Assembly: GCA_947631865.1 (NCBI GenBank)
Contig: CANRNF010000003.1
Span: forward strand, 16,595 to 80,594
Reading direction: 5' to 3'
Source: an uncultured Oscillospiraceae bacterium
GTDB taxonomy: Bacteria; Bacillota; Clostridia; Oscillospirales; Oscillospiraceae
Length of the DNA: 64,000 nucleotides
Part shown: piece after piece, positions 1 to 64,000 of the stretch
Position numbering within the stretch: the stretch's first letter is position 1
How the letters are laid out: every line of letters starts with the position of its first letter
The notes under the pieces: model-generated
Told to the model about the DNA's origin: nothing
Seen by the model: the letters and a program-made list of their open reading frames with translations, nothing else
The model's database searches: none
Position numbers and translations under genes: made by a program

Positions 1-1
1 G

Positions 2-574
2 GTGGGGGCGCTGTTCGGGTCTGACGCAGTGTTTTACGCCACCATCCTGTGCATCCCCTTCAACCTGCTGGCATTCACCGTGGGCGTGGATATGCTGGCC
101 GGCGGGGGCAGGCGGGGGAAGATGTCCTGGCGGGACTTTGTGAACCCGGCCATGGTCTCCTCCGTGCTGGCCGTGATCATCACATTTTTGCCGGTGAAGT
201 GGCCCGGGCCCCTGACGGAGGCCGTATCCATCCTGGGCGATATGATACTGCCCCTGTCCATGATCATCATCGGCGCCACCCTGGGGGAGCAGAAGCTGTC
301 CCAGGTTTTTCTGGACTGGCGGGTATACCTGTTTGCCCCGGTGAAGCTGCTGCTGGCCCCGGCCCTGCTGTGGGCCGTGATGGGACTGTTCATAAAAGAC
401 AAGCTCCTGCTGGATACCATCACCGTCCTGGGCGGCATGCCCTGCGCGGCGGTGGCGGCCATGCTGTCCATCCAGTACGGGGCCGACGAACGGCTGGCCA
501 GCCGGGCGGTGGTGCTCACCACGGTGCTGAGCGTGGGGACCATCCCGCTGGTGTGCTGGCTGCTTCTAAGGTGA
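2..574 (+). CDS. AEC (auxin-efflux-carrier/malate-permease-like) family transporter, C-terminal fragment; 5' end outside window
   Basis: The frame is open from the window edge. It contains several hydrophobic TM-like segments and resembles the C-terminal half of AEC permeases. rsmA follows 3 nt later. Confidence 0.55.
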   Translation: MGALFGSDAVFYATILCIPFNLLAFTVGVDMLAGGGRRGKMSWRDFVNPAMVSSVLAVIITFLPVKWPGPLTEAVSILGDMILPLSMIIIGATLGEQKLSQVFLDWRVYLFAPVKLLLAPALLWAVMGLFIKDKLLLDTITVLGGMPCAAVAAMLSIQYGADERLASRAVVLTTVLSVGTIPLVCWLLLR

Positions 575-577
575 GCT

Positions 578-1426
578 ATGGACCTTTGCGACTACAACGA
601 GATGCGCGCCCTTCTGGCGGACGCGGGGTTCCGGTTTTCAAAAAGCAAGGGCCAGAACTTCCTCACCGCCCGCTGGGTGCCGGAGCGCATCGCCGGCGAG
701 GCGGACCTGGGGCCCGGCGACGGGGTGGTGGAGATCGGCCCCGGGGTGGGCTGCCTTACCGAACAGCTGGCCGCCCGAGCGGGCAAAGTGCTGGCCTACG
801 AGGTGGACGAGGCGCTGAAGCCCGTGCTGGCCAGAACGCTCCGAGGCCTTGACAACGTGGAGGTCCTGTTCGCCGACGTGATGGGCCGGGACCTGGCCGC
901 GGACACGGCGGAACTGCTGCCCGGGCTGCGGCACACGGTATGCGCCAATCTGCCCTACAGCATCACCACGCCGGTGTTGACGAAGCTGTATCAGGCGAAA
1001 TGCTTTGACGCTATAATAGTCATGGTGCAAAAAGAGGTGGCCCGGCGGATGTGCGCGGGGGCGGGGGACGGCGATTACGGCGCGTTCACCCTGCTGACCC
1101 AGTGGTATGCTGAGCCGGAGATGCTCTTTGATGTGGGGCCGGAGTGCTTCGTGCCACGGCCGAAGGTGCACAGCGCCGTGGTGAAGCTCACCATGCGCAA
1201 AACGCCCCCTGCGGACGTGGACGAGGCCGTCTTTTTCAAGGTGGTCCGGGCGGCCTTCAACATGCGGCGCAAGACGCTTTCCAACGCCTTGGACGGGCTA
1301 TGCGGCCGGGAGCGGGCCGCCGCGGCCATCGCACACTGCGGCTTTGACGGGAATATCCGCGGCGAAGCACTGAGTTTGGCGCAGTTCGCCGCGCTCACAA
1401 ACGAGATATATTCGAGGGACCTATAA
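578..1426 (+). CDS. rsmA: 16S rRNA (adenine1518/adenine1519-N6)-dimethyltransferase RsmA/KsgA
   Basis: 282 aa with the GQNFL motif, SAM-binding EIGPGVGCLT and the NLPY motif. Confidence 0.92.
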   Translation: MDLCDYNEMRALLADAGFRFSKSKGQNFLTARWVPERIAGEADLGPGDGVVEIGPGVGCLTEQLAARAGKVLAYEVDEALKPVLARTLRGLDNVEVLFADVMGRDLAADTAELLPGLRHTVCANLPYSITTPVLTKLYQAKCFDAIIVMVQKEVARRMCAGAGDGDYGAFTLLTQWYAEPEMLFDVGPECFVPRPKVHSAVVKLTMRKTPPADVDEAVFFKVVRAAFNMRRKTLSNALDGLCGRERAAAAIAHCGFDGNIRGEALSLAQFAALTNEIYSRDL

Positions 1427-1439
1427 GGAGGATGGACAA

Positions 1440-3206
1440 ATGGCATTGACGACCAACAAGCACGTATTGGACTGGGTGCAGCGGTGCGCCGACCTGTGCA
1501 AGCCGGACGAGGTGGTCTGGCTAACCGGGGAAGAGGACGAATTGGAGGCCCTGCGGAAGCAGGCCGTGGAGGAGGGCATCCTCATCAAGCTCAACGAGGA
1601 GAAGCTCCCCGGCTGTTACTATCACCGCAGCGACCCCAACGATGTGGCCAGGGTGGAGGGGCGCACCTTCATCTGCTGCCCCAAACAGGAGGACGCCGGC
1701 CCCACCAACAACTGGATGGACCCGGACGAGATGAAGGAAAAGCTGCGCAAGATCTACAACGGCTCCATGGTGGGCCGGAAGATGTACGTGGTGCCCTATT
1801 CCATGTCCGTGATGGGCTCCCCCTTCGCCAAATACGGCTTTGAGCTGACCGACAGTATCTACGTGGTGCTCAACATGGCCATCATGACCCGCATGGGCAA
1901 GGAGGTCTATGACTACCTGGGCGACAGCCCCGACTTCATCAAGGGCCTGCACGCCTCCGCCGACATGGACCCGGAGAACCGGTACATCGCCCACTTCCCA
2001 CAGGAAAACTACATCATGACCGTGAACTCCGCCTACGGCGGCAACGCCCTGCAGGGGAAGAAGTGCTTCGCCCTGCGCATCGCATCCAACCTGGGCCGGG
2101 CTGAGGGGTGGCTTGCCGAGCACATGCTCATCCTGGGCATCGAAGACCCCAAGGGGGAGGTCACCTATGTCTGCGCCGCGTTCCCCTCCGCCTGCGGCAA
2201 GACCAATCTGGCCATGCTCATCCCGCCGGAGAGCTACCGGAAGAAGGGCTGGAAGTGCTGGACCGTGGGGGACGACATCGCCTGGCTGCGGCCTGGCCCC
2301 GACGGGCGGCTGTGGGCCGTGAACCCGGAGAACGGCTTCTTCGGCGTGGCTCCCGGCACCAGCATGAAATCCAACCCCAACGCCCTGGAGAGCACCAAAA
2401 AGAACACCATCTTCACCAACGTGGTCCTCAAGCCCGACGGCACCGTCTGGTGGGAGGGCATGGACAAGAACCCGCCCACGGATGCCCTGGACTGGAAGGG
2501 CAATCCCTGGGATCCCGCCAGCGGCGTGAAGGGGGCCCATCCCAACTCCCGCTTTACCGCCCCCGCCAAGAACTGCCCCTGTGTCAGCCCCAAGTTCGAC
2601 GACCCCCAGGGCGTGCCTATCTCCGCCATCATCTTCGGCGGCCGCCGGGCCCACACCGTGCCCCTGGTGTACCAGTCGAAGAGCTGGGCCCACGGCGTGT
2701 TCACCGGCTCCATCATGGGCTCGGAGAAGACCGCCGCCGCTGAGGGCCAGGTGGGCGAGCTGCGCCGGGACCCCATGGCCATGCTGCCCTTCTGCGGCTA
2801 CCATATGGCCGACTACTGGCAGCACTGGCTGGACATGGAGAGCAAAATATCCAATCCGCCGAAAATTTTCAACGTCAACTGGTTTCGCATGGACGATCAG
2901 GGCAATTTCATGTGGCCCGGCTTCGGCGAGAACCTGCGGGCCCTGGAGTGGGTCCTGGGCCGCTGCAACGGCACCGCCGGCGCTCAGGAGACCCCGCTTG
3001 GGTATCTGCCCCGGCCGGAGGACATCGACCTGACCGGCCTGGAGGACGAGGTGAGCCCCGAGACCTTGAAGGCCCTGCTCACCGTGGACCCCGCCGACTG
3101 GAAGGAAGAGGTGGAGCTCATCAAGGTCCACTATGCCAAGTTCGGCGACAGGCTGCCCCAAGCCCTCAAGGACTGCCTGGCCGATCTGGAGGCCTGGGTG
3201 GGCTGA
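1440..3206 (+). CDS. pckG: GTP-dependent phosphoenolpyruvate carboxykinase
   Basis: 588 aa with the P-loop FPSACGKTNLAM, colinear with PEPCK-GTP enzymes. SD AAGGAGG lies upstream. Confidence 0.92.
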   Translation: MALTTNKHVLDWVQRCADLCKPDEVVWLTGEEDELEALRKQAVEEGILIKLNEEKLPGCYYHRSDPNDVARVEGRTFICCPKQEDAGPTNNWMDPDEMKEKLRKIYNGSMVGRKMYVVPYSMSVMGSPFAKYGFELTDSIYVVLNMAIMTRMGKEVYDYLGDSPDFIKGLHASADMDPENRYIAHFPQENYIMTVNSAYGGNALQGKKCFALRIASNLGRAEGWLAEHMLILGIEDPKGEVTYVCAAFPSACGKTNLAMLIPPESYRKKGWKCWTVGDDIAWLRPGPDGRLWAVNPENGFFGVAPGTSMKSNPNALESTKKNTIFTNVVLKPDGTVWWEGMDKNPPTDALDWKGNPWDPASGVKGAHPNSRFTAPAKNCPCVSPKFDDPQGVPISAIIFGGRRAHTVPLVYQSKSWAHGVFTGSIMGSEKTAAAEGQVGELRRDPMAMLPFCGYHMADYWQHWLDMESKISNPPKIFNVNWFRMDDQGNFMWPGFGENLRALEWVLGRCNGTAGAQETPLGYLPRPEDIDLTGLEDEVSPETLKALLTVDPADWKEEVELIKVHYAKFGDRLPQALKDCLADLEAWVG

Positions 3207-3242
3207 GAAAAGCAAGTTCACTTTCTTAACAATAAAGAAAAG

Positions 3243-3272
3243 CCCCGTGACCGCAATGGTCACGGGGTTTAT
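3243..3272 (+). terminator. Rho-independent terminator after PEPCK gene
   Basis: Stem CCCCGTGACC/GGTCACGGGG with a 5-nt loop, followed by TTTAT. Confidence 0.7.
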
Positions 3273-3561
3273 ACCTGGGCTCCTGTGGGAAAAAGGAGAA
3301 TCAAAGTGTTCTCCCGTATCCCGAAACAGGTTGGCAGCGAAACAAAGCCGCGGCGAGGGCGCTTGCAACTGAGCCGGCGACTTGAGCGTGACCTGTTTCG
3401 GAAAAGAAGAAAGGCCTCTGACCGATGGAGGAGCCTCGCTTGCGAGGATCTGACATCTTCAGAGGTCTTTCGGCGTGGTGGGGGTGTTCTTATAGGATCT
3501 CGTAAGAAATTCCCTATTTTCAAGGGCTTGCGGGCAGGCACACAGCGATATTTACCGATTA

Positions 3562-3855
3562 TCAGCCCACATTCTCCGCCAGAATGCCCTCTTCATAGAG
3601 AGCCTCCGGGGCGATATCTATATCCCCGTCGCACCACACTGCCGTGCCATAGTCGATATAAACGCCTTTAAACACGTCCATATCCGCCAGCGGCGCAAAG
3701 GCAGGCATTTTCAGCAAGGGCTTAAAGTCGAACACTTTTGCCTCGCCTGTGCTGAACCGGACCCACAGCTGGTGATCGTCCATTGGCCGGACGCCGGATA
3801 CGCTCACTGTATGCGAGGGCACACCAGCATAGGCGATCCCATCCATAATATACAT
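3562..3855 (-). CDS. DUF2442-like small protein
   Basis: 97 aa. SD AAGGAG lies 6 nt upstream. It is paired with a DUF4160-like gene, an arrangement typical of this two-gene cassette. Confidence 0.55.
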   Translation of the reverse strand: MYIMDGIAYAGVPSHTVSVSGVRPMDDHQLWVRFSTGEAKVFDFKPLLKMPAFAPLADMDVFKGVYIDYGTAVWCDGDIDIAPEALYEEGILAENVG

Positions 3856-3866
3856 ATCGATCTCCT

Positions 3867-4133
3867 TTACTGCAGCGGCGCTATCTTGCCAAACGGGATA
3901 CCGCGTACCGCGTTGTTCCAGGCGGCATAGAGTTCATCCTCGTGGATAGCTGCCCATGCCTGAACAAGTTTGAGCTGCTTCACGGGCAAACTGCCAGCCA
4001 GAAGCTCCCCATCTATACCAACAGACGCCTCATATTCCGCGTACAACACATGAAAGTGAGGCTTGTTGTGCTGTCCGTCGTCCATGTAGATCATCTTGAT
4101 GACAATGTTGTAGAACCGGCAGAGCTCTGGCAT
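3867..4133 (-). CDS. DUF4160-like small protein
   Basis: The sequence MPELCRFYNIVIKMIYMDDGQHNKPHFHV matches the DUF4160 N-terminal signature. ATG at 4133 follows SD AGAGGTGG. The track ORF starts 3 codons earlier at a GTG. Confidence 0.6.
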   Translation of the reverse strand: MPELCRFYNIVIKMIYMDDGQHNKPHFHVLYAEYEASVGIDGELLAGSLPVKQLKLVQAWAAIHEDELYAAWNNAVRGIPFGKIAPLQ

Positions 4134-4250
4134 CACGACCACCTCTTTGATTTATATCCTGCCGCAGTATTGCCGTTTTCCCAGATATCGTATAAGCCAG
4201 ATGAACCGATTATAAGGTAAATGCCCGGGAACTGTAAGTTCCCGGGCATT

Positions 4251-4339
4251 TGGTGCGCGAGGCGGGAGTTGAACCCGCACGCCCGAAATGAGCACTAGAA
4301 CCTGAATCTAGCGAGTCTGCCAATTCCACCACTCGCGCA
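4251..4339 (-). tRNA. tRNA-Leu, anticodon CAG, CCA encoded
   Basis: The reverse complement folds as a cloverleaf. The acceptor stem is TGCGCGA/TCGCGCA and the anticodon stem CTAGA/TCTAG carries loop TTCAGGT. There is a long variable arm and a T-arm GCGGG-TTCAACT-CCCGC. Confidence 0.93.
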
Positions 4340-4564
4340 TATATCTGGGGCGCTTTCCTGAGCGCCCAGTAATAATACCATCAATTCAGGGGATTGTCAA
4401 TCAAAATTTGCGATTTTTCCGTTTTTGGTGGCGCATCGGAAAAGCGCGGGGACATATCCTTGCCGGCCGGGTGACGAAGACGCTCCTGATAAGGCGGGGC
4501 AGACTCTGTCAGTGGACCGACAGCCCATGGATGGGGCCTTTTCTCCAGCGGCGCGGATAGCGAG

Positions 4565-4632
4565 AAAGTCAGGTTTGGTTTCGTAAAAGTCAGTGCGCAC
4601 CCGTTGCGGAAAGCAGACTGGCATAGTAAAAT
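4565..4632 (+). promoter_or_regulatory. LytTR-type direct-repeat box R1 plus -10 (TAAAAT) upstream of M13 peptidase 1
   Basis: AAAGTCAG occurs at 4565-4572 and again at 4586-4593, a 21-bp phasing. TAAAAT lies 33 nt downstream of the second repeat. Confidence 0.6.
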
Positions 4633-4681
4633 GATCACAGTAGGGCGGCGGCCATCCGCTGCAGAAGGGAGAACATAGATC

Positions 4682-6700
4682 ATGAGAGCAAAGCGCATAC
4701 TGTCCCTTGTCCTGGCGCTGGTGATGGCGCTGGGGTGCAGCGGTACGGCTTTCGCCGCGGAGGAGGACGACGGCGTCCTGAACTTTTTGCCGGAGACCAA
4801 GCCCGCGCCGGAGGACGACCTGTACGGGTATGTGAACTTCGACATCCTGCAGGGCAAGGAGATACCGGTGGGCCATTCCTCCTGGGATGGGTTCACTGAA
4901 AACGACCTGGAGATCACTGAAGAACTCAACGCGATGCTGGACGAGTATGTGGCCAACGCCAGGACCTACGAGAAGGGGACGCCGGAGCAGAAGATCGCGG
5001 ACCTGTACCTGTCCTATGTGGACGAGGAAAGCCGCAACGCCACCGGCATCGAGCCCCTGCGGCCCTATCTGGACGCCATCAATAACGCCGGGACCGTTCA
5101 GGAGTATGTGGAGGCCATCGCCACGCTGGACGGAGAGCTGGGCTATGGAAGCCTGCTGTCCACCAGCATGGAAACGGACCTTTACGATTCCACCCGCTAC
5201 GCCGCTATTATAAGACAGGCGGACCTGGGACTGGGAAAGGCATACCTGGAGGACGAGAGCATGTCCTCCTACTGGGATATCTATAAGACCTTGGTCACGA
5301 AGCTGTTCGTGCTGTACGGCCTGAGCGAAGAGGAGGCCGCCGAAAAGGCCGGGGACGTCTTCACCCTGCAGACAAAGCTGGCCGCGTCCACGCTGTCCGA
5401 GGCGGAACTGTACGACTATTCCAAGTCGTACCAGCCCAAAAGCCTGGACGAGGTGGCCGCGCTGCTGCCCACCGTCGATATGGGGCCGGTGCTGGAGGCC
5501 TTCGGGCTGAGCGGGACAGAGCGGTTCCTGGTGATGGACGTGGGGCAGCTGGAGGCCGTCGGCCAGGTGCTCACGGAGGAGAACCTGCAGCTTTTGAAGG
5601 ATTTCTCCACCGCCACGCTGCTGAAGGATATGGCATCTTACCTTAGCATGGACTACCGGCAGGCAAAGCAGGATTACTCCTCAGCCCTGAATGGCGTCAC
5701 TCCCAAGGAACTGTCGGAGGCGGCCAAGGACTCGGTGGAGTCGAACCTGAAATGGGAGTTTGCCAAGCTCTACGTGGAGAAATACTTCCCCGAGGAGAGC
5801 AAGCAGGAGGTCCTGGATATCGTCGATGAGATCGTGGCCTGGTTCTACGGGCGCATCGACGAGCTGGACTGGATGGGCGATGAGACGAAGGCGGCCGCCA
5901 AGAAGAAGCTGGACACCCTGACGGTGAAGATCGGCTACCCCGATAGCTATGATTTCGTGGCGTATCTGGATGATGTGGAGTATGTCTCCCCGGCGGACGG
6001 CGGCAGCCTCATCGAGAACAAGATGGCTCAGTGGCGTACCGAGGCTGCGTTCAGCCACAGCCAGGTGGGCCAGGAGGTGGACAAGTCCGCCTGGGGCATG
6101 ACGCCTCAGACCGTGAACGCCTACTATGACCCCGCCGCCAACGAGATCGTATTCCCCGCGGGAATCCTCCGGGGCGTGTTCTTCGATCCGGACGCCAGCC
6201 GGGCGGCCCATCTGGGCTCCATCGGCGCGGTCATAGGCCATGAGCTGACCCATGCCTTCGACAGCTCCGGCGCCCAGTTTGACGAGAACGGCAACCTGAA
6301 TATGTGGTGGACCGAGGAGGACTACGCCAACTTCACGGCTCTGCAGCAGAAGGTCATCGACTACTATGACGCTTTTGAGGTGATGGACGGCGTCACTGTC
6401 AACGGCGAACTGACCCTTGGGGAGAACATCGCCGACCTGGGCGCGGTGCACTGCGTTACGGAGCTGTGCGGGGACGACCCGGAGGCCCTGCGGGAGCTGT
6501 TCACCGCCTGGGCCAGGTCTTGGGTCCTCGTGGAGACCCGCGAGAAATTTGATAAGCTGATCCGCACGGACGTCCATTCCCCCAAGGTGGCCCGCGTCAA
6601 CGCGGTGGTCAGCGCCACCGACGCCTTCTATACGGCCTATGACGTGCAGGAGGGCGACGGCATGTACGTGGCCCCTGCCGACCGGGTGGGCATCTGGTAA
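4682..6700 (+). CDS. M13 family zinc metallopeptidase (PepO/neprilysin-like) lipoprotein, copy 1
   Basis: 672 aa with lipobox MALGC, HELTHAF (HExxH) and GENIADLG (ExxxD). Confidence 0.88.
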   Translation: MRAKRILSLVLALVMALGCSGTAFAAEEDDGVLNFLPETKPAPEDDLYGYVNFDILQGKEIPVGHSSWDGFTENDLEITEELNAMLDEYVANARTYEKGTPEQKIADLYLSYVDEESRNATGIEPLRPYLDAINNAGTVQEYVEAIATLDGELGYGSLLSTSMETDLYDSTRYAAIIRQADLGLGKAYLEDESMSSYWDIYKTLVTKLFVLYGLSEEEAAEKAGDVFTLQTKLAASTLSEAELYDYSKSYQPKSLDEVAALLPTVDMGPVLEAFGLSGTERFLVMDVGQLEAVGQVLTEENLQLLKDFSTATLLKDMASYLSMDYRQAKQDYSSALNGVTPKELSEAAKDSVESNLKWEFAKLYVEKYFPEESKQEVLDIVDEIVAWFYGRIDELDWMGDETKAAAKKKLDTLTVKIGYPDSYDFVAYLDDVEYVSPADGGSLIENKMAQWRTEAAFSHSQVGQEVDKSAWGMTPQTVNAYYDPAANEIVFPAGILRGVFFDPDASRAAHLGSIGAVIGHELTHAFDSSGAQFDENGNLNMWWTEEDYANFTALQQKVIDYYDAFEVMDGVTVNGELTLGENIADLGAVHCVTELCGDDPEALRELFTAWARSWVLVETREKFDKLIRTDVHSPKVARVNAVVSATDAFYTAYDVQEGDGMYVAPADRVGIW

Positions 6701-6721
6701 AGGCAGGAGAACTTTCATCGG

Positions 6722-6757
6722 AAGAGGCCATTCCTGTACGGGGACGGCCTCTTTTCG
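6722..6757 (+). terminator. Rho-independent terminator after M13 peptidase 1
   Basis: Stem AAGAGGCC/GGCCTCTT followed by a T-run. A near-identical structure follows copy 2. Confidence 0.6.
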
Positions 6758-6780
6758 CCCGGGCCGGATGGGGATCGCGT

Positions 6781-6849
6781 AAAAGTCAGGTTTGATTACG
6801 AAAATGTCGGCCCTGCCGCATTGAGAAACTCCGTCGGGTATGATAAAAT
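6781..6849 (+). promoter_or_regulatory. LytTR-type direct-repeat box R2 plus -10 upstream of the response regulator/kinase operon
   Basis: AAAAGTCAG at 6781-6789 and AAAATGTCGG at 6801-6810; the GTCAG/GTCGG cores are 21 bp apart. TAAAAT at 6844-6849 lies 33 nt after the second repeat. Confidence 0.6.
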
Positions 6850-6975
6850 TAACTTGGAGAGATGTTTTGAAGAGAACGGTGTGTATGTGCGGCCGGTTCA
6901 TTGATCCTTTATGGCCCTAATGGAGCGCAGGTGGTATTCATTAGGACATAAGGCCCGCTGTGAGGAGGTATGTCT

Positions 6976-7707
6976 ATGCGGATCGCGGTCTGCGACGATG
7001 ACCTGCGGGAGATGGAACAATTTGAGGACGCCCTGCAGGGATGGGACCCGACCAGGAAAGCGGAGAAGTTTATGGACGGCGCTTCGCTGCTGGAGGCGGC
7101 CAAAGACGTACCCGGCTTCGATATCGTGTTTTTGGACATCTACATGCCAGGAGAAAACGGCGTTGACATCGCGAAGCGGCTGCGGGAGATATCGCCTGAG
7201 ACGGGTATCGCCTTCGTCACCACCAGCACGGAGCACGCGGTGGAGGCGTTTTCCCTGCACGCGCTGCATTATCTTGTCAAGCCGGTGACGACCAGGGGCG
7301 TGGTGGAGGCCTTCCGGCGGCTGACGGAGATCCGGAAAAGTCAGCGGGAGCGGATATCGTTCGCTGTCGGCACGAACCGGATCACGGTGTTTCTGGATCA
7401 AATCTGCCTGCTTGAAAACGACAACCATGTGGTGAACGTCTCCCTGTCCGACGGACGGCGGCTGAAGGTATGGATGAGCTTTGGCGAGCTGGAGCGAAAG
7501 CTGAGCGGGAGCTTTTTGCGTATCAACCGGGGGATCATCGTCAATATGGACTATATCGCCCAAATGGGGGCTGACACCTGTACCCTGCGGGACGGGAGCC
7601 GGCTGCCCATCGCCGTACGGCAGAGCGCTGCCATCCGCGCGGCCTATGACGACTATGTGTTCGACCAGCTCTCCCGGCGAAAGAGCTTTTCGGAGGTACA
7701 GCCATGA
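6976..7707 (+). CDS. LytTR-family (AgrA/ComE-like) response regulator
   Basis: The receiver domain shows CDDD, FLDIYMPGENG and LVKP. A C-terminal LytTR DNA-binding domain follows. ATG 6976 lies 7 nt after GAGGAGG; an alternative ATG is at 6970. Confidence 0.88.
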   Translation: MRIAVCDDDLREMEQFEDALQGWDPTRKAEKFMDGASLLEAAKDVPGFDIVFLDIYMPGENGVDIAKRLREISPETGIAFVTTSTEHAVEAFSLHALHYLVKPVTTRGVVEAFRRLTEIRKSQRERISFAVGTNRITVFLDQICLLENDNHVVNVSLSDGRRLKVWMSFGELERKLSGSFLRINRGIIVNMDYIAQMGADTCTLRDGSRLPIAVRQSAAIRAAYDDYVFDQLSRRKSFSEVQP

Positions 7708-9089
7708 GCGTGGGCGTGTATCTGCGTAACGCGGCAGGCTTCTTTCTCGAGATATTCCCCTGCGTGATGTTGGTCTTCCTGCCCTTTTCGGAGGAGTCGT
7801 TCCGCTTTCACAGAAAGCGCGTCCTTCTCGGGGAGGCGGCCGCGGTAACGGTGCTGTCGGCTCTGTTCCCGGCGGCGATGTACGCCGCGGCGCAGCGGGA
7901 CATGGCGGTGGCCGCCAATATCTTCATGGGCGCCGTCATATTGCTCACGCTCATCGCGCAGGGCTGGCTGATACGGGAGGCCCCGATCAAGAAGACCATG
8001 GCCGTGTTCGCGGTGGTATTTTACGGCGTGACACAGTACTGGCTGGTGAACATGCTGATCGGCGCCGTGTCCGGGCTGGTCCCGCTGTCTCAGGAACTGG
8101 AGAACTGGTCGGTATATTCCCCCTGCGGGCTGGCGATGTACGCGGTCACGACGGTGATCCTGCTGCCGCTGATGCTCCTTCTGGTGATCCAGCCGCTGAG
8201 CGAGTATCTCCAGGAGATAGAGACAAAAAAGATGCGCCAGGAGTTCTTTATCCTGGCGGCGACCACGGTGGTATTCCTTCTGCTGGTCATGGCGGCTGAC
8301 ATCAGCTACTATCGTGTGGGGTACCGGGCGTATCACCGGGAACTGCCCCAGCTTCTGGTGGCGCTGATGGACCAGCTGGCCATCTATTGGCTGATCTTCC
8401 GGGAGTCCGTGTGGCGCAAACGGGACAGCGACCACCAGCGGGCTCTGGAGATACAGCAGCTCCAATATGAAAAGATCGTCAGCGATATGGAGAACACCCG
8501 GCGGATGAGCCATGACCTGCGCCACCACTACAGCTCTCTGAACGAGATGCTTCAGGACGGCAGGCTGGATGAGATGAAGCGCTATCTCTCCCAGGTGCTG
8601 GACGACAACGCCAAGCGGATGAACGAGGTCTACTGTGAGGACATGGCGGTCAACGGGCTTTTGCAGTACTACGCGGGCGTCGCCCGGGCGGAGGGGATAC
8701 GCTGCGACATCCAGGCCCAGTGCGACAACGTGACCATCGCCCCCACGGATCTGACGGTGGTGTTCGGCAACGCCATGGAAAACGCCGTCAACGCCTGCCG
8801 GAAGTGCGGCCAGGACCGGTGGATCCTCGTGCGCGTCGGCACGGTGCAGGGTTCGCTGGCCATCGAGATATCCAACGCCTGCAGCGGCGTGTGCATCAGC
8901 CGCCGGGAGCAGACCGAGGATGGCTTCCTGCCCGCGGAGGCGTTTTTGAGTGAGCGGGCCAACGGCGGGTACGGCCTGCGCAGTATCGCCCAGACCGCCC
9001 AGAAATACGGCGGCAGCGCCAGGTTCCGGTATGACGCCGGGGAGGATACGTTCACATCCCGTATCCGGTTGAATATGCCCACGGAATGA
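7704..9089 (+). CDS. AgrC/ComD-like (HPK10-type) membrane sensor histidine kinase
   Basis: 461 aa with about 6 N-terminal TM segments. It has an H-box SHDLRHH, an N-box FGNAMENAVNA and a G-box GGYGLRSI. An ATGA overlap couples it to the regulator gene. Confidence 0.85.
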   Translation: MSVGVYLRNAAGFFLEIFPCVMLVFLPFSEESFRFHRKRVLLGEAAAVTVLSALFPAAMYAAAQRDMAVAANIFMGAVILLTLIAQGWLIREAPIKKTMAVFAVVFYGVTQYWLVNMLIGAVSGLVPLSQELENWSVYSPCGLAMYAVTTVILLPLMLLLVIQPLSEYLQEIETKKMRQEFFILAATTVVFLLLVMAADISYYRVGYRAYHRELPQLLVALMDQLAIYWLIFRESVWRKRDSDHQRALEIQQLQYEKIVSDMENTRRMSHDLRHHYSSLNEMLQDGRLDEMKRYLSQVLDDNAKRMNEVYCEDMAVNGLLQYYAGVARAEGIRCDIQAQCDNVTIAPTDLTVVFGNAMENAVNACRKCGQDRWILVRVGTVQGSLAIEISNACSGVCISRREQTEDGFLPAEAFLSERANGGYGLRSIAQTAQKYGGSARFRYDAGEDTFTSRIRLNMPTE

Positions 9090-9115
9090 GCGCTAAAAAA
9101 TTTTTTCGCAGGTGT

Positions 9116-9152
9116 CGGCCCTTTCGCCGCGCTGGATCGTATAAAGAGACAG
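9116..9152 (+). promoter_or_regulatory. Conserved bipartite promoter-like element P1 (CGGCCCTTT-N13-CGTATAAAGAGACAG)
   Basis: One of five copies with an invariant 13-nt spacer and an upstream A/T tract. It lies 68 nt upstream of the A1 start. Confidence 0.55.
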
Positions 9153-9205
9153 CACGGCAGTTCGGAGCCGTAAAATAAACACCAATTTTTAAGGAGGAAA
9201 AAACC

Positions 9206-9388
9206 ATGTCCGAAGAGAAGAAGAACGAAGTCCAGGAGCAGAACGAGCTGAACGAGAACGATCTGGACGGCGTGTCCGGCGGCGCCTTTGCCGAGGTAAA
9301 CCCGCTGAGCATGGGCCGTAATGTCCTCAGGACCACTGAAGACGGAAGGGCTGACGGCCCCATGACCAGCCGCTCCAACATTCGGTGA
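9206..9388 (+). CDS. A1: GG-leader peptide, Cys-free 34-aa core; candidate signalling peptide
   Basis: MSEEKKNEVQEQNELNENDLDGVSGG|AFAEV... SD AAGGAGG lies upstream. The gene sits directly downstream of the kinase. Confidence 0.7.
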   Translation: MSEEKKNEVQEQNELNENDLDGVSGGAFAEVNPLSMGRNVLRTTEDGRADGPMTSRSNIR

Positions 9389-9422
9389 AAAACAGCAGCC
9401 GGAGGGGTCCGACGGGAGGAAC

Positions 9423-9629
9423 ATGATGAACGTAAACACCATGGACACCCGGCTCAGGGCGCTTTTTGACCGCCAGAGGAAGGTCAGCGATCCGCGCATG
9501 GCGCGGCTCATCGGGGAGACAGAGACCCGGTGGGGCGCGCCCATCGCGGACGACGACCTGGGATCGGTGGCGGCGGCGGGCGACCCGGACGCAGGCCAGA
9601 GAAAAACACCCTGGGATGAGCGCAGATGA
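9423..9629 (+). CDS. Hypothetical 68-aa protein translationally coupled to the sigma factor gene
   Basis: SD GGGAGGA lies upstream. Its stop overlaps the sigma start (ATGA). No family was recognised. Confidence 0.5.
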   Translation: MMNVNTMDTRLRALFDRQRKVSDPRMARLIGETETRWGAPIADDDLGSVAAAGDPDAGQRKTPWDERR

Positions 9630-10099
9630 TGGACGGGGAAGAGCTGTACCTGCGGTACAGGGATAAGGTCCTGGCCTATATCCGCGCCAGGGTGGAAAAC
9701 GAACAGGACGCGGAGGACCTTTGCTCCACCGTCTTTATGAAGGCGTGGGCAAACCTGCCGGATTATGACGGGCAGAGGTCCTCTGTCTCCACATGGCTTT
9801 TTTCCATCGCCCACAACGCGATCATCGACTTTTACCGCGGCCGGCGGCCGGCGGCCGAATTGGACGAGACGGTGCCGGCCCCGGAGCGGGACCCGGAACT
9901 GGAGGCCCTGGCGGAGGCGCTGGAGGCCCTGCCGGAGCGGGAGCGGGACGTGATCGTGCTGTACTACTACCACGGACTGACCCTGAAGGAGATCGCGGTC
10001 CACATGCGCCTTGCCTACAGCACGGTGAAGCTCTGCCACAGCCGGACGCTGGAGGCGCTCAGACAGATGATGGGCGGAACAGAGGCCCTGAAGATATGA
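9626..10099 (+). CDS. Sigma-70 family, ECF-like RNA polymerase sigma factor
   Basis: 157 aa containing only region 2 (DAEDLCSTVFMKAW, STWLFSIAHNAIIDFYR) and region 4 (LPERERDVIVLYYYHGLTLKEIA). Confidence 0.85.
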   Translation: MMDGEELYLRYRDKVLAYIRARVENEQDAEDLCSTVFMKAWANLPDYDGQRSSVSTWLFSIAHNAIIDFYRGRRPAAELDETVPAPERDPELEALAEALEALPERERDVIVLYYYHGLTLKEIAVHMRLAYSTVKLCHSRTLEALRQMMGGTEALKI

Positions 10100-10132
10100 C
10101 CGGAAACGACAGTTTTTGAAGGAGATACGACC

Positions 10133-10429
10133 ATGGAGCAGAAAGTGATCGAGGAATTCCTGGAAAAGGCGAAGCAGGCAAAGAGCCCGGAGGAGATCAA
10201 GGCCGCCGCGAGGGCGTGCGGTCTGGAGCTGACGGCGGAGAAGCTCACGAAGCTGGACGGCGCGCTTTGTGGAGCGAAGGGCGAGCTGTCCGACGAGGAC
10301 CTGGACGGCGTCGCCGGCGGGAAGCAGAACCTGGAGTATGGCACCCCTGAGTTTTGGCACTATGTAGACGAACAGATCCAAAAATACGGACCGAGTGTCG
10401 TCCCCGCTTTGATGGCGACCTATATGTAA
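10133..10429 (+). CDS. N1: Nif11-like-leader GG precursor, Cys-free core
   Basis: MEQKVIEEFLEKAKQAKSPEEIKAAARACGLELTAEKL...ELSDEDLDGVAGG|KQNLEYG... matches the Nif11 leader architecture. Confidence 0.8.
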   Translation: MEQKVIEEFLEKAKQAKSPEEIKAAARACGLELTAEKLTKLDGALCGAKGELSDEDLDGVAGGKQNLEYGTPEFWHYVDEQIQKYGPSVVPALMATYM

Positions 10430-10482
10430 TAAACGCAGAAGACGCTAGCGGGGGACATACATAGTAAAGGGGAGGCACTATC

Positions 10483-10716
10483 GTGGACGACAACGAGAAC
10501 AAAAAGAGCGGTGAAGAGCTGGCCGACGAGGCCCTGGACAAGGTGGCCGGCGGCGGGTTAATGCGTAAGCCATGCTGCTTTATATGCGGTCGGGACGACA
10601 TTCCCCTGGGAGAGGGTTCCTACCGTGCGGCGGATTATGGAAGATCCATTTCCTATATCTGCGAGGCTTGCTTAAAATCCAACTACGGCCCGGAATGGAC
10701 ATGGCGCAAACTTTGA
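10483..10716 (+). CDS. A2: short-GG-leader precursor, zinc-ribbon-like core (class i)
   Basis: GTG start after AAAGGGGAGG. Leader (M)DDNENKKSGEELADEALDKVAGG; core has CFIC...YICEAC. Confidence 0.8.
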   Translation: MDDNENKKSGEELADEALDKVAGGGLMRKPCCFICGRDDIPLGEGSYRAADYGRSISYICEACLKSNYGPEWTWRKL

Positions 10717-10749
10717 TGGCCGGGTGACCCGGCAGAGAGGAGAATTATC

Positions 10750-11055
10750 ATGGAGCAGAAGAAGATCGAGGAATTCGTGGAAAAAGCGAAGCAGGCCAAG
10801 AGCCCGGAGGAAGTGGAGGCCGCAGCGAAGGCGTGCGGGGTGGAGCTGACGGCGGAGAAGCTCGCGAAGCTGGAGAAATCCCTCCGCGGAAAGAAGGGCG
10901 AGCTGTCCGACGAGGAGCTGGCCGGCGTTTCCGGCGGGGCGGTGGATCCGAGCACGACCGATTGGCTCGCTGAGCAGCTCGTTGAGCAGTTCAAAGAGCA
11001 GATCAAAGACCTCGACCCGGAATTCTTGGAATTGCTGAAGCTGGCTTTGTCCTGA
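10750..11055 (+). CDS. N2: Nif11-like-leader GG precursor, Cys-free amphipathic core
   Basis: Its leader is nearly identical to N1. ...ELSDEELAGVSGG|AVDPSTTDWLAEQLVEQFKEQI... Confidence 0.8.
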   Translation: MEQKKIEEFVEKAKQAKSPEEVEAAAKACGVELTAEKLAKLEKSLRGKKGELSDEELAGVSGGAVDPSTTDWLAEQLVEQFKEQIKDLDPEFLELLKLALS

Positions 11056-11078
11056 AAGACGGGAACAGGAGAAACGAC

Positions 11079-11345
11079 ATGGACAACAGCGAGAACAAAA
11101 AGAGCTACGAGGAACTGGCCGACGAGGCATTGGACAAGGTGGCCGGCGGTGGCTGGGAATGGCTATGGGGAGACTCATCGCCCAGAGTGACCCCATGCGG
11201 CATTTGCCGCGGAACTGAGGAGCAAGCTATATTATATACGATCGATTTCGGCAACGGCGGCAGCTCCGGGATGTACTTGTGTTCCAAGTGCCTCGCGGAC
11301 GAAAGGAAAAAATATAAAGTGACCGAAGGCTGGGGCGGGAAATGA
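11079..11345 (+). CDS. A3: short-GG-leader precursor, zinc-ribbon-like core (class i)
   Basis: Leader MDNSENKKSYEELADEALDKVAGG; core has PCGIC...YLCSKC. Confidence 0.82.
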   Translation: MDNSENKKSYEELADEALDKVAGGGWEWLWGDSSPRVTPCGICRGTEEQAILYTIDFGNGGSSGMYLCSKCLADERKKYKVTEGWGGK

Positions 11346-11399
11346 CGTGCGCGGAATTGTCCGAAGGCTGCCATTGCTGACGAAAGGAAAGGAAGAGCT

Positions 11400-11618
11400 A
11401 TGAATCAAGACGAAAATAAAAAAAGCGTTGAAGAACTGGCGGACGAGGCCTTGGACGCGATAACGGGCGGGAAGAGGGATGAATACGTACGCCCCACGGT
11501 CACCTGTCCCAAGTGCCATCAGCAAAAAGAGAGGCTGGTGACATGCCGTGACCCGAAGGATCCGACAAAGCGTGAGTCCATGTGCCCCGACTGTGCCCGC
11601 GATCTCGGGTATGTGTGA
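11400..11618 (+). CDS. A4: short-GG-leader precursor, zinc-ribbon-like core (class i)
   Basis: Leader MNQDENKKSVEELADEALDAITGG; core has CPKC...MCPDC. Confidence 0.8.
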   Translation: MNQDENKKSVEELADEALDAITGGKRDEYVRPTVTCPKCHQQKERLVTCRDPKDPTKRESMCPDCARDLGYV

Positions 11619-11650
11619 TGACCGTCCCGGACGGAGAAAGGAGAGACATC

Positions 11651-11863
11651 ATGGAAAACAGCGAGAACAAAAAGACCCCGGAAGAGCTGGCCGACGAGGC
11701 GTTGGACAAGGTGGCCGGGGGGGAGTACGGTGGGGATTTTGTTGTACTCAACTGCAGATCCTGCCGCCACCATAACAATGACTGTCCCTACGGAACTCCG
11801 CTGGGTGCCGTGTTAGAATTGAAACCATCGTATTGGACACTGTGCCCAAGCAAGGAGGCTTGA
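11651..11863 (+). CDS. A5: short-GG-leader precursor, class ii Cys core
   Basis: Leader MENSENKKTPEELADEALDKVAGG; core has NCRSC...DCPY...LCP. The internal ATG is preferred over the track start 11582 because of the SD and the leader alignment. Confidence 0.78.
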   Translation: MENSENKKTPEELADEALDKVAGGEYGGDFVVLNCRSCRHHNNDCPYGTPLGAVLELKPSYWTLCPSKEA

Positions 11864-11866
11864 CCG

Positions 11867-12112
11867 ATGAACGACAGCGAGAACAAAAAGAGCGGTGAGG
11901 CCTTGGCCGACGAGGCGCTGGAAAATGTGTCCGGGGGGAGCGACGATGTTTTTTTTACAATTATAAGTTTTAGGAACAATTTTAAAAGCAGAAACAATTG
12001 CACGTCCTGCAACAGCTATTACAGGAGCAACTGTCTGCTAAAGCTTACTGTTGAAGGACTCTACGATAAGTTTAGCGGGGACAATAACGCGATGTGCCCT
12101 TACAAGACGTAA
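11867..12112 (+). CDS. A6: short-GG-leader precursor, class ii Cys core
   Basis: Leader MNDSENKKSGEALADEALENVSGG; core has NNCTSC...NC...AMCPYKT. The core DNA is locally AT-rich. Confidence 0.78.
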   Translation: MNDSENKKSGEALADEALENVSGGSDDVFFTIISFRNNFKSRNNCTSCNSYYRSNCLLKLTVEGLYDKFSGDNNAMCPYKT

Positions 12113-12138
12113 GACAGGGCCGAAAGGAGAAAACGGAC

Positions 12139-12378
12139 ATGAGCGACAGCGAGAACAAAAAGACCCCGGAGGCCCTGGCCGACGAGGCGCTGGACGCGGT
12201 GGCCGGCGGGAGCAGCAGATTTGACGCGCTCCTTAAGGGGGGAGCCTGCGCGGACTGCCCACGGATCGACGAGAGCGTTCATATGTATGATGTGATATTC
12301 GACGGCAGCAGCATGTCCATCTATCTCTGTCCCGATTGCGTTGCCAAACGCCGCCAAAGAGGACAAGTGGTTCGGTAA
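12139..12378 (+). CDS. A7: short-GG-leader precursor, zinc-ribbon-like core (class i)
   Basis: Leader MSDSENKKTPEALADEALDAVAGG; core has CADC...YLCPDC. The start at ATG 12139 is chosen by SD and leader alignment. Confidence 0.8.
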   Translation: MSDSENKKTPEALADEALDAVAGGSSRFDALLKGGACADCPRIDESVHMYDVIFDGSSMSIYLCPDCVAKRRQRGQVVR

Positions 12379-12406
12379 GCGCGCAGACAGCGGAAAGGAG
12401 AGCGAC

Positions 12407-12682
12407 ATGAACGATAGCGAGAATAAAAAGACCCCGGAGGAGCTGGCCGACGAGGCGCTGGAGAAGGTGTCCGGAGGCGGGCTCTCCTGGGGCGGCCTTG
12501 TACTACCGGACCCGCTGGAGGACATTTTCGCTGAGAAGTGCCATAAGTGCGGGAAAAAGCCCGGTCGGCAGTATACCCTGTACTATCCGACGCCGTTCGG
12601 CCCCAGGATCGAGACCTGCTGCGACGACTGCGCCGAACTGTTCAGACAAACGTATGGAGGCGAAGCGATCCCCGTCGACTGA
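12407..12682 (+). CDS. A8: short-GG-leader precursor, zinc-ribbon-like core (class i)
   Basis: Leader MNDSENKKTPEELADEALEKVSGG; core has CHKC...CCDDC. Confidence 0.8.
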   Translation: MNDSENKKTPEELADEALEKVSGGGLSWGGLVLPDPLEDIFAEKCHKCGKKPGRQYTLYYPTPFGPRIETCCDDCAELFRQTYGGEAIPVD

Positions 12683-12709
12683 CGGCAGACAGCGGAAAGG
12701 AGAACGACT

Positions 12710-12961
12710 ATGAATGATAACGAGAACAACAAGAGCATGGAGGCTCTGCCCGACGAGGCCCTGGACAAGGTGACCGGCGGTGATGGATTGACATATCTGC
12801 CTTTCAAGATCCCATGCCACAGGTGCCCCAGATGTGACGAGACCGTGATGTATTATACGATCAAAGACGAAAGCGGTGGGTACGGGATGAACCTGTGTCC
12901 CGACTGCGTCGCGGAACTCAGGAAAGATCATACGGTGTACGAAGGCTTTCATCTATTCTGA
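12710..12961 (+). CDS. A9: short-GG-leader precursor, zinc-ribbon-like core (class i)
   Basis: Leader MNDNENNKSMEALPDEALDKVTGG; core has CHRCPRC...NLCPDC. Confidence 0.82.
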   Translation: MNDNENNKSMEALPDEALDKVTGGDGLTYLPFKIPCHRCPRCDETVMYYTIKDESGGYGMNLCPDCVAELRKDHTVYEGFHLF

Positions 12962-12981
12962 CGCCGGGAAAGAGGACGACA

Positions 12982-13172
12982 GTGAATAACGAACGCAAAC
13001 GTGTACCCCCCGAAGCGCTGGACGACGATGCCATGGACAGGGTCGCCGGGGGAGGATCACTCTCAGACGGACAGGGGTTCTACCACTGTAAAAACTGCGG
13101 TGCGCAGTTCACAAAAACCAGATCGTGTATGGCCGCCGTCTCAGCTGCCCCAGCTGCGGGGCATGGCTGTGA
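12982..13172 (+). pseudogene. A10: frameshifted GG-leader precursor (class i); single-A deficit in A5 run at 13113-13117
   Basis: GTG start, (V)NNERKRVPPEALDDDAMDRVAGG...FYHCKNCGAQFTK. With one more A the frame reads NQIVYGRRLSCPSCGAWL-stop at 13172, parallel to A11. As written the frame runs on into A11. Confidence 0.65.
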
Positions 13173-13202
13173 TATAAATGATTATATAAGGGGAGAACGA
13201 AC

Positions 13203-13391
13203 ATGGATAACAACGAGGACAAAAAGAGCGGTGAAGAGCTGGTGGACGAGGCGCTGGACAGGGTCGCCGGCGGGAGAATATACCAAGACAGACACGGGAT
13301 CCTCTACTGCGATAGCTGCGGTGCGTCTTTCCTGGCAGAACACCTCCAGACTATGCGCCGTCTCCACTGCCCCTACTGCGGGGCGGAATAA
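13203..13391 (+). CDS. A11: short-GG-leader precursor, zinc-ribbon-like core (class i)
   Basis: Leader MDNNEDKKSGEELVDEALDRVAGG; core has YCDSC...HCPYC. Confidence 0.8.
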   Translation: MDNNEDKKSGEELVDEALDRVAGGRIYQDRHGILYCDSCGASFLAEHLQTMRRLHCPYCGAE

Positions 13392-13424
13392 CATTCACAA
13401 ACTGCTGTGGTAAGGAGATATGAC

Positions 13425-14201
13425 ATGAAGCGGAGCGCGGGATACTTTATGGCGCTGGCCCTGACGGCGGCGCTCATCCTGGGCGCGGCCACGCCGGCGC
13501 TGGCGGCGGAGAATTTTTCCGACGAGATGAAATTCGACGACGGGGCCGATATCAGCCCCGCTGACGGCGCGGACAGCGTGGAGCGGGCGGGGGACCACGA
13601 GGACAGCCCCTACTTCCGCCACCCGGATTTTTATAACATGACCTCCACCGACAGTCTGACCATCCTGACGAACTTCAAGACCATACAGCAGTCCAGCGAG
13701 TGGAGCTGCGGCGTGGCCTGCGTGCTGATGACGCTGGAGTGGTACGGCCTGCGGGGGGACTACGACGAGGAGAGCCTGGCTCAGCTGCGGCCCCAGGGGA
13801 TGGAGCCCGTGGCTACCACCATGAGCCAGATGGTGGGCCTTTTTGATTCAGTAGGCGGCTTTGATTGCTACTCCGCCATCGACGCGGGGGAGGACGCGGC
13901 GGATATCTTCACTTTTGATTACATCCAGGAGACCCTGGCGAACGGCGACCCCATCATCATCGGCTGGAACGACTGGGGCGCCCACTGGCAGATCATCATC
14001 GGCTACGACGACATGGGCACCGAGGTGACCCAGGACGACGTGATCATCGTGGCCGACCCCTATGACACCACCGACCATGACCAGGACGGCTACGGCATCT
14101 ATCCCGCCGAGCGGTTCCTGTATAACTTTACATTCTACGATTACTTTGACGAGGGCGAGCTGAACGACATGTGCTTCCTCGTCGCCAGACCCGCGGCCTG
14201 A
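13425..14201 (+). CDS. Secreted papain-fold, C39-like cysteine peptidase
   Basis: Signal peptide MKRSAGYFMALALTAALILGAATPALA. The order Q..SSEWSCGVACVLM ... GAHWQIIIGYDD ... ADPYD matches the Gln/Cys/His/Asp layout of C39-type peptidases. SD AAGGAG lies 7 nt upstream of ATG 13425. Confidence 0.6.
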   Translation: MKRSAGYFMALALTAALILGAATPALAAENFSDEMKFDDGADISPADGADSVERAGDHEDSPYFRHPDFYNMTSTDSLTILTNFKTIQQSSEWSCGVACVLMTLEWYGLRGDYDEESLAQLRPQGMEPVATTMSQMVGLFDSVGGFDCYSAIDAGEDAADIFTFDYIQETLANGDPIIIGWNDWGAHWQIIIGYDDMGTEVTQDDVIIVADPYDTTDHDQDGYGIYPAERFLYNFTFYDYFDEGELNDMCFLVARPAA

Positions 14202-14258
14202 CGGGGAGAGCAAGATACATATAGGGACCGCCTCGGTCCCCACAGGAGAGGAGACCGG

Positions 14259-17222
14259 ATGATGAAAAGGAACATTTCCAAGGTACTGAGCGCGCTGCTG
14301 CTGGCGGCGCTGCTTGTCAGCGTATGTCCCTTGGCGGGACTGGCGGCGGAGCCCGCGCCCGCGGCTACGGCAGAGCCGGAGGCCACGGCGGGACCCGAGG
14401 CCACGGATGAGCCTGAGGAGACAGCGGAACCTGAGGCCACGGACGGACCCGAAGCTACGGATGAGCCGGAGGCCACGGATGAGCCCGAGGAGACGGCAGA
14501 ACCGGAGGTCACGGACGAACCCGAATCCACGGATGGACCCGAAGCTACAGATGAGCCCGAGGCCACGGATGAGCCCGAGGTCACAGACGAACCTGAAGCC
14601 ACGGATGAGCCGGAACCCGCCGCGGCCGGTGATCCCGCGGTGCGGATCACGGCGGGCGGCGAGAGCCGGGAGTATGCCTCCATCGACGAGGCGTGGGCGG
14701 CGGCCGTCCAGGCCGGAACGGCCACGGTGACCCTTCTGGCGGATGTGACGGCCCAGGATGTACTTACCGTCCCGGCGGGCGCCTCCATCACCCTTGCCGG
14801 CGGGGAAAACACGCTGACGACGGCCTGTATCCGTGTGGACGGCGGCGCGCTGACGGTGGCCAGCGGCACGGTCCAGGATGCGGGCGACGGCTCCACCGAC
14901 AAAATGGGCGCGATCAATATCCAGGCCGGCCGCCTCACGGTGAACGGCGGCACGATGCGCGGGCTCAATGCCGGCGTCTATTGCTATGGCGGTGAGACGA
15001 CCGTCAACGGCGGCGTGATCTGCGGTGAAAACGGCGGTCTCGCCGTCACGGACGCGGACAGCCTCACGGTGAACGGCGGCGACATCTCCGGCGGTTTCGC
15101 CGGCATCGCCACTACGGGCGATAACAGACCTACTATCAACGGCGGCAGCATCAGCGGCAAGGGCGGGAGCGGCGTGAGCATGGGCTTCGGGGTCATTGCC
15201 TATAGCGGCTTGGTGCTCACCGGCGGCGAGATCAGCGGCGGCGACGCCGGCGTCCTGAGCATGGGCGATACGACGGTCACGGGCGGCAGCGTCACCGGTA
15301 CGGATGGCTTCGGCCTGCTGATAGGGGAGGAGGGCTCGGCGTCTCTGTCCGGCGGCACATACGCCGGCGTGAGCGGCGCCGTGAGCTGCGGCGGCTCCGT
15401 GCTGGGCGAGGACTTCCAGTCGGACCTGACGGTGAATGACCTGCTGGCCGATGGGTACGGCTGGTACGGCGCGGACGGCGCGCGTCTGACCCCGGCGGCG
15501 GACGAGAAGGCCCTGGAAGGGCCTGTGACGGTGCGCCCCCTGCCCGTGACGCCGGTGCTGAAGGTGGCGGGGGAGAACGTGCTTTTGTCCTCCGACCCCA
15601 CGGATATCGATCATGAATATGACGCGCCTCTTACGGACGGGGCGCTGATCGAGGGCGGCGCGGGCCGCATCGTGGTCCCGGCGGAATATGTGGTACAGTT
15701 CCCCGGCGAGGGCGTGGAGGCCACCGAACGCTACAGGTACGACAACCGCTATGAGCCGGACACGCTCATCTACCACCGGTACACCTTTGAGATCACCGAC
15801 CCCACGCTGACGGAGGTCACCGTGACTGTGTCCCCCAACCCAGACCCGCCCATGTGGACGAAGGTCATCTCCCATACATACGCCGATTTCTCCTGGAGCG
15901 TGACCGACTGCGCCAACAATAGGCACACCTACAACCACGCCGACGACGAGAGCACGATCTACGCGGCGGAGGACGCGGGCGGCGTGACCCTGAACCTGAG
16001 CAAGACGGAGGGCGCGGAGCCCCTGATGAAGATAGGCACAGCGACAGACATCGGCGGCGGCAAGTATACCCTTTACAGCGAGAACGGCGTGATCGAGTTC
16101 ACGCTGGCGCCCGGCAGCATCCGGGTCAACGTCACCGGCGAGACGGAGGGGCTTATCCGGGCCTCCGAATACGTGATGGACAGATACGGCGAGAACTACT
16201 TCCGGGTATATGTCAAGCCGGGCTACACCGTGGTCCCTGCGGATGAGAATACCCAGGTGACCGCGGGCTATACCAGCGAGAACGACGACGGATCGGATCG
16301 CCTCCACTACCATGTGAACGCGGACGCGGCGGCGGAAAAGGGCCTTGACAGCGTCACGGTGCGCCTTGAGAAGATCACCTCTGCCACCCTCTCTGTCAAT
16401 GAGCCGGACGTTCTGCTGGCGGCGGACCCCAACGGCAGCGGCAAAAGCCCCATCCTCACCGACGGGGACGTCATCCCGCCGGAGGGCGGGTGGCTGCTCA
16501 CCAGGTCGGACTGGTGGTTCAGCGGCGACAACGACGAGTATGCCTATGATTGGCGGGACGCGGCCTACGGTGAGCCCGGCAGCGAGATATACGATTGGAC
16601 CTATATCTATCCCCTGAAAAACGGCGTGGTGAACGTCACGATGGAATCGGTCGACGAACCGGCCCATTGGGCGGAAGTGACCGTTGATAACCCCGGCCTC
16701 AGGGACCTTTACATGCACGCTTATACCGGCGGTCAGGGAGCGCAGTTCAATTCCGATACGTATCATGCGTCGATGATCGTGTCGTACTATTTGTATATCG
16801 AAAACACAGATGGCTCGCTCCGTAAAGCCGCCGATATCACCGATATGGTTGGTATCCAGAGTGTAGAGGAACACTCCGACTATCTCATGCTGTACGTGGA
16901 CCCGGCGGCGGAGAAGATATCCTTCACCGTGAAGGCTCCCGCGGGCACTATCACACCCATACCGGGACCCACGGCGACGGCTGCCCCGACCGCGACGGCA
17001 GCACCCACGGCGACGGTTGCGCCCACGGCGACGGCAGCGCCCACGGCGACGGCAGCACCCACCACGGCGCCCGCCGCCACGGCGGCGCCCACCACGGCCC
17101 CCGGGGCAACCAGCCCCGCGACGGGAGATGAGACGGCATTTATCCCCTGGCTGCTGGCGCTTCTCGGCTGCGGCGCCGCCCTCGCGGTGGTGACGGCCTG
17201 CCGGCGGCGGGAGAGAAGATAA
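14259..17222 (+). CDS. Cell-wall-anchored surface protein with acidic EPEATD repeats, parallel beta-helix-like Gly-rich repeats and a sortase-type sorting signal
   Basis: 987 aa with a signal peptide. It has periodic NGG-x-I-x-GG repeats. The C-terminus is SPATG + hydrophobic segment + RRRERR, as in (S/P)PxTG sorting signals. Confidence 0.7.
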   Translation: MMKRNISKVLSALLLAALLVSVCPLAGLAAEPAPAATAEPEATAGPEATDEPEETAEPEATDGPEATDEPEATDEPEETAEPEVTDEPESTDGPEATDEPEATDEPEVTDEPEATDEPEPAAAGDPAVRITAGGESREYASIDEAWAAAVQAGTATVTLLADVTAQDVLTVPAGASITLAGGENTLTTACIRVDGGALTVASGTVQDAGDGSTDKMGAINIQAGRLTVNGGTMRGLNAGVYCYGGETTVNGGVICGENGGLAVTDADSLTVNGGDISGGFAGIATTGDNRPTINGGSISGKGGSGVSMGFGVIAYSGLVLTGGEISGGDAGVLSMGDTTVTGGSVTGTDGFGLLIGEEGSASLSGGTYAGVSGAVSCGGSVLGEDFQSDLTVNDLLADGYGWYGADGARLTPAADEKALEGPVTVRPLPVTPVLKVAGENVLLSSDPTDIDHEYDAPLTDGALIEGGAGRIVVPAEYVVQFPGEGVEATERYRYDNRYEPDTLIYHRYTFEITDPTLTEVTVTVSPNPDPPMWTKVISHTYADFSWSVTDCANNRHTYNHADDESTIYAAEDAGGVTLNLSKTEGAEPLMKIGTATDIGGGKYTLYSENGVIEFTLAPGSIRVNVTGETEGLIRASEYVMDRYGENYFRVYVKPGYTVVPADENTQVTAGYTSENDDGSDRLHYHVNADAAAEKGLDSVTVRLEKITSATLSVNEPDVLLAADPNGSGKSPILTDGDVIPPEGGWLLTRSDWWFSGDNDEYAYDWRDAAYGEPGSEIYDWTYIYPLKNGVVNVTMESVDEPAHWAEVTVDNPGLRDLYMHAYTGGQGAQFNSDTYHASMIVSYYLYIENTDGSLRKAADITDMVGIQSVEEHSDYLMLYVDPAAEKISFTVKAPAGTITPIPGPTATAAPTATAAPTATVAPTATAAPTATAAPTTAPAATAAPTTAPGATSPATGDETAFIPWLLALLGCGAALAVVTACRRRERR
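14349..14618 (+). repeat. In-frame 18-nt tandem repeats encoding (E/G)PE(A/E/V/S)T(D/A) x ~15
   Basis: Direct reading of repeated gagcc[c/g]gaggccacggat units. Confidence 0.85.
16968..17100 (+). repeat. In-frame 18-nt tandem repeats encoding PTATAA linker
   Basis: cccacggcgacggc[a/t]gc[a/g/c] units repeated about 5 times, followed by PTTAP variants. Confidence 0.8.
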
Positions 17223-17248
17223 ACAGATGGTTGAAAAGGAGAAAAGAC

Positions 17249-17413
17249 ATGAACGATAAAGAGAACAAAAAGACCCCGGAGGAACTGACCGACGAGGCGG
17301 TGGACACCGTCGCGGGCGGCGCGCTCGGCCTCGTCACCCCGCAGACACTGACCCAGGAGGAGATCGACGCCCTGCTGGCGGGGCAGAAAGAGGACAGCCA
17401 GAAGAAGCGGTAA
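17249..17413 (+). CDS. A12: short-GG-leader precursor, Cys-free 30-aa core
   Basis: MNDKENKKTPEELTDEAVDTVAGG|ALGLVTPQTLTQEEIDALLAGQKEDSQKKR. It lies immediately upstream of the giant Sel1 gene. Confidence 0.72.
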   Translation: MNDKENKKTPEELTDEAVDTVAGGALGLVTPQTLTQEEIDALLAGQKEDSQKKR

Positions 17414-17462
17414 ACACATATCCCGCCCCATGCCGGGCGGACAGCGAAAGGGAGGTACATTT

Positions 17463-20400
17463 ATGAGCATCAAAAAGACGTTGGCGCTGCTTTTGGCGGC
17501 GGTCATGCTGCTGGCAGTGTGCGCGGGCTGCGGAAAGACGCCCGAGCAGATGGTGGACGAGGCGGCGAAGGCCCTGGCAGAGGGCGACGGCGAGAAGGCC
17601 GTGAAGCTGCTGACAAAGGCCGGGGACAAGGACTACGCTCCCGCCGACGCGGTGCTGGGCGGCCTGTATGTTACCGGCGAGGGCGTGGAACAGGACTACG
17701 CCAAGGCCATGGAGCTGTACCAGTCGGCCGCGGACGGCGGCGATGCCGCGGGTCTGACCGGCATGGGCGATCTGTACGCCAATGGCATGGGCGTGGAAGT
17801 GGACAAGGCGAAGGCCTTCGAACTGTACTCCCAAGCGGCGGAGCAGGGCGACATAGCCGGCCAGACGGCCGTGGGCCGGTTCTATGACTACGGCTACGAC
17901 GTGGTGGATGTGGATTATACCGAGGCGGCCCGGCTGTACGAGCTGAGCGCGGAGGCGGGCGACCCCATGGCCGCGCTGTCGCTGGCCTGGCTTTATGACC
18001 AGGGCCAGGGCATGGAAGAGGACCACGACAAGGCCGGGGAGTACTTTGCCCAGGCCCTGGCGGGCGTCACGGAGAGCGGCGGCCCGTACGAGGGCGAGCC
18101 CTATATCCTGGGCCAGCTCTACTTCGGCGGCTACAGCGTGGAGCAGGACTACGACAAGGCGCTTGAATACTTTACCACCGCGATGGAGCAGGGCTCCTTC
18201 GAGGCGGAGCGGATGCTGGCTATGATGTACGTGTACGGCTACGGCGTGGACGTGGACATGGATAAGGCCGTCGAGCTTCTCACCGACGCCGCGTCCCACG
18301 GGGTGTATGATACCGCTTACGTGCTGGGCATGAACTGCCTGGGCCTGGTGAACGAGACCGGCGAGGGGTTTGAGCCTGACTACGCCGAGGCGGTCAAGTG
18401 GCTGGAAATGGACGCGGCGCTGGACCATCCGGCGGCGGAAACCTGGCTGGGCGACATGTATATGTACGCCAACGGCGTGGAGATGGACAAGGCAAAGGCC
18501 CTGGAGTACTACACCCAGGCGGCGGAACAAGATGACGCCTATGGCCAGTACATGATGGGCAACATCTATGACGCCGGCTACGGCGTGGTGGACGTGGACG
18601 AGGCCACGGCCGTGGAGTGGTATGAAAAGGCCGCGGCGCAGAATGAGGCGGAGGCCATGTATCAACTGGCCGCTCATTACGAGGAAGGCCTGGGCGTGGA
18701 GAAGGACGAGGCCAAGGCCCAGGAGCTCTTTGACAGCCTTGCCGCCCAGCTCACCGCGAAAGACGAGAGCGAGCTGTACTCCGCCGAAAAGCGGGTCCTG
18801 GGCTATCTGTACGGGGAGGGCCAGGGCGTAGAGGAGGACGACGTCCGTGCCGCGGAGCTTATGACCGCCGCGGCGGAGAAGGGCGAGGCGCGGGCCATGT
18901 ACGACCTGGGCTGGCTGTATGAAGAAGGCGAGGGCGTGGAACAGGACTACGCCAAGGCCATGGAATGGTACGGCAAGGCGGCGGAGCACGGCGTGCGCAA
19001 GGCGATGTACTCTCTGGGCCTGATGTACCTCTACGGCGAAGGCGTGGAGGTGGACTACGATCAGGCGATGCAGTGGTTTGAAAAGTCAGCGGAGCAGGAG
19101 GACTCCTACGCGCTGTACGCCGTGGGCTGGATGTACGGTCAGGGCTACGGTGTGGAGAAGGACCCGGACAAGACCGTGGAGTACTATACCCAGGCGGCGG
19201 AGCTGGATAACCCCCAGGCGCTGGTGGCTTTGGGCCGCATGTACTACTCCGGCGATGATGTCGAACAGGACTATGACAAGGCCAGGGCGCTCTTTGAGCA
19301 GGGCGTAGAGCTGGACGATCCCTACAGCGAGGTGTATCTGGCCGATATGTACATGTACGGCGAAGGCGTGGAGGAGGATTATACCCAGGCGCGAGAGCTG
19401 TACGAGCAAATCCTGACCCATGAGGACGCCGATGACGACCTTATAGGCTACGCGGCGGAGAACGACGGCTGGTTCTATGAGTACGGCATGGGCGTGGAGA
19501 TGGATAAGGCCAAGGCCTTTGAACTTTACACCCAGTCCGCGGAGCTGGGCTATGTGGACGGCCAGACCTCTCTGGGCCGGTTCTACGACTATGGCTACGG
19601 CGTGGTGGACAGAGACTATGCCCAGGCCGCGGAGTGGTACCAGAAGGCCGCGGACCAGGGCGACGCCGAGGCGATGCTGTATCTGGCCTGGCTCTATGAG
19701 CAGGGCGATGGCGTTGAGCAGGACGAGGCCAAGGCCGAGGAACTCTATACCCAGGCCTTCGAGGCTGCCTCGGAGGACGAGGACTACAGCTACAACCAGC
19801 TGGTGCTGGGCTACCTTTATCTGGACGGCACCGGTGTGGAGCAGGACTATGCCAAGGCCCTGGAATACCTCACCGCGGCGGCGGAGGACGATATCTTCGA
19901 GGCCGGGAGTGAGCTGGGCATGATGTACCTCAATGGTCTCGGCACGGAAAAGGACGAGGCCAAGGGCCTGGAGCTGCTGGAAGACGCGGCGGCTCACGGC
20001 GTGCCTGTGGCATACAACTACCTGGGCCACGCCTATGCGGACGGCACCGGCGTGGAGCTTGACTATGAAAAGGCCCGGGAGCTCCTGGAACAGGGCGAGG
20101 CCCTGGGGGACCCCTACGTGTGCTACTATCTGGCCGACATGTACATGTACGGTCTGGGCGGAGATGAGGACTATGCCAAGGCGCGGGAGTACTATGAGCA
20201 GGTCCTGGCACTCCCCGAGCAGGACGACGACGATCTGGGCTACGCCGCGGAGAGCGACGGCTGGTTCTACGAGTACGGCATGGGCGTGGAGATGGATAAG
20301 GCAAAGGCCTTTGAGCTTTACACCCAGTCCGCGGAGCTGGGCTATGTGGACGGCCAGACCTCTCTGGGCCGGTTCTACGACTACGGCTACGGCGTAGTGG

Positions 20401-22781
20401 ATAAGGATTACGCCAAGGCCGCGGAGTGGTACCAGAAGGCCGCGGACCAGGGCAACGCCGAGGCGATGCTGTATCTGGCCTGGCTCTATGACCAGGGCGA
20501 GGGCGTTGAGCAGGATCAGGCCAAGGCCGAAGAGCTCTACGCTCAGGCTTTCGAGGCCGCCTCGGAGGATGAGGACTACAGCTACAACCAGCTGGTGCTG
20601 GGCTATCTCTATTATGACGGCGTCGGCGGCGTGGAGCAGGACTATGCCAAGGCCCTGGAATACTTCACCGCGGCGGCGGAGGACGATATCTTCGAGGCCG
20701 AGGATATGGCGGGCATGATGTACGTCATGGGTTTCGGCACGGAAAAGGACGAGGCCAAGGGTATAGAGATGCTGGAGGACGCGGCGGCCCATGGCGTGCC
20801 CGAGGCCTACGATTACCTGGGCCAGTTCTACGAACTGGGCTACGGCGTGGAGCAGGACAAGGCCAAGGCGAAGGAGTATTACGAGAAGGGCGCGGCCCTG
20901 GGCGATATATGGTCCCCGGTGGCCCTGGGTGACATGTATAACTACGCCGACGGGGTGGAGCTGGACAAGGCCAAGGCCTTTGAGTACTACGCCCAGGCCG
21001 CAGAGCTGGGCGAGCCGGACGCCGTTTACATGGTGGGCGAGTTCTATGACTGCGGCTACGGCGCGGTGGACATAGACGAGGCCAAGGCCGTGGAGCAGTA
21101 CGAAAAGGCGGCGGCGCTGGGCCAGCCGGACGCCATCTATTTTCTGGGCTGCCACTATCAGAACGGCGACGGCGTGGAAAAGGACGAGGCCAAGGCCCAG
21201 GAGCTCTTTGAAAGCCTGTACGCCCAGCTCACCGCGAAAGACGAGAGCGAGCTTTACTCCGACGAAAAGCGGGTCCTGGGCTATCTGTACGAGAATGGCC
21301 TGGGCGTGGAGGAGGATTACGCCAAAGCCGTGGCGCTCTTCCAGCAGGCCATAGACGAGGGGTCTTATAAGGCCCTGTACGATCTGGGCTGGTGCAGCGT
21401 CTACGGCATGGGCATGGATGAGGACAAGGCCGGGGCCGTGGAGCTCTTTGCTCAGGCGGCGGAACGCGGCGACTGCATGGCGATGGCCTCCCTGGGCGTC
21501 GCGTATATTAACGGCGACGGCGTGGAGCAGGACTACGACAAGGCTCTGGAGTGGCTTGAAAAGTCCGCGGAGCAGGACTATTACTATGCGTATTACCTCC
21601 TGGGCTGTATGTATGAATACGGCGACGGGGTGGACCAGGACTACGACAAGGCTCTGGAGTACTTCACCAAGTCGGCAGACCAGAATTACGCCGGCGCGCT
21701 GGCCATGCTGGGCTATAAGTATGACGCGGGCGAGGGCGTGGAGGCAGACAGCGCCAAGGCCGTGGAGTATTACACCAGGGGTATGGACTGGGGCGACGCC
21801 ATGTCCGCCCAAAATCTGGCGGTCATGTACGGCGCCGGCGACGGCGTGGAGGTAGACCTGGACAAGAGCTTCGAGCTTTATAACAAGGCCCTGGAGCTGA
21901 ACGGGGAGTACGACCTTGCCATGGAGGCCCTGGGAGAGTATTACATGACCGGCAAGGGCTCTGTGGAGGTGGACTACGCTCAGGCGATGGAGTGGTTTGA
22001 AAAGGCCGCCCAGTACGACAACGTGGAGGCCATCTACTACATAGGCGTCCTGTACGCCAACGGCCTGGGCGTGGAGACGGACGAGGCGAAGGCCCAGGAG
22101 TACTATAAAGACGTGGCCGCCATCCTCACCCAGAAGGAGGAAGAGGGCACGATGGACTCCGCCGACAAGCGCATCCTTGGCTTCCTCTACCGGGACGGCA
22201 AGGGCCTGGAACAGGACGAGGTCCGGGGCGCTGAGCTTCTGACCGCCGCCTCGGAGGAGGGCAACTTCCAGGCGACCTACTCCCTGGGCAACTGCTATCT
22301 GGACGGCCAGGGCGTGGAGCAGGATCCCGCCAAGGCGGTGGAGCTCCTTTCGCTGGCCGCGGCCCACGGCGAGACCGGCGCCGCCGGCAAGCTGGGATAC
22401 ATATACTTCTACGGCGAAGGCGTGGACCAGGACTATGAGGAAGCGTTCCGTTGGCTGCAGATGGGCGCGGATATGGGCGACGCCTACTGCCAGCTGCTCC
22501 TGGGGGGTATGTATGTCACCGGCATCGGCGTGGAACAGGACGGCGAAAAGGGCGTCGCCCTGCTGGAGGAGTCCGTGGACGAAAGGGCCGATGGCTGGTA
22601 TCTCCTGGGCGCGGTCTATGAGACCGGCGAGGGCGTGGAGCCGGATATGGATAAGGCCCTGGAATACTACGCCAAGGCCGCGGAGGCCGGGGACGCGGAC
22701 GCGGCCCAGCGGCTGGAGGAGCTGACGGCGGGACCGGAAACGGAGGAGCCCGCCGCCAGCGAGCCTCCCGCTGAGGATTAA
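17463..22781 (+). CDS. Giant Sel1-repeat (SLR/TPR-like) lipoprotein, ~1772 aa
   Basis: Lipobox LAVCAGCG. Dozens of ~36-aa units follow the pattern A..WY.KAAEQGd..A...LG.MY..G.GVEQDY.KA. ATG 17463 follows SD GGGAGG. Confidence 0.88.
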   Translation: MSIKKTLALLLAAVMLLAVCAGCGKTPEQMVDEAAKALAEGDGEKAVKLLTKAGDKDYAPADAVLGGLYVTGEGVEQDYAKAMELYQSAADGGDAAGLTGMGDLYANGMGVEVDKAKAFELYSQAAEQGDIAGQTAVGRFYDYGYDVVDVDYTEAARLYELSAEAGDPMAALSLAWLYDQGQGMEEDHDKAGEYFAQALAGVTESGGPYEGEPYILGQLYFGGYSVEQDYDKALEYFTTAMEQGSFEAERMLAMMYVYGYGVDVDMDKAVELLTDAASHGVYDTAYVLGMNCLGLVNETGEGFEPDYAEAVKWLEMDAALDHPAAETWLGDMYMYANGVEMDKAKALEYYTQAAEQDDAYGQYMMGNIYDAGYGVVDVDEATAVEWYEKAAAQNEAEAMYQLAAHYEEGLGVEKDEAKAQELFDSLAAQLTAKDESELYSAEKRVLGYLYGEGQGVEEDDVRAAELMTAAAEKGEARAMYDLGWLYEEGEGVEQDYAKAMEWYGKAAEHGVRKAMYSLGLMYLYGEGVEVDYDQAMQWFEKSAEQEDSYALYAVGWMYGQGYGVEKDPDKTVEYYTQAAELDNPQALVALGRMYYSGDDVEQDYDKARALFEQGVELDDPYSEVYLADMYMYGEGVEEDYTQARELYEQILTHEDADDDLIGYAAENDGWFYEYGMGVEMDKAKAFELYTQSAELGYVDGQTSLGRFYDYGYGVVDRDYAQAAEWYQKAADQGDAEAMLYLAWLYEQGDGVEQDEAKAEELYTQAFEAASEDEDYSYNQLVLGYLYLDGTGVEQDYAKALEYLTAAAEDDIFEAGSELGMMYLNGLGTEKDEAKGLELLEDAAAHGVPVAYNYLGHAYADGTGVELDYEKARELLEQGEALGDPYVCYYLADMYMYGLGGDEDYAKAREYYEQVLALPEQDDDDLGYAAESDGWFYEYGMGVEMDKAKAFELYTQSAELGYVDGQTSLGRFYDYGYGVVDKDYAKAAEWYQKAADQGNAEAMLYLAWLYDQGEGVEQDQAKAEELYAQAFEAASEDEDYSYNQLVLGYLYYDGVGGVEQDYAKALEYFTAAAEDDIFEAEDMAGMMYVMGFGTEKDEAKGIEMLEDAAAHGVPEAYDYLGQFYELGYGVEQDKAKAKEYYEKGAALGDIWSPVALGDMYNYADGVELDKAKAFEYYAQAAELGEPDAVYMVGEFYDCGYGAVDIDEAKAVEQYEKAAALGQPDAIYFLGCHYQNGDGVEKDEAKAQELFESLYAQLTAKDESELYSDEKRVLGYLYENGLGVEEDYAKAVALFQQAIDEGSYKALYDLGWCSVYGMGMDEDKAGAVELFAQAAERGDCMAMASLGVAYINGDGVEQDYDKALEWLEKSAEQDYYYAYYLLGCMYEYGDGVDQDYDKALEYFTKSADQNYAGALAMLGYKYDAGEGVEADSAKAVEYYTRGMDWGDAMSAQNLAVMYGAGDGVEVDLDKSFELYNKALELNGEYDLAMEALGEYYMTGKGSVEVDYAQAMEWFEKAAQYDNVEAIYYIGVLYANGLGVETDEAKAQEYYKDVAAILTQKEEEGTMDSADKRILGFLYRDGKGLEQDEVRGAELLTAASEEGNFQATYSLGNCYLDGQGVEQDPAKAVELLSLAAAHGETGAAGKLGYIYFYGEGVDQDYEEAFRWLQMGADMGDAYCQLLLGGMYVTGIGVEQDGEKGVALLEESVDERADGWYLLGAVYETGEGVEPDMDKALEYYAKAAEAGDADAAQRLEELTAGPETEEPAASEPPAED
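19446..21029 (+). repeat. Internal tandem duplication (2 x 792 bp, 264 aa) within the Sel1 gene
   Basis: GYAAE(N/S)DGWFYEYGMGVEMDKAKAFELYTQSAELGYVDGQTSLGRFYDYGYGVVD... recurs at 19446 and 20238 with near identity. Looser copies occur elsewhere in the gene. Confidence 0.8.
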
Positions 22782-22800
22782 CACTTATTTCCGGGGCCGC

Positions 22801-22837
22801 CGGCCCTTTGGGCTTTCTGAAACGTATAAAGAGACAG
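22801..22837 (+). promoter_or_regulatory. Conserved bipartite promoter-like element P2
   Basis: CGGCCCTTT-N13-CGTATAAAGAGACAG, 37 nt upstream of the A13 ATG. Confidence 0.55.
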
Positions 22838-22859
22838 AAGACCGGAAAGGAGAACCGCT

Positions 22860-23120
22860 ATGAATAGCAGCAAAAACGAAAAGAATTTTGAAGAGCTGTC
22901 CGACGAAGCCCTTGACAAGGTGGCCGGAGGCTGGGACGAGGACGAGGTATTGGAGGCTGGGCCATGGGTAGCGAAGGCTCCCCTGACCGATGATGAAAGA
23001 TACGGCGATCACGAGTGCGGCAACTGCCACAGAAGGCATATCAACGCCTCGAACGGCATGTTGAGAGACGACAACGTATGGTTTTGCAACGGCTGCTGGT
23101 ACACGATCAGCGGTTGGTAA
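22860..23120 (+). CDS. A13: short-GG-leader precursor, zinc-ribbon-like core (class i)
   Basis: Leader MNSSKNEKNFEELSDEALDKVAGG; core has ECGNC...FCNGC. Confidence 0.8.
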   Translation: MNSSKNEKNFEELSDEALDKVAGGWDEDEVLEAGPWVAKAPLTDDERYGDHECGNCHRRHINASNGMLRDDNVWFCNGCWYTISGW

Positions 23121-23138
23121 AGATGAAGGGAGGCAGAG

Positions 23139-23405
23139 ATGATAGACAACAAGGACAAAAGGGAGCTGTCCGACGAGGCCATGGATGAGGTGGTGGGCGG
23201 TTCGATCCGACTCCCCACTTCTGTGACGGCCGCTTATTTGAGCGATCCGTCTCAACCGCATACCGTGTGCGACAGATGCCACGGTACATTTGCCGCGGGC
23301 GTGGTCACAGAGCACGCGGTGAGCTCCGGCTATCTTTGGCTCTGCCCGGCTTGCGTCCAGGCTTACAAGGACGCCGGTCTGTACTTTCACAAAGCCGATA
23401 TATAA
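23139..23405 (+). CDS. A14: short-GG-leader precursor, zinc-ribbon-like core (class i)
   Basis: Leader MIDNKDKRELSDEAMDEVVGG; core has VCDRC...LCPAC. Confidence 0.78.
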   Translation: MIDNKDKRELSDEAMDEVVGGSIRLPTSVTAAYLSDPSQPHTVCDRCHGTFAAGVVTEHAVSSGYLWLCPACVQAYKDAGLYFHKADI

Positions 23406-23433
23406 GAAGGAGCAGCGGTAAAAGGAGAAGGCT

Positions 23434-23700
23434 ATGAACGACAACGAGAACAGGAAGAGCATGGAAGAGCTGGCCGACGAGGCGCTGGACGCCGTGTCCG
23501 GGGGAGCGGTATCAAAAGAGACTCTAGATGAGGAGAAATGGTATTGCTTTTTTCAGGGATTTCAGTCGCTGAATAATTGCTGCAATTGTCAGTCAGACTG
23601 GGATTTCACCTGTCAGCTCTTCGATATGGATCCAGAGGCGAGATACAATATGTTCGGCGGGAACCAGTTCGCGAAGTGCCCGTATTTCAGGAGCATGTAA
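23434..23700 (+). CDS. A15: short-GG-leader precursor, class ii Cys core
   Basis: Leader MNDNENRKSMEELADEALDAVSGG; core has NNCCNC...TC...AKCPYFRSM. Confidence 0.8.
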   Translation: MNDNENRKSMEELADEALDAVSGGAVSKETLDEEKWYCFFQGFQSLNNCCNCQSDWDFTCQLFDMDPEARYNMFGGNQFAKCPYFRSM

Positions 23701-23723
23701 GGCCTGGACCAAAGGGGGGGCCT

Positions 23724-23756
23724 GTGAACGACAGCGGGAACAAAAGAGCAGCGTAG
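23724..23756 (+). pseudogene. Truncated leader remnant (VNDSGNKRAA-stop)
   Basis: gtgaacgacagcgggaacaaaaga matches the 5' end of A19 (atgaacgacagcggaaacaaaagg) but stops after 10 codons. Confidence 0.5.
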
Positions 23757-23782
23757 AAACAAATCAAAAAGGAGCAGACACC

Positions 23783-25045
23783 ATGAAGCGGAGCACGAGA
23801 TACTGGCTTGCGCTGGCCCTGACGGCGGCGCTGATCCTGGGCGCGGCGATGCCTGCGCTGGCGGCGGAGGAGGCGGCCACAGCAGAGGAAGCCTTCGATA
23901 TGGCCGTGGCGTATATGTACGGCGACGGGGTGGAGCAGGACTCTGAAAAGGCCTTCCAGCTCTTCAGCCAGGCGGCGGAGCAGGACTATCCCGACGCCTA
24001 CGAGTACCTGGCCTATCTGTACTATGCCGGCGAGGGCGTGGAGCAGGATTACGCCGAGGCGATGGAGTGGTACAAAAAGGCCGCGGAGAATGGAAACGCC
24101 AGAGCGGCCTTCGACGTGGGCGCGATGTACGACTTCGGCGACGGCGTGGATCAGGATCATGCCATGGCGAAGGAGTGGTACGAAAAGGCCTCGGAGATGG
24201 GCGACGACGACGCGCTCAACAACCTGGGCTGCCTGTACGAATACGGCGACGGCGTGGAGCGGGACTACGCCAAGGCGGCGGAGTATTACACCCAGGCCTC
24301 GGAGATGGGCGACGGCATGGCCTCGGCGAACCTGAGCTGGCTGTATGCCTGCGGTCTGGGCGTGGAGCGGGACGAGGCAAAGGCCTTCGAGCTGGCCGGC
24401 AAGGCGGCGGAGGCAGGCGAGAGCGGTGGCATGTATTTGATGGGCCAGTTCTATGACTACGGCTACGGCGTGGTGGAGAAAGACCACGCCCAGGCGGCCC
24501 AGTGGTATGAAAAGGCCATCGAGGCGGACGGCGAGAACGCGGCGGCCTTGATGGAGCTGGGCACTCTTGTCAAAGACGGCGAGGGCACGGAAAAGGACGA
24601 GGCGCGGGCCGAAGAGCTCTTCCAGGAGGCCGCGGAGATCCTTCTGGCGTGGGAGGCCGAGGATGCGCTGGACATCTCCGAAAAGCGGACCCTGGGCCAG
24701 CTGTACTATACGGGCATGGGCGTGGAACAGGACTATGAAAAGGCCGCGGAACTGCTGGCCGACGCCGCTGGAGACAACGACCGGGACGCCCTGTATGTTC
24801 TGGGCGCCTGCTATCTCTTCGGCCAGGGCGTGGAGCAGGATATGGCCAAGGCCATGGAGCTGATCACCGGCGCGGCGGAACAGGGGCTACCCGTTGCCAT
24901 GGCGACGCTGGGCACGATGTATGAGCAGGGCTTGGGCGTGGACGCGGACCCGGATATGGCCCGGCAATTCTATGAAGAGGCCGCCTCCCTGGGCATGGAC
25001 ACCTCCAGGGAGCTGGAGCATCTGGCGGAGACGCCCGCCGCCTGA
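23783..25045 (+). CDS. Secreted Sel1-repeat protein (420 aa)
   Basis: Signal peptide ...AAMPALAAEE. It has about 10 Sel1 units of the same type as the giant paralog. Confidence 0.88.
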   Translation: MKRSTRYWLALALTAALILGAAMPALAAEEAATAEEAFDMAVAYMYGDGVEQDSEKAFQLFSQAAEQDYPDAYEYLAYLYYAGEGVEQDYAEAMEWYKKAAENGNARAAFDVGAMYDFGDGVDQDHAMAKEWYEKASEMGDDDALNNLGCLYEYGDGVERDYAKAAEYYTQASEMGDGMASANLSWLYACGLGVERDEAKAFELAGKAAEAGESGGMYLMGQFYDYGYGVVEKDHAQAAQWYEKAIEADGENAAALMELGTLVKDGEGTEKDEARAEELFQEAAEILLAWEAEDALDISEKRTLGQLYYTGMGVEQDYEKAAELLADAAGDNDRDALYVLGACYLFGQGVEQDMAKAMELITGAAEQGLPVAMATLGTMYEQGLGVDADPDMARQFYEEAASLGMDTSRELEHLAETPAA

Positions 25046-25061
25046 GAAATTTAGAAGCGTT

Positions 25062-25098
25062 CGGCCCTTTCGGCGGACTGGAACGTATATAGATACAC
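25062..25098 (+). promoter_or_regulatory. Conserved bipartite promoter-like element P3
   Basis: CGGCCCTTT-N13-CGTATATAGATACAC, 37 nt upstream of the A16 ATG. Confidence 0.5.
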
Positions 25099-25120
25099 AC
25101 CGGCGAGCGGAGGTATCATC

Positions 25121-25363
25121 ATGAACAACAACGAAAACAGAAAGGCTCCCCAGGAGCTGACAGACGAGATGCTGGACGCGGTGGCCGGAGGCGGGCGCCA
25201 GGCCGATAGCTCTGACGCGTATTTTTGGCAGCAGTTTCGGAACAACAACGACTGCCTGCATTGCAAGAACAGCTGCCCGTATATTTTCATGTCGCCCGAG
25301 GAGAGGAGCATTACCTTTGGCAGAGACCCCAACGCGAAGTGCCAGTATTACAAGAGCATGTGA
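25121..25363 (+). CDS. A16: short-GG-leader precursor, class ii Cys core
   Basis: Leader MNNNENRKAPQELTDEMLDAVAGG; core has NDCLHC..SCPY...AKCQYYKSM. Confidence 0.8.
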   Translation: MNNNENRKAPQELTDEMLDAVAGGGRQADSSDAYFWQQFRNNNDCLHCKNSCPYIFMSPEERSITFGRDPNAKCQYYKSM

Positions 25364-25383
25364 GACCGAAGGGAGAGCAAACT

Positions 25384-25629
25384 ATGGAAAACAGCGAGAA
25401 CAAAAAAGCTCCGGAAGAGCTGACGGACGAGATGCTGGACAAGATCGTCGGCGGAGCCGATACACCAGATAAGGATGCCATTCTGGCGTGGGCCATGCAG
25501 TTTGGTATGAACAACTGCTTGCGATGCAAGGGCATGACGACCAGCCAGTGCAGTTACTATCATGGGCCGGTGGACGTCTACCTGATGGGGTTGAAGGCCT
25601 CCGACACCTGCCCCGGATTCATATCCTGA
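25384..25629 (+). CDS. A17: short-GG-leader precursor, class ii Cys core
   Basis: Leader MENSENKKAPEELTDEMLDKIVGG; core has NNCLRC...QC...DTCPGFIS. The internal ATG 25384 is chosen by leader alignment. Confidence 0.78.
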   Translation: MENSENKKAPEELTDEMLDKIVGGADTPDKDAILAWAMQFGMNNCLRCKGMTTSQCSYYHGPVDVYLMGLKASDTCPGFIS

Positions 25630-25645
25630 TGAAGGAGGCGCCGTC

Positions 25646-25915
25646 ATGAGCGACAACGAGAACAGGAAGAACAGCGAAGAACTGGCGGACGAGGCGCTGG
25701 ACAATGTCGCGGGAGGCATCACGCCCGAGCAATGGGAGCAGGCGCGGCAGCAGGCGCTTGCGCAGTATAAGGATCCATGCATCGTGTGCAAGACGACGGA
25801 AGGCGTGAAGTACTACGCCTACAGGAACAAGGTGGGATGCTACGGCGCTCAGTATTTCTGCCCGGCCTGCCGTGATCTGAAGATCCAGCAGGGATATGAG
25901 GTGTGGGAATACTGA
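25646..25915 (+). CDS. A18: short-GG-leader precursor, zinc-ribbon-like core (class i)
   Basis: Leader MSDNENRKNSEELADEALDNVAGG; core has PCIVC...FCPAC. Confidence 0.8.
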   Translation: MSDNENRKNSEELADEALDNVAGGITPEQWEQARQQALAQYKDPCIVCKTTEGVKYYAYRNKVGCYGAQYFCPACRDLKIQQGYEVWEY

Positions 25916-25936
25916 CGGCCGTGCCCGCCAAAGAAA

Positions 25937-25958
25937 GCTGGACAATGTCGCCGGGGGA
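25937..25958 (+). pseudogene. Orphan fragment of a leader 3' end (..LDNVAGG)
   Basis: gctggacaatgtcgccggggga duplicates the A18 leader segment ctggacaatgtcgcgggaggc. It has no start codon or SD. Confidence 0.4.
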
Positions 25959-25993
25959 ATGATGGATATTAGTGATCTTAAGGAGGAACATCC

Positions 25994-26233
25994 ATGAACG
26001 AGGAACTGATCGGGAAGCTGAAGGAGGCCAAGTCCGTGGAGGACGTGGTCGCCGTTGCCAAGCAGTACGGCAAGAAGTTGACCCTGGAGCAGGCCAAGGT
26101 CCTTCTGGACCGGGTGAAGGCCGCTGTGACCGGCGAGTTGTCCGACGAGGACCTGGCCGCCGTCGCCGGCGGCGCCGTCGACCCGAAGAAGTTCGGGGAG
26201 GCCATGGGCGCTGACAAGCATTGGCTGGGCTGA
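25994..26233 (+). CDS. N3: Nif11-like-leader GG precursor, 19-aa Cys-free core
   Basis: MNEELIGKLKEAKSVEDVVAVAKQYGKKLTLEQAKVLL...ELSDEDLAAVAGG|AVDPKKFGEAMGADKHWLG. Confidence 0.75.
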   Translation: MNEELIGKLKEAKSVEDVVAVAKQYGKKLTLEQAKVLLDRVKAAVTGELSDEDLAAVAGGAVDPKKFGEAMGADKHWLG

Positions 26234-26245
26234 TCCGGACAACGA

Positions 26246-26279
26246 GCAAGGGGCTCCCCCACGCGGGGGAGCCCCTTGC
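26246..26279. terminator. Bidirectional terminator hairpin between N3 and fic-like gene
   Basis: A perfect 15-bp stem GCAAGGGGCTCCCCC/GGGGGAGCCCCTTGC with loop ACGC. Confidence 0.75.
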
Positions 26280-26298
26280 TGTATATTAGAGCGGCCGG

Positions 26299-26904
26299 TC
26301 ACAGCTCTTCGATCTTGAAGGCGGAATATCCCTCGTAATAATAGCTGTGGTCGATGCCCTTCATGTATATTTCCCGGTCATTGACCTTGTCGGTCAGGGC
26401 CGCTTTCAGCAGGTGCTTGATCTCTATATCGCGGATGGGGCTGCGCTCCATGGCCAGAAGGTAGTCCTCCTTGTCCACCAGGCTCCAGTCCACTACCATG
26501 CCCAACTCCTTTTTGAAGATGTGGTCCAGCCAGATGCGGGCGCTGCGGCCGTTGCCCTCCCGGAACGGATGGGCGATGTTCATCTCCACATACTTCTCCA
26601 CGATCTGGTCAAAGGTCGACTGGGGCATGCATTCGATGTTTTTCAAAGAGGTCTCCAGATACATGAGGGGGGCGAAGCGGAAATTGCCCTTGGCCAGATT
26701 GACATCCCGCATTTTCCCGGCAAACTCGTAAATGTCCTCAAAGAGGAAGCGATGGATCTCCGCCAGCGTGGCATAAGTTCCCGGCATCAGCGTATCCAGA
26801 CGGCCGCTGTCATAGAGCTGGGCTGCCTTTTTCTTGCTGATACGCTCCTCCTCACGGGCCAACTCCGAAGAGTCCGTGATCCCCAGCTTGTTTTCCAACG
26901 CCAT
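26299..26904 (-). CDS. Fic-domain protein (AMPylase-type)
   Basis: 201 aa with the Fic motif HPFREGNGRSARIW. Confidence 0.85.
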   Translation of the reverse strand: MALENKLGITDSSELAREEERISKKKAAQLYDSGRLDTLMPGTYATLAEIHRFLFEDIYEFAGKMRDVNLAKGNFRFAPLMYLETSLKNIECMPQSTFDQIVEKYVEMNIAHPFREGNGRSARIWLDHIFKKELGMVVDWSLVDKEDYLLAMERSPIRDIEIKHLLKAALTDKVNDREIYMKGIDHSYYYEGYSAFKIEEL

Positions 26905-26993
26905 CGCACGCGCTCCCTTTCATTGCATTTACCTATGAAGTATACCACATCGATCATTGGCGTGCAACAGACCGCCCCGGCGGAGCGGAAGCT

Positions 26994-28463
26994 CTATTCC
27001 TTGGCGGCCGGTTCCCGGATGAGTCCGGAGGCCCGTTTCCAGCGGCCGGACAGCAGCCGGGCGGAGAAGAGGATAGAGCGCAGGGCCCAGTCGGAGCACA
27101 TGCCAATCCAGTAGCCCATAGCGCCCAGCTGCGGCATGCCGGGGATGCGGTCCGTGGTGAGGAAGAACGCCAGGGTCACCCGCATGATGAACATGGACAG
27201 CACCGAGCCGTACATCACGTATTTTACGTCGCTGGTGGCCTTCAGGATCCCCGGGGCGGTGAAGGAGAGGGGGTAGGTGAAGAACTGGACGAACAGGCAG
27301 AAATAAAGGCACTGCCGCCCAATGGCCTTCGCCTCGGCCCCGTAGCCGTAGAGCTGGGTCAAAAACGGCATGAGCGCCAGGAACGTGCCCACGCAGACGG
27401 CGTTGGTCACGTAAGATATGACCAGCATCCGCTTCATGTAATACTTGACCTGGTCCGGGTCGCCCGCGCCCACCGACTGGCCGATGACCGTGAGACAGGA
27501 GGTGCCCACGCCGCCGCCCACCACCGAGGCGAAGTTGTTGATCTGGTTGGCGATGGTGTTGCCGTTGGCCTGGATGTTGACGTGGATGAGCCTGCCGGCT
27601 TCGTCCAGGGCCGTGACGCTCTTGGGGCCGGTGGCGTACACGGCGGCGTTCACGAAGGTGTTGGTCATGAGCTTGCCCAGCTGGAACAGCGCCGACTCCA
27701 CGCCGCTGGGGATGGCCAGCTTCAGGATGCTCCTGACCATGGCGCCGTCGAAGCGGAACCGCTCGAAGACCCGCACCCGCACGGTGTTGCCCTTTTGGCT
27801 CAGCAGCGCCAGCATGAACAGCGCCGGGATGGCCCGGCAGAAGAGGGTAGCCAGCCCCGCGCCCAGAACGCCCATGCGGAGAACAAACAGAAACACCGCG
27901 TTCAGCCCGATGTTGACCACGCAGCTCATGGCCGCGCTGGCCATGGTGGAAAAGCTCTTCCGCTGGGCGCGCAGGAGCGCCGCGCAGGCGTTGAACAGGC
28001 CGATGAAGGGGAAGGAGGCGGCGGTCACGTAGAAGTAGGTCCGCTGGTAGGCGAAGGTGGAGCTGTCCACGTTCCCGTAGAAAAGCCCCAGGATGGGCTT
28101 GTTGAGGGCCAGGCAGAGAAGACCCACCCCCAGGGAGATGCACACAACCAGGGCCAGCAGCTGCTTGGCCACCTTGTTGGCACGGGGCCGGTCGCCTGCG
28201 CCCAGGGCCTGAGAGGTGACGATGGCGCCGCCGGTGGCGAAGGCGGAGAAGAGCTGGATGATGAGGTTGTTGATGTAATCCACGTTGCCGATGGCGTTGC
28301 TGGCGTTGCTCCGTACGGCCTGGGCGGCGTCGATGTTGGAGACCATCAGCGAGTCGAAAAAGCCCAGCGAGGTGGAGAATATCTGCTCTATCACGATGGG
28401 CAGCACCAGCCAGAGAAGCTGCCGCGCCGTGAAGAGCGTATATCGCTTTTTTGCCTTTCCCAT
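26994..28463 (-). CDS. MATE family efflux transporter
   Basis: About 12 TM segments with an N-terminal LPIVIEQIFSTSLGFFDSLMV MATE signature. ATG 28463 follows GGGAGGG; the track ORF starts 7 codons earlier. Confidence 0.82.
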   Translation of the reverse strand: MGKAKKRYTLFTARQLLWLVLPIVIEQIFSTSLGFFDSLMVSNIDAAQAVRSNASNAIGNVDYINNLIIQLFSAFATGGAIVTSQALGAGDRPRANKVAKQLLALVVCISLGVGLLCLALNKPILGLFYGNVDSSTFAYQRTYFYVTAASFPFIGLFNACAALLRAQRKSFSTMASAAMSCVVNIGLNAVFLFVLRMGVLGAGLATLFCRAIPALFMLALLSQKGNTVRVRVFERFRFDGAMVRSILKLAIPSGVESALFQLGKLMTNTFVNAAVYATGPKSVTALDEAGRLIHVNIQANGNTIANQINNFASVVGGGVGTSCLTVIGQSVGAGDPDQVKYYMKRMLVISYVTNAVCVGTFLALMPFLTQLYGYGAEAKAIGRQCLYFCLFVQFFTYPLSFTAPGILKATSDVKYVMYGSVLSMFIMRVTLAFFLTTDRIPGMPQLGAMGYWIGMCSDWALRSILFSARLLSGRWKRASGLIREPAAKE

Positions 28464-28604
28464 GGTAATGCCCTCCCGCGTCATGGCGGAAATGTCCCTG
28501 TTTCACCGGGGCCACCGATATGTTACAACTATTTTGCTTGATTTTCCATTGTTTTCGCTCTAAAATTACAAATAATTGAATTTTCTCAGGAAGGGAAGGA
28601 TCCA

Positions 28605-29987
28605 ATGAAGCTCCGGGAGCTTTTTACAGCCAGGGACATGACCGAGGGGGCGCCCTGGAAACGTATCATGGAATTCGCCGTGCCCATGCTCATCGGCAAC
28701 CTGGCCCAGCAGCTGTATAACACGGTGGACTCTATCGTGGTGGGCAAGTACGTGGGGGACAACGCCCTGGCGGCGGTGGGTACCTGCATGCCCATCTTCA
28801 ATCTGCTGCTGGCCGTGTTCGTGGGCGTGTCCACCGGCGCGGGCATCGTGATAAGCCAGCGCTTCGGCGCGGACGACCGGGAAGGCCTTTCCCGGGCCAT
28901 CGGCAACTGTATCACCCTCGCGGCTATCACCTCCGTGGCCACCATGGTCATCGGCGTGGTCATCACGGAACCGCTGCTGCGGCTTTTGAGCACGCCGGAG
29001 TCCGTGTTCGACTGGTGCGCGCAGTACCTCAAGATATTCTTCCTGGGGGCGGCGGGCTTTACGTATTACAACATCCTCTCCGGCATCCTCCGGGGCCTGG
29101 GGGACTCCTTCTCCGCCCTGGGGTTCCTGCTGCTGGCGACTATCCTGAACATCTTCCTGGACGTGTGGTTCGTGGCCAGCTTCGGGCTGGGCGTGCCCGG
29201 CGTGGCCCTGGCCACCATCATCGCCCAGGCCATCTCCGCGGCGTTGTGCTTCGTGAAGCTGCTGCACATGCGGGAGGTGTTCGACCTCAACTGGCATACG
29301 CTGCGCATGCGCAAGGACACGGCCTGGCGCATCATCAAGCTGGGCGTCCCCTCCGGCATCACCCAAGGCATCATGTCCGTGGCCATGCTGGTGGTGCAGT
29401 CTCTCACCAACAGCATGGGGGAGATGGTGATGGCCTGCAACGTGATCATCATGCGGGTGGACGGCTTCGCCATGATGCCCAACATGAGCTTCGGCCAGGC
29501 CATGAGCGTCTTCGCCGGGCAGAACGTGGGCGCGGGCCGCCTGGACCGGGTGGAGCAGGGGACGAAGCAGGGCGGCGCCATGGCCCTGGCCACCTCCGCC
29601 ACCATCACGGCCATACTGCTGTTCGCCGGACGGTATCTCTTTGACCTGTTCACCGACACCCCGGAACTGATGGACATGGCGGTGCGCATGATGCGTATCC
29701 TTGCGGTGGGCTATATCTGCGTCGCTGTGACCCAGGTGCTGGGCGGCGTGATGCGGGGCGCGGGGGACACCGCCACGCCCATGTGGATCACCATGATCAG
29801 CACCATCGTGCTGCGGGTGCCTATCGCCTACGGCATGGCTTTTCTCACCCGCACAGAGGCCTTCCCCAAGGGCCAGCCCCAGGCGCTGTTCGGCTCCCTT
29901 CTCATCTCCTGGGCCGTGGGCGCGCTGCTCACCTGGATCGCCTACCGCCGGGGCGCCTGGCGGAAGAAGGCTCTGATCACCAACTGA
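28605..29987 (+). CDS. MATE family efflux transporter
   Basis: 460 aa with FAVPMLIGNLAQQLYNTVDSIVVG, typical of MATE/NorM-like pumps. It is divergent from the other MATE gene. Confidence 0.85.
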   Translation: MKLRELFTARDMTEGAPWKRIMEFAVPMLIGNLAQQLYNTVDSIVVGKYVGDNALAAVGTCMPIFNLLLAVFVGVSTGAGIVISQRFGADDREGLSRAIGNCITLAAITSVATMVIGVVITEPLLRLLSTPESVFDWCAQYLKIFFLGAAGFTYYNILSGILRGLGDSFSALGFLLLATILNIFLDVWFVASFGLGVPGVALATIIAQAISAALCFVKLLHMREVFDLNWHTLRMRKDTAWRIIKLGVPSGITQGIMSVAMLVVQSLTNSMGEMVMACNVIIMRVDGFAMMPNMSFGQAMSVFAGQNVGAGRLDRVEQGTKQGGAMALATSATITAILLFAGRYLFDLFTDTPELMDMAVRMMRILAVGYICVAVTQVLGGVMRGAGDTATPMWITMISTIVLRVPIAYGMAFLTRTEAFPKGQPQALFGSLLISWAVGALLTWIAYRRGAWRKKALITN

Positions 29988-30009
29988 ACTGGCCTGGGCG
30001 AGGTTGCGC

Positions 30010-30078
30010 AAAAGTCAGGTTTGACAGCGAAAATGTCGGAGCCTGCGTGTTGAACGCACCGTTGTGGTGTGATATTAT
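30010..30078 (+). promoter_or_regulatory. LytTR-type direct-repeat box R3 plus -10 upstream of M13 peptidase 2
   Basis: AAAAGTCAG at 30010-30018 and AAAATGTCGG at 30030-30039. TATTAT at 30073-30078 lies 33 nt after the second repeat. Confidence 0.6.
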
Positions 30079-30140
30079 AAAACAGAAAACAGCTATTGGA
30101 TAGGCGGCGGTCATCCGCCGCAGAAGGGAGAACATCGACT

Positions 30141-32159
30141 ATGAAGATAAACCGTGTATTGGCCCTTATCCTGGCGCTGGTGATGGCGCTGGGGTGCTGC
30201 GGCACGGCCTTTGCCGCGGAGGAGGACGACGGCATCCTGGATTTTTTGCCGGAGACAAAGCCCGCGCCGGAGGACGACCTGTACGGGGCCGTGAATTTTG
30301 ATACGCTAAAGGAGAATGAGGTCCCCGCCGGCCGTAAGAGGTGGTCCCCCGATGTGGCCAACGACCTGGAGATCACCGAAGAACTCAACGAGATGCTGGA
30401 CGAGTATGTGGCCAACGCCGGGACTTACGAGAAGGGGACGCCGGAGCAGAAGATCGCGGACCTGTACCTGTCCTACGTGGACGAGGAGAGCCGTAACGCC
30501 ACCGGCATTGAGCCCATCCGTCCCTATCTGGACGCCATCAACAGCGCTTCGACCATCCAGGAGTATGTGGAGGCCATCGCCGCCATGGGCGGTGAGATCA
30601 GTTTTTACAGCCTGCTGTATTTCAGCGTGAGCGTGGATCTTTACGATTCCACCCACTATGCCCTCTATGCGAACCAGGCGGACCTGGGCCTGGGAAAGGC
30701 ATACCTGGAGGACGAGAGCATGTCCTCTTACTGGGATATCTATAAGACCCTGGTCACGAAGCTGTTCGTGCTGTACGGCCTGAGCGAGGAAGAGGCCGCC
30801 GAAAAGACCGAAAACGTCGTCAGCCTGCAGACCAAGCTGGCCGCGTCCACGCTGTCCGAGGCGGATATGTACGACTATTCCAAGGCGTACCAGCCCATGA
30901 GCATGGACGAGATGACGGCGCTGCTGCCTACCGTCGATATGGGGCCGGTGCTGGAGGCCTTCGGGGTATCCGGGGCCGAGCAGGTCGTGGTGACGGATAG
31001 AGGTCAGCTGGAGGCCATCGGCCAGGTGCTCACCGAGGAGAATCTGCCGCTTTTGAAGGACTTCTCCACCGCCACGCTGCTGAAGGATATGGCGCCTTAC
31101 CTGGGCATGGACTACCGGCAGGCGTCGCAGGATTACTCCACAGCCATGAACGGCGTCACCCCCAAGGAGCTGCCGGAGGCGGCCAAGGACTCGGTGGAGT
31201 CGACCCTGGAGTGGGATTTTGCCAAGCTCTATGTGGAGAAGTATTTCCCCGAGGAGAGCAAGCAGTATGTGCTGGACATGACGGACGAGATCATTGCCTG
31301 GTTCGAGCAGCGCATCGACGAGTTGGACTGGATGGGCGACGAGACAAAGGCGGCCGCCAAGAAGAAGCTGGACACCCTGAACGTGAAGATCGGCTACCCT
31401 GACAGCTATGATTTCGTGTCGTATCTGGACGATGTGGAGTACGTCTCCCCGGCGGACGGCGGCAGCCTCATCGAAAACAAGCTGAATGAGTCCAGGGTCT
31501 ACGCCGCGTACAGCCACAGCCTACTGGGGCAGGAGGTGGATAAGTCCGCCTGGGGCATGACGCCTCAGACTGTGAACGCCTACTATAGCCCCACCGCCAA
31601 CGAGATCGTGTTCCCCGCGGGCATCATCCGGGGCGCGTTTTACGATCCCGACGCCAGCCGGGCGTACAACCTGGGCGGCATCGGCGCGGTCTTCGCCCAC
31701 GAGCTGACCCACGCCTTCGACAGCTCCGGCGCCCAGTTTGACGAGAACGGCAACCTGAACATGTGGTGGACCGAGGAGGACTACGCCAACTTCACGGCGC
31801 TGCAGCAGGATGTCATCGACTATTATGAGGCTTTCGAGCTGACGGACGGCATCGACCTCAACGGCGAGCTGACCCTGACGGAGAATATCGCCGACCTGGG
31901 CTCGCTGCACTGCGTGGCGGAGCTGTGCGGGGACGACCCGGAGGCCCTGCGGGAGCTGTTCGAGGCCTATGCCGCGTCCTGGGCCGAGAAGGCGCCCCGG
32001 GAGGTGTACGACAATTGGAGCCGCACGGACACCCACGCTCCCGGCATAGCCCGGACCAACGCGGTGGCCAGCTCCACCGAAGAGTTCTACGAGGCCTATG
32101 ACGTGCAGGAGGGCGACGGCATGTACGTGGCCCCCGAGGACCGGGTCTGCATCTGGTAA
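30141..32159 (+). CDS. M13 family zinc metallopeptidase lipoprotein, copy 2
   Basis: 672 aa from ATG 30141, with lipobox MALGC, HELTHAF and TENIADLG. It is colinear and roughly four-fifths identical by eye to copy 1. Confidence 0.88.
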   Translation: MKINRVLALILALVMALGCCGTAFAAEEDDGILDFLPETKPAPEDDLYGAVNFDTLKENEVPAGRKRWSPDVANDLEITEELNEMLDEYVANAGTYEKGTPEQKIADLYLSYVDEESRNATGIEPIRPYLDAINSASTIQEYVEAIAAMGGEISFYSLLYFSVSVDLYDSTHYALYANQADLGLGKAYLEDESMSSYWDIYKTLVTKLFVLYGLSEEEAAEKTENVVSLQTKLAASTLSEADMYDYSKAYQPMSMDEMTALLPTVDMGPVLEAFGVSGAEQVVVTDRGQLEAIGQVLTEENLPLLKDFSTATLLKDMAPYLGMDYRQASQDYSTAMNGVTPKELPEAAKDSVESTLEWDFAKLYVEKYFPEESKQYVLDMTDEIIAWFEQRIDELDWMGDETKAAAKKKLDTLNVKIGYPDSYDFVSYLDDVEYVSPADGGSLIENKLNESRVYAAYSHSLLGQEVDKSAWGMTPQTVNAYYSPTANEIVFPAGIIRGAFYDPDASRAYNLGGIGAVFAHELTHAFDSSGAQFDENGNLNMWWTEEDYANFTALQQDVIDYYEAFELTDGIDLNGELTLTENIADLGSLHCVAELCGDDPEALRELFEAYAASWAEKAPREVYDNWSRTDTHAPGIARTNAVASSTEEFYEAYDVQEGDGMYVAPEDRVCIW

Positions 32160-32180
32160 ACACAGGAAAACTTACATCGG

Positions 32181-32216
32181 AAGAGGCCATCCCGGTATGG
32201 GGACGGCCTCTTTTTT
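32181..32216 (+). terminator. Rho-independent terminator after M13 peptidase 2
   Basis: Stem AAGAGGCC/GGCCTCTT followed by a T6 run. Confidence 0.65.
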
Positions 32217-32239
32217 GCCCGGGCCGGGAAGGATTACGT

Positions 32240-32308
32240 AAAAATCAGGTTTGATTACGAAAACGTCAGAGCCTCCTTGTTGAGGAGGGCATTTTGTTAT
32301 GATAAAAT
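32240..32308 (+). promoter_or_regulatory. LytTR-type direct-repeat box R4 plus -10 upstream of the partner-switching/export operon
   Basis: AAAAATCAG at 32240-32248 and AAAACGTCAG at 32260-32269. TAAAAT at 32303-32308 lies 33 nt after the second repeat. Confidence 0.55.
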
Positions 32309-32542
32309 ATATCAATAACTATTATGGGGGAGAGCGGGGAGATGGAGAAGACACGGGTGTCCTCTGTTGTCCATAAGCTGCCATCCCCGGGGCGTGCGAA
32401 ATAGTGATATTGACTATAAAATCATCGTTGCGGTATGAGCAAAATTGATGTAAAATAATATTAAAGTGACTTCCGGCTGGATGTACAGCCTGGACAGGCC
32501 GGAAGACGGAAACAAAGTTATAATCATTAGGAGGCAACAACA

Positions 32543-32839
32543 ATGACCATCACGAAAAACCAGAACGGGACCCATCTTGATCTGGCCCTGGAGGGCCGGC
32601 TGGATACCACCACCGCGCCCCAGCTGGAGGCGGAGCTGAAGCAGAGCGTGAACGGCGTCACGGAGCTGGCGCTGGATTTCAGCAAGCTGGAGTATCTGTC
32701 CTCGGCCGGCCTGCGCGTGCTTTTGAGCGCCCAGAAGGTCATGAACCGGCAGGGGTCCATGGTGATCAAGAACGTGAACGAGACCATCATGGAGATCTTT
32801 GAGGTCACCGGCTTCTCGGATATTTTGACCGTCGAGTAA
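32543..32839 (+). CDS. STAS-domain anti-sigma-factor antagonist (SpoIIAA/RsbV-like)
   Basis: 98 aa with the LEYLSSAGLRVLL phosphorylation-loop motif. Confidence 0.85.
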   Translation: MTITKNQNGTHLDLALEGRLDTTTAPQLEAELKQSVNGVTELALDFSKLEYLSSAGLRVLLSAQKVMNRQGSMVIKNVNETIMEIFEVTGFSDILTVE

Positions 32840-32851
32840 GAACGAGCAAGC

Positions 32852-34600
32852 GTGTCAACGACGATGGAAGACGAGAACATCCTGATACAGAACGAGGAGT
32901 TTCTGGAAAAAACATACCGCGCGGCGCTGTGGCCGGGGATGTTGTCGATCTTGAGCGGCTGCGTAAATATCATTGCGGACGGGGTCCTGGTCGGCCAGAA
33001 GATCGGTGCGGGAGGCCTTGCGGCCATCAACCTCTGCGTGCCGGTCTATCTGGCTCTGTGCATCGTGGGCTCCTTCTTCGTGTCCGGCGCGGCGATCTGC
33101 AGCTCCAGGGAGATCGGCGCCAACCGCCGGGACAAGGCGGGCCTGTATTACCGCTATGCAGTGACGCTCTGTTTGATCGCCTCTGTCTTCATGACAGCCG
33201 TGGGCATTCTGCTGATCGATCAGATCGCGGCTTTTCTGTGCCGCGACAGCGAGATCCTTCCGATGGTGAAGGACTATGCGCTGGTCACGCTGGCGGGCGC
33301 GTTCCCAAAGATCTTTCTGTATGTCCCGTTCTGGTATCTGCGCCTGGACGGGCGGAACAAGACCGTGACCGTGATGATGACGATCATGGGCGCGGGGAAC
33401 GTGGCGCTGGACTTCGCCTTCCTGTACGGACTCGATATGGGCGTCTTTGGCGCGGCGCTGGCCAGCGTCATCGCGACGGCCGTGGCGTGCGTGATCGGTT
33501 TCGCGGGCCTTCACCGTGGGACCTTCCATTTCAAGCCGGGTCCGGCGCTCCCGGGGAGAGAGGAATTCCGGGAGATGTCTGTGGCGGGAAGCCCTGCCGC
33601 GATGAACAACCTGGTCCAGACACTGCGCCTTCTGTGCGTGAACGGCCTGCTGCAGAAATACGGCGGCAGCATGATGCTGGCGGAGTTTTCCGTGCTGAAC
33701 GGGATCAGCGCCTTTGCTGAGGCCGTGACGGTGGGCGTTCCCCAGGCAGGCACGGCGATGATGGGTGTCTACCGGGGCGAGAGGGACAACGAGAGCATCT
33801 GCATCCTGCTGAAGCTGGAGCTGAAAAAGGGCGTCCTGTACAGCCTGGTATTCAGCGCGGTCATCGTGCTGGGGGCAGACATCATCGCGGCGGCCTACGG
33901 CCTGGCGCAGCCCATGCGCTTCCCCATGCTGTGCCTTGCCATCAGCCTGATCCCCTCCCTGTGGAACAACGTGCTGTCTTCCTATTACAGCGTTTCGGGC
34001 CACGCGGGGCTGTCCAACCTGATCATCATCCTCAAGTCCTATGTGTTCGCGGCGCTGAGCCTGCTGGCTCTGCTGGCGTCCGGGATAACGCCGTGGCTGT
34101 TCCTCACGGCGGGCGAACTGCTCACGGTGTGTGTGTGGTATCTCATCACCGGGATCCTGCACCGCCGGAGCGAGATGACCAGCCGGTATTTTCTCATGGA
34201 TCAGACGCTGGAAAAGGCGGGCCAGGTCATCAACTTCTCCATGATCAGCGATAACGAGAAGATCTGCGAGGCCAGTGAGAGGATCACGGATTTCTGCCAG
34301 GAAAACGGGATGCAGGCCAAGCAGGTGATGCGGGTGAGTCTGGCGCTGGAGGAGATGATGACGCTCATCACGAGCATCAACGACCCCCAGCGGATCCTGT
34401 TTGACATCCGGGTGTACGCCGTGCCCAGCGAGACCGGCATCCGCATCCGCTATAACGGGAAAAAGTTTGACCCGCTCCTGTCCGGGGATGGCGGGGACGA
34501 CGACATGCTCTATATGGGCATGCGGATGCTGCAAAAGCTGGTGAAGAAGGTGGATTACCAGGACACGTTTGGGATGAACACGCTTCTGATCGTGCTGTGA
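32852..34600 (+). CDS. MATE-like polytopic transporter fused to a C-terminal RsbW/SpoIIAB-like (HATPase_c_2-type) domain, apparently degenerate
   Basis: The first ~440 aa hold about 12 TM segments. The C-terminal ~130 aa align with the C-terminal domains of the genes at 36266 and 47330 but lack a clear N-box Asn and G-box. The start is GTG 32852 or ATG 32864. Confidence 0.6.
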   Translation: MSTTMEDENILIQNEEFLEKTYRAALWPGMLSILSGCVNIIADGVLVGQKIGAGGLAAINLCVPVYLALCIVGSFFVSGAAICSSREIGANRRDKAGLYYRYAVTLCLIASVFMTAVGILLIDQIAAFLCRDSEILPMVKDYALVTLAGAFPKIFLYVPFWYLRLDGRNKTVTVMMTIMGAGNVALDFAFLYGLDMGVFGAALASVIATAVACVIGFAGLHRGTFHFKPGPALPGREEFREMSVAGSPAAMNNLVQTLRLLCVNGLLQKYGGSMMLAEFSVLNGISAFAEAVTVGVPQAGTAMMGVYRGERDNESICILLKLELKKGVLYSLVFSAVIVLGADIIAAAYGLAQPMRFPMLCLAISLIPSLWNNVLSSYYSVSGHAGLSNLIIILKSYVFAALSLLALLASGITPWLFLTAGELLTVCVWYLITGILHRRSEMTSRYFLMDQTLEKAGQVINFSMISDNEKICEASERITDFCQENGMQAKQVMRVSLALEEMMTLITSINDPQRILFDIRVYAVPSETGIRIRYNGKKFDPLLSGDGGDDDMLYMGMRMLQKLVKKVDYQDTFGMNTLLIVL

Positions 34601-34610
34601 CAGACGCGAT

Positions 34611-36269
34611 ATGGTGGGAAAGGAAAGTATGACAGAAGAAACAGGGCTCCGGCGCATGGAGGCCGTGTGCGGCGACGCCGTCCGTGTGCAGGAGCGGTTC
34701 CTGATGGAGCTGCTGGAGCGCAACGCGCAGACAGAATACGGAAAGAAGTGGGGCTTTTCCGGCCTTCGCACCGTAGAGGACTACCGAAAGCAGGTGCCCC
34801 TGTCCCGGTATGACGACTATGAACCGCTTATAGAGCGCCAGATCGGGGGAGAAAAAGGGCTTCTGACAGCCGATGAGCCGGTGTTCTACTGCATCAGCGC
34901 GGGCAGCACCTCCCAGCCGAAGTATGTGCCCATCACCCAGCGGGATGTGACGGTCCACCGGATATACCTGTTGGATGCAGTGCAGGACGTCATCTGGAAA
35001 GAGCTGGCGGGCCTCCCGGACGAGAAGCTGTTTGGCAGGATCTTTGAGACCGGCGAGTTTTACCGCACCGCCATGCCGGACGGCACCATGAACGGCGTGC
35101 GCTCCGGCGTGCTGATGCGGTGGCTGGAATCGAGAGACGAGATCGACTTCTCCGAATATACCTCACCCCGAAAGGTGATGTTCCCGGAGAAGATGGAGAA
35201 TATGCTCTACGTGAAGCTGCGCTTCGCTCTGGCCTGCCGGGATATCACCGCGATCCACGGCGTTTTCGTGCATGGGATGGTGCAGATGTTCCAGTACCTT
35301 CAGGAGCGCTGGGACGGGTTCGTGGAGGACATTGCCAGCGGAGAGGTCAGCGATCGCTTCCAGATCAGCGAACAGTGGAAGCGCTACATAAAAGAGCGCC
35401 TGGCGCCGGACCCCGGGCGGGCGGAGGAACTGCGGTCCGCGACGAAGGACGGCGCTTCGGGGCTCGTGCGCCGGATATGGCCGGAGCTTCGGTATATCCG
35501 CATGGCAGGGGGCAGCATCTTCCAGGGGTACATGGATGAGCTGCGGGTATTCATCGGCGATCTGCCCATCCACTTCTACGCCTACGCCTCCTCGGAGAGC
35601 ACCTTGGGCGCGGTCTACACGCTGCAGGAGGAGGATGCCCGCTATGTGCTGATCCCGGAGTCCTGCTTCTTTGAGTTCCTTCCGGAGGGAGAGACTGGAG
35701 AGCGGGCGCTGACGTTCCGGGAGGTGGAGGCCGGGAAGAGCTACGAGCTTGTCGTTACCACCCTGTCCGGCCTTTACCGATACATGATGGGGGATGTCGT
35801 GGAGGTGACGGGTTTCTACGGCGAGGCGCCGATCATTCGCATGAGCCGCCGGAAGAGTCAGGTGCTCAACGTGGCGGACGAGAAAATGGATATGCGGCAG
35901 ATGGAAAGGGCGATGCGGCGGTTTGAGCGGCTTTCGGGTTGTCTCCTGGAGGGCTACTGCGCGGACACGGGCTTTCGTGGATCTACGCCGTACTATTCGG
36001 TGTATCTGGAGCCGAAGACAGGAGCGCTGCCAGCGGATGCAGAAACACTACTGGACGACTGCCTCCGTGACAGCTGCTTCGGATACAAAGGCGCCCGGGA
36101 ACTGGGGCAGATCGGCGACGTGCGGGTGCTGCCCTTACAAAAAGGCGCTTTCGCGGCGTACCGTGAATTCCTGGCGGGGAAGGGATTCCGCATGGAACAG
36201 AATAAACCCATTCATATCCTTCAGACCGAGGAGCAGAAAGACTTTTTTAAGGGAGAGGCAGTGAGATGA
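34611..36269 (+). CDS. GH3 family (acyl-acid amido synthetase-like, adenylating) protein
   Basis: The N-terminus FL.ELL.RNAQTEYGKKWGF...VEDYRKQVPLSRYDDYEPLI and SAGSTSQPKYVPIT are characteristic of bacterial GH3 proteins. An alternative start is at 34629. Confidence 0.7.
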   Translation: MVGKESMTEETGLRRMEAVCGDAVRVQERFLMELLERNAQTEYGKKWGFSGLRTVEDYRKQVPLSRYDDYEPLIERQIGGEKGLLTADEPVFYCISAGSTSQPKYVPITQRDVTVHRIYLLDAVQDVIWKELAGLPDEKLFGRIFETGEFYRTAMPDGTMNGVRSGVLMRWLESRDEIDFSEYTSPRKVMFPEKMENMLYVKLRFALACRDITAIHGVFVHGMVQMFQYLQERWDGFVEDIASGEVSDRFQISEQWKRYIKERLAPDPGRAEELRSATKDGASGLVRRIWPELRYIRMAGGSIFQGYMDELRVFIGDLPIHFYAYASSESTLGAVYTLQEEDARYVLIPESCFFEFLPEGETGERALTFREVEAGKSYELVVTTLSGLYRYMMGDVVEVTGFYGEAPIIRMSRRKSQVLNVADEKMDMRQMERAMRRFERLSGCLLEGYCADTGFRGSTPYYSVYLEPKTGALPADAETLLDDCLRDSCFGYKGARELGQIGDVRVLPLQKGAFAAYREFLAGKGFRMEQNKPIHILQTEEQKDFFKGEAVR

Positions 36270-38293
36270 AAAAGAAGAACCGCAGACTGGCGGTAGTGAT
36301 GGTCGCGAGCATCGTGGCAGTCATCGTGATCCTGAGCGTGATCGTGGCGATGACGGGCTACCAGCAGTTCACCAATGTGCTGGAGCAGCAGTACAACGAC
36401 ACCGCCTATGAGGTGGCGGAGACGGCGCTGACCTATCTGAACCCGGACAAACTGGAGGGGTACCTGCAGACGGGGCAGACGGACGAGGAGTACGACGCCA
36501 TCCTGGCGCGTCTCGACGATCTGGTGGTGAGCAGCAACTGTAATTTCATCTACGTGGCGAAGATAGACGAGACGGATTACATGACGACCACCTACATCTA
36601 CGATTCCGTTAACCCTGCCACAGGCTTCAGCCGCTATGAATTCGGCTATGTCTCCCGGGACGTTGACCCGAACTATGTGGACGACCTGAAGCATATCCTG
36701 ACCACGGGCGGCCGCGCGGAGAAGTATCTGTACTCTTATACCGAGTCCGGCGCGCACACCACGGCGGGTCTTGCGGTGAAGGATTCCACTGGCAAAGTAG
36801 TGGCTGTGATCGGCGTGGAGAAATCCATGACCGTCCTCTACGGCGCACGGAGCACCTATATCCTCTGGGTCGCATCCATCGCGGCGGCGATTGTGGTCCT
36901 GACCCTGCTGGTCTACCTGCTGTGGCTGAACGGCAAGGTGATCCGGCCTATCGCGGAGATCACCGGCGAGGCACAGCGTTTCGCCATCGACGGAGAGAAC
37001 CCGGCGACGAGTCTGAAGGCCACGGAAAACCGTTACGAGATCGGTGTGCTGGCGTCCTCTATCCTGAAGATGGAGGCGGAGATCAAACAGTATATCGACA
37101 ACCTGACCGCCGTGACAGCGGAGAAGGAGCGCATCGGCGCGGAGCTGGACATCGCCACCCACATCCAGGCCTCCATGCTGCCCTGCATCTTCCCGCCCTT
37201 CCCTGATAAGCCGGAGGTGGATATCTACGCCTCCATGAACCCGGCCAAGGAGGTGGGCGGCGACTTCTACGACTTCTTCATGGTGGACGACACCCACCTG
37301 GCCATCGTCATGGCGGACGTGTCCGGCAAGGGCGTGCCCGCGGCTCTGTTCATGGTCATCGGAAAGACCCTCATCAAGGACCACACCACCCCGGGCCGGG
37401 ACCTGGGCGAGGTATTTATGGAGGTCAACAAGCTCCTGTGCGAGGGCAACGGCGAGGAGCTGTTCATCACCGCCTTCGAGGGCGTGCTGGACCTGGAGAC
37501 CGGCCAGTTCAACTTTGTGAACGCCGGGCATGAGATGCCCTTCATCCGCCGGAAGGGGAAGTATACGCCGGAGAAGATACGGGCCGGATTCGTCCTGGCA
37601 GGCATGGATATGACCCGCTACCGCATGGGTTCCCTGCAGATGGAGCCTGGGGACGCGATCTTCCAGTACACGGATGGCGTGACCGAGGCGACGAACGGCC
37701 AAAACGAGCTGTACGGCATGGAGCGGCTGGAGGCGGTGCTGAACAGGAACGCGGATGCCTCCCCCGATAAGCTGCTGCCGGCGGTGAAGGCGGACATCGA
37801 CGCCTTCGTGGGCAGCGCGCCCCAATTCGACGACATCACCATGCTGTGCTTGGAGTATAAGAAAATGATGAATGCATCCGATCCCAACGAGATGACCGTG
37901 GAGGCCACCTTGGAGAACATCCCCGCCGTGACGGCCTTTGTGGACGAGCGGCTGGAGGCCCTGGACTGCCCCATGAAGGCCCAGATGCAGATCGACGTGG
38001 CCATCGACGAGCTGTTCAGCAACATCGCCCGGTACGCCTACGACCCCTCCGGCCCGGCGACTGTACGGGTGGACGTGGACCAGAATCCCCTGGCGGTGCG
38101 CATCACCTTCATCGACCACGGCAAGCCCTACGACCCCCTGGCCAAGGAGGACCCGGACGTGACCCTCTCCGCGGAGGATCGCCAGATCGGCGGCCTGGGC
38201 ATCTTCATGGTGAAGAAGTCCATGGACGATGTGCGCTACGAGTACAAGGACGGCCAGAACATCCTGACCGTGGAAAAACGCCTGGAGACGTGA
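36266..38293 (+). CDS. Membrane sensor PP2C (SpoIIE/RsbU-type) phosphatase with C-terminal RsbW-like kinase domain
   Basis: An N-terminal TM, an extracytoplasmic domain and a second TM are followed by ELDIATHIQASMLP...EVGGDFYDFF...MADVSGKG (PP2C). The C-terminal domain has DELFSNIARYA and GGLGIFMVKK boxes. Confidence 0.8.
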   Translation: MKKKNRRLAVVMVASIVAVIVILSVIVAMTGYQQFTNVLEQQYNDTAYEVAETALTYLNPDKLEGYLQTGQTDEEYDAILARLDDLVVSSNCNFIYVAKIDETDYMTTTYIYDSVNPATGFSRYEFGYVSRDVDPNYVDDLKHILTTGGRAEKYLYSYTESGAHTTAGLAVKDSTGKVVAVIGVEKSMTVLYGARSTYILWVASIAAAIVVLTLLVYLLWLNGKVIRPIAEITGEAQRFAIDGENPATSLKATENRYEIGVLASSILKMEAEIKQYIDNLTAVTAEKERIGAELDIATHIQASMLPCIFPPFPDKPEVDIYASMNPAKEVGGDFYDFFMVDDTHLAIVMADVSGKGVPAALFMVIGKTLIKDHTTPGRDLGEVFMEVNKLLCEGNGEELFITAFEGVLDLETGQFNFVNAGHEMPFIRRKGKYTPEKIRAGFVLAGMDMTRYRMGSLQMEPGDAIFQYTDGVTEATNGQNELYGMERLEAVLNRNADASPDKLLPAVKADIDAFVGSAPQFDDITMLCLEYKKMMNASDPNEMTVEATLENIPAVTAFVDERLEALDCPMKAQMQIDVAIDELFSNIARYAYDPSGPATVRVDVDQNPLAVRITFIDHGKPYDPLAKEDPDVTLSAEDRQIGGLGIFMVKKSMDDVRYEYKDGQNILTVEKRLET

Positions 38294-38306
38294 AAGGGGA
38301 GACACC

Positions 38307-39488
38307 ATGAGCTTAGCAGAGGGGAAGTTTGAAAACGGCGTTCTGACGGCATCTCTCATCGGACACATCGACTCCGGCAACGCCGCCCAGGCGGAGCGGG
38401 AGCTGAACGAACTGCGCCAAAAGACCCCGGAAGCGGCGGCCGTGGTGCTGGACTTCGAGCGGCTCCAGTACATATCCAGCGCGGGCCTGCGGATCATTCT
38501 GCGGCTGCGGAAGGACCGGCCTGAGCTGAAGATCGTGAACGTGTCGCCCGAGGTATATGAGATCCTGGACATGACCGGCTTCACAGAGATGATGCCGGTA
38601 GAGAAGGCCTACCGGCGGCTGAGCGTGGATGGCTGTGAGGTCATCGGTCAGGGCGCCAACGGCCAGGTCTATCGCCTGGACCCGGATACCATCATCAAGG
38701 TGTACCTGAATCCGGACAGCCTGCCGGACATCCACCGGGAGCGGGAACTGGCCCGCCGGGCCTTCGTGCTGGGCATCCCTACCGCCATCCCCTACGACGT
38801 TGTAAAGGTGGGGGAGGGCTATGGCTCCGTGTTCGAGCTTCTGAACGCCAAGAGCCTGGCCAAGCTCATCATCGCCGAGCCGGAGAAGCTGGACGAGTAC
38901 GTGCAGGTCTATGTGGACCTGCTGAAAAAGATCCACAGCACCGAGGTGCAGCCCGGAGACATGCCGGATATGAAGGCGGTGGTCCTTGGCTGGACGGATT
39001 ATCTGAAGGATCACCTGCCGCCGGCGCAGTATGAAAAGCTCCACGGGCTGATCGAGGCGGTGCCGGAGGACCACCACATGCTCCACGGCGACTACCATAT
39101 AAAAAACGTCATGGTCCAGAACGGCGAGGTGCTGCTCATCGACATGGACACCCTGTGCATGGGTCACCCCGTGTTTGAGTTCGCGTCCATATTCCTGGCC
39201 TACCAGGGCTTCGGGGAGCTGGACCACAGTGAGACGGAGCGGTTTTTGGGCGTGAGCCATGAGACGGGCGCGGCCATCTGGAACAAGACCCTCCGGCTCT
39301 ACTTTGGCACAGAGGACCAGGCCGAGCTGGACGCCGTCGCCGACAAGGCCAAGGTCGTTGGCTACACCCGGCTCCTGCGGCGGACCCTCCGCCGGAAGAG
39401 CGGCACCGCCGACGGTCAGGCCATCGTCGCCAACTGCAAGGCCCGGCTGGCGGAGCTTTTGGAGCGGGTCGATGCGCTGACATTCTGA
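38307..39488 (+). CDS. STAS domain fused to an aminoglycoside-phosphotransferase/choline-kinase-like (APH fold) kinase domain
   Basis: The N-terminus has LQYISSAGLRIILRL (STAS). The C-terminus has HGDYHIKNVMV...LIDMD (HxDxxxxN...D kinase motifs). Confidence 0.7.
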   Translation: MSLAEGKFENGVLTASLIGHIDSGNAAQAERELNELRQKTPEAAAVVLDFERLQYISSAGLRIILRLRKDRPELKIVNVSPEVYEILDMTGFTEMMPVEKAYRRLSVDGCEVIGQGANGQVYRLDPDTIIKVYLNPDSLPDIHRERELARRAFVLGIPTAIPYDVVKVGEGYGSVFELLNAKSLAKLIIAEPEKLDEYVQVYVDLLKKIHSTEVQPGDMPDMKAVVLGWTDYLKDHLPPAQYEKLHGLIEAVPEDHHMLHGDYHIKNVMVQNGEVLLIDMDTLCMGHPVFEFASIFLAYQGFGELDHSETERFLGVSHETGAAIWNKTLRLYFGTEDQAELDAVADKAKVVGYTRLLRRTLRRKSGTADGQAIVANCKARLAELLERVDALTF

Positions 39489-39527
39489 GCATAACACTAA
39501 TAACAACACTGCAGGGGGAGAACTGAT

Positions 39528-40004
39528 ATGGACAACGGACTGTTTCGTCAAAAGAGCCTGGACAAGGTGTCCAGCCCAGAGCAGATGAACGACTATATCC
39601 GGGTGACCAGTCCCGGGGTGTGGCTGATCCTGGCCGCGGTGATCGCGATCCTGGCCGGACTGCTCATCTGGTCCGTGCTGGGCCGGCTGGAGACCACGGT
39701 GCCGGCGGCGGCGGTGGCCGGGCCGGACGGAGCGGCGGTGTGCTACATCGATGAGGGAGACCTCTCCTCCGTGCACGCGGGCCAGACGGTGCATATCGCA
39801 GGGATCGATTATGCTCTGTCCGAGGTGGCGGCCAAGCCTGTGGTCGTAGACGAGAGTTTCGACGCCTACGCCCTGCACGTGGGCGGCCTGGAGGCCGGCC
39901 AGTGGGTGTACCCTGCGGAGCTGGACGGGACGCTGGACGAGGGGATCTACGAGGCGAAGGTCGTGGTGGACAGCGTTTCTCCCATCTCGTTCCTGCTGAA
40001 TTGA
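39528..40004 (+). CDS. Short HlyD-like/NHLM-type bacteriocin secretion accessory protein
   Basis: The N-terminus FRQKSLDKVSSPEQMNDYIRVTSPGVWLIL plus a single TM resembles the start of NHLM-system HlyD homologues. It is only 158 aa. Confidence 0.55.
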   Translation: MDNGLFRQKSLDKVSSPEQMNDYIRVTSPGVWLILAAVIAILAGLLIWSVLGRLETTVPAAAVAGPDGAAVCYIDEGDLSSVHAGQTVHIAGIDYALSEVAAKPVVVDESFDAYALHVGGLEAGQWVYPAELDGTLDEGIYEAKVVVDSVSPISFLLN

Positions 40005-40011
40005 GGCGCCC

Positions 40012-42186
40012 ATGAAGAAGCAAGAGATCAAAAAGCCCGTTACCAAGGGCGTGGCCAAAGTGCCGGTGGTCATGCAGATGGAGGCGCTGGAGTGCGGCGC
40101 CGCCAGCCTGACCATGGTGCTGGCCTATTATGAGAAATGGATACCGCTGGAGCAGGTGCGCGCCGACTGCGGCGTGAGCCGGGACGGCTCCAACGCCAAA
40201 AACGTGCTGAAGGCCGCGAGGAGCTACGGCCTCACGGCGAAGGCATACCGCTTTGAGCCGGATGACCTGCGGGAGCGGGGAACGTTCCCCTGCATCATCC
40301 ACTGGAACTTCAACCACTTCGTGGTGCTGGACGGGTTCAAGGGCGGCAAAGCCATATTGAACGACCCGGCCCGGGGCGTGACCCCGGTGAGCATGGAGAC
40401 CTTTGACGAGTCCTTCACCGGCATCTGCATGATGTTCGAGCCGGGGGAGGGGTTCCAGCCCGGCGGCAGCCCCAAGAGCATGCTGGGCTACGCGAAAAAG
40501 CGGCTCACCGGCGCCGGGGCGGCGCTGGTGTTCGTGACGCTGACCACGCTCATCAGCTCCCTTTTCGGCGTGATCAGCCCCGCCTTCTCCCGGATATTTA
40601 TGGACCGTCTGCTCACGAGGCAGAACCCGGAGTGGCTGTGGCCGTTTTTGGCGGCCCTGGCCGGCGTGAGCATTTTGCAGCTCGTCGTGGCATGGGTCCA
40701 GGCGGTTTGGTCCCTTCGCATCACAGGCAAGCTGGCTTCCGTGGGTTCGGCAACGTTCCTGTGGAAGGTGCTGCACATGCCCATGGAGTTTTTCTCCCAG
40801 CGCATGGCCGGCGACATCCAGCAGCGGCAGACCACCAACGCCAACATCGCCCAGGAACTGGTGAATACCATAGGGCCGCTGGTGCTGAACGCCATCATGA
40901 TGGTGTTCTACCTGGTGGTCATGCTCCGGTATTCCTGGATATTGACCCTGGTAGGACTGGCCTCCGTGGTCATCAACCTGGGCGTGAGCCGCCTTATATC
41001 CAAAAAGCGTGTGAACATCATGCGCGTGCAGATGCGCGACGCGGGCAAGCTCGCCTCCTCCACCATGGCGGCCATCGAAATGATCGAGACCATCAAGGCC
41101 GCCGGCGCGGAGAACGGCTACTTCGAGCGCTGGGCGGGCTACCAGGCCAGCGTGAACACCCAGCAGATGCGCTTTACCAAGACAGACGCGTATCTCGGCC
41201 TTATCCCCTCCATCGTCAGCGTCATCAGCGACATGGCCATCCTGTTCCTGGGCGTGCTGTTCGTCATGCAGGGCAGCTTCACCATCGGTATGGTCATGGC
41301 CTTCCAGGGCTTCCTCATGAGCTTCACCGCCCCGGCCACTACCCTCATCGGCGCGGGCCAGACCATCCAGGAGATGCGTACGGAGATGGAGCGCGTGGAG
41401 GACGTGATGGAGTACCCCGAGGACAGCAATATGGTCGAGGGGGAGGAGCAGGAAAGCTACGACAAGCTCTCCGGCGCTCTGGAGATGAAGCACGTCACCT
41501 TCGGCTACTCCAAGCTGGCGGAACCCCTCATCGAGGACTTCAATCTGAGCCTGAAGCCGGGCAGCCGGGTGGCCTTCGTGGGAGGCTCCGGCTGCGGCAA
41601 GAGCACCCTTTCCAAGCTCATATCGGGCCTTTACCAGCCCTGGAGCGGGGAGATCCTCTTCGACGGCAAGCCCATCCGGGAGATCGACCGGAGCGTGTTC
41701 ACCGGCTCACTCGCGGTGGTGGATCAGGACGTCATCCTCTTTGAGGACACCATTGCTGAAAATATCAAGATGTGGGATAAGTCCATCGAGGACTTCGAGA
41801 TGATCATGGCGGCCCGGGACGCTGGTATCCACAGCGACATCGTCCAGCGTGAGGGCGGCTACAACCACAAGCTGACAGAGGGCGGCCGTGACTTCTCCGG
41901 CGGCCAGCGCCAGCGCATGGAGATCGCCCGTGTCCTGGCCCAGGACCCCACCATCATCATCCTGGACGAGGCCACCTCCGCCCTGGACGCCAAGACGGAG
42001 TACGAAGTGGTCAAGTCCATCAAGGACCGGGGCGTCACCTGTATCGTGGTGGCCCACCGGCTCTCCACCATCCGGGACTGCGACGAGATCATCGTCCTGG
42101 ACCAGGGCAAAGTGGTGGAGCGGGGGACCCACGACGAGCTATACGCCAAGGGCGGATATTACACCCGCCTGGTGTCCAATGACTGA
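40012..42186 (+). CDS. Peptidase-containing ABC transporter (PCAT): C39 peptidase + permease + ATPase
   Basis: The C39 domain shows QMEALECGAASL, NHFVVL and NDP. It has 6 TM segments, Walker A GGSGCGKST, signature FSGGQRQR and Walker B IILDEATSALD. Confidence 0.9.
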   Translation: MKKQEIKKPVTKGVAKVPVVMQMEALECGAASLTMVLAYYEKWIPLEQVRADCGVSRDGSNAKNVLKAARSYGLTAKAYRFEPDDLRERGTFPCIIHWNFNHFVVLDGFKGGKAILNDPARGVTPVSMETFDESFTGICMMFEPGEGFQPGGSPKSMLGYAKKRLTGAGAALVFVTLTTLISSLFGVISPAFSRIFMDRLLTRQNPEWLWPFLAALAGVSILQLVVAWVQAVWSLRITGKLASVGSATFLWKVLHMPMEFFSQRMAGDIQQRQTTNANIAQELVNTIGPLVLNAIMMVFYLVVMLRYSWILTLVGLASVVINLGVSRLISKKRVNIMRVQMRDAGKLASSTMAAIEMIETIKAAGAENGYFERWAGYQASVNTQQMRFTKTDAYLGLIPSIVSVISDMAILFLGVLFVMQGSFTIGMVMAFQGFLMSFTAPATTLIGAGQTIQEMRTEMERVEDVMEYPEDSNMVEGEEQESYDKLSGALEMKHVTFGYSKLAEPLIEDFNLSLKPGSRVAFVGGSGCGKSTLSKLISGLYQPWSGEILFDGKPIREIDRSVFTGSLAVVDQDVILFEDTIAENIKMWDKSIEDFEMIMAARDAGIHSDIVQREGGYNHKLTEGGRDFSGGQRQRMEIARVLAQDPTIIILDEATSALDAKTEYEVVKSIKDRGVTCIVVAHRLSTIRDCDEIIVLDQGKVVERGTHDELYAKGGYYTRLVSND

Positions 42187-42200
42187 GGGGGTGCGCTGCA

Positions 42201-44399
42201 ATGGGATGGTTTGACGAACAAATAAGAGAACGCCGGCGCCAGGACCAGCAGGCATTCGAGGAGAGTTTCGCCTCCATCGCGGGGGCCGTGCTGGGCCGCC
42301 GGGTCATGCCCGGCGACGACAGCCAGCAGGCCAGAAGCGCCATGGAGGAGATCCTGCGCTACTACCACGCCAAACCCCGGGAGATGCCCGACACGGTGAA
42401 GGACTTCAACGAACAGCTGGAGTTCATGCTGCGGCCCTACGGCATCATGCGCCGGACGGTGACGCTGGAGAAGGGGTGGTACAAGGACGCCATCGGGGCC
42501 ATGCTGACCCGCCGGAAGGAGGACGGCGCCCTCACGGCCATGATCCCCACGGGCCTCACCGGCTACACCTACGCCGACCCGGCCACAGGCAAGCGGCAGC
42601 GGGTGAATGCCCGGACAGAGGAGCTTTTTGAAAGAGAGGCCATCGCCTTCTATAAGCCATTCCCCCAGGGGAAGATCGGCATCCCCGGCCTCATGCGGTA
42701 TATAGCCGCCTGCACCTCTTGGGCGGACCGGATCTTCTTCGCCCTGTCCGCGCTGGCGGTGTCTCTGGTGGGACTGCTGCTGCCCCGGCTCAATAACCTC
42801 CTGTTCTCCCGGGTCACGGACAGCGGGAGCGTGGTGGTTCTGGCGGCGCTCATCTCCTTCATGCTGCTGGTGACCGTGAGTTCCAGGATCCTGGAGGTAG
42901 TGAAGCAGCTGCTCACCACACGGATGAACACAAAGGTCTCCGTGTCGGTGGAGGCCGCGGGTATGATGCGGCTTTTCTCCCTGCCTGCCAACTTCTTTAA
43001 ACAGTACAGCACCGGCGAGATCGCCACCCGCTGCATGAATATCAAGCAGCTGGCCTCCTTGCTGGTGTCCTCGGTGGCCGCGGTGGGGCTGACCAGCCTG
43101 TTCTCCCTGCTGCAGATCACCCAGATCTTTGCTTATGCACCGGCGCTGGTGGTGCCGGCGCTGGCCATCGTGGCCGTGACGATGGTGTTCTCGGTGCTCA
43201 CGTCCATCCGCCAGAAGGGCATCACCCAGCAGATGATGGAGCAGAGCGCCAAGGAGACCGGCCTTACCTACGCCCTCGTCAGCGGCGTGCAGAAGGTGAA
43301 GCTCTCCGGCGCGGAGAAGCGGGCCTTCGCCAAGTGGAGCGAGCAGTACGCCAAGGTGGCGCGGCTGCAATATGACCCGCCCATGTTCTTGAAGGTGAAC
43401 AGCGTCATCAGTACGGCCATCACCCTCGTCGGCACACTGGTGATGTACGCTGTGGCGGTGGAGAGCGGCGTGTCCGTTTCGGAATACTACGCCTTCAACT
43501 CCTCCTACGCCATGATCAGCGGCGCTTTTATGTCCCTGGCCGGCATCGCCTCCATGGTGGGCCAGATCATCCCCATCCTCAATATGGCCAAGCCCATACT
43601 GGACACGGAGCCGGAGATCAGCTCCGACAAGCAGGTGGTGGAGCGCATCAGCGGCGGCATCGAACTCAATAACGTCTCCTTCCGCTACTCGGAGGATATG
43701 CCCAACGTGGTGGACGACATGAGCCTCAAGATCCGGCCGGGCCAGTACGTGGCCATCGTGGGCCGGACCGGCTGCGGCAAGAGCACGCTCATGCGGCTGC
43801 TGCTTGGTTTCGAGACGCCCCAGAAGGGCGCCATCTACTACGACGGCCGGGACATGGCCGGTCTGGACCTGAAGAGCCTGCGCCGGCGCATGGGTGTGGT
43901 GATGCAGGACGGGAAGCTCTTCCAGGGCGATATCTACTCCAACATCACTATCTCCGCGCCCTGGCTCACCATGGACGACGCCTGGGAGGCGGCGGAAATG
44001 GCGGGCATCGCCGAGGACATCCGGCGCATGCCCATGGGGATGCACACCCTGATCTCCGAGGGAAGCGGCGGCATCTCCGGCGGCCAGCGCCAGCGGCTGC
44101 TCATCGCCCGGGCCATCGCTCCCAAGCCCCGCATCCTCATGTTCGACGAGGCCACCTCGGCCCTGGACAATATCACCCAGCGGGTGGTGTCCGAGTCTTT
44201 GGATCAGCTGAAATGCACCCGTATCGTCATAGCCCACCGGCTCAGCACCATCCGCCACTGCGACCGGATCATCGTCCTGGAGGGCGGCCATATCGTGGAG
44301 GACGGCACATACGAGGAGCTCATCGCCAAACACGGCTTCTTCGCCGAGCTGGTGTCCCGGCAGCGCTTGGACACGGATACATCCTCGGACGGCAAATAA
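42201..44399 (+). CDS. Second bacteriocin-export ABC permease/ATPase lacking the peptidase domain (NHLP/NHLM-type partner)
   Basis: 732 aa with a non-peptidase N-terminal domain, a TMD, GRTGCGKST, ISGGQRQR and LMFDEATSALD. Confidence 0.85.
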   Translation: MGWFDEQIRERRRQDQQAFEESFASIAGAVLGRRVMPGDDSQQARSAMEEILRYYHAKPREMPDTVKDFNEQLEFMLRPYGIMRRTVTLEKGWYKDAIGAMLTRRKEDGALTAMIPTGLTGYTYADPATGKRQRVNARTEELFEREAIAFYKPFPQGKIGIPGLMRYIAACTSWADRIFFALSALAVSLVGLLLPRLNNLLFSRVTDSGSVVVLAALISFMLLVTVSSRILEVVKQLLTTRMNTKVSVSVEAAGMMRLFSLPANFFKQYSTGEIATRCMNIKQLASLLVSSVAAVGLTSLFSLLQITQIFAYAPALVVPALAIVAVTMVFSVLTSIRQKGITQQMMEQSAKETGLTYALVSGVQKVKLSGAEKRAFAKWSEQYAKVARLQYDPPMFLKVNSVISTAITLVGTLVMYAVAVESGVSVSEYYAFNSSYAMISGAFMSLAGIASMVGQIIPILNMAKPILDTEPEISSDKQVVERISGGIELNNVSFRYSEDMPNVVDDMSLKIRPGQYVAIVGRTGCGKSTLMRLLLGFETPQKGAIYYDGRDMAGLDLKSLRRRMGVVMQDGKLFQGDIYSNITISAPWLTMDDAWEAAEMAGIAEDIRRMPMGMHTLISEGSGGISGGQRQRLLIARAIAPKPRILMFDEATSALDNITQRVVSESLDQLKCTRIVIAHRLSTIRHCDRIIVLEGGHIVEDGTYEELIAKHGFFAELVSRQRLDTDTSSDGK

Positions 44400-44417
44400 A
44401 AAGTTTTCTCCGGCTGC

Positions 44418-44454
44418 CGGCCCTTTTGGCGGGGAGAAACGTATAAAGAGACAG
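44418..44454 (+). promoter_or_regulatory. Conserved bipartite promoter-like element P4
   Basis: CGGCCCTTT-N13-CGTATAAAGAGACAG, 38 nt upstream of the A19 ATG. Confidence 0.55.
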
Positions 44455-44477
44455 AACGGCAGACAGGAGGTATCCCC

Positions 44478-44708
44478 ATGAACGACAGCGGAAACAAAAG
44501 GATCGATGAAGAGCTGGCCGAGGAGACGCTGGACGCAGTGACGGGTGGTATCGGCATCAGCGTCACGCCGGAGGACGGCGTCGTGGGCATCGACTGTAAC
44601 TGCGGAACGATCATAAGTGTGCCGAAGGGCGCCACCAGCGTGCAATGCCCCGGGTGCGGCAGGAAATGGCGCATCAACGGCAAAGTGGTGACCCCGGCTA
44701 TCCTCTGA
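44478..44708 (+). CDS. A19: short-GG-leader precursor, class iii core (CxCG...CPxC)
   Basis: Leader MNDSGNKRIDEELAEETLDAVTGG; core has DCNCGT...QCPGCGRKW. Confidence 0.8.
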   Translation: MNDSGNKRIDEELAEETLDAVTGGIGISVTPEDGVVGIDCNCGTIISVPKGATSVQCPGCGRKWRINGKVVTPAIL

Positions 44709-44751
44709 CGGCTCTTGCCGGCGGATGACAGGCCCTGAAAGGAGAACAGCC

Positions 44752-44976
44752 ATGGAGAACAAAGGGAATAGGAAGAACGTTGACGAGCTGGCCGACGAGG
44801 CCCTGGACGCCGTGGCGGGGGGTCTCCCCGACATCGTCACCACCGCTGAAAATGGAGTGATCACCTGTACCTGCGGCACGGTCATAAACGTGAAGGGCGT
44901 CAGTGACGTGCGTTGCCCTCAGTGCAAGCAGCGTTGGCATCGATTTTTGGGACAGGCTGGCTGGGGCGTTTTTTAA
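44752..44976 (+). CDS. A20: short-GG-leader precursor, class iii core
   Basis: Leader MENKGNRKNVDELADEALDAVAGG; core has TCTCGT...RCPQCKQRW. The internal ATG 44752 follows GAAAGGAGAA. Confidence 0.8.
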   Translation: MENKGNRKNVDELADEALDAVAGGLPDIVTTAENGVITCTCGTVINVKGVSDVRCPQCKQRWHRFLGQAGWGVF

Positions 44977-45023
44977 AAGGAATGTGCATGTGGCGCTGAT
45001 AGCTGCAAAGGAGGAAAAGAGCC

Positions 45024-45242
45024 ATGAGCGAAGATAAGAAAATAAGCGAAGAAAAGGCCCTGCCCGACGAGACTCTGGAGGGCGTCGCGGGGGGCGCCGT
45101 GGCACCCTCGCTGCAGGCTGCCAAATGCTCTGTCTGCCACGAGATCGTGATGGTACAGGCTGCCTGTTTGCCGTCGTTTGGCAGGTGCCCTAAGTGTCAG
45201 AAGGAAGCGTACTTCAGCGAGATAGGCTATAACTTCAGCTGA
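45024..45242 (+). CDS. A21: GG-leader precursor, class iii-like core
   Basis: MSEDKKISEEKALPDETLEGVAGG|AVAPSLQAAKCSVCHE...GRCPKCQKE. Confidence 0.75.
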   Translation: MSEDKKISEEKALPDETLEGVAGGAVAPSLQAAKCSVCHEIVMVQAACLPSFGRCPKCQKEAYFSEIGYNFS

Positions 45243-45304
45243 CAGACGGATGACCCCGCCCGGGAAGGGCAAATCATATTTTAATAGTAAGTGACGGAAA
45301 GCAT

Positions 45305-46603
45305 ATGGAAACGACAAAATTGGCGCCGGTGAGTCTCGCCATGTTTTACGGGGCGAACCGGGACTTTGCAAACGCGTTCAGCGTCCGGGTGACGCTGAAA
45401 AACCCCATCGAGCCGGAGGCGCTGCGCCGGGCCGTGGACAAGGCCATGGAGCGGTACCCCTATTTTGCCGTGCGCCTGACGGCGCAGGGCGAGGCGCTGG
45501 TGCTGGAGGACAACCCCCTGCCGGTGACCATCGTGAAGGGACCGGAGCTGGCGAAGCTGAATACGGCGGCGTCCAACTACCACCTGGTGGGTGTGAGCTA
45601 CGAGCGCACCAGCGTCATCTTCGGGGCGTTCCACGCCCTGACGGACGGGGCCGGCGCCTTCCACTGGATCAAGACGACGCTCTATTATTACCTCTGCGAG
45701 ACCGAGGGACGGACCCTTGACCCGGCGGGCGTGCGCCTGGCGGGAGAAGAGATCCCCGAGGGGGAGATGGAGGACCCGTTCAATACGGAGATACCGGAGA
45801 CGGAGGAGCCCATGCTGCCCAAGTGGAGCGGCGCCTTCTCCATCACGGACCACACCCCCGTGAGCAGGCAGCGCTGCTGGCATATCCGCATCGGGGAGAC
45901 ATCCTTCATGAAGTACACCCGCACCCAGGACGGCAGCCCCGCCACCATCACCTCGGCCTTCATGGCCAAGGCGTTGCACACCCTGTACCCGGACATGACA
46001 GAGCCGGTGGTGTGCGGCATGGCCCACAACATCCGGGACGTGATCCGTAAGCCCCTGGCCCACCAGAGCATGGTCAAGCTCATAGAGCTCTCCTACCCGC
46101 CCCGGCTGAAGGGGTCGGACATCGAGCGGCTGGCTATCTGCAGCCGCGGCATGGTGATGCTCCAGAGCCAGCCGGAGACGGTGTGGGACACGGTAAAGAA
46201 GCAGCTTGCCCTGGAAAAGGAGCTGGAGGGGCTGACGCTGCAGGAGAAGTTCGACCTGCTGCGGCCCATCGTCACCGGCGCCCGGACAGGCATCGGCAAT
46301 CTGCCCGCCTCCGCCCCCGTGAGCTTCAAGGTCAGCTATGTTGGCCGGACGGACTGGGGCAGTATGGCCAATATGATCGAATCCGTGCACTGCTCCGTGA
46401 CCACGGACGGCAGCGGCATCTGCATCGAGATCAACACCTGCAACGGGTACTTCGACTACTGCTTCATGCAGGAGTTCGAGGACGACAAGTACGTGAACAC
46501 CTTCGTGGACCTGCTGGAGCAGGAGGGCATCTACTGCACGGTCAGCGGGCCCTACGACGTACATGTGCCCAAGATGCGCCTGCCGGACGATCCGGAGGAA
46601 TAA
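45305..46603 (+). CDS. Free-standing condensation/CAT-superfamily-like acyltransferase (HxxxDG)
   Basis: 432 aa. GAFHALTDGAGAFHW resembles the HHxxxDG active-site motif. Size and layout fit a stand-alone C-domain/PapA5-like enzyme. The assignment is tentative. Confidence 0.45.
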   Translation: METTKLAPVSLAMFYGANRDFANAFSVRVTLKNPIEPEALRRAVDKAMERYPYFAVRLTAQGEALVLEDNPLPVTIVKGPELAKLNTAASNYHLVGVSYERTSVIFGAFHALTDGAGAFHWIKTTLYYYLCETEGRTLDPAGVRLAGEEIPEGEMEDPFNTEIPETEEPMLPKWSGAFSITDHTPVSRQRCWHIRIGETSFMKYTRTQDGSPATITSAFMAKALHTLYPDMTEPVVCGMAHNIRDVIRKPLAHQSMVKLIELSYPPRLKGSDIERLAICSRGMVMLQSQPETVWDTVKKQLALEKELEGLTLQEKFDLLRPIVTGARTGIGNLPASAPVSFKVSYVGRTDWGSMANMIESVHCSVTTDGSGICIEINTCNGYFDYCFMQEFEDDKYVNTFVDLLEQEGIYCTVSGPYDVHVPKMRLPDDPEE

Positions 46604-46619
46604 ACGTTTTTTCGCCGGC

Positions 46620-46656
46620 CGGCCTTTTTGGCCGGCCGGAACGTATATAGGGGCAG
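46620..46656 (+). promoter_or_regulatory. Conserved bipartite promoter-like element P5 (variant) upstream of idi
   Basis: CGGCCTTTT-N13-CGTATATAGGGGCAG, 35 nt upstream of GTG 46677. The left half also forms a perfect palindrome CCGGCCGGCC-TTTTT-GGCCGGCCGG. Confidence 0.45.
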
Positions 46657-46676
46657 TAAGCGGAAGGAGGACGGCC

Positions 46677-47255
46677 GTGAGCGGTGAGCGGGACATCATC
46701 CTGGTGGACGAACAGGACCAGGTCGTGGGCTTTGGGGAGAAAATGGAGGTCCACCGGAAGGGGCTGCTGCACCGGGCGTTCTCCATCTTTATCTATGACC
46801 GGGAGAACGACCGGATGCTGCTGCAGCAGAGGGCCCCGGGAAAGTACCATTCCGGCGGCCTTTGGACCAACGCCTGCTGCTCCCATCCACGGAAGGGCAT
46901 GACCATGGAGGCGTGCCTGAACCGGCGTCTGGGGGAGGAGCTGGGCCTGCGGACGGACCTTCCCATCGCGGCGGCGGCCAGGGACGGGTTCCGCCCCTGC
47001 GGGAGGTTCCTCTATGAGATGCGCCAGGGCGATACCGGCGAGCACGAGATGGACCACGTGTTCCTGTACTGCCCTGCTGAGACGATCGATATCGACGCGC
47101 TGGACTTTGACCGGTCGGAGATCGGAGCGCTCAAATGGGCCGGCAGGGAGGAACTGCACGCCTGGCTGGAGGAGCGGCCGGAGGATTTCACCGCATGGTT
47201 CGCCCCGGCGCTGGCGCTGGCTGAGCGGGCCATAGAACAGGAAAAGGGCGCTTAG
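46677..47255 (+). CDS. idi: Isopentenyl-diphosphate delta-isomerase, type 1 (Nudix)
   Basis: HRAFSIFIY, GGLWTNACCSHP and GEHEMDHVF are present. GTG 46677 lies 6 nt after GGAAGGAGG. The track ORF extension overlaps the previous gene. Confidence 0.85.
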   Translation: MSGERDIILVDEQDQVVGFGEKMEVHRKGLLHRAFSIFIYDRENDRMLLQQRAPGKYHSGGLWTNACCSHPRKGMTMEACLNRRLGEELGLRTDLPIAAAARDGFRPCGRFLYEMRQGDTGEHEMDHVFLYCPAETIDIDALDFDRSEIGALKWAGREELHAWLEERPEDFTAWFAPALALAERAIEQEKGA

Positions 47256-47270
47256 TGCGCTGATGGAGCA

Positions 47271-47300
47271 AGAAGGCTCCCCCGGATGGGGGAGCCTTCT
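47271..47300. terminator. Bidirectional terminator hairpin
   Basis: AGAAGGCTCCCCC-GGAT-GGGGGAGCCTTCT between convergent genes. Confidence 0.75.
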
Positions 47301-47329
47301 CATATGTGTTTTTAAGGGCTTTGCCGGAC

Positions 47330-50300
47330 TCAAATGGTGAAGATGAGCCGGTTCACGCCGTCGGAATAGGCGTGCTCATAGCCCTGGATGGCTGCCTTCA
47401 CCAGCTTCACGGACAGCTCGTCGCCCTCCTGCATGGGGTCGAAGTCGGTGCCGTTCCAGGTGAAGCGCATCTCAAGCCTATCCTCTTTCTCGGAGTACTC
47501 CACCGAGACCGTGACGGGGAAGGAGGCACCCAGGCAGGGGATGATGCTCTGAGCCAGGATCTCCTCGTACACGCTCTGCATGCCCAGCACCCGCTTTCTG
47601 CCCAGCAGGTTCTTCTCGCCGAACTGGCGGATGCTCTCCGACTGGCCGATGAAGTCGTAATCCGGGGACTGGGCGGAGAGGGAGAGGGTCTTGAGCCGCT
47701 GGACGAAGACGCGGGTCCTGTCCTGCTTGGGGTGGTCGAAGATCTCCTCCGGGGAGCCCTCCTCGAAGATGACGCCCTGGTCCATGTAAAACACACGGGT
47801 GGACACGTCGTGGGCAAACTGCATCTCGTGGGTGACGATGAGCATGGTGAGGCCGTCCGCCGCCAGCTGCTTCATGACGCTCAGCACCTCGCCCACCATG
47901 GTGGGGTCAAGGGCGCTGGTGGGCTCGTCAAAGAGGACCACCTCCGGCTCCATGGCCAAGGTGCGGGCGATGGCTACGCGCTGACGCTGGCCGCCGGACA
48001 GCTCGTCGGGGTAGCGGTCGGCCTTCTCCGCCATGCCCACCAGGCGCAGCAGGCGCATGGCATTGGCCGCCGCGTCCTGCTCCGACACGCCCTTCACCAG
48101 CATGGGGCCCAGGATGATGTTCTCCATCACCGTGAGGTGGCCGAACAGGTTGAAGGACTGGAACACCATGCCCATCTTCCGGCGCACCGCGCTGAGCTGG
48201 GCAGGCTTGGCCGTGGTCATCTCCTGGCCGAAGGCCAGGATGCTGCCCTGAGTGGGTGCCTCCAGCCGGTTCAGACAGCGCAGGAGCGTGCTCTTGCCGG
48301 TGCCGGAGGGACCGATGATGGTGACCACGTCGCCCTTGTGGATCTCGGCGTTCACGTCTGTAAGCGGCGTTGCGTTGGGGAACGCCTTCATGAGGTGAGA
48401 GATGGTGATGACGGGATCGGAGCTGTCCGTACCCGTGAAACGGGCGGGCGCGGGGGCCGCGGCGGCGTTTGCCACATCATAGGTCTTCCTGGGCCTGCGC
48501 TTGGGGTCCAGCCGTCTTTCCAGCAGGCTCAGCACCGAGGTCAGCATCCAGGCCAGCAGGAAATAGATCACCGCCGTGGCGATCAGCGGGAAGAACGCCT
48601 CGAAAGTCCGGCTGCGGATCAGGTCCGTCACCCTCGTCAGGTCCTGTACCGCGATATAGCCGACGATGGAGGTCATCTTCACCAGGGAGATGAACTCGCC
48701 CCGGTAAACGGGAAGGATGTGCCGGGCTGCCTGAGGTGCGATGATCTTCGTGAAGGTCTTCACCCGGTCAAAGCCGATGGCCTCGGCCGCCTCCCACTGG
48801 CCTATGTCCACGGCTTCGATGCCCATGCGCATCATCTCGGACACGTAGGCCGCGAAGTTGATGGCGAAGGCAACGATGGCCACCGCCACGCCGCTGATGC
48901 TCACGCCGGCGAACACGATGTAGAACAGCACCATCAGCAGCACCAGCACAGGCACGCCCTGAATGACGCGCACCAGGCACGCCACGATGGCGGAGAGGAC
49001 GCGGTAGCGGCTCCGGCGCATCATGCACATCGCGAAGCCCAGCACCGTGCCGAACAGGGCGGAGAACAGGGAGATGATGGCCGTGACGCCCAGGCCGGAC
49101 AGGATCATCTCCCACCGGTTTTCCCGAATGAAGGTCTTTTCAAAGCTGCTGGAGAGCCGCTCGAAAAAGCCGCCGCCGGCAGCCTCGTCACCGCCCGCCA
49201 CCGCGACCACCACGCCGCCGATATAGTTGGGCTCAGTGAAGTTCATCTTCTCCGCCCGCTCCTCGGTGACGGTGATGCCGCCGGCGGCCAGGTCGTATTT
49301 GCCGGCCTCAAGACCGGCCAGCATGGCCGAAAAACCAACGATCTGGATATGCAGGCCATAGCCGTGTTCCCTGCAGAAGCGGGTCACGATGTCCACGTCA
49401 TAGCCCATCAGACGGTTGTTCTTCATATAGGATAATGGCTCCATGCCCGGCGCGCCGGCGTATTCTATCGTGCCGTTCGTGGCGGGCAGGTCCGCGGGAT
49501 CCTCCAACGTCTGCAGGGACTCGTCCGTACCGAACCAGATGTCCTCGATCTCGTCCAGGGTCCCGTCGGCGCGGATCTGGGCCAGGTACTCGTTCATCTC
49601 CTCCTGAAGCTTCTTACCCTTGTCCGTCTTGGGCATGGCGATGGCGTAGCTGTCCTCCCGGAGCCTATCGGGCAGGCAGGTGACACCGTCGACCTCCGCG
49701 CACAGCACACGGGCCACGGGCTCGTCGAGCAAAAAGCCGTCCAGCTTGTTCTGTCTGATCGCCTCCGCCATGTCGGAATAGTTTTCGTAGTACAGCTTCT
49801 GGGGGTCTTGGAAGGTGCTGTCTATGATCTCGTCAAAGGAGGAGCCTGTGGCGACGCCGATCCGCTTGCCGTTCAGCTGGTCCAGCTGTGTGATAGCGTC
49901 GGCGGCCGGGGCCGCGCCGCTGGCCCGGACCAGAATGGCCGTCTCCGAGGTATAGATGGGGTCAGAGAAGTCGATGATCTCCTGACGCTCCGGGGTGACG
50001 TTCAGGTTGGACATGATGCAGTCGATGACGCCGGTCTGGGCCGCGGCGATGACGCCGTCAAAATCGTAGAGGCTGAACTCGACCCCTGTCCCCAGCCAGG
50101 CCGCCAGGCGGGTGGCCAACTCGATGTCGAAGCCCCAGATCCGGTTGTCCTTGTAGTAGCTGAAGGGCTGCACGAACCCGGTGGTCCCCACCTTCAGCGT
50201 GACCTCCGGGTCCTCAGGCAGGGGGATGTCGGGCATGGTCTCGTCCGCCTTGTCTATCCACCGGCTCTTCATATCGTCCAGCGTCCCGTCTGCCTCAATG

Positions 50301-50728
50301 GAGTCCAGGAACGCGTTTATCTCCTCCAACAGATCGGGGATGTCCGTCTTGCGGGACACGCCGATGGCGATGTCTGTGATGTCCCCCATGGTCTCGTCCA
50401 GGACCGTGAGACCCGTCAAGCCGTTGGCCAGGGCATAGCGGAGCATGGTGGCGTCGAAGGCGAAGGCGTCCAGCTTCTTCTGCTGCACGGCCAGATAGGC
50501 GGTCGCGCTGTCAGAGTAGCGGTTGATGGTCACGTTGTGGAAGGTCTTGGTCGCGACTACATCGCCGGAAGAGCCCATGGCCACGCCTACGGTGCGCCCA
50601 GGCTGGTCCAGTTCCGCCAGCGTCGTGATGACATCGTCCTTCTCCCCGCAGCCCGCCATCAGGCAGACAAGCAGCATGACCGCCAGCGCCAGCGCAGCCG
50701 CCCGCGCCCATTTGGAATATCCCTTCAT
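47330..50728 (-). CDS. Single-polypeptide polar amino-acid ABC importer: lipoprotein signal + 2 substrate-binding domains + permease + ATPase + C-terminal RsbW-like domain
   Basis: 1132 aa with lipobox LMAGCG and two family-3 SBP domains. The permease has the EAAEAIG loop. The ATPase has [22 protein letters not shown] and [11 protein letters not shown]. The last ~125 aa align with the MATE-fusion C-terminal domain. Confidence 0.85.
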
Positions 50729-50870
50729 ATTTGCCCTCCTTGTTTGCGGCCAGGAAAACGTCCCGGCTCAGGCTCTCGGCGTTCCCTGTCTGGCATGGTG
50801 TTGGAAGTTCCGAACAGAAAACACAAAAATTATAATATAATCATTTCAAATCTTCAATATGATCACGTGG

Positions 50871-51755
50871 CTATTTCCGCTCAAATTGCTTCATATAAGA
50901 GAGATACAGCTGCTCGGCGTGGGTCAGCTCCGCCGGGGGGCGGTGGCCAAGGCCGTAGACGAAAGAGATGGAGGGCTCCAGCTCCACGCAGCGCACGTCC
51001 GGGTCCTCCGCCAGGGCGGCGGCGAACTCCCGGGCGTGCAGGGACACGCCCATCCCCGCCTTCACCAGGTCGATGCAGCCGATGGAGCTGCCCTCGTATA
51101 CCACTTGGGGCACCACGCCAGCCCGCCGGAAGGCCGCTTTGATCAGCGCGGACACGGACCCGCCCCGGGAGGGCAGCAGAAGCCGCTCTCCGCCCAGCCG
51201 CTCCAGGCCCACGCTCCCCGCCGCGGCGCAGGGGTGGTCCCGGCGCAGCAGCGCTACCACAGCGCTCTTCTCCATGGGCATGAACGTGTAGTCCCCGGCC
51301 CCGGCGAAATTGGAATAAGTGGGGAAGATGTTCACCGTCTTTTTCTGGAACATCTCATAGAGGACCAGCTCGTCCGCCTCCACCATGGAGAAGGTGAGCT
51401 CCGGATAGGCCTCCCGGAAGCCGGTGATGTACTTGGCCATGTCATAATACTGGGGGTGCTGCATCACGGCGATGGTCAGGGAGGTGGAGGAGCGGTGCTT
51501 CAAGTCGTCCAGGGCGATCTCCGAGTCCATGCAAAGGGCCGCCAGCTTCTTGGCGTAGGGCAGATACAGCGCCCCCGCCTCGCTGAGGCGGATGCTGCGG
51601 GTTGTGCGGTTGAAAAGGGGCATCCCCAGCTCCTTTTCCATGGCCTGGATGTGCTTGGAGATGGAGGACTGGGAGATGAACAGGCGGGCCGCGGCCTCGC
51701 TGAAACTGCCGCATTCCGCCAGCATCACGAATTCCCGGATGTAGCTGATATCCAT
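50871..51755 (-). CDS. LysR-family transcriptional regulator
   Basis: N-terminal wHTH FSEAAARLFISQSSISKHIQAMEKELG followed by a LysR substrate-binding domain. Confidence 0.88.
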   Translation of the reverse strand: MDISYIREFVMLAECGSFSEAAARLFISQSSISKHIQAMEKELGMPLFNRTTRSIRLSEAGALYLPYAKKLAALCMDSEIALDDLKHRSSTSLTIAVMQHPQYYDMAKYITGFREAYPELTFSMVEADELVLYEMFQKKTVNIFPTYSNFAGAGDYTFMPMEKSAVVALLRRDHPCAAAGSVGLERLGGERLLLPSRGGSVSALIKAAFRRAGVVPQVVYEGSSIGCIDLVKAGMGVSLHAREFAAALAEDPDVRCVELEPSISFVYGLGHRPPAELTHAEQLYLSYMKQFERK

Positions 51756-51789
51756 AGGCGCCTCCCCAAACTGATATATTCCTGGGCAG

Positions 51790-51807
51790 AATAAATCATA
51801 CCTTATT
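51790..51807. promoter_or_regulatory. Interrupted dyad AATAA-N8-TTATT in the divergent LysR intergenic region (candidate LysR box)
   Basis: The inverted repeat is read directly from the sequence. Its position between the LysR gene and the divergent operon fits a T-N11-A-type site. Confidence 0.3.
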
Positions 51808-51902
51808 TGGAATTGTTTTGCAAGCGTGTAAAGGATATATTTGTATCAGACAGTTTTTTGTCGAACTTTAACAAAGAAGAGATCTGCAAGGAGGAAAACA
51901 AC

Positions 51903-52940
51903 ATGCTATTCCAGGTGTATGGAGACAACTCCATCTATCAGGTGATCGGATGGGTGCTGGTGTTCCTGGGCCTCATCCTCACCAACGAGATCCAGCGCCG
52001 CTCCAAGCTGGGCGGCTATGGCTTCTTCGTGGGCATCCTGGGCGCGCTGACGGTGTACTTCATCGCCATCTATGTGGGCGCGGCCAAGGGCGCGGAGTGG
52101 GCCCTGCACAACCCCACCTACATCTACATGAACAGCTGGTTCCATTACGCCAAACTGTACGCCGCCAGCATCGGCTGCATCGGCTTCATGTGGCTGAAGT
52201 ACAAGCACTGCCTGGGGAAGAAGGACTGGTTCAAGTGCTATCCCTTCGTCATCGTGGCCATCAACATCCTCATCGCCGTAGCCAGCGACTTCGAGAGCGC
52301 TGTCAAGGGCTCCATCGCCCTGGCCAACACCGGCAGCCGCTGGTGGCTGTCCAGCGAGGGCGTGTGGCTGTACGGCGGCTGGTGGAACTGGGCCAACGGC
52401 CTGGCCGGCATCATCAACATCCTGTGCATGACCGGCTGGTGGGGCATCTACTCCTCCAAGAAGCACGACGACATGCTCTGGCCCGACATGACCTGGGTCT
52501 ACATCGTGGCCTATGACATCTGGAACTTCGTGTACACCTATCTGAATCTGCCCACTCACTCCTGGTACTGCGGCTTCGCGCTGCTGCTGGCCCCCACCGT
52601 GGCGGCCATCTTCTGGAACAAGGGCGGCTGGATCCAGAACCGGGCCAATACCCTGGCCACTTGGTGCATGTTCGCCCAGGTGTTCCCCATGTTCCAGGAC
52701 TACAGCCGTTTCTCCGTGATCCCCAGCCTGTACGCCGACGGGATCATGGACCCGGCCGTCCATCCCACGCTGGCCGATCCCCGCGCCCAGGGCGTGGTGG
52801 CCGTGCTCAGCATCCTCATCAACTGCGCCGCCCTGGCCCTCATCATCAAGCGGGCCAAGAAGCAGCACATCAACCCCTACAAGCAGGAAGTCTTCAAGGG
52901 CACCCGGGACTTCGAGGAGGCCATGGCCCGCGCCGAGTGA
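51903..52940 (+). CDS. Trp-rich polytopic membrane protein, function unknown
   Basis: About 9-10 TM segments. ATG 51903 follows AAGGAGG. The track ORF begins earlier at a non-ATG codon. Confidence 0.6.
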   Translation: MLFQVYGDNSIYQVIGWVLVFLGLILTNEIQRRSKLGGYGFFVGILGALTVYFIAIYVGAAKGAEWALHNPTYIYMNSWFHYAKLYAASIGCIGFMWLKYKHCLGKKDWFKCYPFVIVAINILIAVASDFESAVKGSIALANTGSRWWLSSEGVWLYGGWWNWANGLAGIINILCMTGWWGIYSSKKHDDMLWPDMTWVYIVAYDIWNFVYTYLNLPTHSWYCGFALLLAPTVAAIFWNKGGWIQNRANTLATWCMFAQVFPMFQDYSRFSVIPSLYADGIMDPAVHPTLADPRAQGVVAVLSILINCAALALIIKRAKKQHINPYKQEVFKGTRDFEEAMARAE

Positions 52941-53028
52941 GCGGCATCTACCGGAATGCGTATCCCCCCAAACATATACCCTATGCCTCCCTCGGGGGGC
53001 ATAGGGCCTGCTAAATGAGGAGAGAATT

Positions 53029-55815
53029 ATGGCTGATATTCATGATCCCAATCCCGATAAAGTCGTGCGGGAGGAGCCCATGCGGGAACCCATCGCCAAG
53101 CTGGGCAAGCTGATCACGGACCGTATCCCCCAGAAGCTGGGCCTCAAGAAGATCACCAAGGACGACCCGGAGTACTGGGCCCTGTCCGCCATCCTCACTG
53201 ACGAGGAGGCGGAGTTCGCCATGAAGCTGGGTGTGCGCAAGCCCAAGACCTTCAAGCAGCTCCAGGAGCTGTCCGGCATGGAGACGGAGAAGCTGGAGAA
53301 GATGCTGGAGCACCTGAGCTGGCTGGGCATCCTGGAGTACAACTGGGAAAACCTGGACGGCAAGAACCCCCAGCATGAAAAGCGCTGGGTCCTGCCCATG
53401 TACGTGCCCGGCAGCGCCGAGTTCACCAACATGAACATGGACGTGATCGGCGAACACCCGGAAATGGGCCGCTTCTTCGAGCGGATGAGCTTCCTGCCCC
53501 TTACGAAGGTCACCCCCATGGTGCCCCCCGGAGGCGCCGGCATCGGCATGCACGTCATCCCCGTTGAGAAGGCCATCGAGATGGAGGACAAGTCCGTCTC
53601 CCTGGAGCATATCTCCCACTGGCTGGATAAATATGACGGCAAGTATGCCGCCAGCCCCTGCTCCTGCCGCCGGTCCCGCCAGACCTATGAGGAGGGCTGC
53701 GCCGACGACTTCATGGACTGGTGCGTGGCCGTGGGCGACATGGCCGACTACGTGGTGGAGACCAACAAGGGCGGCCGCTACATCACCAAGGAGGAGGCCC
53801 TGGCCATCTTCCAGAAGGCCGAGGACAACGGCTTCGTCCACCAGATCACCAACATCGACGGCGAGAACAAGATCTTCGCCATCTGCAACTGCAACGTGAA
53901 CGTGTGCTACGGCCTGCGGACCAGCCAGCTGTTCAACACCCCCAACATGTCCCGCTCCGCCTATGTGGCCCACGTGAACAAGGACGAGTGCGTGGCCTGC
54001 GGCCGGTGCGTGGAGTACTGCCCCGCCGGGGCGGTGAAGCTGGGCCAGAAGCTGTGCAAGGCCGACGGCAGCGAGGTCACCTATCCCCGCCAGCCCCTGC
54101 CCAGCGAGCAGAGCTGGGGCGAGCACATGTGGACCGTGGACTACCGGGACAAGAACCGCATCAACTCCCACGAGTCCGGCACATCTCCCTGCAAGACTGC
54201 CTGCCCGGCCCACATCGCCGTGCAGGGCTATCTGAAGCTGGCGGCCCAGGGCAAGTACACCGAGGCCCTGCAGCTCATCAAGCGGGAGAATCCCTTCCCC
54301 GCGGTGTGCGGCCGCATCTGCAACCGCCGCTGCGAGGACGCCTGCACCCGGGGCACCGTGGACCAGGCCGTGGCCATCGACGAGGTGAAGCGTTTCATCG
54401 CCCAGCAGGACCTGGATGCCAAGACCCGGTTCATCCCCCAGAAGGTCATTCCCAAGGTCCAGGGCGAGTTCGAGGAGAAGATCGCCATCATCGGCGGCGG
54501 CCCGGCGGGCATGAGCTGCGCCTACTATCTGGCGGAGAAGGGCTACCGGCCCACCGTGTTTGAAAAGGAAGCCCGGCCCGGCGGCATGCTCATGAACGGT
54601 ATCCCCTCCTTCCGTCTGGAGAAAGACGTGGTGGAGGCGGAGATCGACGTGCTGCGGGAGATGGGCGTCCAGTTCAAGTGCGGCGTGGAGGTCGGCAGGG
54701 ACGTGACCATCGCCCAGCTCCGGGAGCAGGGCTACAAGGGCTTCTACGTGGCCGTTGGCCTGCAGTCCGGCGGGAAGCTGGGCGTGCCCGGCGACGACGC
54801 TAAGGGCGTGACCGCGGGCATCGACTTCATGCGGGCCGTCAACCTGGAGGGCAAGGTCAGCCTCACCGGCAAGGTCGTGGTCATCGGCGGCGGCAACATC
54901 GCCGCGGACGTGGCCCGTACCGCCGTACGCTGCGGCGCCGAGAGCGTGACCATGTACTGCCTGGAGGGCTATGACGATATGCCCATGGGCGAGGAGGACC
55001 GGTCCGAGTGCGAGCGGGACGGCATCGTCATCCACGCGGGCTGGGGCCAGACCGAGATCGTGGCCAAGGACGGCAAATGCGCCGGCATCAAATTCCGCAA
55101 ATGCCTGTCCGTGAAGAACGCTGAAGGCCGCTTCGCCCCCACCTTTGACGACAGCCAGACCGAGACAGCTGAGTGCACCACTGTTCTTTACTGCATCGGC
55201 CAGAAGGTGGACTGGAAGCAGCTGCTCACCGGCACCAAGGTGGAGTTCAACCCCAACGGCACCGCCAAGGCGGACCCGGTCACCTATCAGACCGCCGAGC
55301 CGGACATCTTCGTGGGCGGCGACGCCTACACCGGCCAGAAGTTCGCCATCGACGCCATCGCCGCCGGCCACCAGGGCGCCGTGAGCCTGCACCGGTTCGT
55401 GCAGCCTCACTCCAGCCTGACCATCGGCCGCAACCCCAACCACTTCGTGGAGCTGAACAAGCAGGACATCAAGATCAACGAGGAGTCCTTCGACAACACG
55501 CCCCGCCAGCGCATCGGCTACAACGAAGCCCTGCGCAAGACCTTCAGGGACGAGCGCATCCCCTTCACCGAGGAACAGGTGAAGAAGGAGACCGCCCGGT
55601 GCCTGGGCTGCGGCGCGTCCATCGTGGACCCCAACAAGTGCATCGGCTGCGGCGTGTGCACCACCAAGTGCGCTTTCGGCGCCATCACATTGCACCGCGA
55701 CCGGCCCGAGTGTACCCACATGATCCCGGCGGAGGATAAGCTGAAGGAGATCCTTCCCTACGCCGCCAAGCAGGCCATCCACATCAAGTTCGGCAAGAAG
55801 AACCAAAATGCATGA
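53029..55815 (+). CDS. Large Fe-S flavoprotein: N-terminal Cys-cluster domain + GltD-like NAD(P)H/FAD oxidoreductase + C-terminal 2x[4Fe-4S] ferredoxin
   Basis: CVACGRCVEYCP, IAIIGGGPAGMSCAYYL..KG (Rossmann fold), VVVIGGGNIAADVA and CLGCGASIVDPNKCIGCGVCTTKC. Confidence 0.75.
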   Translation: MADIHDPNPDKVVREEPMREPIAKLGKLITDRIPQKLGLKKITKDDPEYWALSAILTDEEAEFAMKLGVRKPKTFKQLQELSGMETEKLEKMLEHLSWLGILEYNWENLDGKNPQHEKRWVLPMYVPGSAEFTNMNMDVIGEHPEMGRFFERMSFLPLTKVTPMVPPGGAGIGMHVIPVEKAIEMEDKSVSLEHISHWLDKYDGKYAASPCSCRRSRQTYEEGCADDFMDWCVAVGDMADYVVETNKGGRYITKEEALAIFQKAEDNGFVHQITNIDGENKIFAICNCNVNVCYGLRTSQLFNTPNMSRSAYVAHVNKDECVACGRCVEYCPAGAVKLGQKLCKADGSEVTYPRQPLPSEQSWGEHMWTVDYRDKNRINSHESGTSPCKTACPAHIAVQGYLKLAAQGKYTEALQLIKRENPFPAVCGRICNRRCEDACTRGTVDQAVAIDEVKRFIAQQDLDAKTRFIPQKVIPKVQGEFEEKIAIIGGGPAGMSCAYYLAEKGYRPTVFEKEARPGGMLMNGIPSFRLEKDVVEAEIDVLREMGVQFKCGVEVGRDVTIAQLREQGYKGFYVAVGLQSGGKLGVPGDDAKGVTAGIDFMRAVNLEGKVSLTGKVVVIGGGNIAADVARTAVRCGAESVTMYCLEGYDDMPMGEEDRSECERDGIVIHAGWGQTEIVAKDGKCAGIKFRKCLSVKNAEGRFAPTFDDSQTETAECTTVLYCIGQKVDWKQLLTGTKVEFNPNGTAKADPVTYQTAEPDIFVGGDAYTGQKFAIDAIAAGHQGAVSLHRFVQPHSSLTIGRNPNHFVELNKQDIKINEESFDNTPRQRIGYNEALRKTFRDERIPFTEEQVKKETARCLGCGASIVDPNKCIGCGVCTTKCAFGAITLHRDRPECTHMIPAEDKLKEILPYAAKQAIHIKFGKKNQNA

Positions 55816-56176
55816 GCTTGGCGTGGTGTTCCATGTGATCGACAGTCTGAAGAAGGTGGCTGCCGAGAACGGCGTGGAGCAGATCAGCAAGGTGACCCTC
55901 CAGCTGGGCGAGGTGTCCACCGTCATCCCCAGCTACCTGGCCGACTGCTGGAAATGGGCGTCGGCCAGGGAGCCGCTGGTGAACGGGGCGGAGCTCCTCA
56001 TTGAGCCCATCAAGGCTATCAGCTGGTGCGAGGACTGCCAAAAGCAGTACGGCACCATAGAGCACGGCCGGGAGTGCCCCTACTGCGGCGGCGGGAACAC
56101 CTACCTCTTGCAGGGCAATGAGTTCATGATAAAAGAGATAGAGGTCCCGGGACCGGAGGAGGAGAGCCATGGATAA
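55808..56176 (+). CDS. hypA: Hydrogenase/Ni-enzyme maturation metallochaperone HypA
   Basis: MHELGV N-terminus and a CEDC...CPYCG zinc site; 122 aa. Confidence 0.85.
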   Translation: MHELGVVFHVIDSLKKVAAENGVEQISKVTLQLGEVSTVIPSYLADCWKWASAREPLVNGAELLIEPIKAISWCEDCQKQYGTIEHGRECPYCGGGNTYLLQGNEFMIKEIEVPGPEEESHG

Positions 56177-56837
56177 GGTGCGGGTCATAGAGGTCAAGCA
56201 GAGCGTTTTTGCCGACAACGACGCTGAGGCGGAGCGCATCCGCCGTCAGCTCAAGGAGAAGAAGACCTTCCTCATCAACCTTATGAGTTCCCCCGGCGCG
56301 GGAAAGACCACCACCCTGAAAAGGACTATCGCCGACCTCAAAGATGAGATACGCATCGGCGTCATGGAGGCGGATATCGACGCCACCGTGGACGCGGAGG
56401 CCATCGCCGCCGCCGGCGCGAAGGCCATCCAGATCCACACCGGCGGCATGTGCCACCTGGACGCGGGCATGACCGAGCAGGGCCTTCAGGAGATAGGCGC
56501 GGAGGACTTCGACCTGGTGGTGCTGGAGAACGTGGGCAACCTGGTGTGCCCCGCGGAGTTCGACACCGGCGCCAGCCGCAACGTGGCCATCCTCTCCGTC
56601 CCAGAGGGGCACGACAAGCCCCTGAAGTATCCCCTCATGTTCCAGGTCTGCCAGGCCCTTGTCATCAACAAGATCGACGTGCTGCCGTATTTTGATTTTG
56701 ACATGGATAAGGTGGTGTCCTACGCCAAAATGCGCAATCCCGCCATCGAGATATTCCCCGTCAGCGCCAAGACAGGGGAGGGGTTCGACGCCTGGGAGAA
56801 CTGGCTTCGGACCGAGACCGCCGCCTGGAACAGCTGA
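56169..56837 (+). CDS. hypB: Ni-insertion GTPase HypB
   Basis: P-loop SSPGAGKTT, ENVGNLVCP and NKID motifs. It overlaps hypA. Confidence 0.88.
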   Translation: MDKVRVIEVKQSVFADNDAEAERIRRQLKEKKTFLINLMSSPGAGKTTTLKRTIADLKDEIRIGVMEADIDATVDAEAIAAAGAKAIQIHTGGMCHLDAGMTEQGLQEIGAEDFDLVVLENVGNLVCPAEFDTGASRNVAILSVPEGHDKPLKYPLMFQVCQALVINKIDVLPYFDFDMDKVVSYAKMRNPAIEIFPVSAKTGEGFDAWENWLRTETAAWNS

Positions 56838-56850
56838 ATACACCAAAAAG

Positions 56851-56886
56851 CAAAGAAGCCGCCGGCTCACGCCGGCGGCTTCTTTG
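56851..56886. terminator. Bidirectional terminator hairpin
   Basis: CAAAGAAGCCGCCGGC-TCAC-GCCGGCGGCTTCTTTG. Confidence 0.8.
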
Positions 56887-56892
56887 CGCTCG

Positions 56893-57633
56893 CTATTCGC
56901 TTTCGGTCAGTATCTTTTGCACACGGGCCAGGTCCATATGCTCAAGCACATAGTCCGCTTGGGGGAGGGGCTCCCGGGGGGAGATGTTGGAGCGGATGTA
57001 CACGGTGGAAAGGCCCACGGCCTGGGCGCCCCGGATGTCGCAGACCCCGTCGTTGCCCACCATGACGGCGTCCTCCGGGCGGATGCCCTGCTGGTGCAGA
57101 AGAAGCTGGAAAAACCGCCGGTCCGGCTTTTTGACGCCGTAGTCAGAGGAGAGGTATATGGCGTCGAAGTACTGCTCCAGCCCCAGGCTCCGCAGTTCAT
57201 ACATGGTGAAGATGCGCTGGGCGTTGGACAGCAGCCATACCCGCCGGCCGCTGGCCCGCAGGGCTTTTAAGAGCTCCTCCGCGCCCTCATAGAGGCGGAT
57301 GTAGTCCAATGAACACTTGCGGAAATACTCCCCCGTGCGGACGGCCAGGGCCATGTCGGCCCGGACGCCCTTGTCCTGAAAAAGCCCCAGAAAGACCTTC
57401 TCGATCTGTATTTCCGGGTGTGCCTCATGGGCGTCGCCGGGGCGGCCCGGGGCCTGCTCCAACTGATGGATGAGATCAAAATAGCCGTCCCGCAGCGCCT
57501 CCGGCGTGTATTCCGCGTCCTGTGCCCCGTACCAGCGGGCCATTTCTTCCCACAGTCGGGGCGACTGTTCGTCGGTGCGGATGTCCACCAGCGTGCCGTA
57601 GAGGTCAAAAATGCAATCGTGCCAGCGGCTCAT
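56893..57633 (-). CDS. HAD-superfamily hydrolase
   Basis: Motif I IFDLYGTLVD, a C-terminal VGND motif, 246 aa. Confidence 0.75.
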   Translation of the reverse strand: MSRWHDCIFDLYGTLVDIRTDEQSPRLWEEMARWYGAQDAEYTPEALRDGYFDLIHQLEQAPGRPGDAHEAHPEIQIEKVFLGLFQDKGVRADMALAVRTGEYFRKCSLDYIRLYEGAEELLKALRASGRRVWLLSNAQRIFTMYELRSLGLEQYFDAIYLSSDYGVKKPDRRFFQLLLHQQGIRPEDAVMVGNDGVCDIRGAQAVGLSTVYIRSNISPREPLPQADYVLEHMDLARVQKILTESE

Positions 57634-59582
57634 TCCGTCGCCCCCTCGATATGCTCCAAGGCCTCGTATACCCGCAGCAGCTCGCCCACGCTCCAGGCTT
57701 GGGCAAAGCAGCCCTTGGAGGGGCCGGGCTCGCCGCCGTCGTATATCTCAGGAAGCTGCCCCAGACAGCCTTCCCGTAGCAGGGCGGGCATGTTGGCCAG
57801 CATCCGCCGGACCTGGGCCGCCGCCTGGGGCGTACTGCCGTGGACCTTGAGATAAGCCAGGTACCAGGCGCCCAGGGGGTAGGGCCACACTGTCCCCTGG
57901 TGGTAGGCCATGTCCCGCTCCCGCTGGGGGCCGCCGTAGAAGGGATGGAACTGGGGGTCCTCCGGGGACAGGGTCCGCAGACCATAGGGGGTGTAGAGAT
58001 GACGGTATACCGCGTCCACGACCCGCCGCTCCTGGTCGGGGGAGAGCATGGTGAAGGGCATGGTCACCGCCCATATCTGGTTGCAGCGGAGCTGCTCATC
58101 CGCTTTTGTGCCGGAGAGCACGTCCCTGAGGTAACCCCGGTCCTCCATCCAGAACTTTTCCACGAAGGACCGGCGGACCTTTTCCGCCAGCGCCGCGTAT
58201 TCACTGCCGCTGACCCCAACGATGGGGGCCAGACGGGCCAGGACCCGCAGGGCGCTGTACCAGTAGGCGTTGATCTCCACTGGCTTTCCGTGGCGGGGGG
58301 TGGGGAGGATATCGCCGATGCGAACGTCCATCCATGTGACCTGGTCCAGGCCTTCCCCGGCCCGGATGAGGCCGTCCGCGTCCATGGCGATGGCGAAACG
58401 GGTCCCGGTCTCATAGGCCCGGACGATGCGCTCCAGCACGGGCCATGCCTCCCGGATGAAGGCCTCATCCGCCGTCTTTTGATAATAGAGCCAGACGCAG
58501 TTGATGAGCAGCAGCGGCGCGTCGGCGGAGTTGTACAGGGGCTGGGTCTCACCCTCGGGAAAGAGGTTGGGCACCAGCCCGTCCTTTTCGTAGGCCAGGA
58601 AGGTGCGCAGGATATCCCGGGCCGTGTCGTACTGGCCTCGGGCCAGGACACATCCGGGAAGGGCGATCATGGTATCCCGGCCCCAGTCCCCGAAGAAGGG
58701 GAAGCCCGCCAGGATGGTCTTGCCGCCGGCCCCTGGGCGGTCGGCGATGAAGGCGTCGGCGGCCCGGGCCAGTTCCCGCGCCGCGGGATCCCGGAAGCCG
58801 GAGCGCTCCAGCAGCGCGGCCTGCCGGGCCTCCTCCTCGCGGAGGATGGTTTCAGCGGCTTTGTCTGTAGGTGCGGCAGAGAACGTAAGTTCCAGTTTGC
58901 CCGTTTCTCCGGCGGGCACGGTCAGAGAAGCGGCGCAGCAGATCAACCCCACGCCGCTGGGGGCGCGGCCGTCCTTCTCGTCGTCGGCGTAATAGAGGGC
59001 CTCCCAGCGGGAGGGAACAGCTGCCAGCCTGCCAGTGGGCGTGATATGTACCGTCATGCCGCCGCAGGATACCGCGCCGTCTGCGTACTGAACAGGCCGG
59101 GGTCCCTGGGGCGGTTCGCCCTTGGGGGCAAACTGGAACACCGGCGTCACCTGCAATGTGCAGGGCGCGTCCGAGCAGTTCTCCACCGTGTAGACGAACG
59201 CCGTGGTGTTGGCCCCGTGCTCCATGGCGCACCGGCGGGTGACGAGGACGCCGCCCGTCTCATACTCCCAGCGGGGAAGGCCGTCCCAGACGAATGTACG
59301 CAGCCAGCGGTAGCCGTCCTCGTCGGGCGCGCCGTCACGAAAGCGCTGGGAGGAGAGAAAGGCCGGGCCAGACCCCGTGTCCAGCGTCTCCGACAGCCGG
59401 TGGACGAGGCATGTCCGCCTGTTGGGAGAGCGAGCGGCCAGGAGCATCCCCTGGTCGCAGCGGGAGACGGAAAAGGCAGCCGAGGCGGAGGCAAAGCCGC
59501 CCAAGCCGTTGGCCAGCAGCCAGCAGGTCGCCTCCGCCTGGGGCAGGGCGGCCATATCCGTTTGGTCAAAAGTAAATCGCAT
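57630..59582 (-). CDS. Amylo-alpha-1,6-glucosidase / glycogen debranching enzyme (GDE_C type)
   Basis: 650 aa with FPFFGDWGRDTMIALPG, typical of bacterial/archaeal GDE proteins. Confidence 0.8.
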   Translation of the reverse strand: MRFTFDQTDMAALPQAEATCWLLANGLGGFASASAAFSVSRCDQGMLLAARSPNRRTCLVHRLSETLDTGSGPAFLSSQRFRDGAPDEDGYRWLRTFVWDGLPRWEYETGGVLVTRRCAMEHGANTTAFVYTVENCSDAPCTLQVTPVFQFAPKGEPPQGPRPVQYADGAVSCGGMTVHITPTGRLAAVPSRWEALYYADDEKDGRAPSGVGLICCAASLTVPAGETGKLELTFSAAPTDKAAETILREEEARQAALLERSGFRDPAARELARAADAFIADRPGAGGKTILAGFPFFGDWGRDTMIALPGCVLARGQYDTARDILRTFLAYEKDGLVPNLFPEGETQPLYNSADAPLLLINCVWLYYQKTADEAFIREAWPVLERIVRAYETGTRFAIAMDADGLIRAGEGLDQVTWMDVRIGDILPTPRHGKPVEINAYWYSALRVLARLAPIVGVSGSEYAALAEKVRRSFVEKFWMEDRGYLRDVLSGTKADEQLRCNQIWAVTMPFTMLSPDQERRVVDAVYRHLYTPYGLRTLSPEDPQFHPFYGGPQRERDMAYHQGTVWPYPLGAWYLAYLKVHGSTPQAAAQVRRMLANMPALLREGCLGQLPEIYDGGEPGPSKGCFAQAWSVGELLRVYEALEHIEGATE

Positions 59583-59595
59583 GCTGTTCTCCTTC

Positions 59596-61530
59596 TCAGC
59601 GCTGGCCCAGGATCAGGGCGGACACCGGCGCCAGGGGAGCGGTGCCCGTCACGACTTGAGGCGAGCGCCAGAGGAAACTGGACGATCCGTCTGCGAGTAT
59701 ATCCCATTCTCCCGAGGGCAAAGGCAGCTCGACAGCGTCCTCCCGGACGCTATAGGCCAGCAGGAGACGCCGCCAGATGCTGCCCTCTCCGGTGTTGTCC
59801 AGCAGCACGGCTGCGCAGCACTCCACAGGCGCCGCGACCGAGAGGACGCGCGCAGCCGCCCGGGGCGTCTTGTCCTGGAGGCCGGGCAGCTGCATCCGCA
59901 GGGCGATGAGGCCCCGGTAGTAGTCCACCAGTTCCTGGTTCTCCCAGGCCCGGGACCAGTCCAGCCGGTTGAGGTCAGGCGGGGCATTATAGGAGTTTTT
60001 CAAACCCTGTTTCGTGCGGGCGAACTCCTCGCCGGCCAGGAAAAAGAGATGCCCTTGGCAAGTGAAGAGCATGGCCGCCGCCAGGCGGTTCTGGCGCAGT
60101 AATTCCGGCGGACAGGTCTGGGCGGCGGGGTCCTGACCGGCGGCCAGGACCAGCTTATCCCACAGCGTCCAGTCATCGTGGCAGGAGAGGTAGCAGACCG
60201 TCTGGGAGGGGGCCTTCACAGTGGCGCCCGGACAGCCGGACCAGCCCTTGATGCAGTTGGCCAGGCTCTCCAGATCCAGCCCGCCGCCGTTGGCGAATCC
60301 CTTGTCCTCCGGCTGTCCCAGGCCGCCCTTGACGGCATCCCGGATGTTGTCGCAAAAGGCGGCGACATGGGGGTCGAGCTGGGTCAGATCCCCCTTGTGG
60401 GCCAGCGCTGTTCCCGGCCGGGCCGCGGTGTCCCCGGCGGACCAGGGCTCGCCCAGCATCAGCTTTTCGCCGGGACCGAAGCGCCGGTCCAGCTCCCATC
60501 GGATGCGGTTCATCAGCGGCACGTCCAGCAGGCCCATCAGGTCGAAGCGGAAGCCGTCTATGTGGTATTCCTCCGCCCAGTAGAGGACGGAATCCAGGAT
60601 GTATTTGGCGCACATGCTCCGCTCGGAGGCAAGGTCGTTGCCGCAGCCGGAGCCGTTGGAGGGCGTGCCGTCCTCGTTCTGCCGGTAGTAATACCAGGGC
60701 ACGGTGCGCCACAGCCAGGAGTCCAGGCGGTAGGTGTGGTTGTACACCACATCCATGATGACCCGAAAGCCGCTTTTGTGCAGGGCCTGCACCGCCTGCT
60801 TCAGCTCCCGGATGCGGATCTCGCCCCGGGTGGGGTCGGTGGCGTAGGAGCCCTCCGGGACATTGTAGTTCACCGGGTCATAGCCCCAGTTATATTGGTC
60901 GGGGGCGCCGGCCTCATCCACGGAGCCGGAGTCGAACACGGGCATCAGCTGTACATGGGTCACGCCCAGCTGCCGCAGATAGGCAAGGCACGTGGGATGC
61001 TCCCCGTCGCCGTTGAGCGTGGTGTCCTCCAGACACAGAGCCAGATATTTGCCGCGATATTCTTCAGGCACCCCGGAGGCAGGGTCCCAGGAGAAGTCCT
61101 TCACGTGCAGCTCGTATATCGCCGTCTCCGGCGGGAGGGGAGGGGCCTTGTCCTCTTCCCAGCCATCCGGGTCGGTGCGTCGCATGTCCAGGACCATGCT
61201 CCGAGCGCCGTTGACGCCGCAGGCCCGGGCATAGGGGTCCGCGGTGGCGCGGGCCGTGCCGTCCACCGTGACCATGTAGTCGTAGTAAAGCCCGGCAAGG
61301 TTTTCTGCCGTGGCATAGCGCCACAGGCCCCTGTCCTCGCGTTGGAGGGGGACCTGCCGCAGGCAGGCGCTGTCCGCGCCGGTGGGATAGAGCCGAAGGG
61401 TCACATCCCGGGCCGTGGGAGCCCACAGGCGGAATTCCGTGCCCAGGGGCGAGCAGAAGCAGCCCAGGGGCGTGTCGCAGTGATATTTCTCCTGAAACTC
61501 GGGGGAGTCGAATAGCTGTTTTTCCGTCAT
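59596..61530 (-). CDS. pulA: Type I pullulanase (GH13)
   Basis: YNWGYDP signature, DVVYNH, GFRFDLM and HD regions; 644 aa. Confidence 0.85.
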   Translation of the reverse strand: MTEKQLFDSPEFQEKYHCDTPLGCFCSPLGTEFRLWAPTARDVTLRLYPTGADSACLRQVPLQREDRGLWRYATAENLAGLYYDYMVTVDGTARATADPYARACGVNGARSMVLDMRRTDPDGWEEDKAPPLPPETAIYELHVKDFSWDPASGVPEEYRGKYLALCLEDTTLNGDGEHPTCLAYLRQLGVTHVQLMPVFDSGSVDEAGAPDQYNWGYDPVNYNVPEGSYATDPTRGEIRIRELKQAVQALHKSGFRVIMDVVYNHTYRLDSWLWRTVPWYYYRQNEDGTPSNGSGCGNDLASERSMCAKYILDSVLYWAEEYHIDGFRFDLMGLLDVPLMNRIRWELDRRFGPGEKLMLGEPWSAGDTAARPGTALAHKGDLTQLDPHVAAFCDNIRDAVKGGLGQPEDKGFANGGGLDLESLANCIKGWSGCPGATVKAPSQTVCYLSCHDDWTLWDKLVLAAGQDPAAQTCPPELLRQNRLAAAMLFTCQGHLFFLAGEEFARTKQGLKNSYNAPPDLNRLDWSRAWENQELVDYYRGLIALRMQLPGLQDKTPRAAARVLSVAAPVECCAAVLLDNTGEGSIWRRLLLAYSVREDAVELPLPSGEWDILADGSSSFLWRSPQVVTGTAPLAPVSALILGQR

Positions 61531-61545
61531 AATCGTTTTGATACC

Positions 61546-63144
61546 TCACGCGCAGCCCAGCACCACGCTGGTCTGTCCGTCCAGGGTGAGGGCAGTGCCG
61601 TCCAGGGAGGCGCCGCCCATGCCGATGGCGGCGTTGATGCCGGTGATCTCCAGGCCCGTGATGTCTGCCAGCTCCAGGGTGACGGCGTCGGGGGCAGTGT
61701 TATGAAGCACCATCACGATGGTATCCTCCCAGCTCGCCATGAAACCGCCCACGCTGGTGCCCTCCAGGGCCAGGGCTGTATAGGTCCCCCGGGCGATGGC
61801 GGGGTCGGCCTTGCGGATCATGATGAGCTTTTTGTAATAGGAATAGAGGCTGTCCTCATCCGCCATCTGCTCCACGGCGGTGGCGGAGACCCGCTCGTGG
61901 TCATAGCTCGCGCCCTCCGGGTCGGTCACCGTGTCCCCGTCGCCCCACTCCATTTTGAGCCGGCGGTTGGCGTCGGTGGTGGCCCCGCCCCGGGAGCCCT
62001 TCATGCCCAGCTCCTCGCCGTAGTAGATGAAGGGGGAGCCGGAGGAGAGAAGATACAGGTTCGCGGCCATCTTCATATACCCGCTGGGGGTCAGATAGCC
62101 CGCCGCCCGGTCTGTGTCGTGGTTGGCGATGAAGGGGACGATCATGGCATCCTCGTTCAGGCTGTGTATCCGGTCCAGATAGGTCTGCACATAGGCGGTG
62201 TACTTGTTCACGCTGCCGCCCTTGGCTACCTGGGCGATGGAGCCGTTGGCCTGGGAGGTAGTGAAGTCGAAGCAGTTGAGGGCGGGGACGTACTCGTCCG
62301 TGACGGTGTCGGAGTCCCAGACCTCCGCCACGGCGTACACCTCCGGGTCGATGGCCCGCAGCTGGTCCATATACCACACCCAGAACTCGGCGCTGCGCTC
62401 ATTATCCCCAAAATAGATGTACTTGGCCGCGTCGAAGCGGAAGCCGTCCACGCCCAGGTCCATGTAGTATTTGGCCACGTCCAGCACCGCCTGGCGCACA
62501 GCCTCGTTATCGTAGTTCAGTTCCGGCATAGCGGGGGAGAAGTTGCTCTCGTAATAGATATCCGTGCCGTCCAGCTTCGTGAAGGTCATGCCCGCAGGCA
62601 CAGGCTCTCCCTCGGTGTAATAGGAGTAGAAATCATAATAGGGATCCTCCGTGGCGCCGCTGCGGTGAGCGTCGGCAAACGCCTGGAACCAGGGGTTGCC
62701 CGTGCCGGTGTGGTTCAGGACCAGGTCCAGTATCACCTTCACGCCCCGCTCATGGCACAGGGCTGTCAGCTCCCGCAGGTCCTCCTCCGTGCCGAAGGCG
62801 GGATCGATGGCGTAGTAGTCGTCCACGTCGTATTTATGGTAGCTGGCGGAGGTGAAGATGGGGGACAGCCACAGGCCTTCCACCCCCAGGCTGAGACCAG
62901 AGGCGGGGTCGCCGTCATTTAAGTAATCCATCCTGTTGATGATGCCCCGCAGGTCGCCGACGCCGTCCCCGTTGGAGTCGGAGAAGGAGCCTACGAATAT
63001 CTCGTAGAAGACCCGGTAGTTGTCATCCGGGTCGGGCGCCGGCAGGAGGGTTGGGTCATCGACGACCGCCTCGCCGGCCGCCAGGGCCGCTGTGCCCGGA
63101 AGCAGCAGGCACAGGGCCAGAAGAAGGGAAAATATACGTTTCAT
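61546..63144 (-). CDS. Secreted GH13 alpha-amylase family enzyme
   Basis: Signal peptide, then GH13 regions DLVLNHTG, GVDGFRFDAAKY, EVWD and FIANHD. Confidence 0.85.
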   Translation of the reverse strand: MKRIFSLLLALCLLLPGTAALAAGEAVVDDPTLLPAPDPDDNYRVFYEIFVGSFSDSNGDGVGDLRGIINRMDYLNDGDPASGLSLGVEGLWLSPIFTSASYHKYDVDDYYAIDPAFGTEEDLRELTALCHERGVKVILDLVLNHTGTGNPWFQAFADAHRSGATEDPYYDFYSYYTEGEPVPAGMTFTKLDGTDIYYESNFSPAMPELNYDNEAVRQAVLDVAKYYMDLGVDGFRFDAAKYIYFGDNERSAEFWVWYMDQLRAIDPEVYAVAEVWDSDTVTDEYVPALNCFDFTTSQANGSIAQVAKGGSVNKYTAYVQTYLDRIHSLNEDAMIVPFIANHDTDRAAGYLTPSGYMKMAANLYLLSSGSPFIYYGEELGMKGSRGGATTDANRRLKMEWGDGDTVTDPEGASYDHERVSATAVEQMADEDSLYSYYKKLIMIRKADPAIARGTYTALALEGTSVGGFMASWEDTIVMVLHNTAPDAVTLELADITGLEITGINAAIGMGGASLDGTALTLDGQTSVVLGCA

Positions 63145-63286
63145 GAGGTGTTCCTCCGTTCATATCAACGTATCTCCTATGCTACCGAAAAACGACAAAA
63201 AGTCAATAGGAAATCGGATAGATATTGTATGCTTTGCTTGTATATCACAGCAAATTATGATATGTTTAAGAGGAGGTGAGGAGAGG

Positions 63287-63778
63287 ATGAACGGCCAGAT
63301 CACAGAGCTGTACAGCGACGCCGATATGGCGGGGATGGCGGGACGCATCAAACGCTGCAAGGTCTTTTGCTGGGCCCTGGCGTTGGCGGCGCTGGCGGCC
63401 TGCATCACCATGATCGCTCTGACGAACACCGCCAACGCCCCGCGCATGGAAGGGGCAACCGTCGCGGTGAGCACCCTGGCGGGCTGGGTCGTGTTATACG
63501 TGTTTCTGTTCATGCAGACCCCGGCCAGGCGGGAGCTTGCCCACGCCCGGATGCTCCATCAGGAGGAGCGGGAGCGGGTGGAGGGCGCCGTGGCCGTGAA
63601 GGAGGAGCGGTTCACCATCCGCAAGAGCGTGGCGGTCCGGCGGGTGGAGGTGACCGTCGGAGACGAGACCCAGCGGCTGCTGGTTTGTGACAGCCGGGCT
63701 GGGGCTCTCGCGGCGGCGAACGCGACGGTCCTGTATGCGTGCCACGGCTATGTGGCCGCCTATGAGGTGACGGCATGA
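63287..63778 (+). CDS. Hypothetical membrane protein (2 TM)
   Basis: ATG 63287 follows AGGAGGTGAGGAGAGG. It has two hydrophobic segments. The track ORF start 63020 is rejected. Confidence 0.5.
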   Translation: MNGQITELYSDADMAGMAGRIKRCKVFCWALALAALAACITMIALTNTANAPRMEGATVAVSTLAGWVVLYVFLFMQTPARRELAHARMLHQEERERVEGAVAVKEERFTIRKSVAVRRVEVTVGDETQRLLVCDSRAGALAAANATVLYACHGYVAAYEVTA

Positions 63779-64000
63779 GAGCGTTAAAAAACATTTTGTC
63801 CCAGCTGCACACCTTCGTGCTGTGGCTGCTGGCCTCGGCCATCTTCTGGGGCTGGATATTCACCTTCGTCACCGACACCTCTGTGGAGAAGAAGATCACG
63901 GTCTACTGCGAGGTGCCTCAGATGGAGGACCGGCTCCTGGCGGCGGCCCTGGAGGAGGATATGCCGGAGGGCCTTTCCATGATCAAGGTCCACCCCTTCA
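63775..64000 (+). CDS. Hypothetical membrane protein, N-terminal fragment (3' end outside window)
   Basis: ATG 63775 overlaps the previous stop (ATGA). The frame is open to the window end and has one TM (FVLWLLASAIFWGWIFTFV). Confidence 0.4.
   Translation, partial: MRALKNILSQLHTFVLWLLASAIFWGWIFTFVTDTSVEKKITVYCEVPQMEDRLLAAALEEDMPEGLSMIKVHPF

Follow-up and report, generated by a model that had tools for sequence, protein, structure and literature searches.

The window, by which we mean the whole 64-kb stretch of DNA analysed here, carries a LytTR/GHKL two-component system, a sigma factor gene, four peptide arrays, a partner-switching/exporter operon and idi (Table 1). Two small genes precede the sigma gene. 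The first encodes a double-glycine-leader peptide that is also found at some orthologous loci and is a candidate secreted signal peptide; the second, which overlaps the start codon of the sigma gene and adjoins that gene in all relatives, encodes a small protein, p67. The region with double-glycine leaders that begins here spans 9206–13413. Array 2 is accompanied by a gene for a 420-aa Sel1 protein and array 4 by a gene for a 432-aa protein without an assigned function, whereas array 3 consists of three Cys-rich peptides and the Nif11-like peptide, with a terminator-like hairpin near 26263–26279. The partner-switching/exporter operon has the gene order STAS, MatE/HATPase_c_2, GH3, SpoIIE/HATPase_c_2, STAS/APH, HlyD-like and two NHLP-type C39 ABC exporters; in relatives, the STAS-to-C39-exporter operon lies directly 3′ of the sigma gene.

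Table 1. Coordinates of motif copies, repeats and genes in the 64-kb window
Feature	Position	Strand	Remarks
LytTR-type direct repeats, 5′ of regulator gene	6773..6809	+	16 nt - GGTTT - 16 nt, 21-nt register
Further LytTR-type direct repeats of like design	4556–4592, 30002–30038, 32232–32268		
LytTR response regulator gene	6976–7707	+	
GHKL histidine kinase gene	7704–9089	+	
A/T tract AAAAAATTTTTT 5′ of P1	9093..9108	+	TTT 12 nt before GCCCTTT
P1, CGGCCCTTT-N13-CGTATAAAG-AGACAG	9116..9152	+	predicted −35/−10 promoter, 55 bits; putative autoregulatory copy
Double-glycine-leader peptide gene, 60 aa	9206..9388	+	no cysteines; first gene after P1
p67 gene, 68 aa	9423..9629	+	conserved beside sigma in relatives
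ECF sigma gene, 157 aa	9626..10099	+	TIGR02937, Pfam
Peptide array 1, ~14 genes	10133..13413	+	Nif11-like leaders; MNDSENKK..ELADEALDKVAGG leaders with CxxC...CxxC cores
P2, motif copy	22801..22837	+	53.5 bits; ATG at 22860
Peptide array 2, 3 genes	22860..23700	+	
P3, motif copy with CGTATATAG	25062..25098	+	50.5 bits; ATG at 25121
Peptide array 3, 3 genes + 1 Nif11-like	25121..26233	+	
Partner-switching/exporter operon	32543..44399	+	
P4, motif copy	44418..44454	+	53.9 bits; ATG at 44478
Peptide array 4, 3 genes	44478..45242	+	zinc-ribbon-like cores
P5, CGGCCTTTT-N13-CGTATATAG	46620..46656	+	48.1 bits; GTG at 46677 (idi)
idi, type 1 isopentenyl-diphosphate isomerase	46677..47255	+	TIGR02150, 113 bits vs cut-off 105.8

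A search with the pattern CGGCCCTTT-N13-CGTATAWAG, in which up to two mismatches were tolerated, returned exactly the five bipartite copies that an earlier note on this DNA had described (P1–P5), all of them on the + strand. Four copies match the pattern without mismatch and P5 carries one; the consensus is CGGCC(C/T)TTT-N13-CGTATA(A/T)AG (n = 5), and the spacer has the constant length of 13 nt that had been claimed in 5/5 copies. None of 100 dinucleotide-preserving shuffles of the sequence contained a match. The earlier note had proposed a genome scan for the motif; a scan of both strands of the 64-kb window with a weight matrix trained on all distinct motif sites gave 48–55 bits for the five copies and −2 bits for the runner-up position, and revealed no weaker additional copies. 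A complete scan of the JGI metagenome collection yielded only 8 matches, and five copies per 64 kb are therefore far beyond background; extended features or a related sigma were found at 0/8 of these matches.

All five copies are intergenic and have the orientation of the genes downstream. Counted from the C of CGTATA, the start codon follows after 37 nt at P2 and P3, 38 nt at P4 and 35 nt at P5, in agreement with the 35–38 nt given previously for four of the five cases, and 68 nt at P1. Six-frame translation places double-glycine leaders solely in the four arrays downstream of P1–P4, and TIGR02150 identifies the gene after P5, which bears out the statement that the elements precede every peptide array and idi. 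The A/T tract noted earlier is present before each copy, with a TTT fixed 12 nt 5′ of GCCCTTT; its columns reach 1.6–2.0 bits across 14 distinct sites, and at about −50 it may resemble an UP element. AGACAG usually follows the second box directly.

Pairwise identity among the five copies is 96% and 93% in the two boxes, 58% in the spacer and ~41% in the 30-nt flanks, which is the pattern expected under selection on the boxes and their spacing. P2–P4 precede homologous peptide genes and could have originated by duplication, as a dispersed repeat of peptide cassettes with no promoter role; however, mere duplication predicts equal similarity of boxes and spacer, P5 fronts idi rather than a peptide gene, and P1 is conserved across species. 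Strong GC hairpins at P5 (−25.8 kcal/mol) and at one orthologous site (L003, −21.1 kcal/mol) would suit a terminator-like element, an outcome that the earlier note had itself set against a promoter, but hairpin z-scores, between +0.6 and −6.9 for the 14 distinct sites, are mostly close to 0, a T-run is absent, and a terminator scan flags 0/5 sites. The terminator-like hairpin was rejected because it is not conserved and lacks a T-run, and we regard a hairpin or repeat without promoter function as highly improbable.

The window contains a single sigma gene. Its product matches Sigma70_r2 (residues 7–74) and Sigma70_r4/r4_2 (residues 93–147) in Pfam, with regions 1 and 3 missing from the 157-aa protein, and scores 103.2 bits against the ECF superfamily model TIGR02937 (cut-off 42.9). 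No equivalog model reached its own cut-off with this protein, the SigW equivalog giving 76 bits against a cut-off of 209–243, and the closest solved structure is that of Bacillus subtilis SigW (5wuq, E = 1.5e-13). Judged by its sequence, the protein is a true ECF (group 4) sigma factor, and we propose it as the reader of the five-copy motif.

Most ECF promoters have AAC in the −35 core. The five elements show the two-box spacing and the CGT-containing −10 box of ECF promoters, and their −35 core reads GGCCC/GCCC, with no AAC at the proper distance in the motif sites; a GGAAC adjoins CGTATA in some copies and is missing from L003 and L004. Spacers of ECF promoters range from 14 to 17 nt (PMC5758882), and a CGGCCC-N16-CGTA spacing is present at the five window copies and at nine ortholog sites. 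In the layout that we propose, CGGCCC and the T-tract behind it would form the −35 element contacted by sigma region 4, CGTATA would be the −10 element for region 2 at a CGGCCC-to-CGTA gap of 16 nt, and the A/T tract near −50 would behave like an UP element. Start sites are predicted ~6–10 nt past CGTA, within AGAGACAG, which would give the peptide genes and idi leaders of ~25–30 nt.

The closest parallel is B. subtilis sigma-W (ECF01), which likewise consists of regions 2 and 4 only. Its consensus is TGAAAC-N16,17-CGTA (PMC2375139), its autoregulated promoter reads TGAAAC-CTTTTGAAACGAAGCT-CGTA-TA (PMC5829568), and a T-tract lies proximal to the −35 element in promoters of this type (PMC5758882). 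The motif thus shares with sigma-W promoters the 16-nt gap, the identical CGTATA −10 box and the T-tract after the −35 core, and sigma-W is autoregulated. However, the −35 core is CGGCCC here and TGAAAC there, and the region-4 recognition helix reads TVKLCHSRTLEAL as opposed to TVKTRIHRGREAL in sigma-W. Moreover, in place of an RsiW-type membrane anti-sigma the locus has a 68-aa soluble partner and partner-switching genes, and its predicted regulon consists of secreted peptides, whereas that of sigma-W consists of envelope-stress genes.

Housekeeping sigma-70/sigma-A promoters have the form TTGACA-N16–18-TATAAT, from which the TATAAA or TATATA of the second box deviates at one or two positions. 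With so small a deviation, and with a partial inverted repeat (CGGCC-N5-GGCCG) in some copies, a housekeeping sigma at −10 combined with an activator at −35 might account for the motif; so might a sigma of similar specificity encoded elsewhere, 64 kb of the genome having been examined. Yet the second box has an invariant CG in front of TATA and an AG behind, which suits an ECF −10 box more than a housekeeping one; a TG extension is absent, and a sigma-70 consensus scan picks up 0/5 sites, the −35 position reading GGCCCT, as the earlier description of the upstream half as unlike a housekeeping box implied. The inverted repeat is missing in L004, L022 and L003 although the boxes stay, and the motif always occurs with this sigma family, 5′ of its own operon, even when the other neighbours differ. 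We consider a housekeeping or outside sigma unlikely.

Conservation was assessed in rabbit-gut Oscillospiraceae whose sigma is 64–97% identical. All ortholog loci with enough upstream DNA carry both boxes at 13-nt spacing upstream of the p67–sigma operon (P1-orthologous sites in L001–L004, L020–L031, L037/38 and L048/49), and the spacer sequence varies while the boxes and the gap stay. Nine distinct ortholog promoters conform to GCC(C/T)TTT-N13-CGTATA(A/T)(A/T)G, 47–76 nt 5′ of the first gene of the operon. A total of 542 kb of retrieved DNA held no further match. One site per locus was found in relatives, so that the multi-promoter set is documented in this window only. In distant relatives the motif becomes GC(C/T)CTTT-N12-CGTATAAA, with a 12-nt spacer; it precedes p67 in L050 and, in L051/52, a peptide array that ends in p67–sigma. 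In L053, CTGCC-N16/17-CGTATCAA replaces the motif 5′ of p67–sigma and of a 1540-aa gene, and a third CGTATCAA site, 5′ of a STAS gene, is without the CTGCC box; L053 is possibly a second multi-promoter case. The region-4 helix of its sigma has KIRHN in place of KLxHS, a co-variation of sigma helix and −35 box seen at this one divergent locus.

LytTR regulators typically bind two short repeats ~12–13 nt apart, and their sites are recognized as two imperfect direct repeats in a ~21-nt register 5′ of a core promoter. The 9 + 13 + 9 geometry of the motif is numerically similar, and the regulator and kinase genes lie immediately 5′ of P1. However, the two boxes are unlike each other and form no repeats, and at P2–P5 only 26–29 nt separate the motif end from the start codon, too little for a core promoter to fit in. 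Motif and sigma are also kept together at loci without an adjacent two-component system (L002, L004/L022, L028 and L037/38): the motif tracks the sigma, not the neighbouring LytTR system. A genuine LytTR-design motif, different from the sigma motif, lies instead at four other promoters, namely those of the regulator's own operon, two M13 peptidase genes and the partner-switching/exporter operon. It comprises two 16-nt direct repeats (GAyTwCGwAAAnGTCr) in a 21-nt register, followed by xTTGxx-N17-TGnTAAAAT. A binding site for the neighbouring response regulator is thus a very remote reading of the sigma motif.

These observations favour the view that the five elements are promoters read by RNA polymerase with the locus ECF sigma, which we hold to be likely despite the missing AAC of the −35 core; the earlier proposal to this effect gains support from the ECF family assignment, the ortholog conservation and the sigma-W-like layout. 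ECF sigmas commonly autoregulate, which is the standard basis for predicting ECF promoters (PMC7826278), and P1, upstream of the sigma operon and conserved there in orthologs, has the position of an autoregulatory copy. P1 would transcribe the operon with the double-glycine peptide, p67, sigma and array 1, thereby placing the sigma gene under its own control in a positive feedback that had also been anticipated, and P2–P5 would make three more arrays, the Sel1 protein, the 432-aa protein and idi dependent on this sigma as well.

The earlier regulatory picture is supported for the sigma motif and missed the second one, the LytTR direct repeats. Their presence at four other promoters suggests a two-tier circuit in which quorum sensing acts ahead of the sigma. 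P1 begins 27 nt after the end of the kinase gene, and the terminator scan found no terminator-like site between them; kinase-gene transcription could read through into P1. The adjacent LytTR system is a likely upstream input of the sigma circuit, and LytTR regulation probably sits above sigma.

The comparison with the UviA/TcdR group holds for function and not for membership. TcdR, UviA, BotR and TetR are small group-5 sigmas for clostridial toxin or bacteriocin genes, defined by an SRQ motif in region 4.2, a TTTACA −35 box and GTTATA-like −10 boxes (PMC4031146); the present sigma has LAYSTVKLCHSRTLEAL in region 4.2, without SRQ, and its −35 region, CGGCCCTTT, contains no TTTACA. Nearer precedents come from the ECF sigmas, for example sigma-W and the cluster-situated MibX. 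In MibX/MibW, from the microbisporicin cluster of Microbispora corallina, and in the related PspX/PspW, a pathway-specific ECF sigma is likewise encoded inside a ribosomal-peptide cluster, and MibX acts through GAACC-N15-GCTAC before five operons, including its own, in feed-forward auto-induction (PMC4973701). Unlike the sigma described here, MibX is actinobacterial, with a canonical AAC-type −35 box and a membrane-bound anti-sigma, MibW; the mibA precursor operon is MibX-independent (PMC4973701). In the present locus, by contrast, the motif stands directly before the precursor arrays.

In streptococci, ComCDE combines a double-glycine peptide, a C39 ABC exporter and a kinase with a LytTR regulator, which activates early genes through direct repeats and then, through the small alternative sigma ComX (sigma-X), a second set of promoters. 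The circuit proposed here has the same logic, and the direct-repeat promoters of the window would fit its early tier, the cascade here being inferred from motifs only. ComX differs in that it reads a single extended −10 box (cin-box) and that its own gene is not preceded by a two-box ECF promoter; it is also unmatched by Pfam sigma models (PMC7826278).

Sigma activity is probably gated post-translationally, through p67, the STAS/PP2C/HATPase_c_2 partner-switching proteins, or the two together. p67, which has no match in Pfam or NCBIfam, may be a regulator or anti-sigma of the ECF sigma; an AlphaFold model of a p67–sigma fusion was unusable (pLDDT 46). Its conserved motif, LSD(E/D)DLxxVAAAG(D/E), is similar to the cleavage/export signal carried by the peptides of its own locus, and p67 could therefore, with a small probability, be an anti-sigma that is removed or cleaved by the C39 ABC exporter.

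The switch is of a familiar kind, but its upstream box is unusual and its small partner protein undescribed. In sigma and motif we see a credible new pair of ECF sigma and promoter, known in kind and variant in certain features. A bolder idea, to which we give a small chance, is that the sigma, its GCCCTTT-N12/13-CGTATAAA promoter and a p67 partner of 60–70 aa constitute an undescribed ECF subfamily in Oscillospiraceae and Lachnospiraceae of the gut, tied to double-glycine peptide export, with p67 as an exporter-removed anti-sigma. If so, these bacteria would possess a FlgM-like secretion checkpoint, layered on the LytTR quorum-sensing tier and the partner-switching module, in which the sigma is freed only with a working exporter.

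The two-box element CGGCCCTTT-N13-CGTATAWAG, searched for with up to two mismatches, gave exactly five matches in the 64-kb window, all of them on the + strand (P1-P5; see table), and the pattern gave no match in 100 shuffles of this sequence, which has a G+C content of 61.8%. On scoring with a weight matrix made from all distinct sites, the five copies reached 48-55 bits, and no other position in the window, on either strand, scored above -2 bits; the set is therefore complete at five, without degenerate copies besides. All copies have a 13-nt spacer, and CGTATA begins 35-38 nt before the start codon at P2-P5 and 68 nt before it at P1. Six-frame translation placed all of the window's double-glycine leader peptides in four arrays, each directly 3' of one of P1-P4, and the gene after P5 was identified as idi (TIGR02150, 113 bits; cut-off 105.8). 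The earlier note's description of the element, which covered its positions, its spacer, the start-codon distances and the arrays and idi downstream, was accurate in every detail that could be checked. Pairwise identity among the five copies is 96% and 93% in the two boxes, 58% in the 13-nt spacer and ~41% in the 30-nt flanks, as expected under selection on two boxes and the distance between them, and not as expected of a recently copied block. In our assessment, the five elements are very probably promoters of the ECF sigma factor encoded in the same locus (hereafter, the sigma).

Features of the locus, with coordinates in the window
Feature	Coordinates	Strand	Context
Two-box element, copy 1 (P1)	9116	+	followed by peptide array 1
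Two-box element, copy 2 (P2)	22801	+	followed by peptide array 2
Two-box element, copy 3 (P3)	25062	+	followed by peptide array 3
Two-box element, copy 4 (P4)	44418	+	followed by peptide array 4
Two-box element, copy 5 (P5)	46620	+	followed by idi
LytTR regulator	6976-7707	+	just 5' of P1
Kinase	7704-9089	+	just 5' of P1
Leader stem-loop	9153-9172		near predicted 5' end of P1 transcript
p67	9423-9629		gene overlaps sigma start
ECF sigma	9626-10099		157 aa
Precursor-like peptides	10483-13413, 22860-23700, 25121-25915, 44478-45242		~22 peptides
143-aa ORF	12982-13413		reads through a second leader peptide (13203-13391, other frame)
432-aa protein	45305-46603		between peptide array 4 and the idi promoter
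Direct-repeat pair	4556-4592		5' of first M13 peptidase gene
Direct-repeat pair	6773-6809		5' of LytTR regulator-kinase operon; conserved in relatives L020 and L048
Direct-repeat pair	30002-30038		5' of second M13 peptidase gene
Direct-repeat pair	32232-32268		5' of STAS-to-exporter operon
Segmental duplication	4682-6830, 30096-32290		includes M13 peptidase genes
STAS-to-exporter operon	32543-44399	+	STAS, MatE/HATPase_c_2, GH3, PP2C/HATPase_c_2, STAS/APH, HlyD-like protein, two NHLP-type exporter subunits

Relatives of the sigma were found almost only in rabbit-gut Oscillospiraceae assemblies, and 24 loci, with sigmas 44-97% identical, were fetched (L handles below). In every locus with enough upstream DNA for comparison (sigmas 64-97% identical), GCC(C/T)TTT-N13-CGTATA(A/T)(A/T)G lies 5' of an operon encoding an optional double-glycine peptide, a 67-aa protein and the sigma. 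Across the nine distinct ortholog promoters the spacers vary (cgccgtgctggat, tgccgaatcgaaa, ccgcgggccggcg, tgaacgtctggga, tggccgtctcaga and others); the boxes and their spacing are invariant. A TTT exactly 12 nt 5' of GCCCTTT, within the A/T tract, is conserved, as is AGACAG 3' of the second box, and the 542 kb of fetched sequence contain no further match to the motif. In the JGI metagenome collection, the 31-nt pattern yielded eight matches, all of which lack the sigma, a p67 homolog, the A/T tract and AGACAG and are read here as chance. The possibility that the motif is only a terminator-like hairpin, which the earlier note had named as a refutation of the promoter reading, was checked by folding 14 distinct sites and by a terminator scan, and was rejected: copy 5 and the copy in L003 fold strongly, but they alone do so in a range of z from +0.6 to -6.9, no T-run follows the elements and the scan flags none of them.

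Two further observations were made on these loci. In L004 and L022-L027, where the sigmas are 64-66% identical, this promoter, p67 and the sigma stand 5' of genes for an aldo-keto reductase, a short-chain dehydrogenase, DUF1349, a flavodoxin, a nitroreductase-like protein and an epimerase; these loci are without peptides or exporters, and the sigma module is therefore not tied to peptide loci everywhere. The stem-loop at the start of the P1 leader recurs in all sigma-operon leaders (also L002, L003, L004, L020, L028 and L037) with a lineage-specific sequence (ACGGC..GCCGT, CACGGCC..GGCCGTG, CGGCTC..GAGCCG or CTGAGGC..GCCTCAG). It is missing from the short leaders of P2-P5 and may be a 5'-end stabiliser or a regulatory hairpin.

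The sigma contains only the Pfam domains Sigma70_r2 and Sigma70_r4 and scores 103 bits against the ECF superfamily model TIGR02937 (cut-off 42.9); no equivalog model reaches its cut-off, and the window holds no other sigma-like gene. Its closest relative of solved structure is Bacillus subtilis SigW (5wuq, E = 1.5e-13), from which it differs in the region-4 recognition helix (TVKLCHSRTLEAL in the locus sigma versus TVKTRIHRGREAL in SigW). The residues of this helix that touch DNA are presumed from general knowledge of ECF sigmas. The marked departure of the helix from that of SigW appears to fit the non-standard -35 box.

A sigma-W promoter used as a standard part reads TGAAAC-CTTTTGAAACGAAGCT-CGTA-TACATACAGA (PMC5829568), and the sigma-W consensus is TGAAAC-N16,17-CGTA (PMC2375139). 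Written in this format, copy 1 reads CGGCCC-TTTCGCCGCGCTGGAT-CGTA-TAAAGAGACAG; it departs from the sigma-W promoter in the -35 core alone and has the 6 + 16 + CGTATA layout and the T-tract in common with it. ECF promoters have been described with a T-tract directly 3' of the -35 core, and their spacers span 14-17 nt (PMC5758882). Autoregulation is common among ECF sigmas, for which conserved upstream motifs are the accepted predictor of promoters (PMC7826278). A directly comparable precedent for a locus sigma with five motif copies is MibX, an ECF sigma within the microbisporicin cluster, where GAACC-N15-GCTAC lies 5' of five operons including its own (PMC4973701). Membership of the TcdR/UviA group, which is defined by an SRQ motif and a TTTACA box (PMC4031146), was rejected, both being absent. 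We also discarded GGAAC, beside CGTATA, as the true -35 box of a promoter with its -10 box further 3': L003 and L004 lack GGAAC, the -10 box that this reading requires is not conserved, and the leader would become too short. That the element is instead a housekeeping -10 box served by an activator is a possible but unlikely reading. A sigma-70 consensus scan picked up none of the five sites, the -35 position reads GGCCCT, and such an arrangement would leave the strict co-occurrence with this sigma unexplained.

The LytTR regulator and kinase genes just upstream of P1, together with the 9 + 13 + 9 geometry of the element, invite another explanation, namely that the element is the binding site of this regulator. 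However, its two boxes are not repeats of one another, only 26-29 nt separate the end of the motif from the start codon at copies 2-5, and the motif is kept in L002, L004/L022, L028 and L037/38, where there is no adjacent LytTR system. Moreover, a different motif with a proper LytTR design is present in the window. It consists of two 16-nt direct repeats, GAyTwCGwAAAnGTCr, with GGTTT between them and a 21-nt register, followed by xTTGxx-N17-TGnTAAAAT (the -35 box being weak and the -10 box of the TGnTAAAAT type). The four direct-repeat pairs are probably the sites of the LytTR regulator.

These two separate promoter-like motif sets and the gene order are the observed basis of a circuit, the steps of which we infer. 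The LytTR system, probably sensing a secreted double-glycine peptide, would activate its own operon, the peptidases and the STAS-to-exporter operon, whose first NHLP-type exporter subunit scores 951 bits on TIGR03796. A candidate for the signal is the Cys-free 60-aa peptide encoded by the gene directly 3' of P1. The end of the kinase gene and P1 are separated by 27 nt that hold no terminator-like site, and read-through can therefore seed synthesis of the sigma, which would then amplify itself at P1 and fire P2-P5. The sigma may plausibly be gated by p67, the partner-switching proteins or the two together.

In most relatives (L028, L029 and L048 among them) the STAS-to-exporter block lies directly 3' of the sigma gene, and ancestrally it therefore belonged to the sigma operon. 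The two are ~22 kb apart in the window, with a duplicated M13 peptidase gene and the promoter region of this gene in the stretch that separates them; because the block follows the sigma directly in L028, L029 and L048, these ~22 kb (peptide arrays, Sel1 proteins, Fic and MatE genes) look like an insertion. The duplicated M13 peptidase genes encode proteins of 672 and 687 aa and are near-identical at their 3' ends, and ~120 nt of downstream sequence, including the direct-repeat promoter, is also shared.

The 67-aa partner of the sigma, p67, is without a match in Pfam or NCBIfam. Its 139 relatives, none of which has a name, measure 57-106 aa (mostly 60-70 aa) and come from Oscillospiraceae and Lachnospiraceae assemblies; the family has the invariant pattern L..LF..Q....(D)P.L..LI..T..R. 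The p67 gene overlaps the sigma start codon in orthologous loci, and p67 adjoins an ECF sigma again in all four additional loci fetched. Its C-terminal LSD(E/D)DLxxVAAAG(D/E) is similar to the double-glycine leader motif of the locus peptides; profile comparison with Nif11-type leaders aligned 12 columns at 15% probability, a short motif resemblance that does not establish homology. AlphaFold2 on a single-sequence p67+sigma fusion gave an uninformative model (pLDDT 46). That p67 is an anti-sigma taken away by the peptide exporter is an improbable reading, suggested by the 12-column resemblance and by gene neighbourhood.

The additional loci carry motifs of their own. In L051/L052, from a much lower-GC organism, TAGCCCTTT-N12-CGTATAAAAG lies 5' of an array of 11 small ORFs; the genes for a radical SAM enzyme, p67 and the sigma come after the array. 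In L050, GCTCTTT-N12-CGTATAAAT precedes p67, and the sigma operon has the promoter TTGACA-N17-TATTAT. In L053, the sigma has a different recognition helix (AVKIRHNKAL), and CTGCC-N16/17-CGTATCAA lies 5' of p67-sigma and of a 1540-aa gene; a third CGTATCAA site, 5' of a STAS gene, is without the CTGCC box. The L053 boxes, at 5224, 7280 and 8195, are intergenic and may represent a variant promoter that serves a divergent sigma of this family. The motif thus tracks the sigma family over large distances, and the single instance of a changed helix with a changed -35 box (L053) is suggestive of a link between the two.

The precursor-like peptides share the leader MN(D/E)xENKK..ELADEALDxVAGG and have highly diverse cores, mostly CxxC...CxxC; they matched no NCBIfam or Pfam bacteriocin family. 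Family searches with the Cys-rich peptides, p67, the 432-aa protein and the 60-aa peptide returned nothing but weak zinc-ribbon matches, which are those of the peptide cores. The 143-aa ORF has a normal double-glycine leader and may represent a precursor gene altered by frameshift or fusion. Apart from the GH3-family ligase, the 432-aa protein and idi, the neighbourhood of the peptides holds no obvious modification enzyme. The 432-aa protein carries FHALTDGAG, an HxxxDG-like motif as in condensation/acyltransferase enzymes, and its presence with idi hints at an unusual peptide modification. The P1/P2 units (13425-14201; 17430-22781, 23783-25045) also encode proteins that may take part in processing or immunity: a secreted C39-like peptidase, which has a signal peptide and lacks an ABC domain, and a pair of proteins with 38 and 10 Sel1 repeats, each of which begins with a hydrophobic stretch resembling a signal peptide.

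Autoregulated ECF sigmas that are encoded within a gene cluster and have a recognisable promoter are already known. What is new is the -35 core without AAC, the undescribed and always present family of small partner proteins, the combination of the sigma with a LytTR tier and a partner-switching module, and, in an uncultured gut lineage, the predicted direct control of precursor peptide arrays by this sigma. If confirmed, one small sigma would turn on ~25 secreted Cys-rich peptides, its own gene and idi from a promoter specific enough to be recognised by eye, which would give this uncultured gut Oscillospiraceae lineage a directly testable regulon. The compact sigma/promoter pair, with a -35 box unlike the usual ECF box, would then be a candidate for orthogonal switching of expression in Clostridia and could help to activate silent peptide loci in heterologous hosts. 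The finding also points to the uncharacterised family of 60-70-aa proteins that always accompanies these sigmas, and for bacteriocin-like loci outside streptococci it suggests control in two tiers, with quorum sensing acting first and a sigma second.

Follow-up and report, generated by a model that had tools for sequence, protein, structure and literature searches.

Long Nif11-type and short double-glycine leaders as probable versions of one export tag in a peptide island of a rabbit-gut Oscillospiraceae bacterium

Why would a single island of exported peptides use two kinds of leader, one more than twice as long as the other, and do neighbouring genes of the two kinds encode partners? The question is raised by a 64-kb stretch of DNA (64,000 nucleotides, called the window below; 61.8% G+C) from an uncultured Oscillospiraceae bacterium, whose closest genomes are uncultured Oscillospiraceae MAGs of the rabbit gut, named 'Lapin'. 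The window holds 23 GG-leader peptide genes, all on the + strand (Table 1). Three of them, N1, N2 and N3, have long leaders. The first-pass annotation of this DNA had taken the two leader types to be unrelated, had called their coexistence behind one exporter in a single operon unusual, and had read the alternating order N1-A2-N2-A3 as a sign of paired products.

Table 1. Features of the peptide island and its neighbourhood (positions are those of the window).
Feature	Position	Strand	Properties
LytTR response regulator	6970-7707	+	Pfam
GHKL histidine kinase	7704-9089	+	Pfam
Single GG-leader gene	9206-9388	+	60-aa GG-leader peptide; adjoins kinase
ECF-type sigma-70 factor	9626-10099	+	Pfam Sigma70_r2/r4; 33 nt upstream of N1
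Array 1: N1, A2, N2, A3-A10	10133-13391	+	Plus decayed copy near 13000
N1 precursor gene	10133-10429	+	98 aa; intact ORF and RBS
N1 leader	10133-10321	+	63 aa, ending ...GELSDEDLDGVAGG
N1 core	10322-10426	+	35 aa; Cys-free; net charge -2
A2	10483-10716	+	GTG start; 24-aa leader; 53-aa core with 5 Cys; between N1 and N2
N2 precursor gene	10750-11055	+	101 aa; intact ORF
N2 leader	10750-10938	+	63 aa
N2 core	10939-11052	+	38 aa; Cys-free; net charge -6; predicted helix-turn-helix
A3	11079-11345	+	Short-leader GG precursor; 64-aa CxxC...CxxC core; after N2
A4-A10	11400-13391	+	Seven short-leader GG precursors; gaps 3-54 nt; decayed copy ~12990-13180
Secreted C39-like protein (Peptidase_C39_2)	13407-14201	+	Pfam; N-terminal signal-like segment; directly after array 1
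987-aa protein	14259		No family hits
Single GG-leader gene	17249	+	
B1-B3 GG-leader genes	22860-23700	+	
C1-C3 plus N3	25121-26233	+	
N3 precursor gene	25994-26233	+	79 aa; intact ORF; last gene of array C1-C3-N3
N3 leader	25994-26173	+	60 aa; second Nif11-like subtype
N3 core	26174-26230	+	19 aa; Cys-free; net charge 0; not amphipathic
HlyD-like short protein	39528-40004	+	158 aa; TIGR03794 only 42.9 bits (cut-off 156.2)
C39-peptidase ABC transporter	40012-42186	+	TIGR03796 951.3 bits (cut-off 853.3)
Partner ABC transporter	42201-44399	+	TIGR03797 731.0 bits (cut-off 709.4)
D1-D3 GG-leader genes	44478-45242	+	
432-aa protein	45305-46603		Beside D1-D3
709-aa protein	47306		

N1, N2 and N3 are intact + strand ORFs, and they were called as genes in independent assemblies of the same species too, with an identical N1 gene on 10 further contigs. 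What the first-pass annotation had said of their positions, of their leaders of about 60 aa ending in GG, of their short cores with zero Cys, and of the order N1-A2-N2-A3 at the start of the first array was confirmed, with A4-A10 coming next. Its assignment of the leaders to the Nif11 family stood in part. With the TIGR03798 model (curated cut-off 32.3 bits), N1 and N2 scored just above the cut-off, at 35.1 and 33.4 bits, over model positions 17-68 of 68, while N3 fell below it (26.1 bits, E 7.6e-6). The Pfam PF07862 (Nif11) gathering threshold of 23.8 bits was reached by none of the three (16.8, 15.0 and 22.0 bits for N1, N2 and N3). The leaders of relatives scored 26-43 bits with TIGR03798, and the N-leader clade therefore straddles the family boundary. 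Since the closest relatives with an N3-type leader scored 30.3, 33.4 and 38.6 bits, N3 is a sub-threshold homologue of the same family, assigned to it only via relatives that pass. Failure at the Nif11 HMM threshold, named in the first-pass annotation as refuting its assignment, thus applies to N3 alone. The match begins at model position 16-17, indicating that the N leaders lack the N-terminal part of canonical N11P leaders. All three contain a readable GELSDE(D/E)L(D/A)(G/A)V(A/S)GG and have the features of the double-glycine class: hydrophobic positions -4, -7 and -12 ahead of GG, separated by acidic residues. On these scores, the N genes are best classed as borderline members of the known N11P family.

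To compare the two leader types, we built an HMM from 18 short leaders and used 300 shuffles of each N leader as a control. Positions 12-24 of this HMM aligned to the last 13 residues of every long leader, with 14.7, 8.0 and 9.1 bits for N1, N2 and N3 against shuffle maxima of 4.4, 6.2 and 5.5. The leader types share L-12, L-7, V-4, G-2 and G-1, and with their last 13 residues in common they are not unrelated, as had been stated. C39 transporters recognise a pattern of the L-12/L-7/V-4/GG type (PMC10885120). The last 13 residues of a leader are enough for C39 cleavage, and one C39 domain cleaves Nif11-type, nitrile-hydratase-type and short leaders (Bobeica, 2019; PMC6363468). A logo comparison of N11P leaders with short class II leaders had already been drawn (Haft et al., 2010; PMC2887384).

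The sole GG exporter of the window (39528-44399) belongs, by its model scores, to the corresponding type. The TIGR03796 and TIGR03797 models, built by Haft et al. for the NHLP/Nif11 export cassette (PMC2887384), are both passed, identifying an NHLP/Nif11-type pair, and the stub hit by TIGR03794, the HlyD component of this three-gene cassette, stays below its cut-off. The C39 domain has both its catalytic Cys (ECGAAS) and His (HFVVLDG). The pair lies 29 kb from N1 and is therefore not within one operon with it, so this part of the first-pass annotation has to be given up. In L016, a related genome, a 93%-identical exporter orthologue is found 2.4 kb upstream of the array that contains an N2 orthologue, and about 4.6 kb upstream of that orthologue itself.

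Several observations point to an exchange of leaders between cargoes. The 190-nt leader DNA of N1 and N2 is 84% identical, with the end of the similarity falling exactly on the GG codons, and the short leaders form a 92-nt DNA repeat family with 9 copies. Leader DNA this similar would be a ready substrate for recombination. The clearest case of reassortment is L023, in which a core 76% identical to that of A3 (E 4e-40) stands behind an N3-type leader with a 23-residue internal deletion; the other cases rest on short or weak similarities. The KSVIITN core is found behind short leaders in L016 and L024 and behind N leaders in L025, P0022 and P0030, chimeric leaders occur in L025 and L026, and in L024 the N2 slot holds a short-leader gene with a Cys-free, acidic 70-aa core of weak similarity to N2. 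Elsewhere the N3-type leader precedes varied cores of 15-35 aa. Leader type thus appears not to be tied to core type in the relatives, and the long and short leaders are, as far as sequence can tell, interchangeable versions of one export tag. Because the two tags have their terminal cleavage signal in common and cargoes exchange them in relatives, we regard the island as an ordinary variant of a known peptide-export system and not as a new paired system. N2 has orthologues in L016 and L022, with about 90% identity. Leaders of the N1/N2 type occur at full length in about 22 protein clusters, and the N leaders are better conserved than the cores. This conservation suggests that the Nif11 part still does something beyond carrying the 13-residue motif. 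The dN/dS values of N2 and the N1 leader against their orthologues were 0.4-0.9, from only about 10-30 differences per comparison (7-8 for the N2 core).

If leaders can be exchanged, does the order of the genes still mark partners? The N and A genes could encode two-component products, an acidic helical N core acting with the adjacent Cys-rich A core, either as a two-peptide bacteriocin or with the N core as an extracellular chaperone or antidote for its partner. The order N1-A2-N2-A3 with its tight gaps of 23-53 nt fits this reading, as does the charge complementarity of N2 (net -6) and the mildly basic A2 (+2). The alternation as such has no statistical weight, there being just two N genes among eleven: by hand calculation, random placement keeps two N genes apart in 82% of cases, and the order seen, with N genes in positions 1 and 3, would come up with a probability of 1/55, a figure worked out post hoc. 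Comparison of array orders is more informative. The order N1-A2-N2-A3-A4-A5-A6... of the window corresponds to A2-N1-K-(acidic core)-A3-A4-...-A5-A6 in L024, to A2 (truncated)-N2-K-K-A4... in L016 and to A3'-N1 in L023. The A2, N1/N2 and A3 core families thus stay close in these three genomes, and N1-type and A3-type genes co-occur in 4/4 genomes holding either, which is the one residual hint of pairing. However, all other array neighbours (A3-A4-A5-A6) are equally collinear across relatives. With the whole array collinear between species, N/A adjacency is explained by descent: it is kept in related loci, but no more than any other adjacency in the array. In addition, A3 follows N2 in the window, whereas KSVII-type peptides take this place in L016 and L022. 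In these two, N2 is intact, but A2 is truncated in the first and was not detected in the second; and in L024 the order of N1 and A2 is inverted.

We also considered a tandem duplication, N1-A2 giving N2-A3, and rejected it: similarity between the A2 and A3 cores is slight (E 0.07), and the closest paralogues of A3 are A9 and A7. Duplication of a two-gene unit would have made close paralogues of A2 and A3, which they are not, and this again speaks against pairing. Class IIb systems consist of two adjacent GG-leader genes for cationic peptides with GxxxG-type helix-helix motifs, followed by an immunity gene. The N and A genes are adjacent, but the N1 and N2 cores are anionic, the N2 core contains no Gly and the N1 core no GxxxG, and the gaps within N1-A2-N2-A3 leave no room for an immunity ORF. 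Given that the neighbours of N2 vary, that A2 decays, that leader type is exchangeable and that adjacency is a property of the whole array, the paired products proposed earlier were not borne out, and we consider two-component action of N with A highly improbable. It is also very unlikely that the conserved, anionic helix-turn-helix cores of the N1/N2 family represent a new class of exported partners of zinc-ribbon-like A peptides, for example N1 with A3. Such partners would be co-factors of the A peptides, their chaperones outside the cell or antidotes that neutralise them, and would have kept the whole Nif11 leader because these cargoes need it; this elaboration we judge equally doubtful.

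The cores themselves had been described as amphipathic and helical-looking. The first description holds to a moderate degree for N1 and N2 (their maximum hydrophobic moment is reached by 1-5% of shuffles), but not for N3, whose maximum is reached by 66-78% of shuffles. In charge the cores are acidic or neutral. For the second, an AlphaFold2 model of N2 from a 17-sequence alignment predicted three helices in the leader, one more over the segment next to GG and two in the core, at 67-84 and 90-100. This is a low-confidence model (mean pLDDT only 52.8), usable therefore for secondary structure only. A PDB sequence search with N2 gave nothing significant, a 'Nif11 domain-containing protein' (9zn4) appearing at E 0.58.

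Nif11-type leaders are known from modified peptides, and the N precursors might be true RiPP substrates, in which the Nif11 part recruits an unrecognised tailoring enzyme and the released products are modified. Such an enzyme would be sought among the unannotated large proteins or elsewhere in the genome. The strong conservation of the full N leader is in line with this, as are a human-gut relative with the same leader class beside a radical SAM/SPASM maturase, the existence in NCBIfam of dedicated 'nif11-class peptide radical SAM maturase' models, and several large proteins of the island that have no family hit. The ORFs of the 64-kb window, however, gave no hit to the LanM, LanB/C, YcaO, ATP-grasp or radical SAM families, and the precomputed Pfam gene tables of L016 and L010 list none of these families either. 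A CxxxCxxC motif was found in the window only in two antisense ORFs, and in no plausible ORF. N11P precursors of RiPPs have cores rich in modifiable Cys, Ser, Thr and Gly, and a cognate LanM, cyclodehydratase or radical SAM enzyme in their cluster or genome. The N genes have cores with no Cys and few Ser/Thr clusters, and no cognate tailoring enzyme was found within 64 kb. In the absence of a tailoring enzyme from the window, the N cores are most likely released unmodified, and we find their hidden modification improbable, although tailoring enzymes could lie outside the 64-kb window or among unannotated proteins such as those of 987 and 709 aa.

One protein was examined as a candidate peptide-modifying enzyme and rejected. 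The 432-aa protein beside D1-D3 is predicted to have a condensation/BAHD-type acyltransferase fold (pLDDT 89.8; Foldseek E down to 2e-16), with H110 invariant and D114 and G115 near-invariant. Its homologues are found with GH3, MatE-HATPase or STAS genes, or alone, and not with GG peptides. The protein is therefore not linked to the N genes; the sole enzyme-like unknown of the island belongs to a separate GH3/MatE module, which also counts against hidden modification.

The genes upstream of N1, which include a 68-aa protein, suggest another role. CSP and BlpC pheromones are short, amphipathic, aromatic-containing peptides. The N cores could be pheromones of the ComC/BlpC kind, sensed by the upstream LytTR/GHKL system, which together with the ECF sigma factor would switch on the island. 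A response regulator, a kinase and a sigma factor do lie directly upstream of N1; the N1-type and N3-type cores are likewise short, amphipathic (for N3 of the window, shuffles show otherwise), aromatic-containing and conserved across species; and the N cores are not cationic and have no immunity gene. The kinase and LytTR pair is located about 1 kb upstream of N1. Against a pheromone role of the N cores, the gene that adjoins the kinase is not N1 but the GG peptide at 9206-9388, a different and more obvious candidate. The regulator, the kinase and this peptide form a candidate quorum-sensing module upstream of the array. Moreover, the 6-10 kb around the N orthologues of L016, L022 and L023 contain no two-component system, and three different N cores for one kinase would be unparsimonious. 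A pheromone role of the N cores is thus unlikely. Regarding the remainder of the neighbourhood, the A4-A10 intergenic regions contain no + strand terminator-like site, the sole + strand match (13305) being inside the A10 coding sequence. The Peptidase_C39_2 gene keeps its position after the array in L016, and in the window it is followed by the 987-aa protein, a 54-aa GG peptide and a 1783-aa Sel1-repeat protein.

Is the mixture of leader types peculiar to this genome? Metagenome contigs were scanned with a Nif11-type leader profile, which gave 79 loci, many of them from the human gut. The count was made on 27 dereplicated groups, each with a Nif11-type gene and no less than 5 kb of sequence. 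A short-leader GG gene was found within 3 kb of a Nif11-type gene, on the same strand, in 14 of the 27 groups (a regex-based count; eight loci were inspected by eye). NHLP and N11P precursors had already been reported to cluster together (Haft et al., 2010; PMC2887384). Coexistence of the two leader types is thus not unusual, contrary to the first-pass annotation. The human-gut locus L044 combines a TIGR03796/03797 pair, an ECF sigma factor heading the array as in the window, a short-leader gene, six Nif11-leader genes and a radical SAM/SPASM enzyme. In the window, a Cys-free core follows every long leader (3/3) but only 2/20 short ones; as N1 and N2 are paralogues, the Fisher p of about 0.006 (hand calculation) rests on non-independent genes. 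In the metagenome arrays, by contrast, long-leader cores are of 65-80 aa and mostly have 7-11 Cys, which makes the association of long leader and Cys-free core local to this window. The window has the look of a mixed array, of the kind found in other gut Clostridia, that has lost its maturase, with most cargoes moved to short leaders and the long one left to a few conserved, Cys-free cargoes.

The explanation we favour, and hold to be reasonably probable, is that the N precursors are exported and cleaved by a PCAT and released unmodified, with no obligate partner. N1, N2 and N3 would be N11P double-glycine precursors within the 23-gene GG-leader island of this rabbit-gut Oscillospiraceae, and the long (60-63 aa) and short (~24 aa) leaders two versions of one export tag, both with one amphipathic recognition segment of 13 residues at their end. 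During export, the C39 domain of the pair at 40012-44399 would bind that segment and cleave after GG, the extra N-terminal three-helix Nif11 part being the one that serves tailoring enzymes in modified relatives. From N1 and N2 would come peptides of 35 and 38 aa, acidic, moderately amphipathic and of helix-turn-helix form, and from N3 a 19-aa peptide, all most likely unmodified. Outside the cell they may have a bacteriocin-like or signalling role, or may act in partnership with A peptides. The order N1-A2-N2-A3 would then result from duplication, recombination at conserved leader DNA and inherited synteny rather than from functional N+A pairs. For the explanation as a whole count the HMM membership of N1, N2 and their relatives, the shared 13-residue motif, the exporter pair with its orthologue beside the L016 array, the mixed arrays elsewhere, the lack of a tailoring-enzyme hit in the window, the end of the N1/N2 DNA similarity at GG, the reassortment and the collinearity. 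Counting against it are the 29 kb between the exporter and array 1 in the window, the conservation of the full N leader, the short or weak similarities behind most cases of reassortment, the chance of tailoring enzymes outside the window or among unannotated proteins, the Cys-free cores behind all three long leaders, the A2, N and A3 core families staying near each other in three or four related genomes, as pairing predicts, and the combination of acidic cores with the lack of an immunity-like gene, which is untypical of class II bacteriocins.

Among known systems, those of the N11P family (Haft et al., 2010, PMC2887384; prochlorosin ProcA; LahA1-9/LahT of Lachnospiraceae C6A11, PMC6363468) have the same three-helix Nif11-type leader with GG and L-12/L-7/V-4, the same paralogous arrays with conserved leaders and divergent cores, and the same TIGR03796/TIGR03797 pair, and clustering with other leader classes has already been reported for them. 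In contrast to these systems, the N leaders described here score at the family threshold and lack the first ~16 model positions, their cores are Cys-free, acidic and fairly conserved instead of Cys/Ser/Thr-rich and hypervariable, their surroundings hold no LanM, cyclodehydratase or radical SAM enzyme, HlyD is reduced to a 158-aa stub, and the N genes are a small minority among short-leader genes. The Nif11-leader arrays of human-gut Clostridia with a radical SAM/SPASM maturase (L030-L108; NCBIfam models such as TIGR04103) are closely comparable: they have the same layout of exporter pair, ECF sigma factor and mixed long and short GG leaders on one strand, and their leaders are 47-61% identical to that of N2. 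They differ in that long leaders with the larger, mostly Cys-rich cores dominate and that L044 has its radical SAM/SPASM gene inside the array, whereas the window has mainly short leaders and no maturase, and its long leaders go with Cys-free cores.

In class II loci, GG leaders are cleaved by a C39 ABC transporter, and many unmodified peptide genes stand in tandem. The window probably shares both features, and it further resembles the GG-leader loci of this class in lactic acid bacteria (blp, pln, com, and those of class IIb two-peptide bacteriocins; leader logos in PMC2887384) in that a LytTR regulator, a GHKL kinase and a GG-leader peptide adjoin the array. It differs from them in its anionic N cores without GxxxG, in the lack of interleaved immunity genes, in N leaders of 60+ aa instead of 15-30, and in the addition of an ECF sigma factor, large secreted Sel1-repeat proteins and a secreted C39-like peptidase. 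PCAT1 of Clostridium thermocellum, which exports CtA (PMC6363468, PMC10885120), is likewise a clostridial C39 ABC transporter for a GG-leader polypeptide, but it is a single transporter with one adjacent cargo, whereas in the window the NHLP-type cassette has two transporters and the candidate cargoes number 23, their leaders being of two lengths.

The locus offers a natural comparison for the purpose of the long Nif11 leader. In one lineage the same cargo families occur behind full, internally deleted, chimeric or short leaders, all with the 13-residue C39 signal and with no maturase nearby, while in a related human-gut array the long leader is kept together with a radical SAM maturase. This supports the idea that RiPP leaders are modular, their N-terminal part serving tailoring enzymes and their C-terminal part the exporter, and suggests deletion as a route by which a long RiPP leader can become a short one of the class II type. 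It is also a warning for genome mining, since leader class predicts neither the class of the core nor the partnership of neighbouring genes.

A minor observation concerns the descent of the cores. The N1-type core (DWxYVxEQIxKYGPxxVxxL...) was found in about 15 clusters of homologues and the N2-type core in about 5, and intermediates join the two types in an alignment with conserved D, W, Q and P. The similarity of the N1 and N2 cores themselves is visible in this multiple alignment via the intermediates P0005 and P0006 but not significant pairwise, and is suggestive only; the same applies to the likeness between the N2 core and the acidic short-leader core of L024, again seen in the multiple alignment.

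The short-leader precursors of the window carry cores of 38-67 aa, nearly all with at least four Cys arranged as CxxC...CxxC, a layout like that of zinc ribbons or two-disulfide mini-proteins. These cores fall into a few paralogue groups, namely A3/A7/A9/C3, A6/B3/C1 and D1/D2. In the Nif11-leader (long-leader) arrays of gut metagenomes, 3-8 genes stand together, and their cores (65-80 aa) mostly contain 7-11 Cys and frequently end in C.YC.YEKGLWLCNN. Short-leader CxxC...CxxC peptides flank these arrays. The one locus among them that we scanned for protein families, L044, encodes an ECF sigma factor, the TIGR03796/TIGR03797 exporter pair and a radical SAM/SPASM enzyme.

Coordinates of the features discussed (window, unless a related locus is named)
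Feature	Position	Strand	Context
60-aa GG-leader peptide	9206-9388		directly 3' of histidine kinase gene
68-aa ORF	9423-9629		ends 4 nt inside ECF sigma factor gene
Short-leader peptide genes	11079-13391, 22860-23700, 25121-25915, 44478-45242		
Decayed peptide gene	about 12990-13180		between A9 and A10
Conserved block	13407-22781; L016 11671-14466		3' of peptide array
225-aa ORF	22785-23462	-	antisense to B1-B3
Conserved module	32852-39488 and 45305-47255; L029 5885-11479		
Double-motif precursors	L016 14740-14970; L025 6231-6479, 2778-3038		
Nif11-leader arrays	L030-L108, e.g. L044 4273-8876, L051 2970-8455		gut metagenomes, many human

The block that follows the first array encodes a secreted C39-like peptidase (Peptidase_C39_2, with a signal-like N-terminus) and a GG peptide of 54 aa whose core lacks Cys (...TPQTLT.EE...LLAGQ.E..QKKR). 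It also encodes secreted proteins of very large size: one of 987 aa, with a weak hint of a beta-helix, and one of 1783 aa, with 34 Sel1 repeats. This make-up suggests that peptides are processed or bound extracellularly. In two related loci, some precursors carry the GG leader motif twice in succession, or a short motif added to a long one. They look like traces left when leader repeats recombined, or like precursors that the secreted C39-like peptidase cuts a second time. Within the array itself, the decayed gene retains a leader remnant (...EALDDDAMDRVAGG) and a core start resembling that of A10; it has no ATG and runs on into A10 in a different frame.

Two small genes lie between the histidine kinase and the ECF sigma factor. 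The first encodes a leader of 26 aa and a Cys-free core of 34 aa, and is a candidate pheromone; the second, which matched no family, is a candidate sigma-factor partner. The minus-strand ORF overlapping the three plus-strand genes B1-B3 likewise matched no family and is most likely spurious. Spurious long antisense ORFs are expected in DNA of 62% G+C.

The conserved module comprises a MatE-HATPase_c_2 fusion, a GH3-family adenylating enzyme, SpoIIE-HATPase_c_2, STAS-APH and NUDIX proteins, and a 432-aa protein. The latter has no Pfam match and shows a condensation/BAHD acyltransferase fold, in which H110 is invariant and D114 and G115 are near-invariant. The combination of MATE, GH3 and BAHD brings to mind the plant salicylate route EDS5/PBS3/EPS1. 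In one distant genome the STAS, GH3, acyltransferase-like and MatE-HATPase genes are adjacent, without GG peptides.

Follow-up and report, generated by a model that had tools for sequence, protein, structure and literature searches.

Putative exported double-glycine-leader peptides with predicted metal-knuckle cores in an uncultured rabbit-gut Oscillospiraceae bacterium

The closest relatives in kind of the peptides described here are double-glycine (GG) leader/PCAT systems such as ComC and BlpC with ComA and BlpA, or PCAT1 of Clostridium thermocellum with its cargo CtA. PCAT specificity resides in the leader; the transporter cavity takes a 66-residue cargo, and cargo was seen to be unstructured inside the transporter (PMC6959990). 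A second group comprises the NHLP/Nif11 systems, including the prochlorosins: a three-gene transporter was linked to NHLP/Nif11 peptides by Haft et al. 2010, and published Nif11 leaders and NHLP exporters often accompany modified peptides (PMC2887384). Glycocins (sublancin) and other disulfide-stapled GG-leader bacteriocins combine PCAT export with four structural Cys, and sactipeptides and ranthipeptides (subtilosin, ruminococcin C, SCIFF) are ribosomal peptides of Clostridia with several Cys in their cores. The peptides encoded in the 64-kb stretch of DNA analysed here (64,000 nucleotides, the window), from an uncultured rabbit-gut bacterium with about twenty such small genes, resemble each of these in part.

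Ten tandem genes on the forward strand at 10483-13391, nine of them intact and one a pseudogene, encode precursors in each of which a 24-aa leader with a terminal Gly-Gly precedes a Cys-rich core of 38-67 aa. The open reading frames start at 10483 (GTG), 11079, 11400, 11651, 11867, 12139, 12407, 12710, 12982 (GTG) and 13203; all ten are preceded at a distance of 6-10 nt by a GGAG-type ribosome-binding site, their leaders follow the consensus M-x-D-x-E-N-K-K-x-x-E-E-L-A-D-E-A-L-D-x-V-A-G-G, and a search for forward-strand terminators within the array found none. The DNA consensus of the leader (up to 3 mismatches) matched 18 times in the window and never in 100 shuffles, so its recurrence is not a matter of chance, and the ten tandem leader-sharing genes of the original prediction are confirmed. 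They are not ten working paralogs, however: the member at 12982..13172 is a frameshifted pseudogene whose repaired core reads ...YHCKNCGAQFTKNQIVYGRRLSCPSCGAWL, and an identical A-run frameshift occurs in both L001 and L036, which are independent assemblies (L036 is further damaged). The whole window holds 20 short-leader genes rather than the 13 counted originally, ten of them outside 10483-13391. Two genes with Nif11-type leaders belong to the same array, one with a Cys-free core (10133..10429, forward strand; TIGR03798 at 35.1 bits, cut-off 32.3), the other with a helical, acidic core (10750..11055, forward strand), and their leaders end alike in ELSDEEL-x-GV-x-GG.

By its sequence, the short leader is a classical double-glycine signal for export and cleavage, which the original prediction had missed. 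Positions -2/-1 are Gly-Gly, those at -4, -7 and -12 are hydrophobic and, as in class II bacteriocin/PCAT systems, the leader is short and acidic with a C39-ABC exporter encoded nearby; one family member passes the Pfam ComC cut-off, and the last 13 residues are common to the Nif11-type leaders of the same operon. Unlike in NHLP/Nif11 systems, the 24-aa leader of the ten array genes has no Nif11 domain. The nine intact leaders share 71% amino-acid and 78% nucleotide identity; they are conserved, but "near-invariant" was too strong a word. Conservation at the DNA level is also present, but is about what amino-acid conservation and codon bias predict, with a fraction of 0.69 identical codons at identical residues as against 0.60 expected from codon usage. 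The pattern of a conserved leader and diversified cores was seen correctly, and separate dN/dS estimates, proposed as a check, gave ~0.3 for the leader vs ~0.5-0.96 for the core. We explain the conservation of the leader by the C39-ABC exporter, the ECF-sigma regulon and the extracytoplasmic partner proteins found in the window.

The exporter genes, all on the forward strand, are those of a short HlyD-like membrane protein (39528-40004; TIGR03794, N-terminus only, 42.9 bits vs 156), a C39-peptidase ABC transporter (40012-42186; TIGR03796 at 951 bits, cut-off 853; C39 and ABC domains in Pfam) and its ABC partner, which lacks the peptidase (42201-44399; TIGR03797, 731 bits against a cut-off of 709). 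The ABC pair is thus of the NHLP/Nif11 type, above NCBIfam equivalog cut-offs, and the catalytic Q/C/H of the C39 domain are present. With its three genes, the exporter is the transporter system that Haft et al. 2010 described for NHLP/Nif11 peptides (PMC2887384). Three GG-leader family members with Cys4 cores directly follow it on the same strand (44478-44708, 44752-44976 and 45024-45242).

All peptide operons have an ECF-sigma-type promoter motif in common, GGCCCTTT-N13-CGTATA, which occurs in the window in four exact copies (0.22 expected), each upstream of one of the four peptide operons: P1 (9117..9143, ~60 nt upstream of the operon's first gene), P2 (22802-22828), P3 (25063-25089) and P4 (44419-44445), all on the forward strand. 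The motif was found in 14 loci of relatives; measured by coordinates in 11 loci with 12 copies, a GG peptide starts ~10-60 nt 3' of the motif in all but one of the copies. The first peptide operon is immediately preceded, on the same strand, by a LytTR response regulator (6970-7707; Pfam) and a histidine kinase with a GHKL/HATPase_c_5 domain (7704-9089; Pfam) and six membrane helices predicted from six hydrophobic segments. Their synteny is kept in L001, L002 and L036, and the pair (6970..9089) is a candidate peptide-sensing two-component system. Forward-strand genes follow for a peptide whose GG leader differs and whose core lacks Cys (9206..9388; weak bacteriocin-leader matches only), which may be a pheromone or the operon's first product, for a small 68-aa ORF (9423-9629), and for an ECF-type sigma-70 factor whose start it overlaps (9626-10099; Sigma70_r2/r4 in Pfam; TIGR02937 at 103 bits, cut-off 42.9). 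Several precursors per locus, an adjacent LytTR/histidine-kinase pair and the lack of a modifying enzyme are traits of class II bacteriocin/PCAT systems, whereas the ECF-sigma-type promoter, the two-subunit NHLP exporter and the absence of small membrane immunity genes from the array are not.

Downstream of the array, the forward strand encodes a secreted C39-like cysteine peptidase with a signal peptide (13425..14201; Peptidase_C39_2 at 27 bits, cut-off 24; Q/C/H present), a surface protein of 987 aa that combines a signal peptide with Pro/Thr/Glu-rich linkers and a C-terminal membrane anchor and gives weak beta-helix matches (14259..17222), a peptide with the same GG leader and a conserved 30-aa Cys-free core (17249..17413), and a 1783-aa lipoprotein with a lipobox-type signal and 34 Sel1 repeats in Pfam (17430..22781), divergent homologues of which adjoin arrays in 9 loci of relatives. 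On the same strand, P2 is followed by three Cys4 precursors with GG leaders (22860-23120, 23139-23405, 23434-23700), after which comes a secreted protein containing 8 Sel1 repeats (23783-25045), and P3 by three Cys-rich GG-leader precursors (25121-25363, 25384-25629, 25646-25915) and the third Nif11-leader gene of the window (25994-26233). The extracytoplasmic partner proteins all have signal or lipoprotein sequences and recur beside arrays in relatives. Right after the three peptide genes behind the exporter lies a condensation/BAHD-fold acyltransferase of uncharacterised role (45305-46603).

The cores, which had been thought to share nothing but CxxC knuckles, sort into discrete homologous subfamilies. 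Two CxxC knuckles, 16-24 residues apart, are present in eight of the ten array cores and not, as claimed, in all. They include a Cys5 core with CCxxC...x24...CxxC (10483..10716, 100% identical to P0010), a CxxC-x22-CxxC core (11400..11618), Group A cores (11079..11345 with CxxC-x24-CxxC, 12139..12378 and 12710..12961), a Group A-like core (12407..12682) and a rubredoxin/zinc-ribbon-like core with CxxCG-x14-CPxCG (13203..13391), to which many zinc-ribbon models match weakly, none above its own cut-off. The other two, at 11651..11863 (CxxC-x6-C-x19-CP) and 11867..12112 (NNCxxC-x7-C-x20-CP), have C-x2-C-x6-7-C-x19-20-C-P in place of the double CxxC; such Group B cores, with one CxxC and two lone Cys, gave no match to anything known and could form disulfides or bind something else.

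Exactly four Cys/ligand columns are conserved in each subfamily, additional Cys being variable, and family-wide column identity is 90% for Cys vs 65% for other columns. The fourth Cys is exchanged for His in three separate subfamilies (the whole C-x2-C...C-x2-H subfamily, L022_4581/L022_5088 and L017_2865), and a Cys to His exchange requires two nucleotide changes. For the 12710 protein, AlphaFold2 predicts a confident knuckle-hairpin-helix fold (core pLDDT 78-92), with strands at 47-53 and 56-62 and a helix at 64-70 that has the second CxxC (C63/C66) at its N-terminus. The best match of a core-only profile in solved structures (PDB) is the TFIIS-type zinc ribbon of RPA12 (E 5.6e-4), which is borderline at 22.9 bits in a small database; the profile also picks up leaderless Cys4 modules in other proteins (P0215, P0216, P0218). 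In a Foldseek search, another of the proposed checks, no structure matched significantly (best E 1.2). Specific kinship with the ClpX zinc-binding domain (ZBD), as first suggested, is not supported: PF06689 gave no match at E<=1, there were no ClpX chains among the PDB sequence matches at E<=10, and Foldseek lent no support.

Like zinc ribbons and treble clefs (TFIIS/RPA12, ClpX ZBD, rubredoxin knuckles), the cores have two CxxC 16-24 apart that flank a beta-hairpin, a second knuckle that starts a helix, CPxCG-type knuckles in some members and Cys3His variants; unlike them, they pass no family model, come with a secretion leader and, by prediction, act outside the cell. Given the four conserved ligands, the exchange to His at the fourth, the AlphaFold2 fold and the RPA12 match, we favour, on sequence and model, cores that are metal knuckles, the metal probably being zinc, over disulfides or thioethers. 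The original notion of metal-knuckle-like modules is thus supported, also by the leaderless modules.

We propose, with a probability of about 0.6, that the array encodes precursors of lineage-specific double-glycine-leader peptides that are ECF-regulated and C39-exported and have unmodified, metal-folded cores. Transcription would start at the ECF-sigma-type promoters, probably with the sigma factor of the first operon as the cognate one, and the LytTR/histidine-kinase pair may exert control. The C39 domain of the NHLP/Nif11-type exporter (40012-44399) would recognise the leader and cut after Gly-Gly, and on established PCAT biology the 38-67 aa core would leave the cell through this exporter. 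Left enzymatically unmodified, it would fold round a single metal ion, most likely Zn2+, into a small module like a zinc ribbon or treble clef, with the four conserved ligands (Cys4, sometimes Cys3His) holding the ion; here we infer from conservation, the Cys-to-His exchange and structure prediction. Since PCAT cargo is unstructured in the transporter, either core folding and metal loading would be extracellular, or a folded domain must fit the cavity.

Cys-rich secreted peptides usually carry disulfides, and the strongest alternative, though an unlikely one, is that the products are unmodified and class II bacteriocin-like, their four Cys forming two disulfides after export in a metal-free, pediocin- or glycocin-like manner. 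Their predicted extracellular location, the even number of four conserved Cys per subfamily and the Group B spacing, unlike that of a classical double knuckle, would suit this. However, His at ligand 4 in three subfamilies would destroy a disulfide and keep a metal site, CxxC pairs around a hairpin are the arrangement of zinc knuckles, and the profile matches zinc ribbons. The nested C-x6-C...C-x6-C helix hairpin of glycocins is absent, as are the glycosyltransferase and thiol-disulfide oxidoreductases that they need; no gene for such an oxidoreductase was seen in the window. The host, a gut Oscillospiraceae, presumably lives as a strict anaerobe under reducing conditions. The cores differ further from the cationic amphipathic helices or pore-formers of class II bacteriocins in being hydrophilic Cys4/Cys3His knuckle modules (charge -7 to +3).

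Next, and improbable, is that the peptides are RiPP precursors whose Cys are modified by a maturase elsewhere in the genome, such as a radical-SAM sactipeptide/ranthipeptide synthase or a LanM that, as with the prochlorosins, serves many cores; the leader would double as an enzyme-recognition element. The array is interleaved with genuine Nif11-type leader genes and the exporter is of a type that often goes with modified peptides (PMC2887384); the leaders weakly match the XyeA radical-SAM RiPP model; and, as in prochlorosins, a large paralogous family spread over several loci combines one leader with many diverse Cys-rich cores. The genuine Nif11-type leaders and the NHLP exporter bring the prochlorosin analogy closer than first thought, yet it fails at the key point that no lanthionine synthetase was found in the 64-kb window. 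Pfam and NCBIfam scans of the larger ORFs of the window recognised no RiPP maturase, LanM, cyclodehydratase or radical-SAM enzyme, in line with the original statement that no modifying enzyme is present, and 8-kb pieces of 19 loci in six related genomes gave none either; ORFs with CxxxCxxC were absent from the 19 loci. The adjacent radical-SAM/SPASM enzyme that sactipeptides and ranthipeptides require was not found, and Cys patterns and leaders also differ. The acyltransferase at 45305-46603 could be counted for modification, but its distant homologues adjoin GH3, MatE and STAS genes without GG peptides. Moreover, four conserved Cys with His at the fourth ligand are the signature of a metal site and senseless for thioethers, and AlphaFold2 predicts a confident globular fold. 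The cores resemble autonomous metal-binding folds, not the cross-linking substrates of NHLP/Nif11 systems.

We give little credence to secreted zincophore-like peptides that scavenge or buffer metal, with metal binding as function and not as structural staple. A four-ligand thiolate site in every subfamily, predicted export and many copies under one regulon would agree with it, but chelation needs neither fast diversification of non-ligand surface (core dN/dS 0.5-0.96) nor many subfamilies, the loci yielded neither a transporter for metal uptake nor a metal-responsive regulator, and a kinase of the peptide-sensing type and an ECF sigma factor appear to exert control. That these are intracellular small zinc-finger proteins with the N-terminus as a regulatory or interaction tag is hardly credible: leaderless Cys4 modules do exist in other small proteins, but the N-terminus carries every GG-leader hallmark, shares its last 13 residues with same-operon Nif11-type leaders, and a matching C39-ABC exporter is directly followed by three family members.

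The family is rare, with ~100 protein clusters, all in rabbit-gut Oscillospiraceae, and we found no known case in the literature of zinc ribbons working outside bacterial cells. We speculate that these hydrophilic, fast-evolving mini-proteins are most likely bacteriocin-like effectors of competition or recognition outside the cell, and that the surface protein, the secreted C39-like peptidase and the Sel1-repeat lipoproteins may be their partners in binding, immunity or processing. They would represent an apparently undescribed kind of product: a secreted, unmodified, bacteriocin-like peptide held by a predicted metal ion.

The array comprises ten tandem short genes on the forward strand (10483-13391), starting at 10483, 11079, 11400, 11651, 11867, 12139, 12407, 12710, 12982 and 13203, each with a strong GGAG-type ribosome-binding site; the precursors consist of a 24-residue leader, M-x-D-x-E-N-K-K-x-x-E-E-L-A-D-E-A-L-D-x-V-A-G-G, and a core of 38-67 aa. 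The ten tandem paralogs of the original prediction are therefore confirmed as leader-bearing genes, although one of them (12982-13172) is a pseudogene with a frameshift in an A-run, so that nine are intact. A sequencing error behind this frameshift is ruled out by the identical lesion in two loci from relatives, L001 and L036, both from independent metagenome assemblies; L036 has acquired another frameshift and a stop codon. The leader is not confined to the array. Its DNA consensus (at most three mismatches) has 18 matches in the window, while none of 100 shuffles gave any match, and a search with a leader HMM brings the number of short-leader genes in the window to 20, those outside the array starting at 17249, 22860, 23139, 23434, 25121, 25384, 25646, 44478, 44752 and 45024. 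Two genes with Nif11-type leaders, at 10133-10429 (TIGR03798, 35.1 bits; cut-off 32.3) and 10750-11055, are part of the array; a third lies at 25994-26233, and an additional double-glycine (GG) peptide is encoded at 9206-9388.

By its defining features, the short leader is, as read from sequence, a double-glycine secretion leader. It ends in GG in all ten array genes, its 24 aa lie within the 15-30 aa of such leaders, and it is acidic in character. Among 17 members the hydrophobic residues at -4 (V/I), -7 (L) and -12 (L) are invariant or nearly so, and position -15 is variable. In the structure of a substrate bound to PCAT1, a peptidase-containing ABC transporter (PCAT), the C39 peptidase domain reads Gly-Gly at -2/-1 together with positions -4, -7 and -12 (PMC6959990). 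Leaders of the Nif11 type encoded in these operons share the terminal motif E-L-S-D-E-D-L-D-G-V-A-G-G with the short leaders. Against curated family models, one of nine scanned peptides exceeded the Pfam ComC cut-off (20.8 vs 20.4 bits), the rest staying below those of ComC, Bacteriocin_IIc and TIGR01847, and for the nine intact array genes TIGR03793 reached at best 12.4 bits against a cut-off of 50.9, with no match to TIGR03798.

An exporter suited to such leaders is encoded in the same window. The product of 40012-42186 is a C39-peptidase ABC transporter (Pfam Peptidase_C39, 1.8e-32, plus ABC; TIGR03796, 951 against a cut-off of 853) with intact catalytic Q/C/H residues, and 42201-44399 encodes a peptidase-less ABC partner (TIGR03797, 731 against 709). 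For the short membrane protein encoded at 39528-40004, the match to the HlyD-like component TIGR03794 is confined to the N-terminus (42.9 bits against 156); the TIGR03794/TIGR03796/TIGR03797 export cluster is thus present, with its first component reduced to a short N-terminal homologue. The exporter genes are directly followed by three members of the peptide family. Phylogenetic profiling has tied this three-gene transporter to NHLP and Nif11 leader peptides (Haft et al., PMC2887384).

The peptide operons also share a promoter motif, which was first spotted as common sequence upstream of operon starts and then tested by count. Four exact copies of GGCCCTTT-N13-CGTATA are present, at 9117, 22802, 25063 and 44419, against 0.22 expected by chance; each lies just upstream of a peptide operon, and between them they cover all GG-peptide operons. 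The motif is found in 14 loci of relatives, and a comparison by coordinates in 11 of these relatives' loci places the start of a GG peptide ~10-60 nt downstream of 11 of 12 motif copies. The CGT-containing -10 element resembles that of ECF-sigma promoters, and an ECF-type sigma gene (9626-10099) lies inside the first operon; its product is the probable cognate sigma factor of these promoters, and its location suggests autoregulation. As no terminator-like site on the forward strand interrupts the array, the array is probably co-transcribed with the sigma gene. The first operon is directly preceded by genes for a LytTR response regulator and for a histidine kinase predicted to have six membrane helices. 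A one-mismatch copy of the motif, at 46621, precedes a NUDIX gene whose product, judged by reading its sequence, looks like an isopentenyl-diphosphate isomerase.

The absence of a modifying enzyme, as originally stated, is upheld in what was scanned. Pfam and NCBIfam searches of the window's larger ORFs returned no radical-SAM, LanM/LanB/LanC, YcaO, glycosyltransferase or thiol-disulfide oxidoreductase protein, and no cognate LanM, cyclodehydratase or radical SAM enzyme was found in these ORFs or in 19 loci of relatives. Across these 19 loci, from six genomes, the recurrent neighbours of the peptide genes are Sel1-repeat proteins, a secreted C39-like peptidase, a 987-aa surface protein, ABC genes, two-component and sigma genes, and a 432-aa protein. 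The last of these, a cytoplasmic protein with an HxxxDG motif encoded at 45305-46603 on the forward strand, was considered as a peptide-modifying enzyme. It has no Pfam, NCBIfam or PDB sequence match, and its predicted fold is that of a condensation/BAHD/PapA5 acyltransferase (AlphaFold2 pLDDT 89.8, with Foldseek); none of its ~120 homologue clusters is annotated. Since the genes beside its distant homologues are of STAS, GH3 and MatE-kinase type and encode no GG peptides, we assign it to a GH3/MatE/STAS module, do not count it as a maturase and keep a role in peptide modification as a caveat.

A gene set of this composition occupies 32852-39488 on the forward strand and recurs in locus L089. 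Its products are a MatE transporter with a fused HATPase_c_2 kinase domain, a GH3 acyl-amido synthetase, a SpoIIE phosphatase that likewise carries HATPase_c_2, and a fusion of a STAS domain with an APH-type kinase; the set has the look of a partner-switching module linked to a pathway for conjugating and exporting a small molecule. On the reverse strand, 47330-50728 encodes an all-in-one amino-acid-type ABC importer, with two solute-binding domains, a permease and an ABC ATPase in a single polypeptide of 1132 aa.

It is well supported, then, that the peptides form a family with GG leaders and predicted PCAT export, placed under a dedicated ECF-type regulon and without a dedicated maturase nearby. 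What the cores are is a separate matter. They had been described as sharing only two CxxC knuckles; this is true of eight of the ten array cores, in which the knuckles are 16-24 residues apart, but not of 11651 and 11867, which belong to a different subfamily, Group B, with the pattern C-x2-C-x6-7-C-x19-20-C-P. Their diversification, likewise, is borne out between paralogues, where core DNA identity (0.53) is at the level of shuffled sequence (0.52), yet the cores are not unrelated, as a set of 182 distinct cores, drawn from the window, from relatives and from databases, sorts into discrete homologous subfamilies.

Within these subfamilies the Cys residues are conserved in the manner expected of metal ligands. 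Every subfamily of at least four members conserves exactly four ligand positions, either all Cys or three Cys plus a His, and additional Cys are variable; four conserved Cys columns are seen in 13 subfamilies. Family-wide, Cys columns are 90% identical and other columns 65%. The fourth ligand is His throughout the C-x2-C...C-x2-H subfamily; the 'YYCPxC' subfamily has two members with His there (YYCPYH) and the Group A subfamily one (LCPAH for LCPDC). A change from Cys to His takes two nucleotide changes; at this position it keeps a metal site intact and would abolish a disulfide or thioether. The cores thus show what is expected of zinc ribbons, namely four conserved ligands with Cys/His interchange. 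Separate dN/dS estimates for leader and core, a check suggested with the original prediction, gave ~0.3 for the leader and, for the core, ~0.96 where divergence is low and 0.53 where it is higher, values that are rough because the pairs compared are non-independent.

Covalently stapled peptides are alternatives for such Cys-rich cores. Glycocins or other disulfide-stapled peptides would account for conserved Cys, but the array cores have a CxxC...CxxC pattern and not the nested C-x6-C pairs of glycocins, and no glycosyltransferase or thiol-disulfide oxidoreductase was found in the window. Thioether-bridged sactipeptides or ranthipeptides are defined by an adjacent radical-SAM/SPASM maturase; the window gave no Radical_SAM match and the CxxxCxxC motif is absent from the unmatched ORFs of the 19 loci in six related genomes.

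Structure prediction is consistent with a metal-stapled core. In an AlphaFold2 model of the 12710 product, built from a 22-sequence alignment, the core has a pLDDT of 78-92 and the leader is of low confidence; a hairpin (residues 47-53 and 56-62) lies between the knuckles and a helix (64-70) starts at C63/C66, a predicted arrangement that would be treble-clef-like. The specific resemblance to the ClpX zinc-binding domain in the original prediction was not supported: PF06689 (zf-C4_ClpX) gave no match at E<=1 for whole peptides or cores alone, no ClpX chain was among the PDB sequence matches at E<=10, and Foldseek of the 12710 model against the PDB found nothing significant (best E 1.2). A core-only profile searched against 177,635 PDB sequences had as its best match the C-terminal TFIIS-type zinc ribbon of RPA12, a borderline hit at E 5.6e-4 and 22.9 bits, and no Cys core passed any Pfam or NCBIfam model, zinc-ribbon models included.

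Against 1.84 billion representative proteins the core profile gave 23 matches. Some are members of the family; the others are leaderless proteins with 1-5 copies of a similar Cys4 module, in two cases behind N-terminal membrane segments. These two (database proteins P0211 and P0214) have two tandem modules patterned like Group A cores, and three others (P0215, P0216 and P0218) are small leaderless proteins with a Cys4 module. For Group B cores we found no PDB sequence match, no Pfam match and no homologue outside the leader family. The reading of the cores as metal-stapled mini-proteins of zinc-ribbon or treble-clef-like type is favoured but unproven.

The leader had been described as near-invariant and conserved even in DNA. 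Among the nine intact leaders, identity is 78% in DNA and 71% in amino acids, and identical residues use the same codon in 69% of cases, against 60% predicted by codon bias. As codon identity barely exceeds this expectation, DNA conservation adds little beyond protein-level constraint; gene conversion among the array paralogues is accordingly rejected as its explanation. Comparison between genomes gives another view of the leader. In 16 pairs of orthologues, one from the window and the other from a close relative (L036 or L019), leaders have a dS of 0.21 and a dN of 0.09 and cores a dS of 0.06 and a dN of 0.03, so that by dS orthologous leaders diverge ~3 times faster than cores. Because leaders differ more than cores between orthologues, orthologous cores appear to carry leaders swapped among paralogues; the sequence comparison implies leader exchange, and a second role of the leader, as a handle for recombination, seems likely. 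The remnant of a leader (VNDSGNKRAA, cut off by a stop codon) at ~23724-23753, just upstream of the smaller Sel1 gene, points to past recombination or to decay of a family member.

The family has a narrow distribution. Among 5.8 billion proteins, the leader profile retrieved 83 clusters, none of them meaningfully named or assigned to Pfam. Relatives were found by a degenerate leader DNA pattern in one genome per species; about two thirds of its 84 matches were chance hits in GC-rich Actinobacteria and Proteobacteria and were set aside, and true members were found only in uncultured Oscillospiraceae of the rabbit gut (six 'Lapin' bins, of which several carry 5-12 genes in an array). In three loci from rumen Ruminococcaceae or Clostridia MAGs (L029, L062 and L063), a GG leader resembling this one (…LADEALE-x-VSGG) is joined to two repeats with the pattern GxYGNG..R...L..AGY....VQ..VN, which we take to resemble the Cpl-7/CW_7 cell-wall-binding repeats; if that likeness holds, a peptidoglycan-binding module is exported by a GG leader there. 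Searches of the literature returned no description of GG-leader peptides or bacteriocins that are zinc ribbons or bind zinc, and an atlas of human-gut class II bacteriocins mentions neither zinc nor Oscillospiraceae.

Several proteins encoded around the peptide genes are extracytoplasmic. A 34-repeat Sel1 protein (17430-22781) has a lipoprotein-type signal, an 8-repeat Sel1 protein (23783-25045) and the C39-like peptidase (13425-14201) have nearly identical signal peptides, and the 987-aa surface protein combines a signal peptide with a C-terminal anchor. Across relatives (L005, L045, L046, L056, L057 and L070), no neighbour of the peptide genes is more constant than the Sel1-repeat proteins, which are lipoproteins or secreted and vary from 389 to 2159 aa with only 38-60% identity. 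A Cys-free family member (17249-17413) lies directly upstream of the giant Sel1 gene, as its counterparts in L037 and L046 lie directly upstream of a Sel1-repeat gene; its conserved 30-aa core (…PQTLT.EE...LLAGQ.E..Q.KR), whose homologues form one core cluster, could be a signalling peptide. The Cys cores themselves are hydrophilic, with a net charge of -7 to +3, and in this differ from class II bacteriocins that form pores; the array also has no genes for small membrane immunity proteins. We speculate that the cores are effectors, either bacteriocin-like or for recognition, and that the Sel1 lipoproteins are their partners.

Taken jointly, these observations can be read as the first secreted zinc-finger peptides, from a strict anaerobe in which GG/PCAT export delivers fast-diversifying, unmodified mini-proteins stabilised by metal, the leader serves as a recombination handle for core shuffling, and the giant Sel1 lipoproteins are the matching binding or immunity partners; we hold this combined reading tentatively, at a probability of about 0.4. 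To our knowledge, all known bacteriocins and RiPPs are stabilised by disulfides or by enzyme-installed cross-links. If the cores do fold around a metal, secreted peptides would have a third means of stabilisation, suited to the reducing anaerobic gut and independent of a tailoring enzyme. Such families would be missed by genome mining keyed to maturases or to cationic amphipathic cores, and they may offer a scaffold for peptide engineering that is genetically encoded, export-competent, 40-60 aa long and metal-stapled, with naturally hypervariable loops. The locus is a self-contained system for experiments on export, processing and metal loading, with a defined promoter motif, a probable sigma factor, an exporter and ~20 substrates. 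Should the metal reading be wrong, it would still be a large regulon of GG peptides, not annotated before, from a gut lineage that is uncultured.
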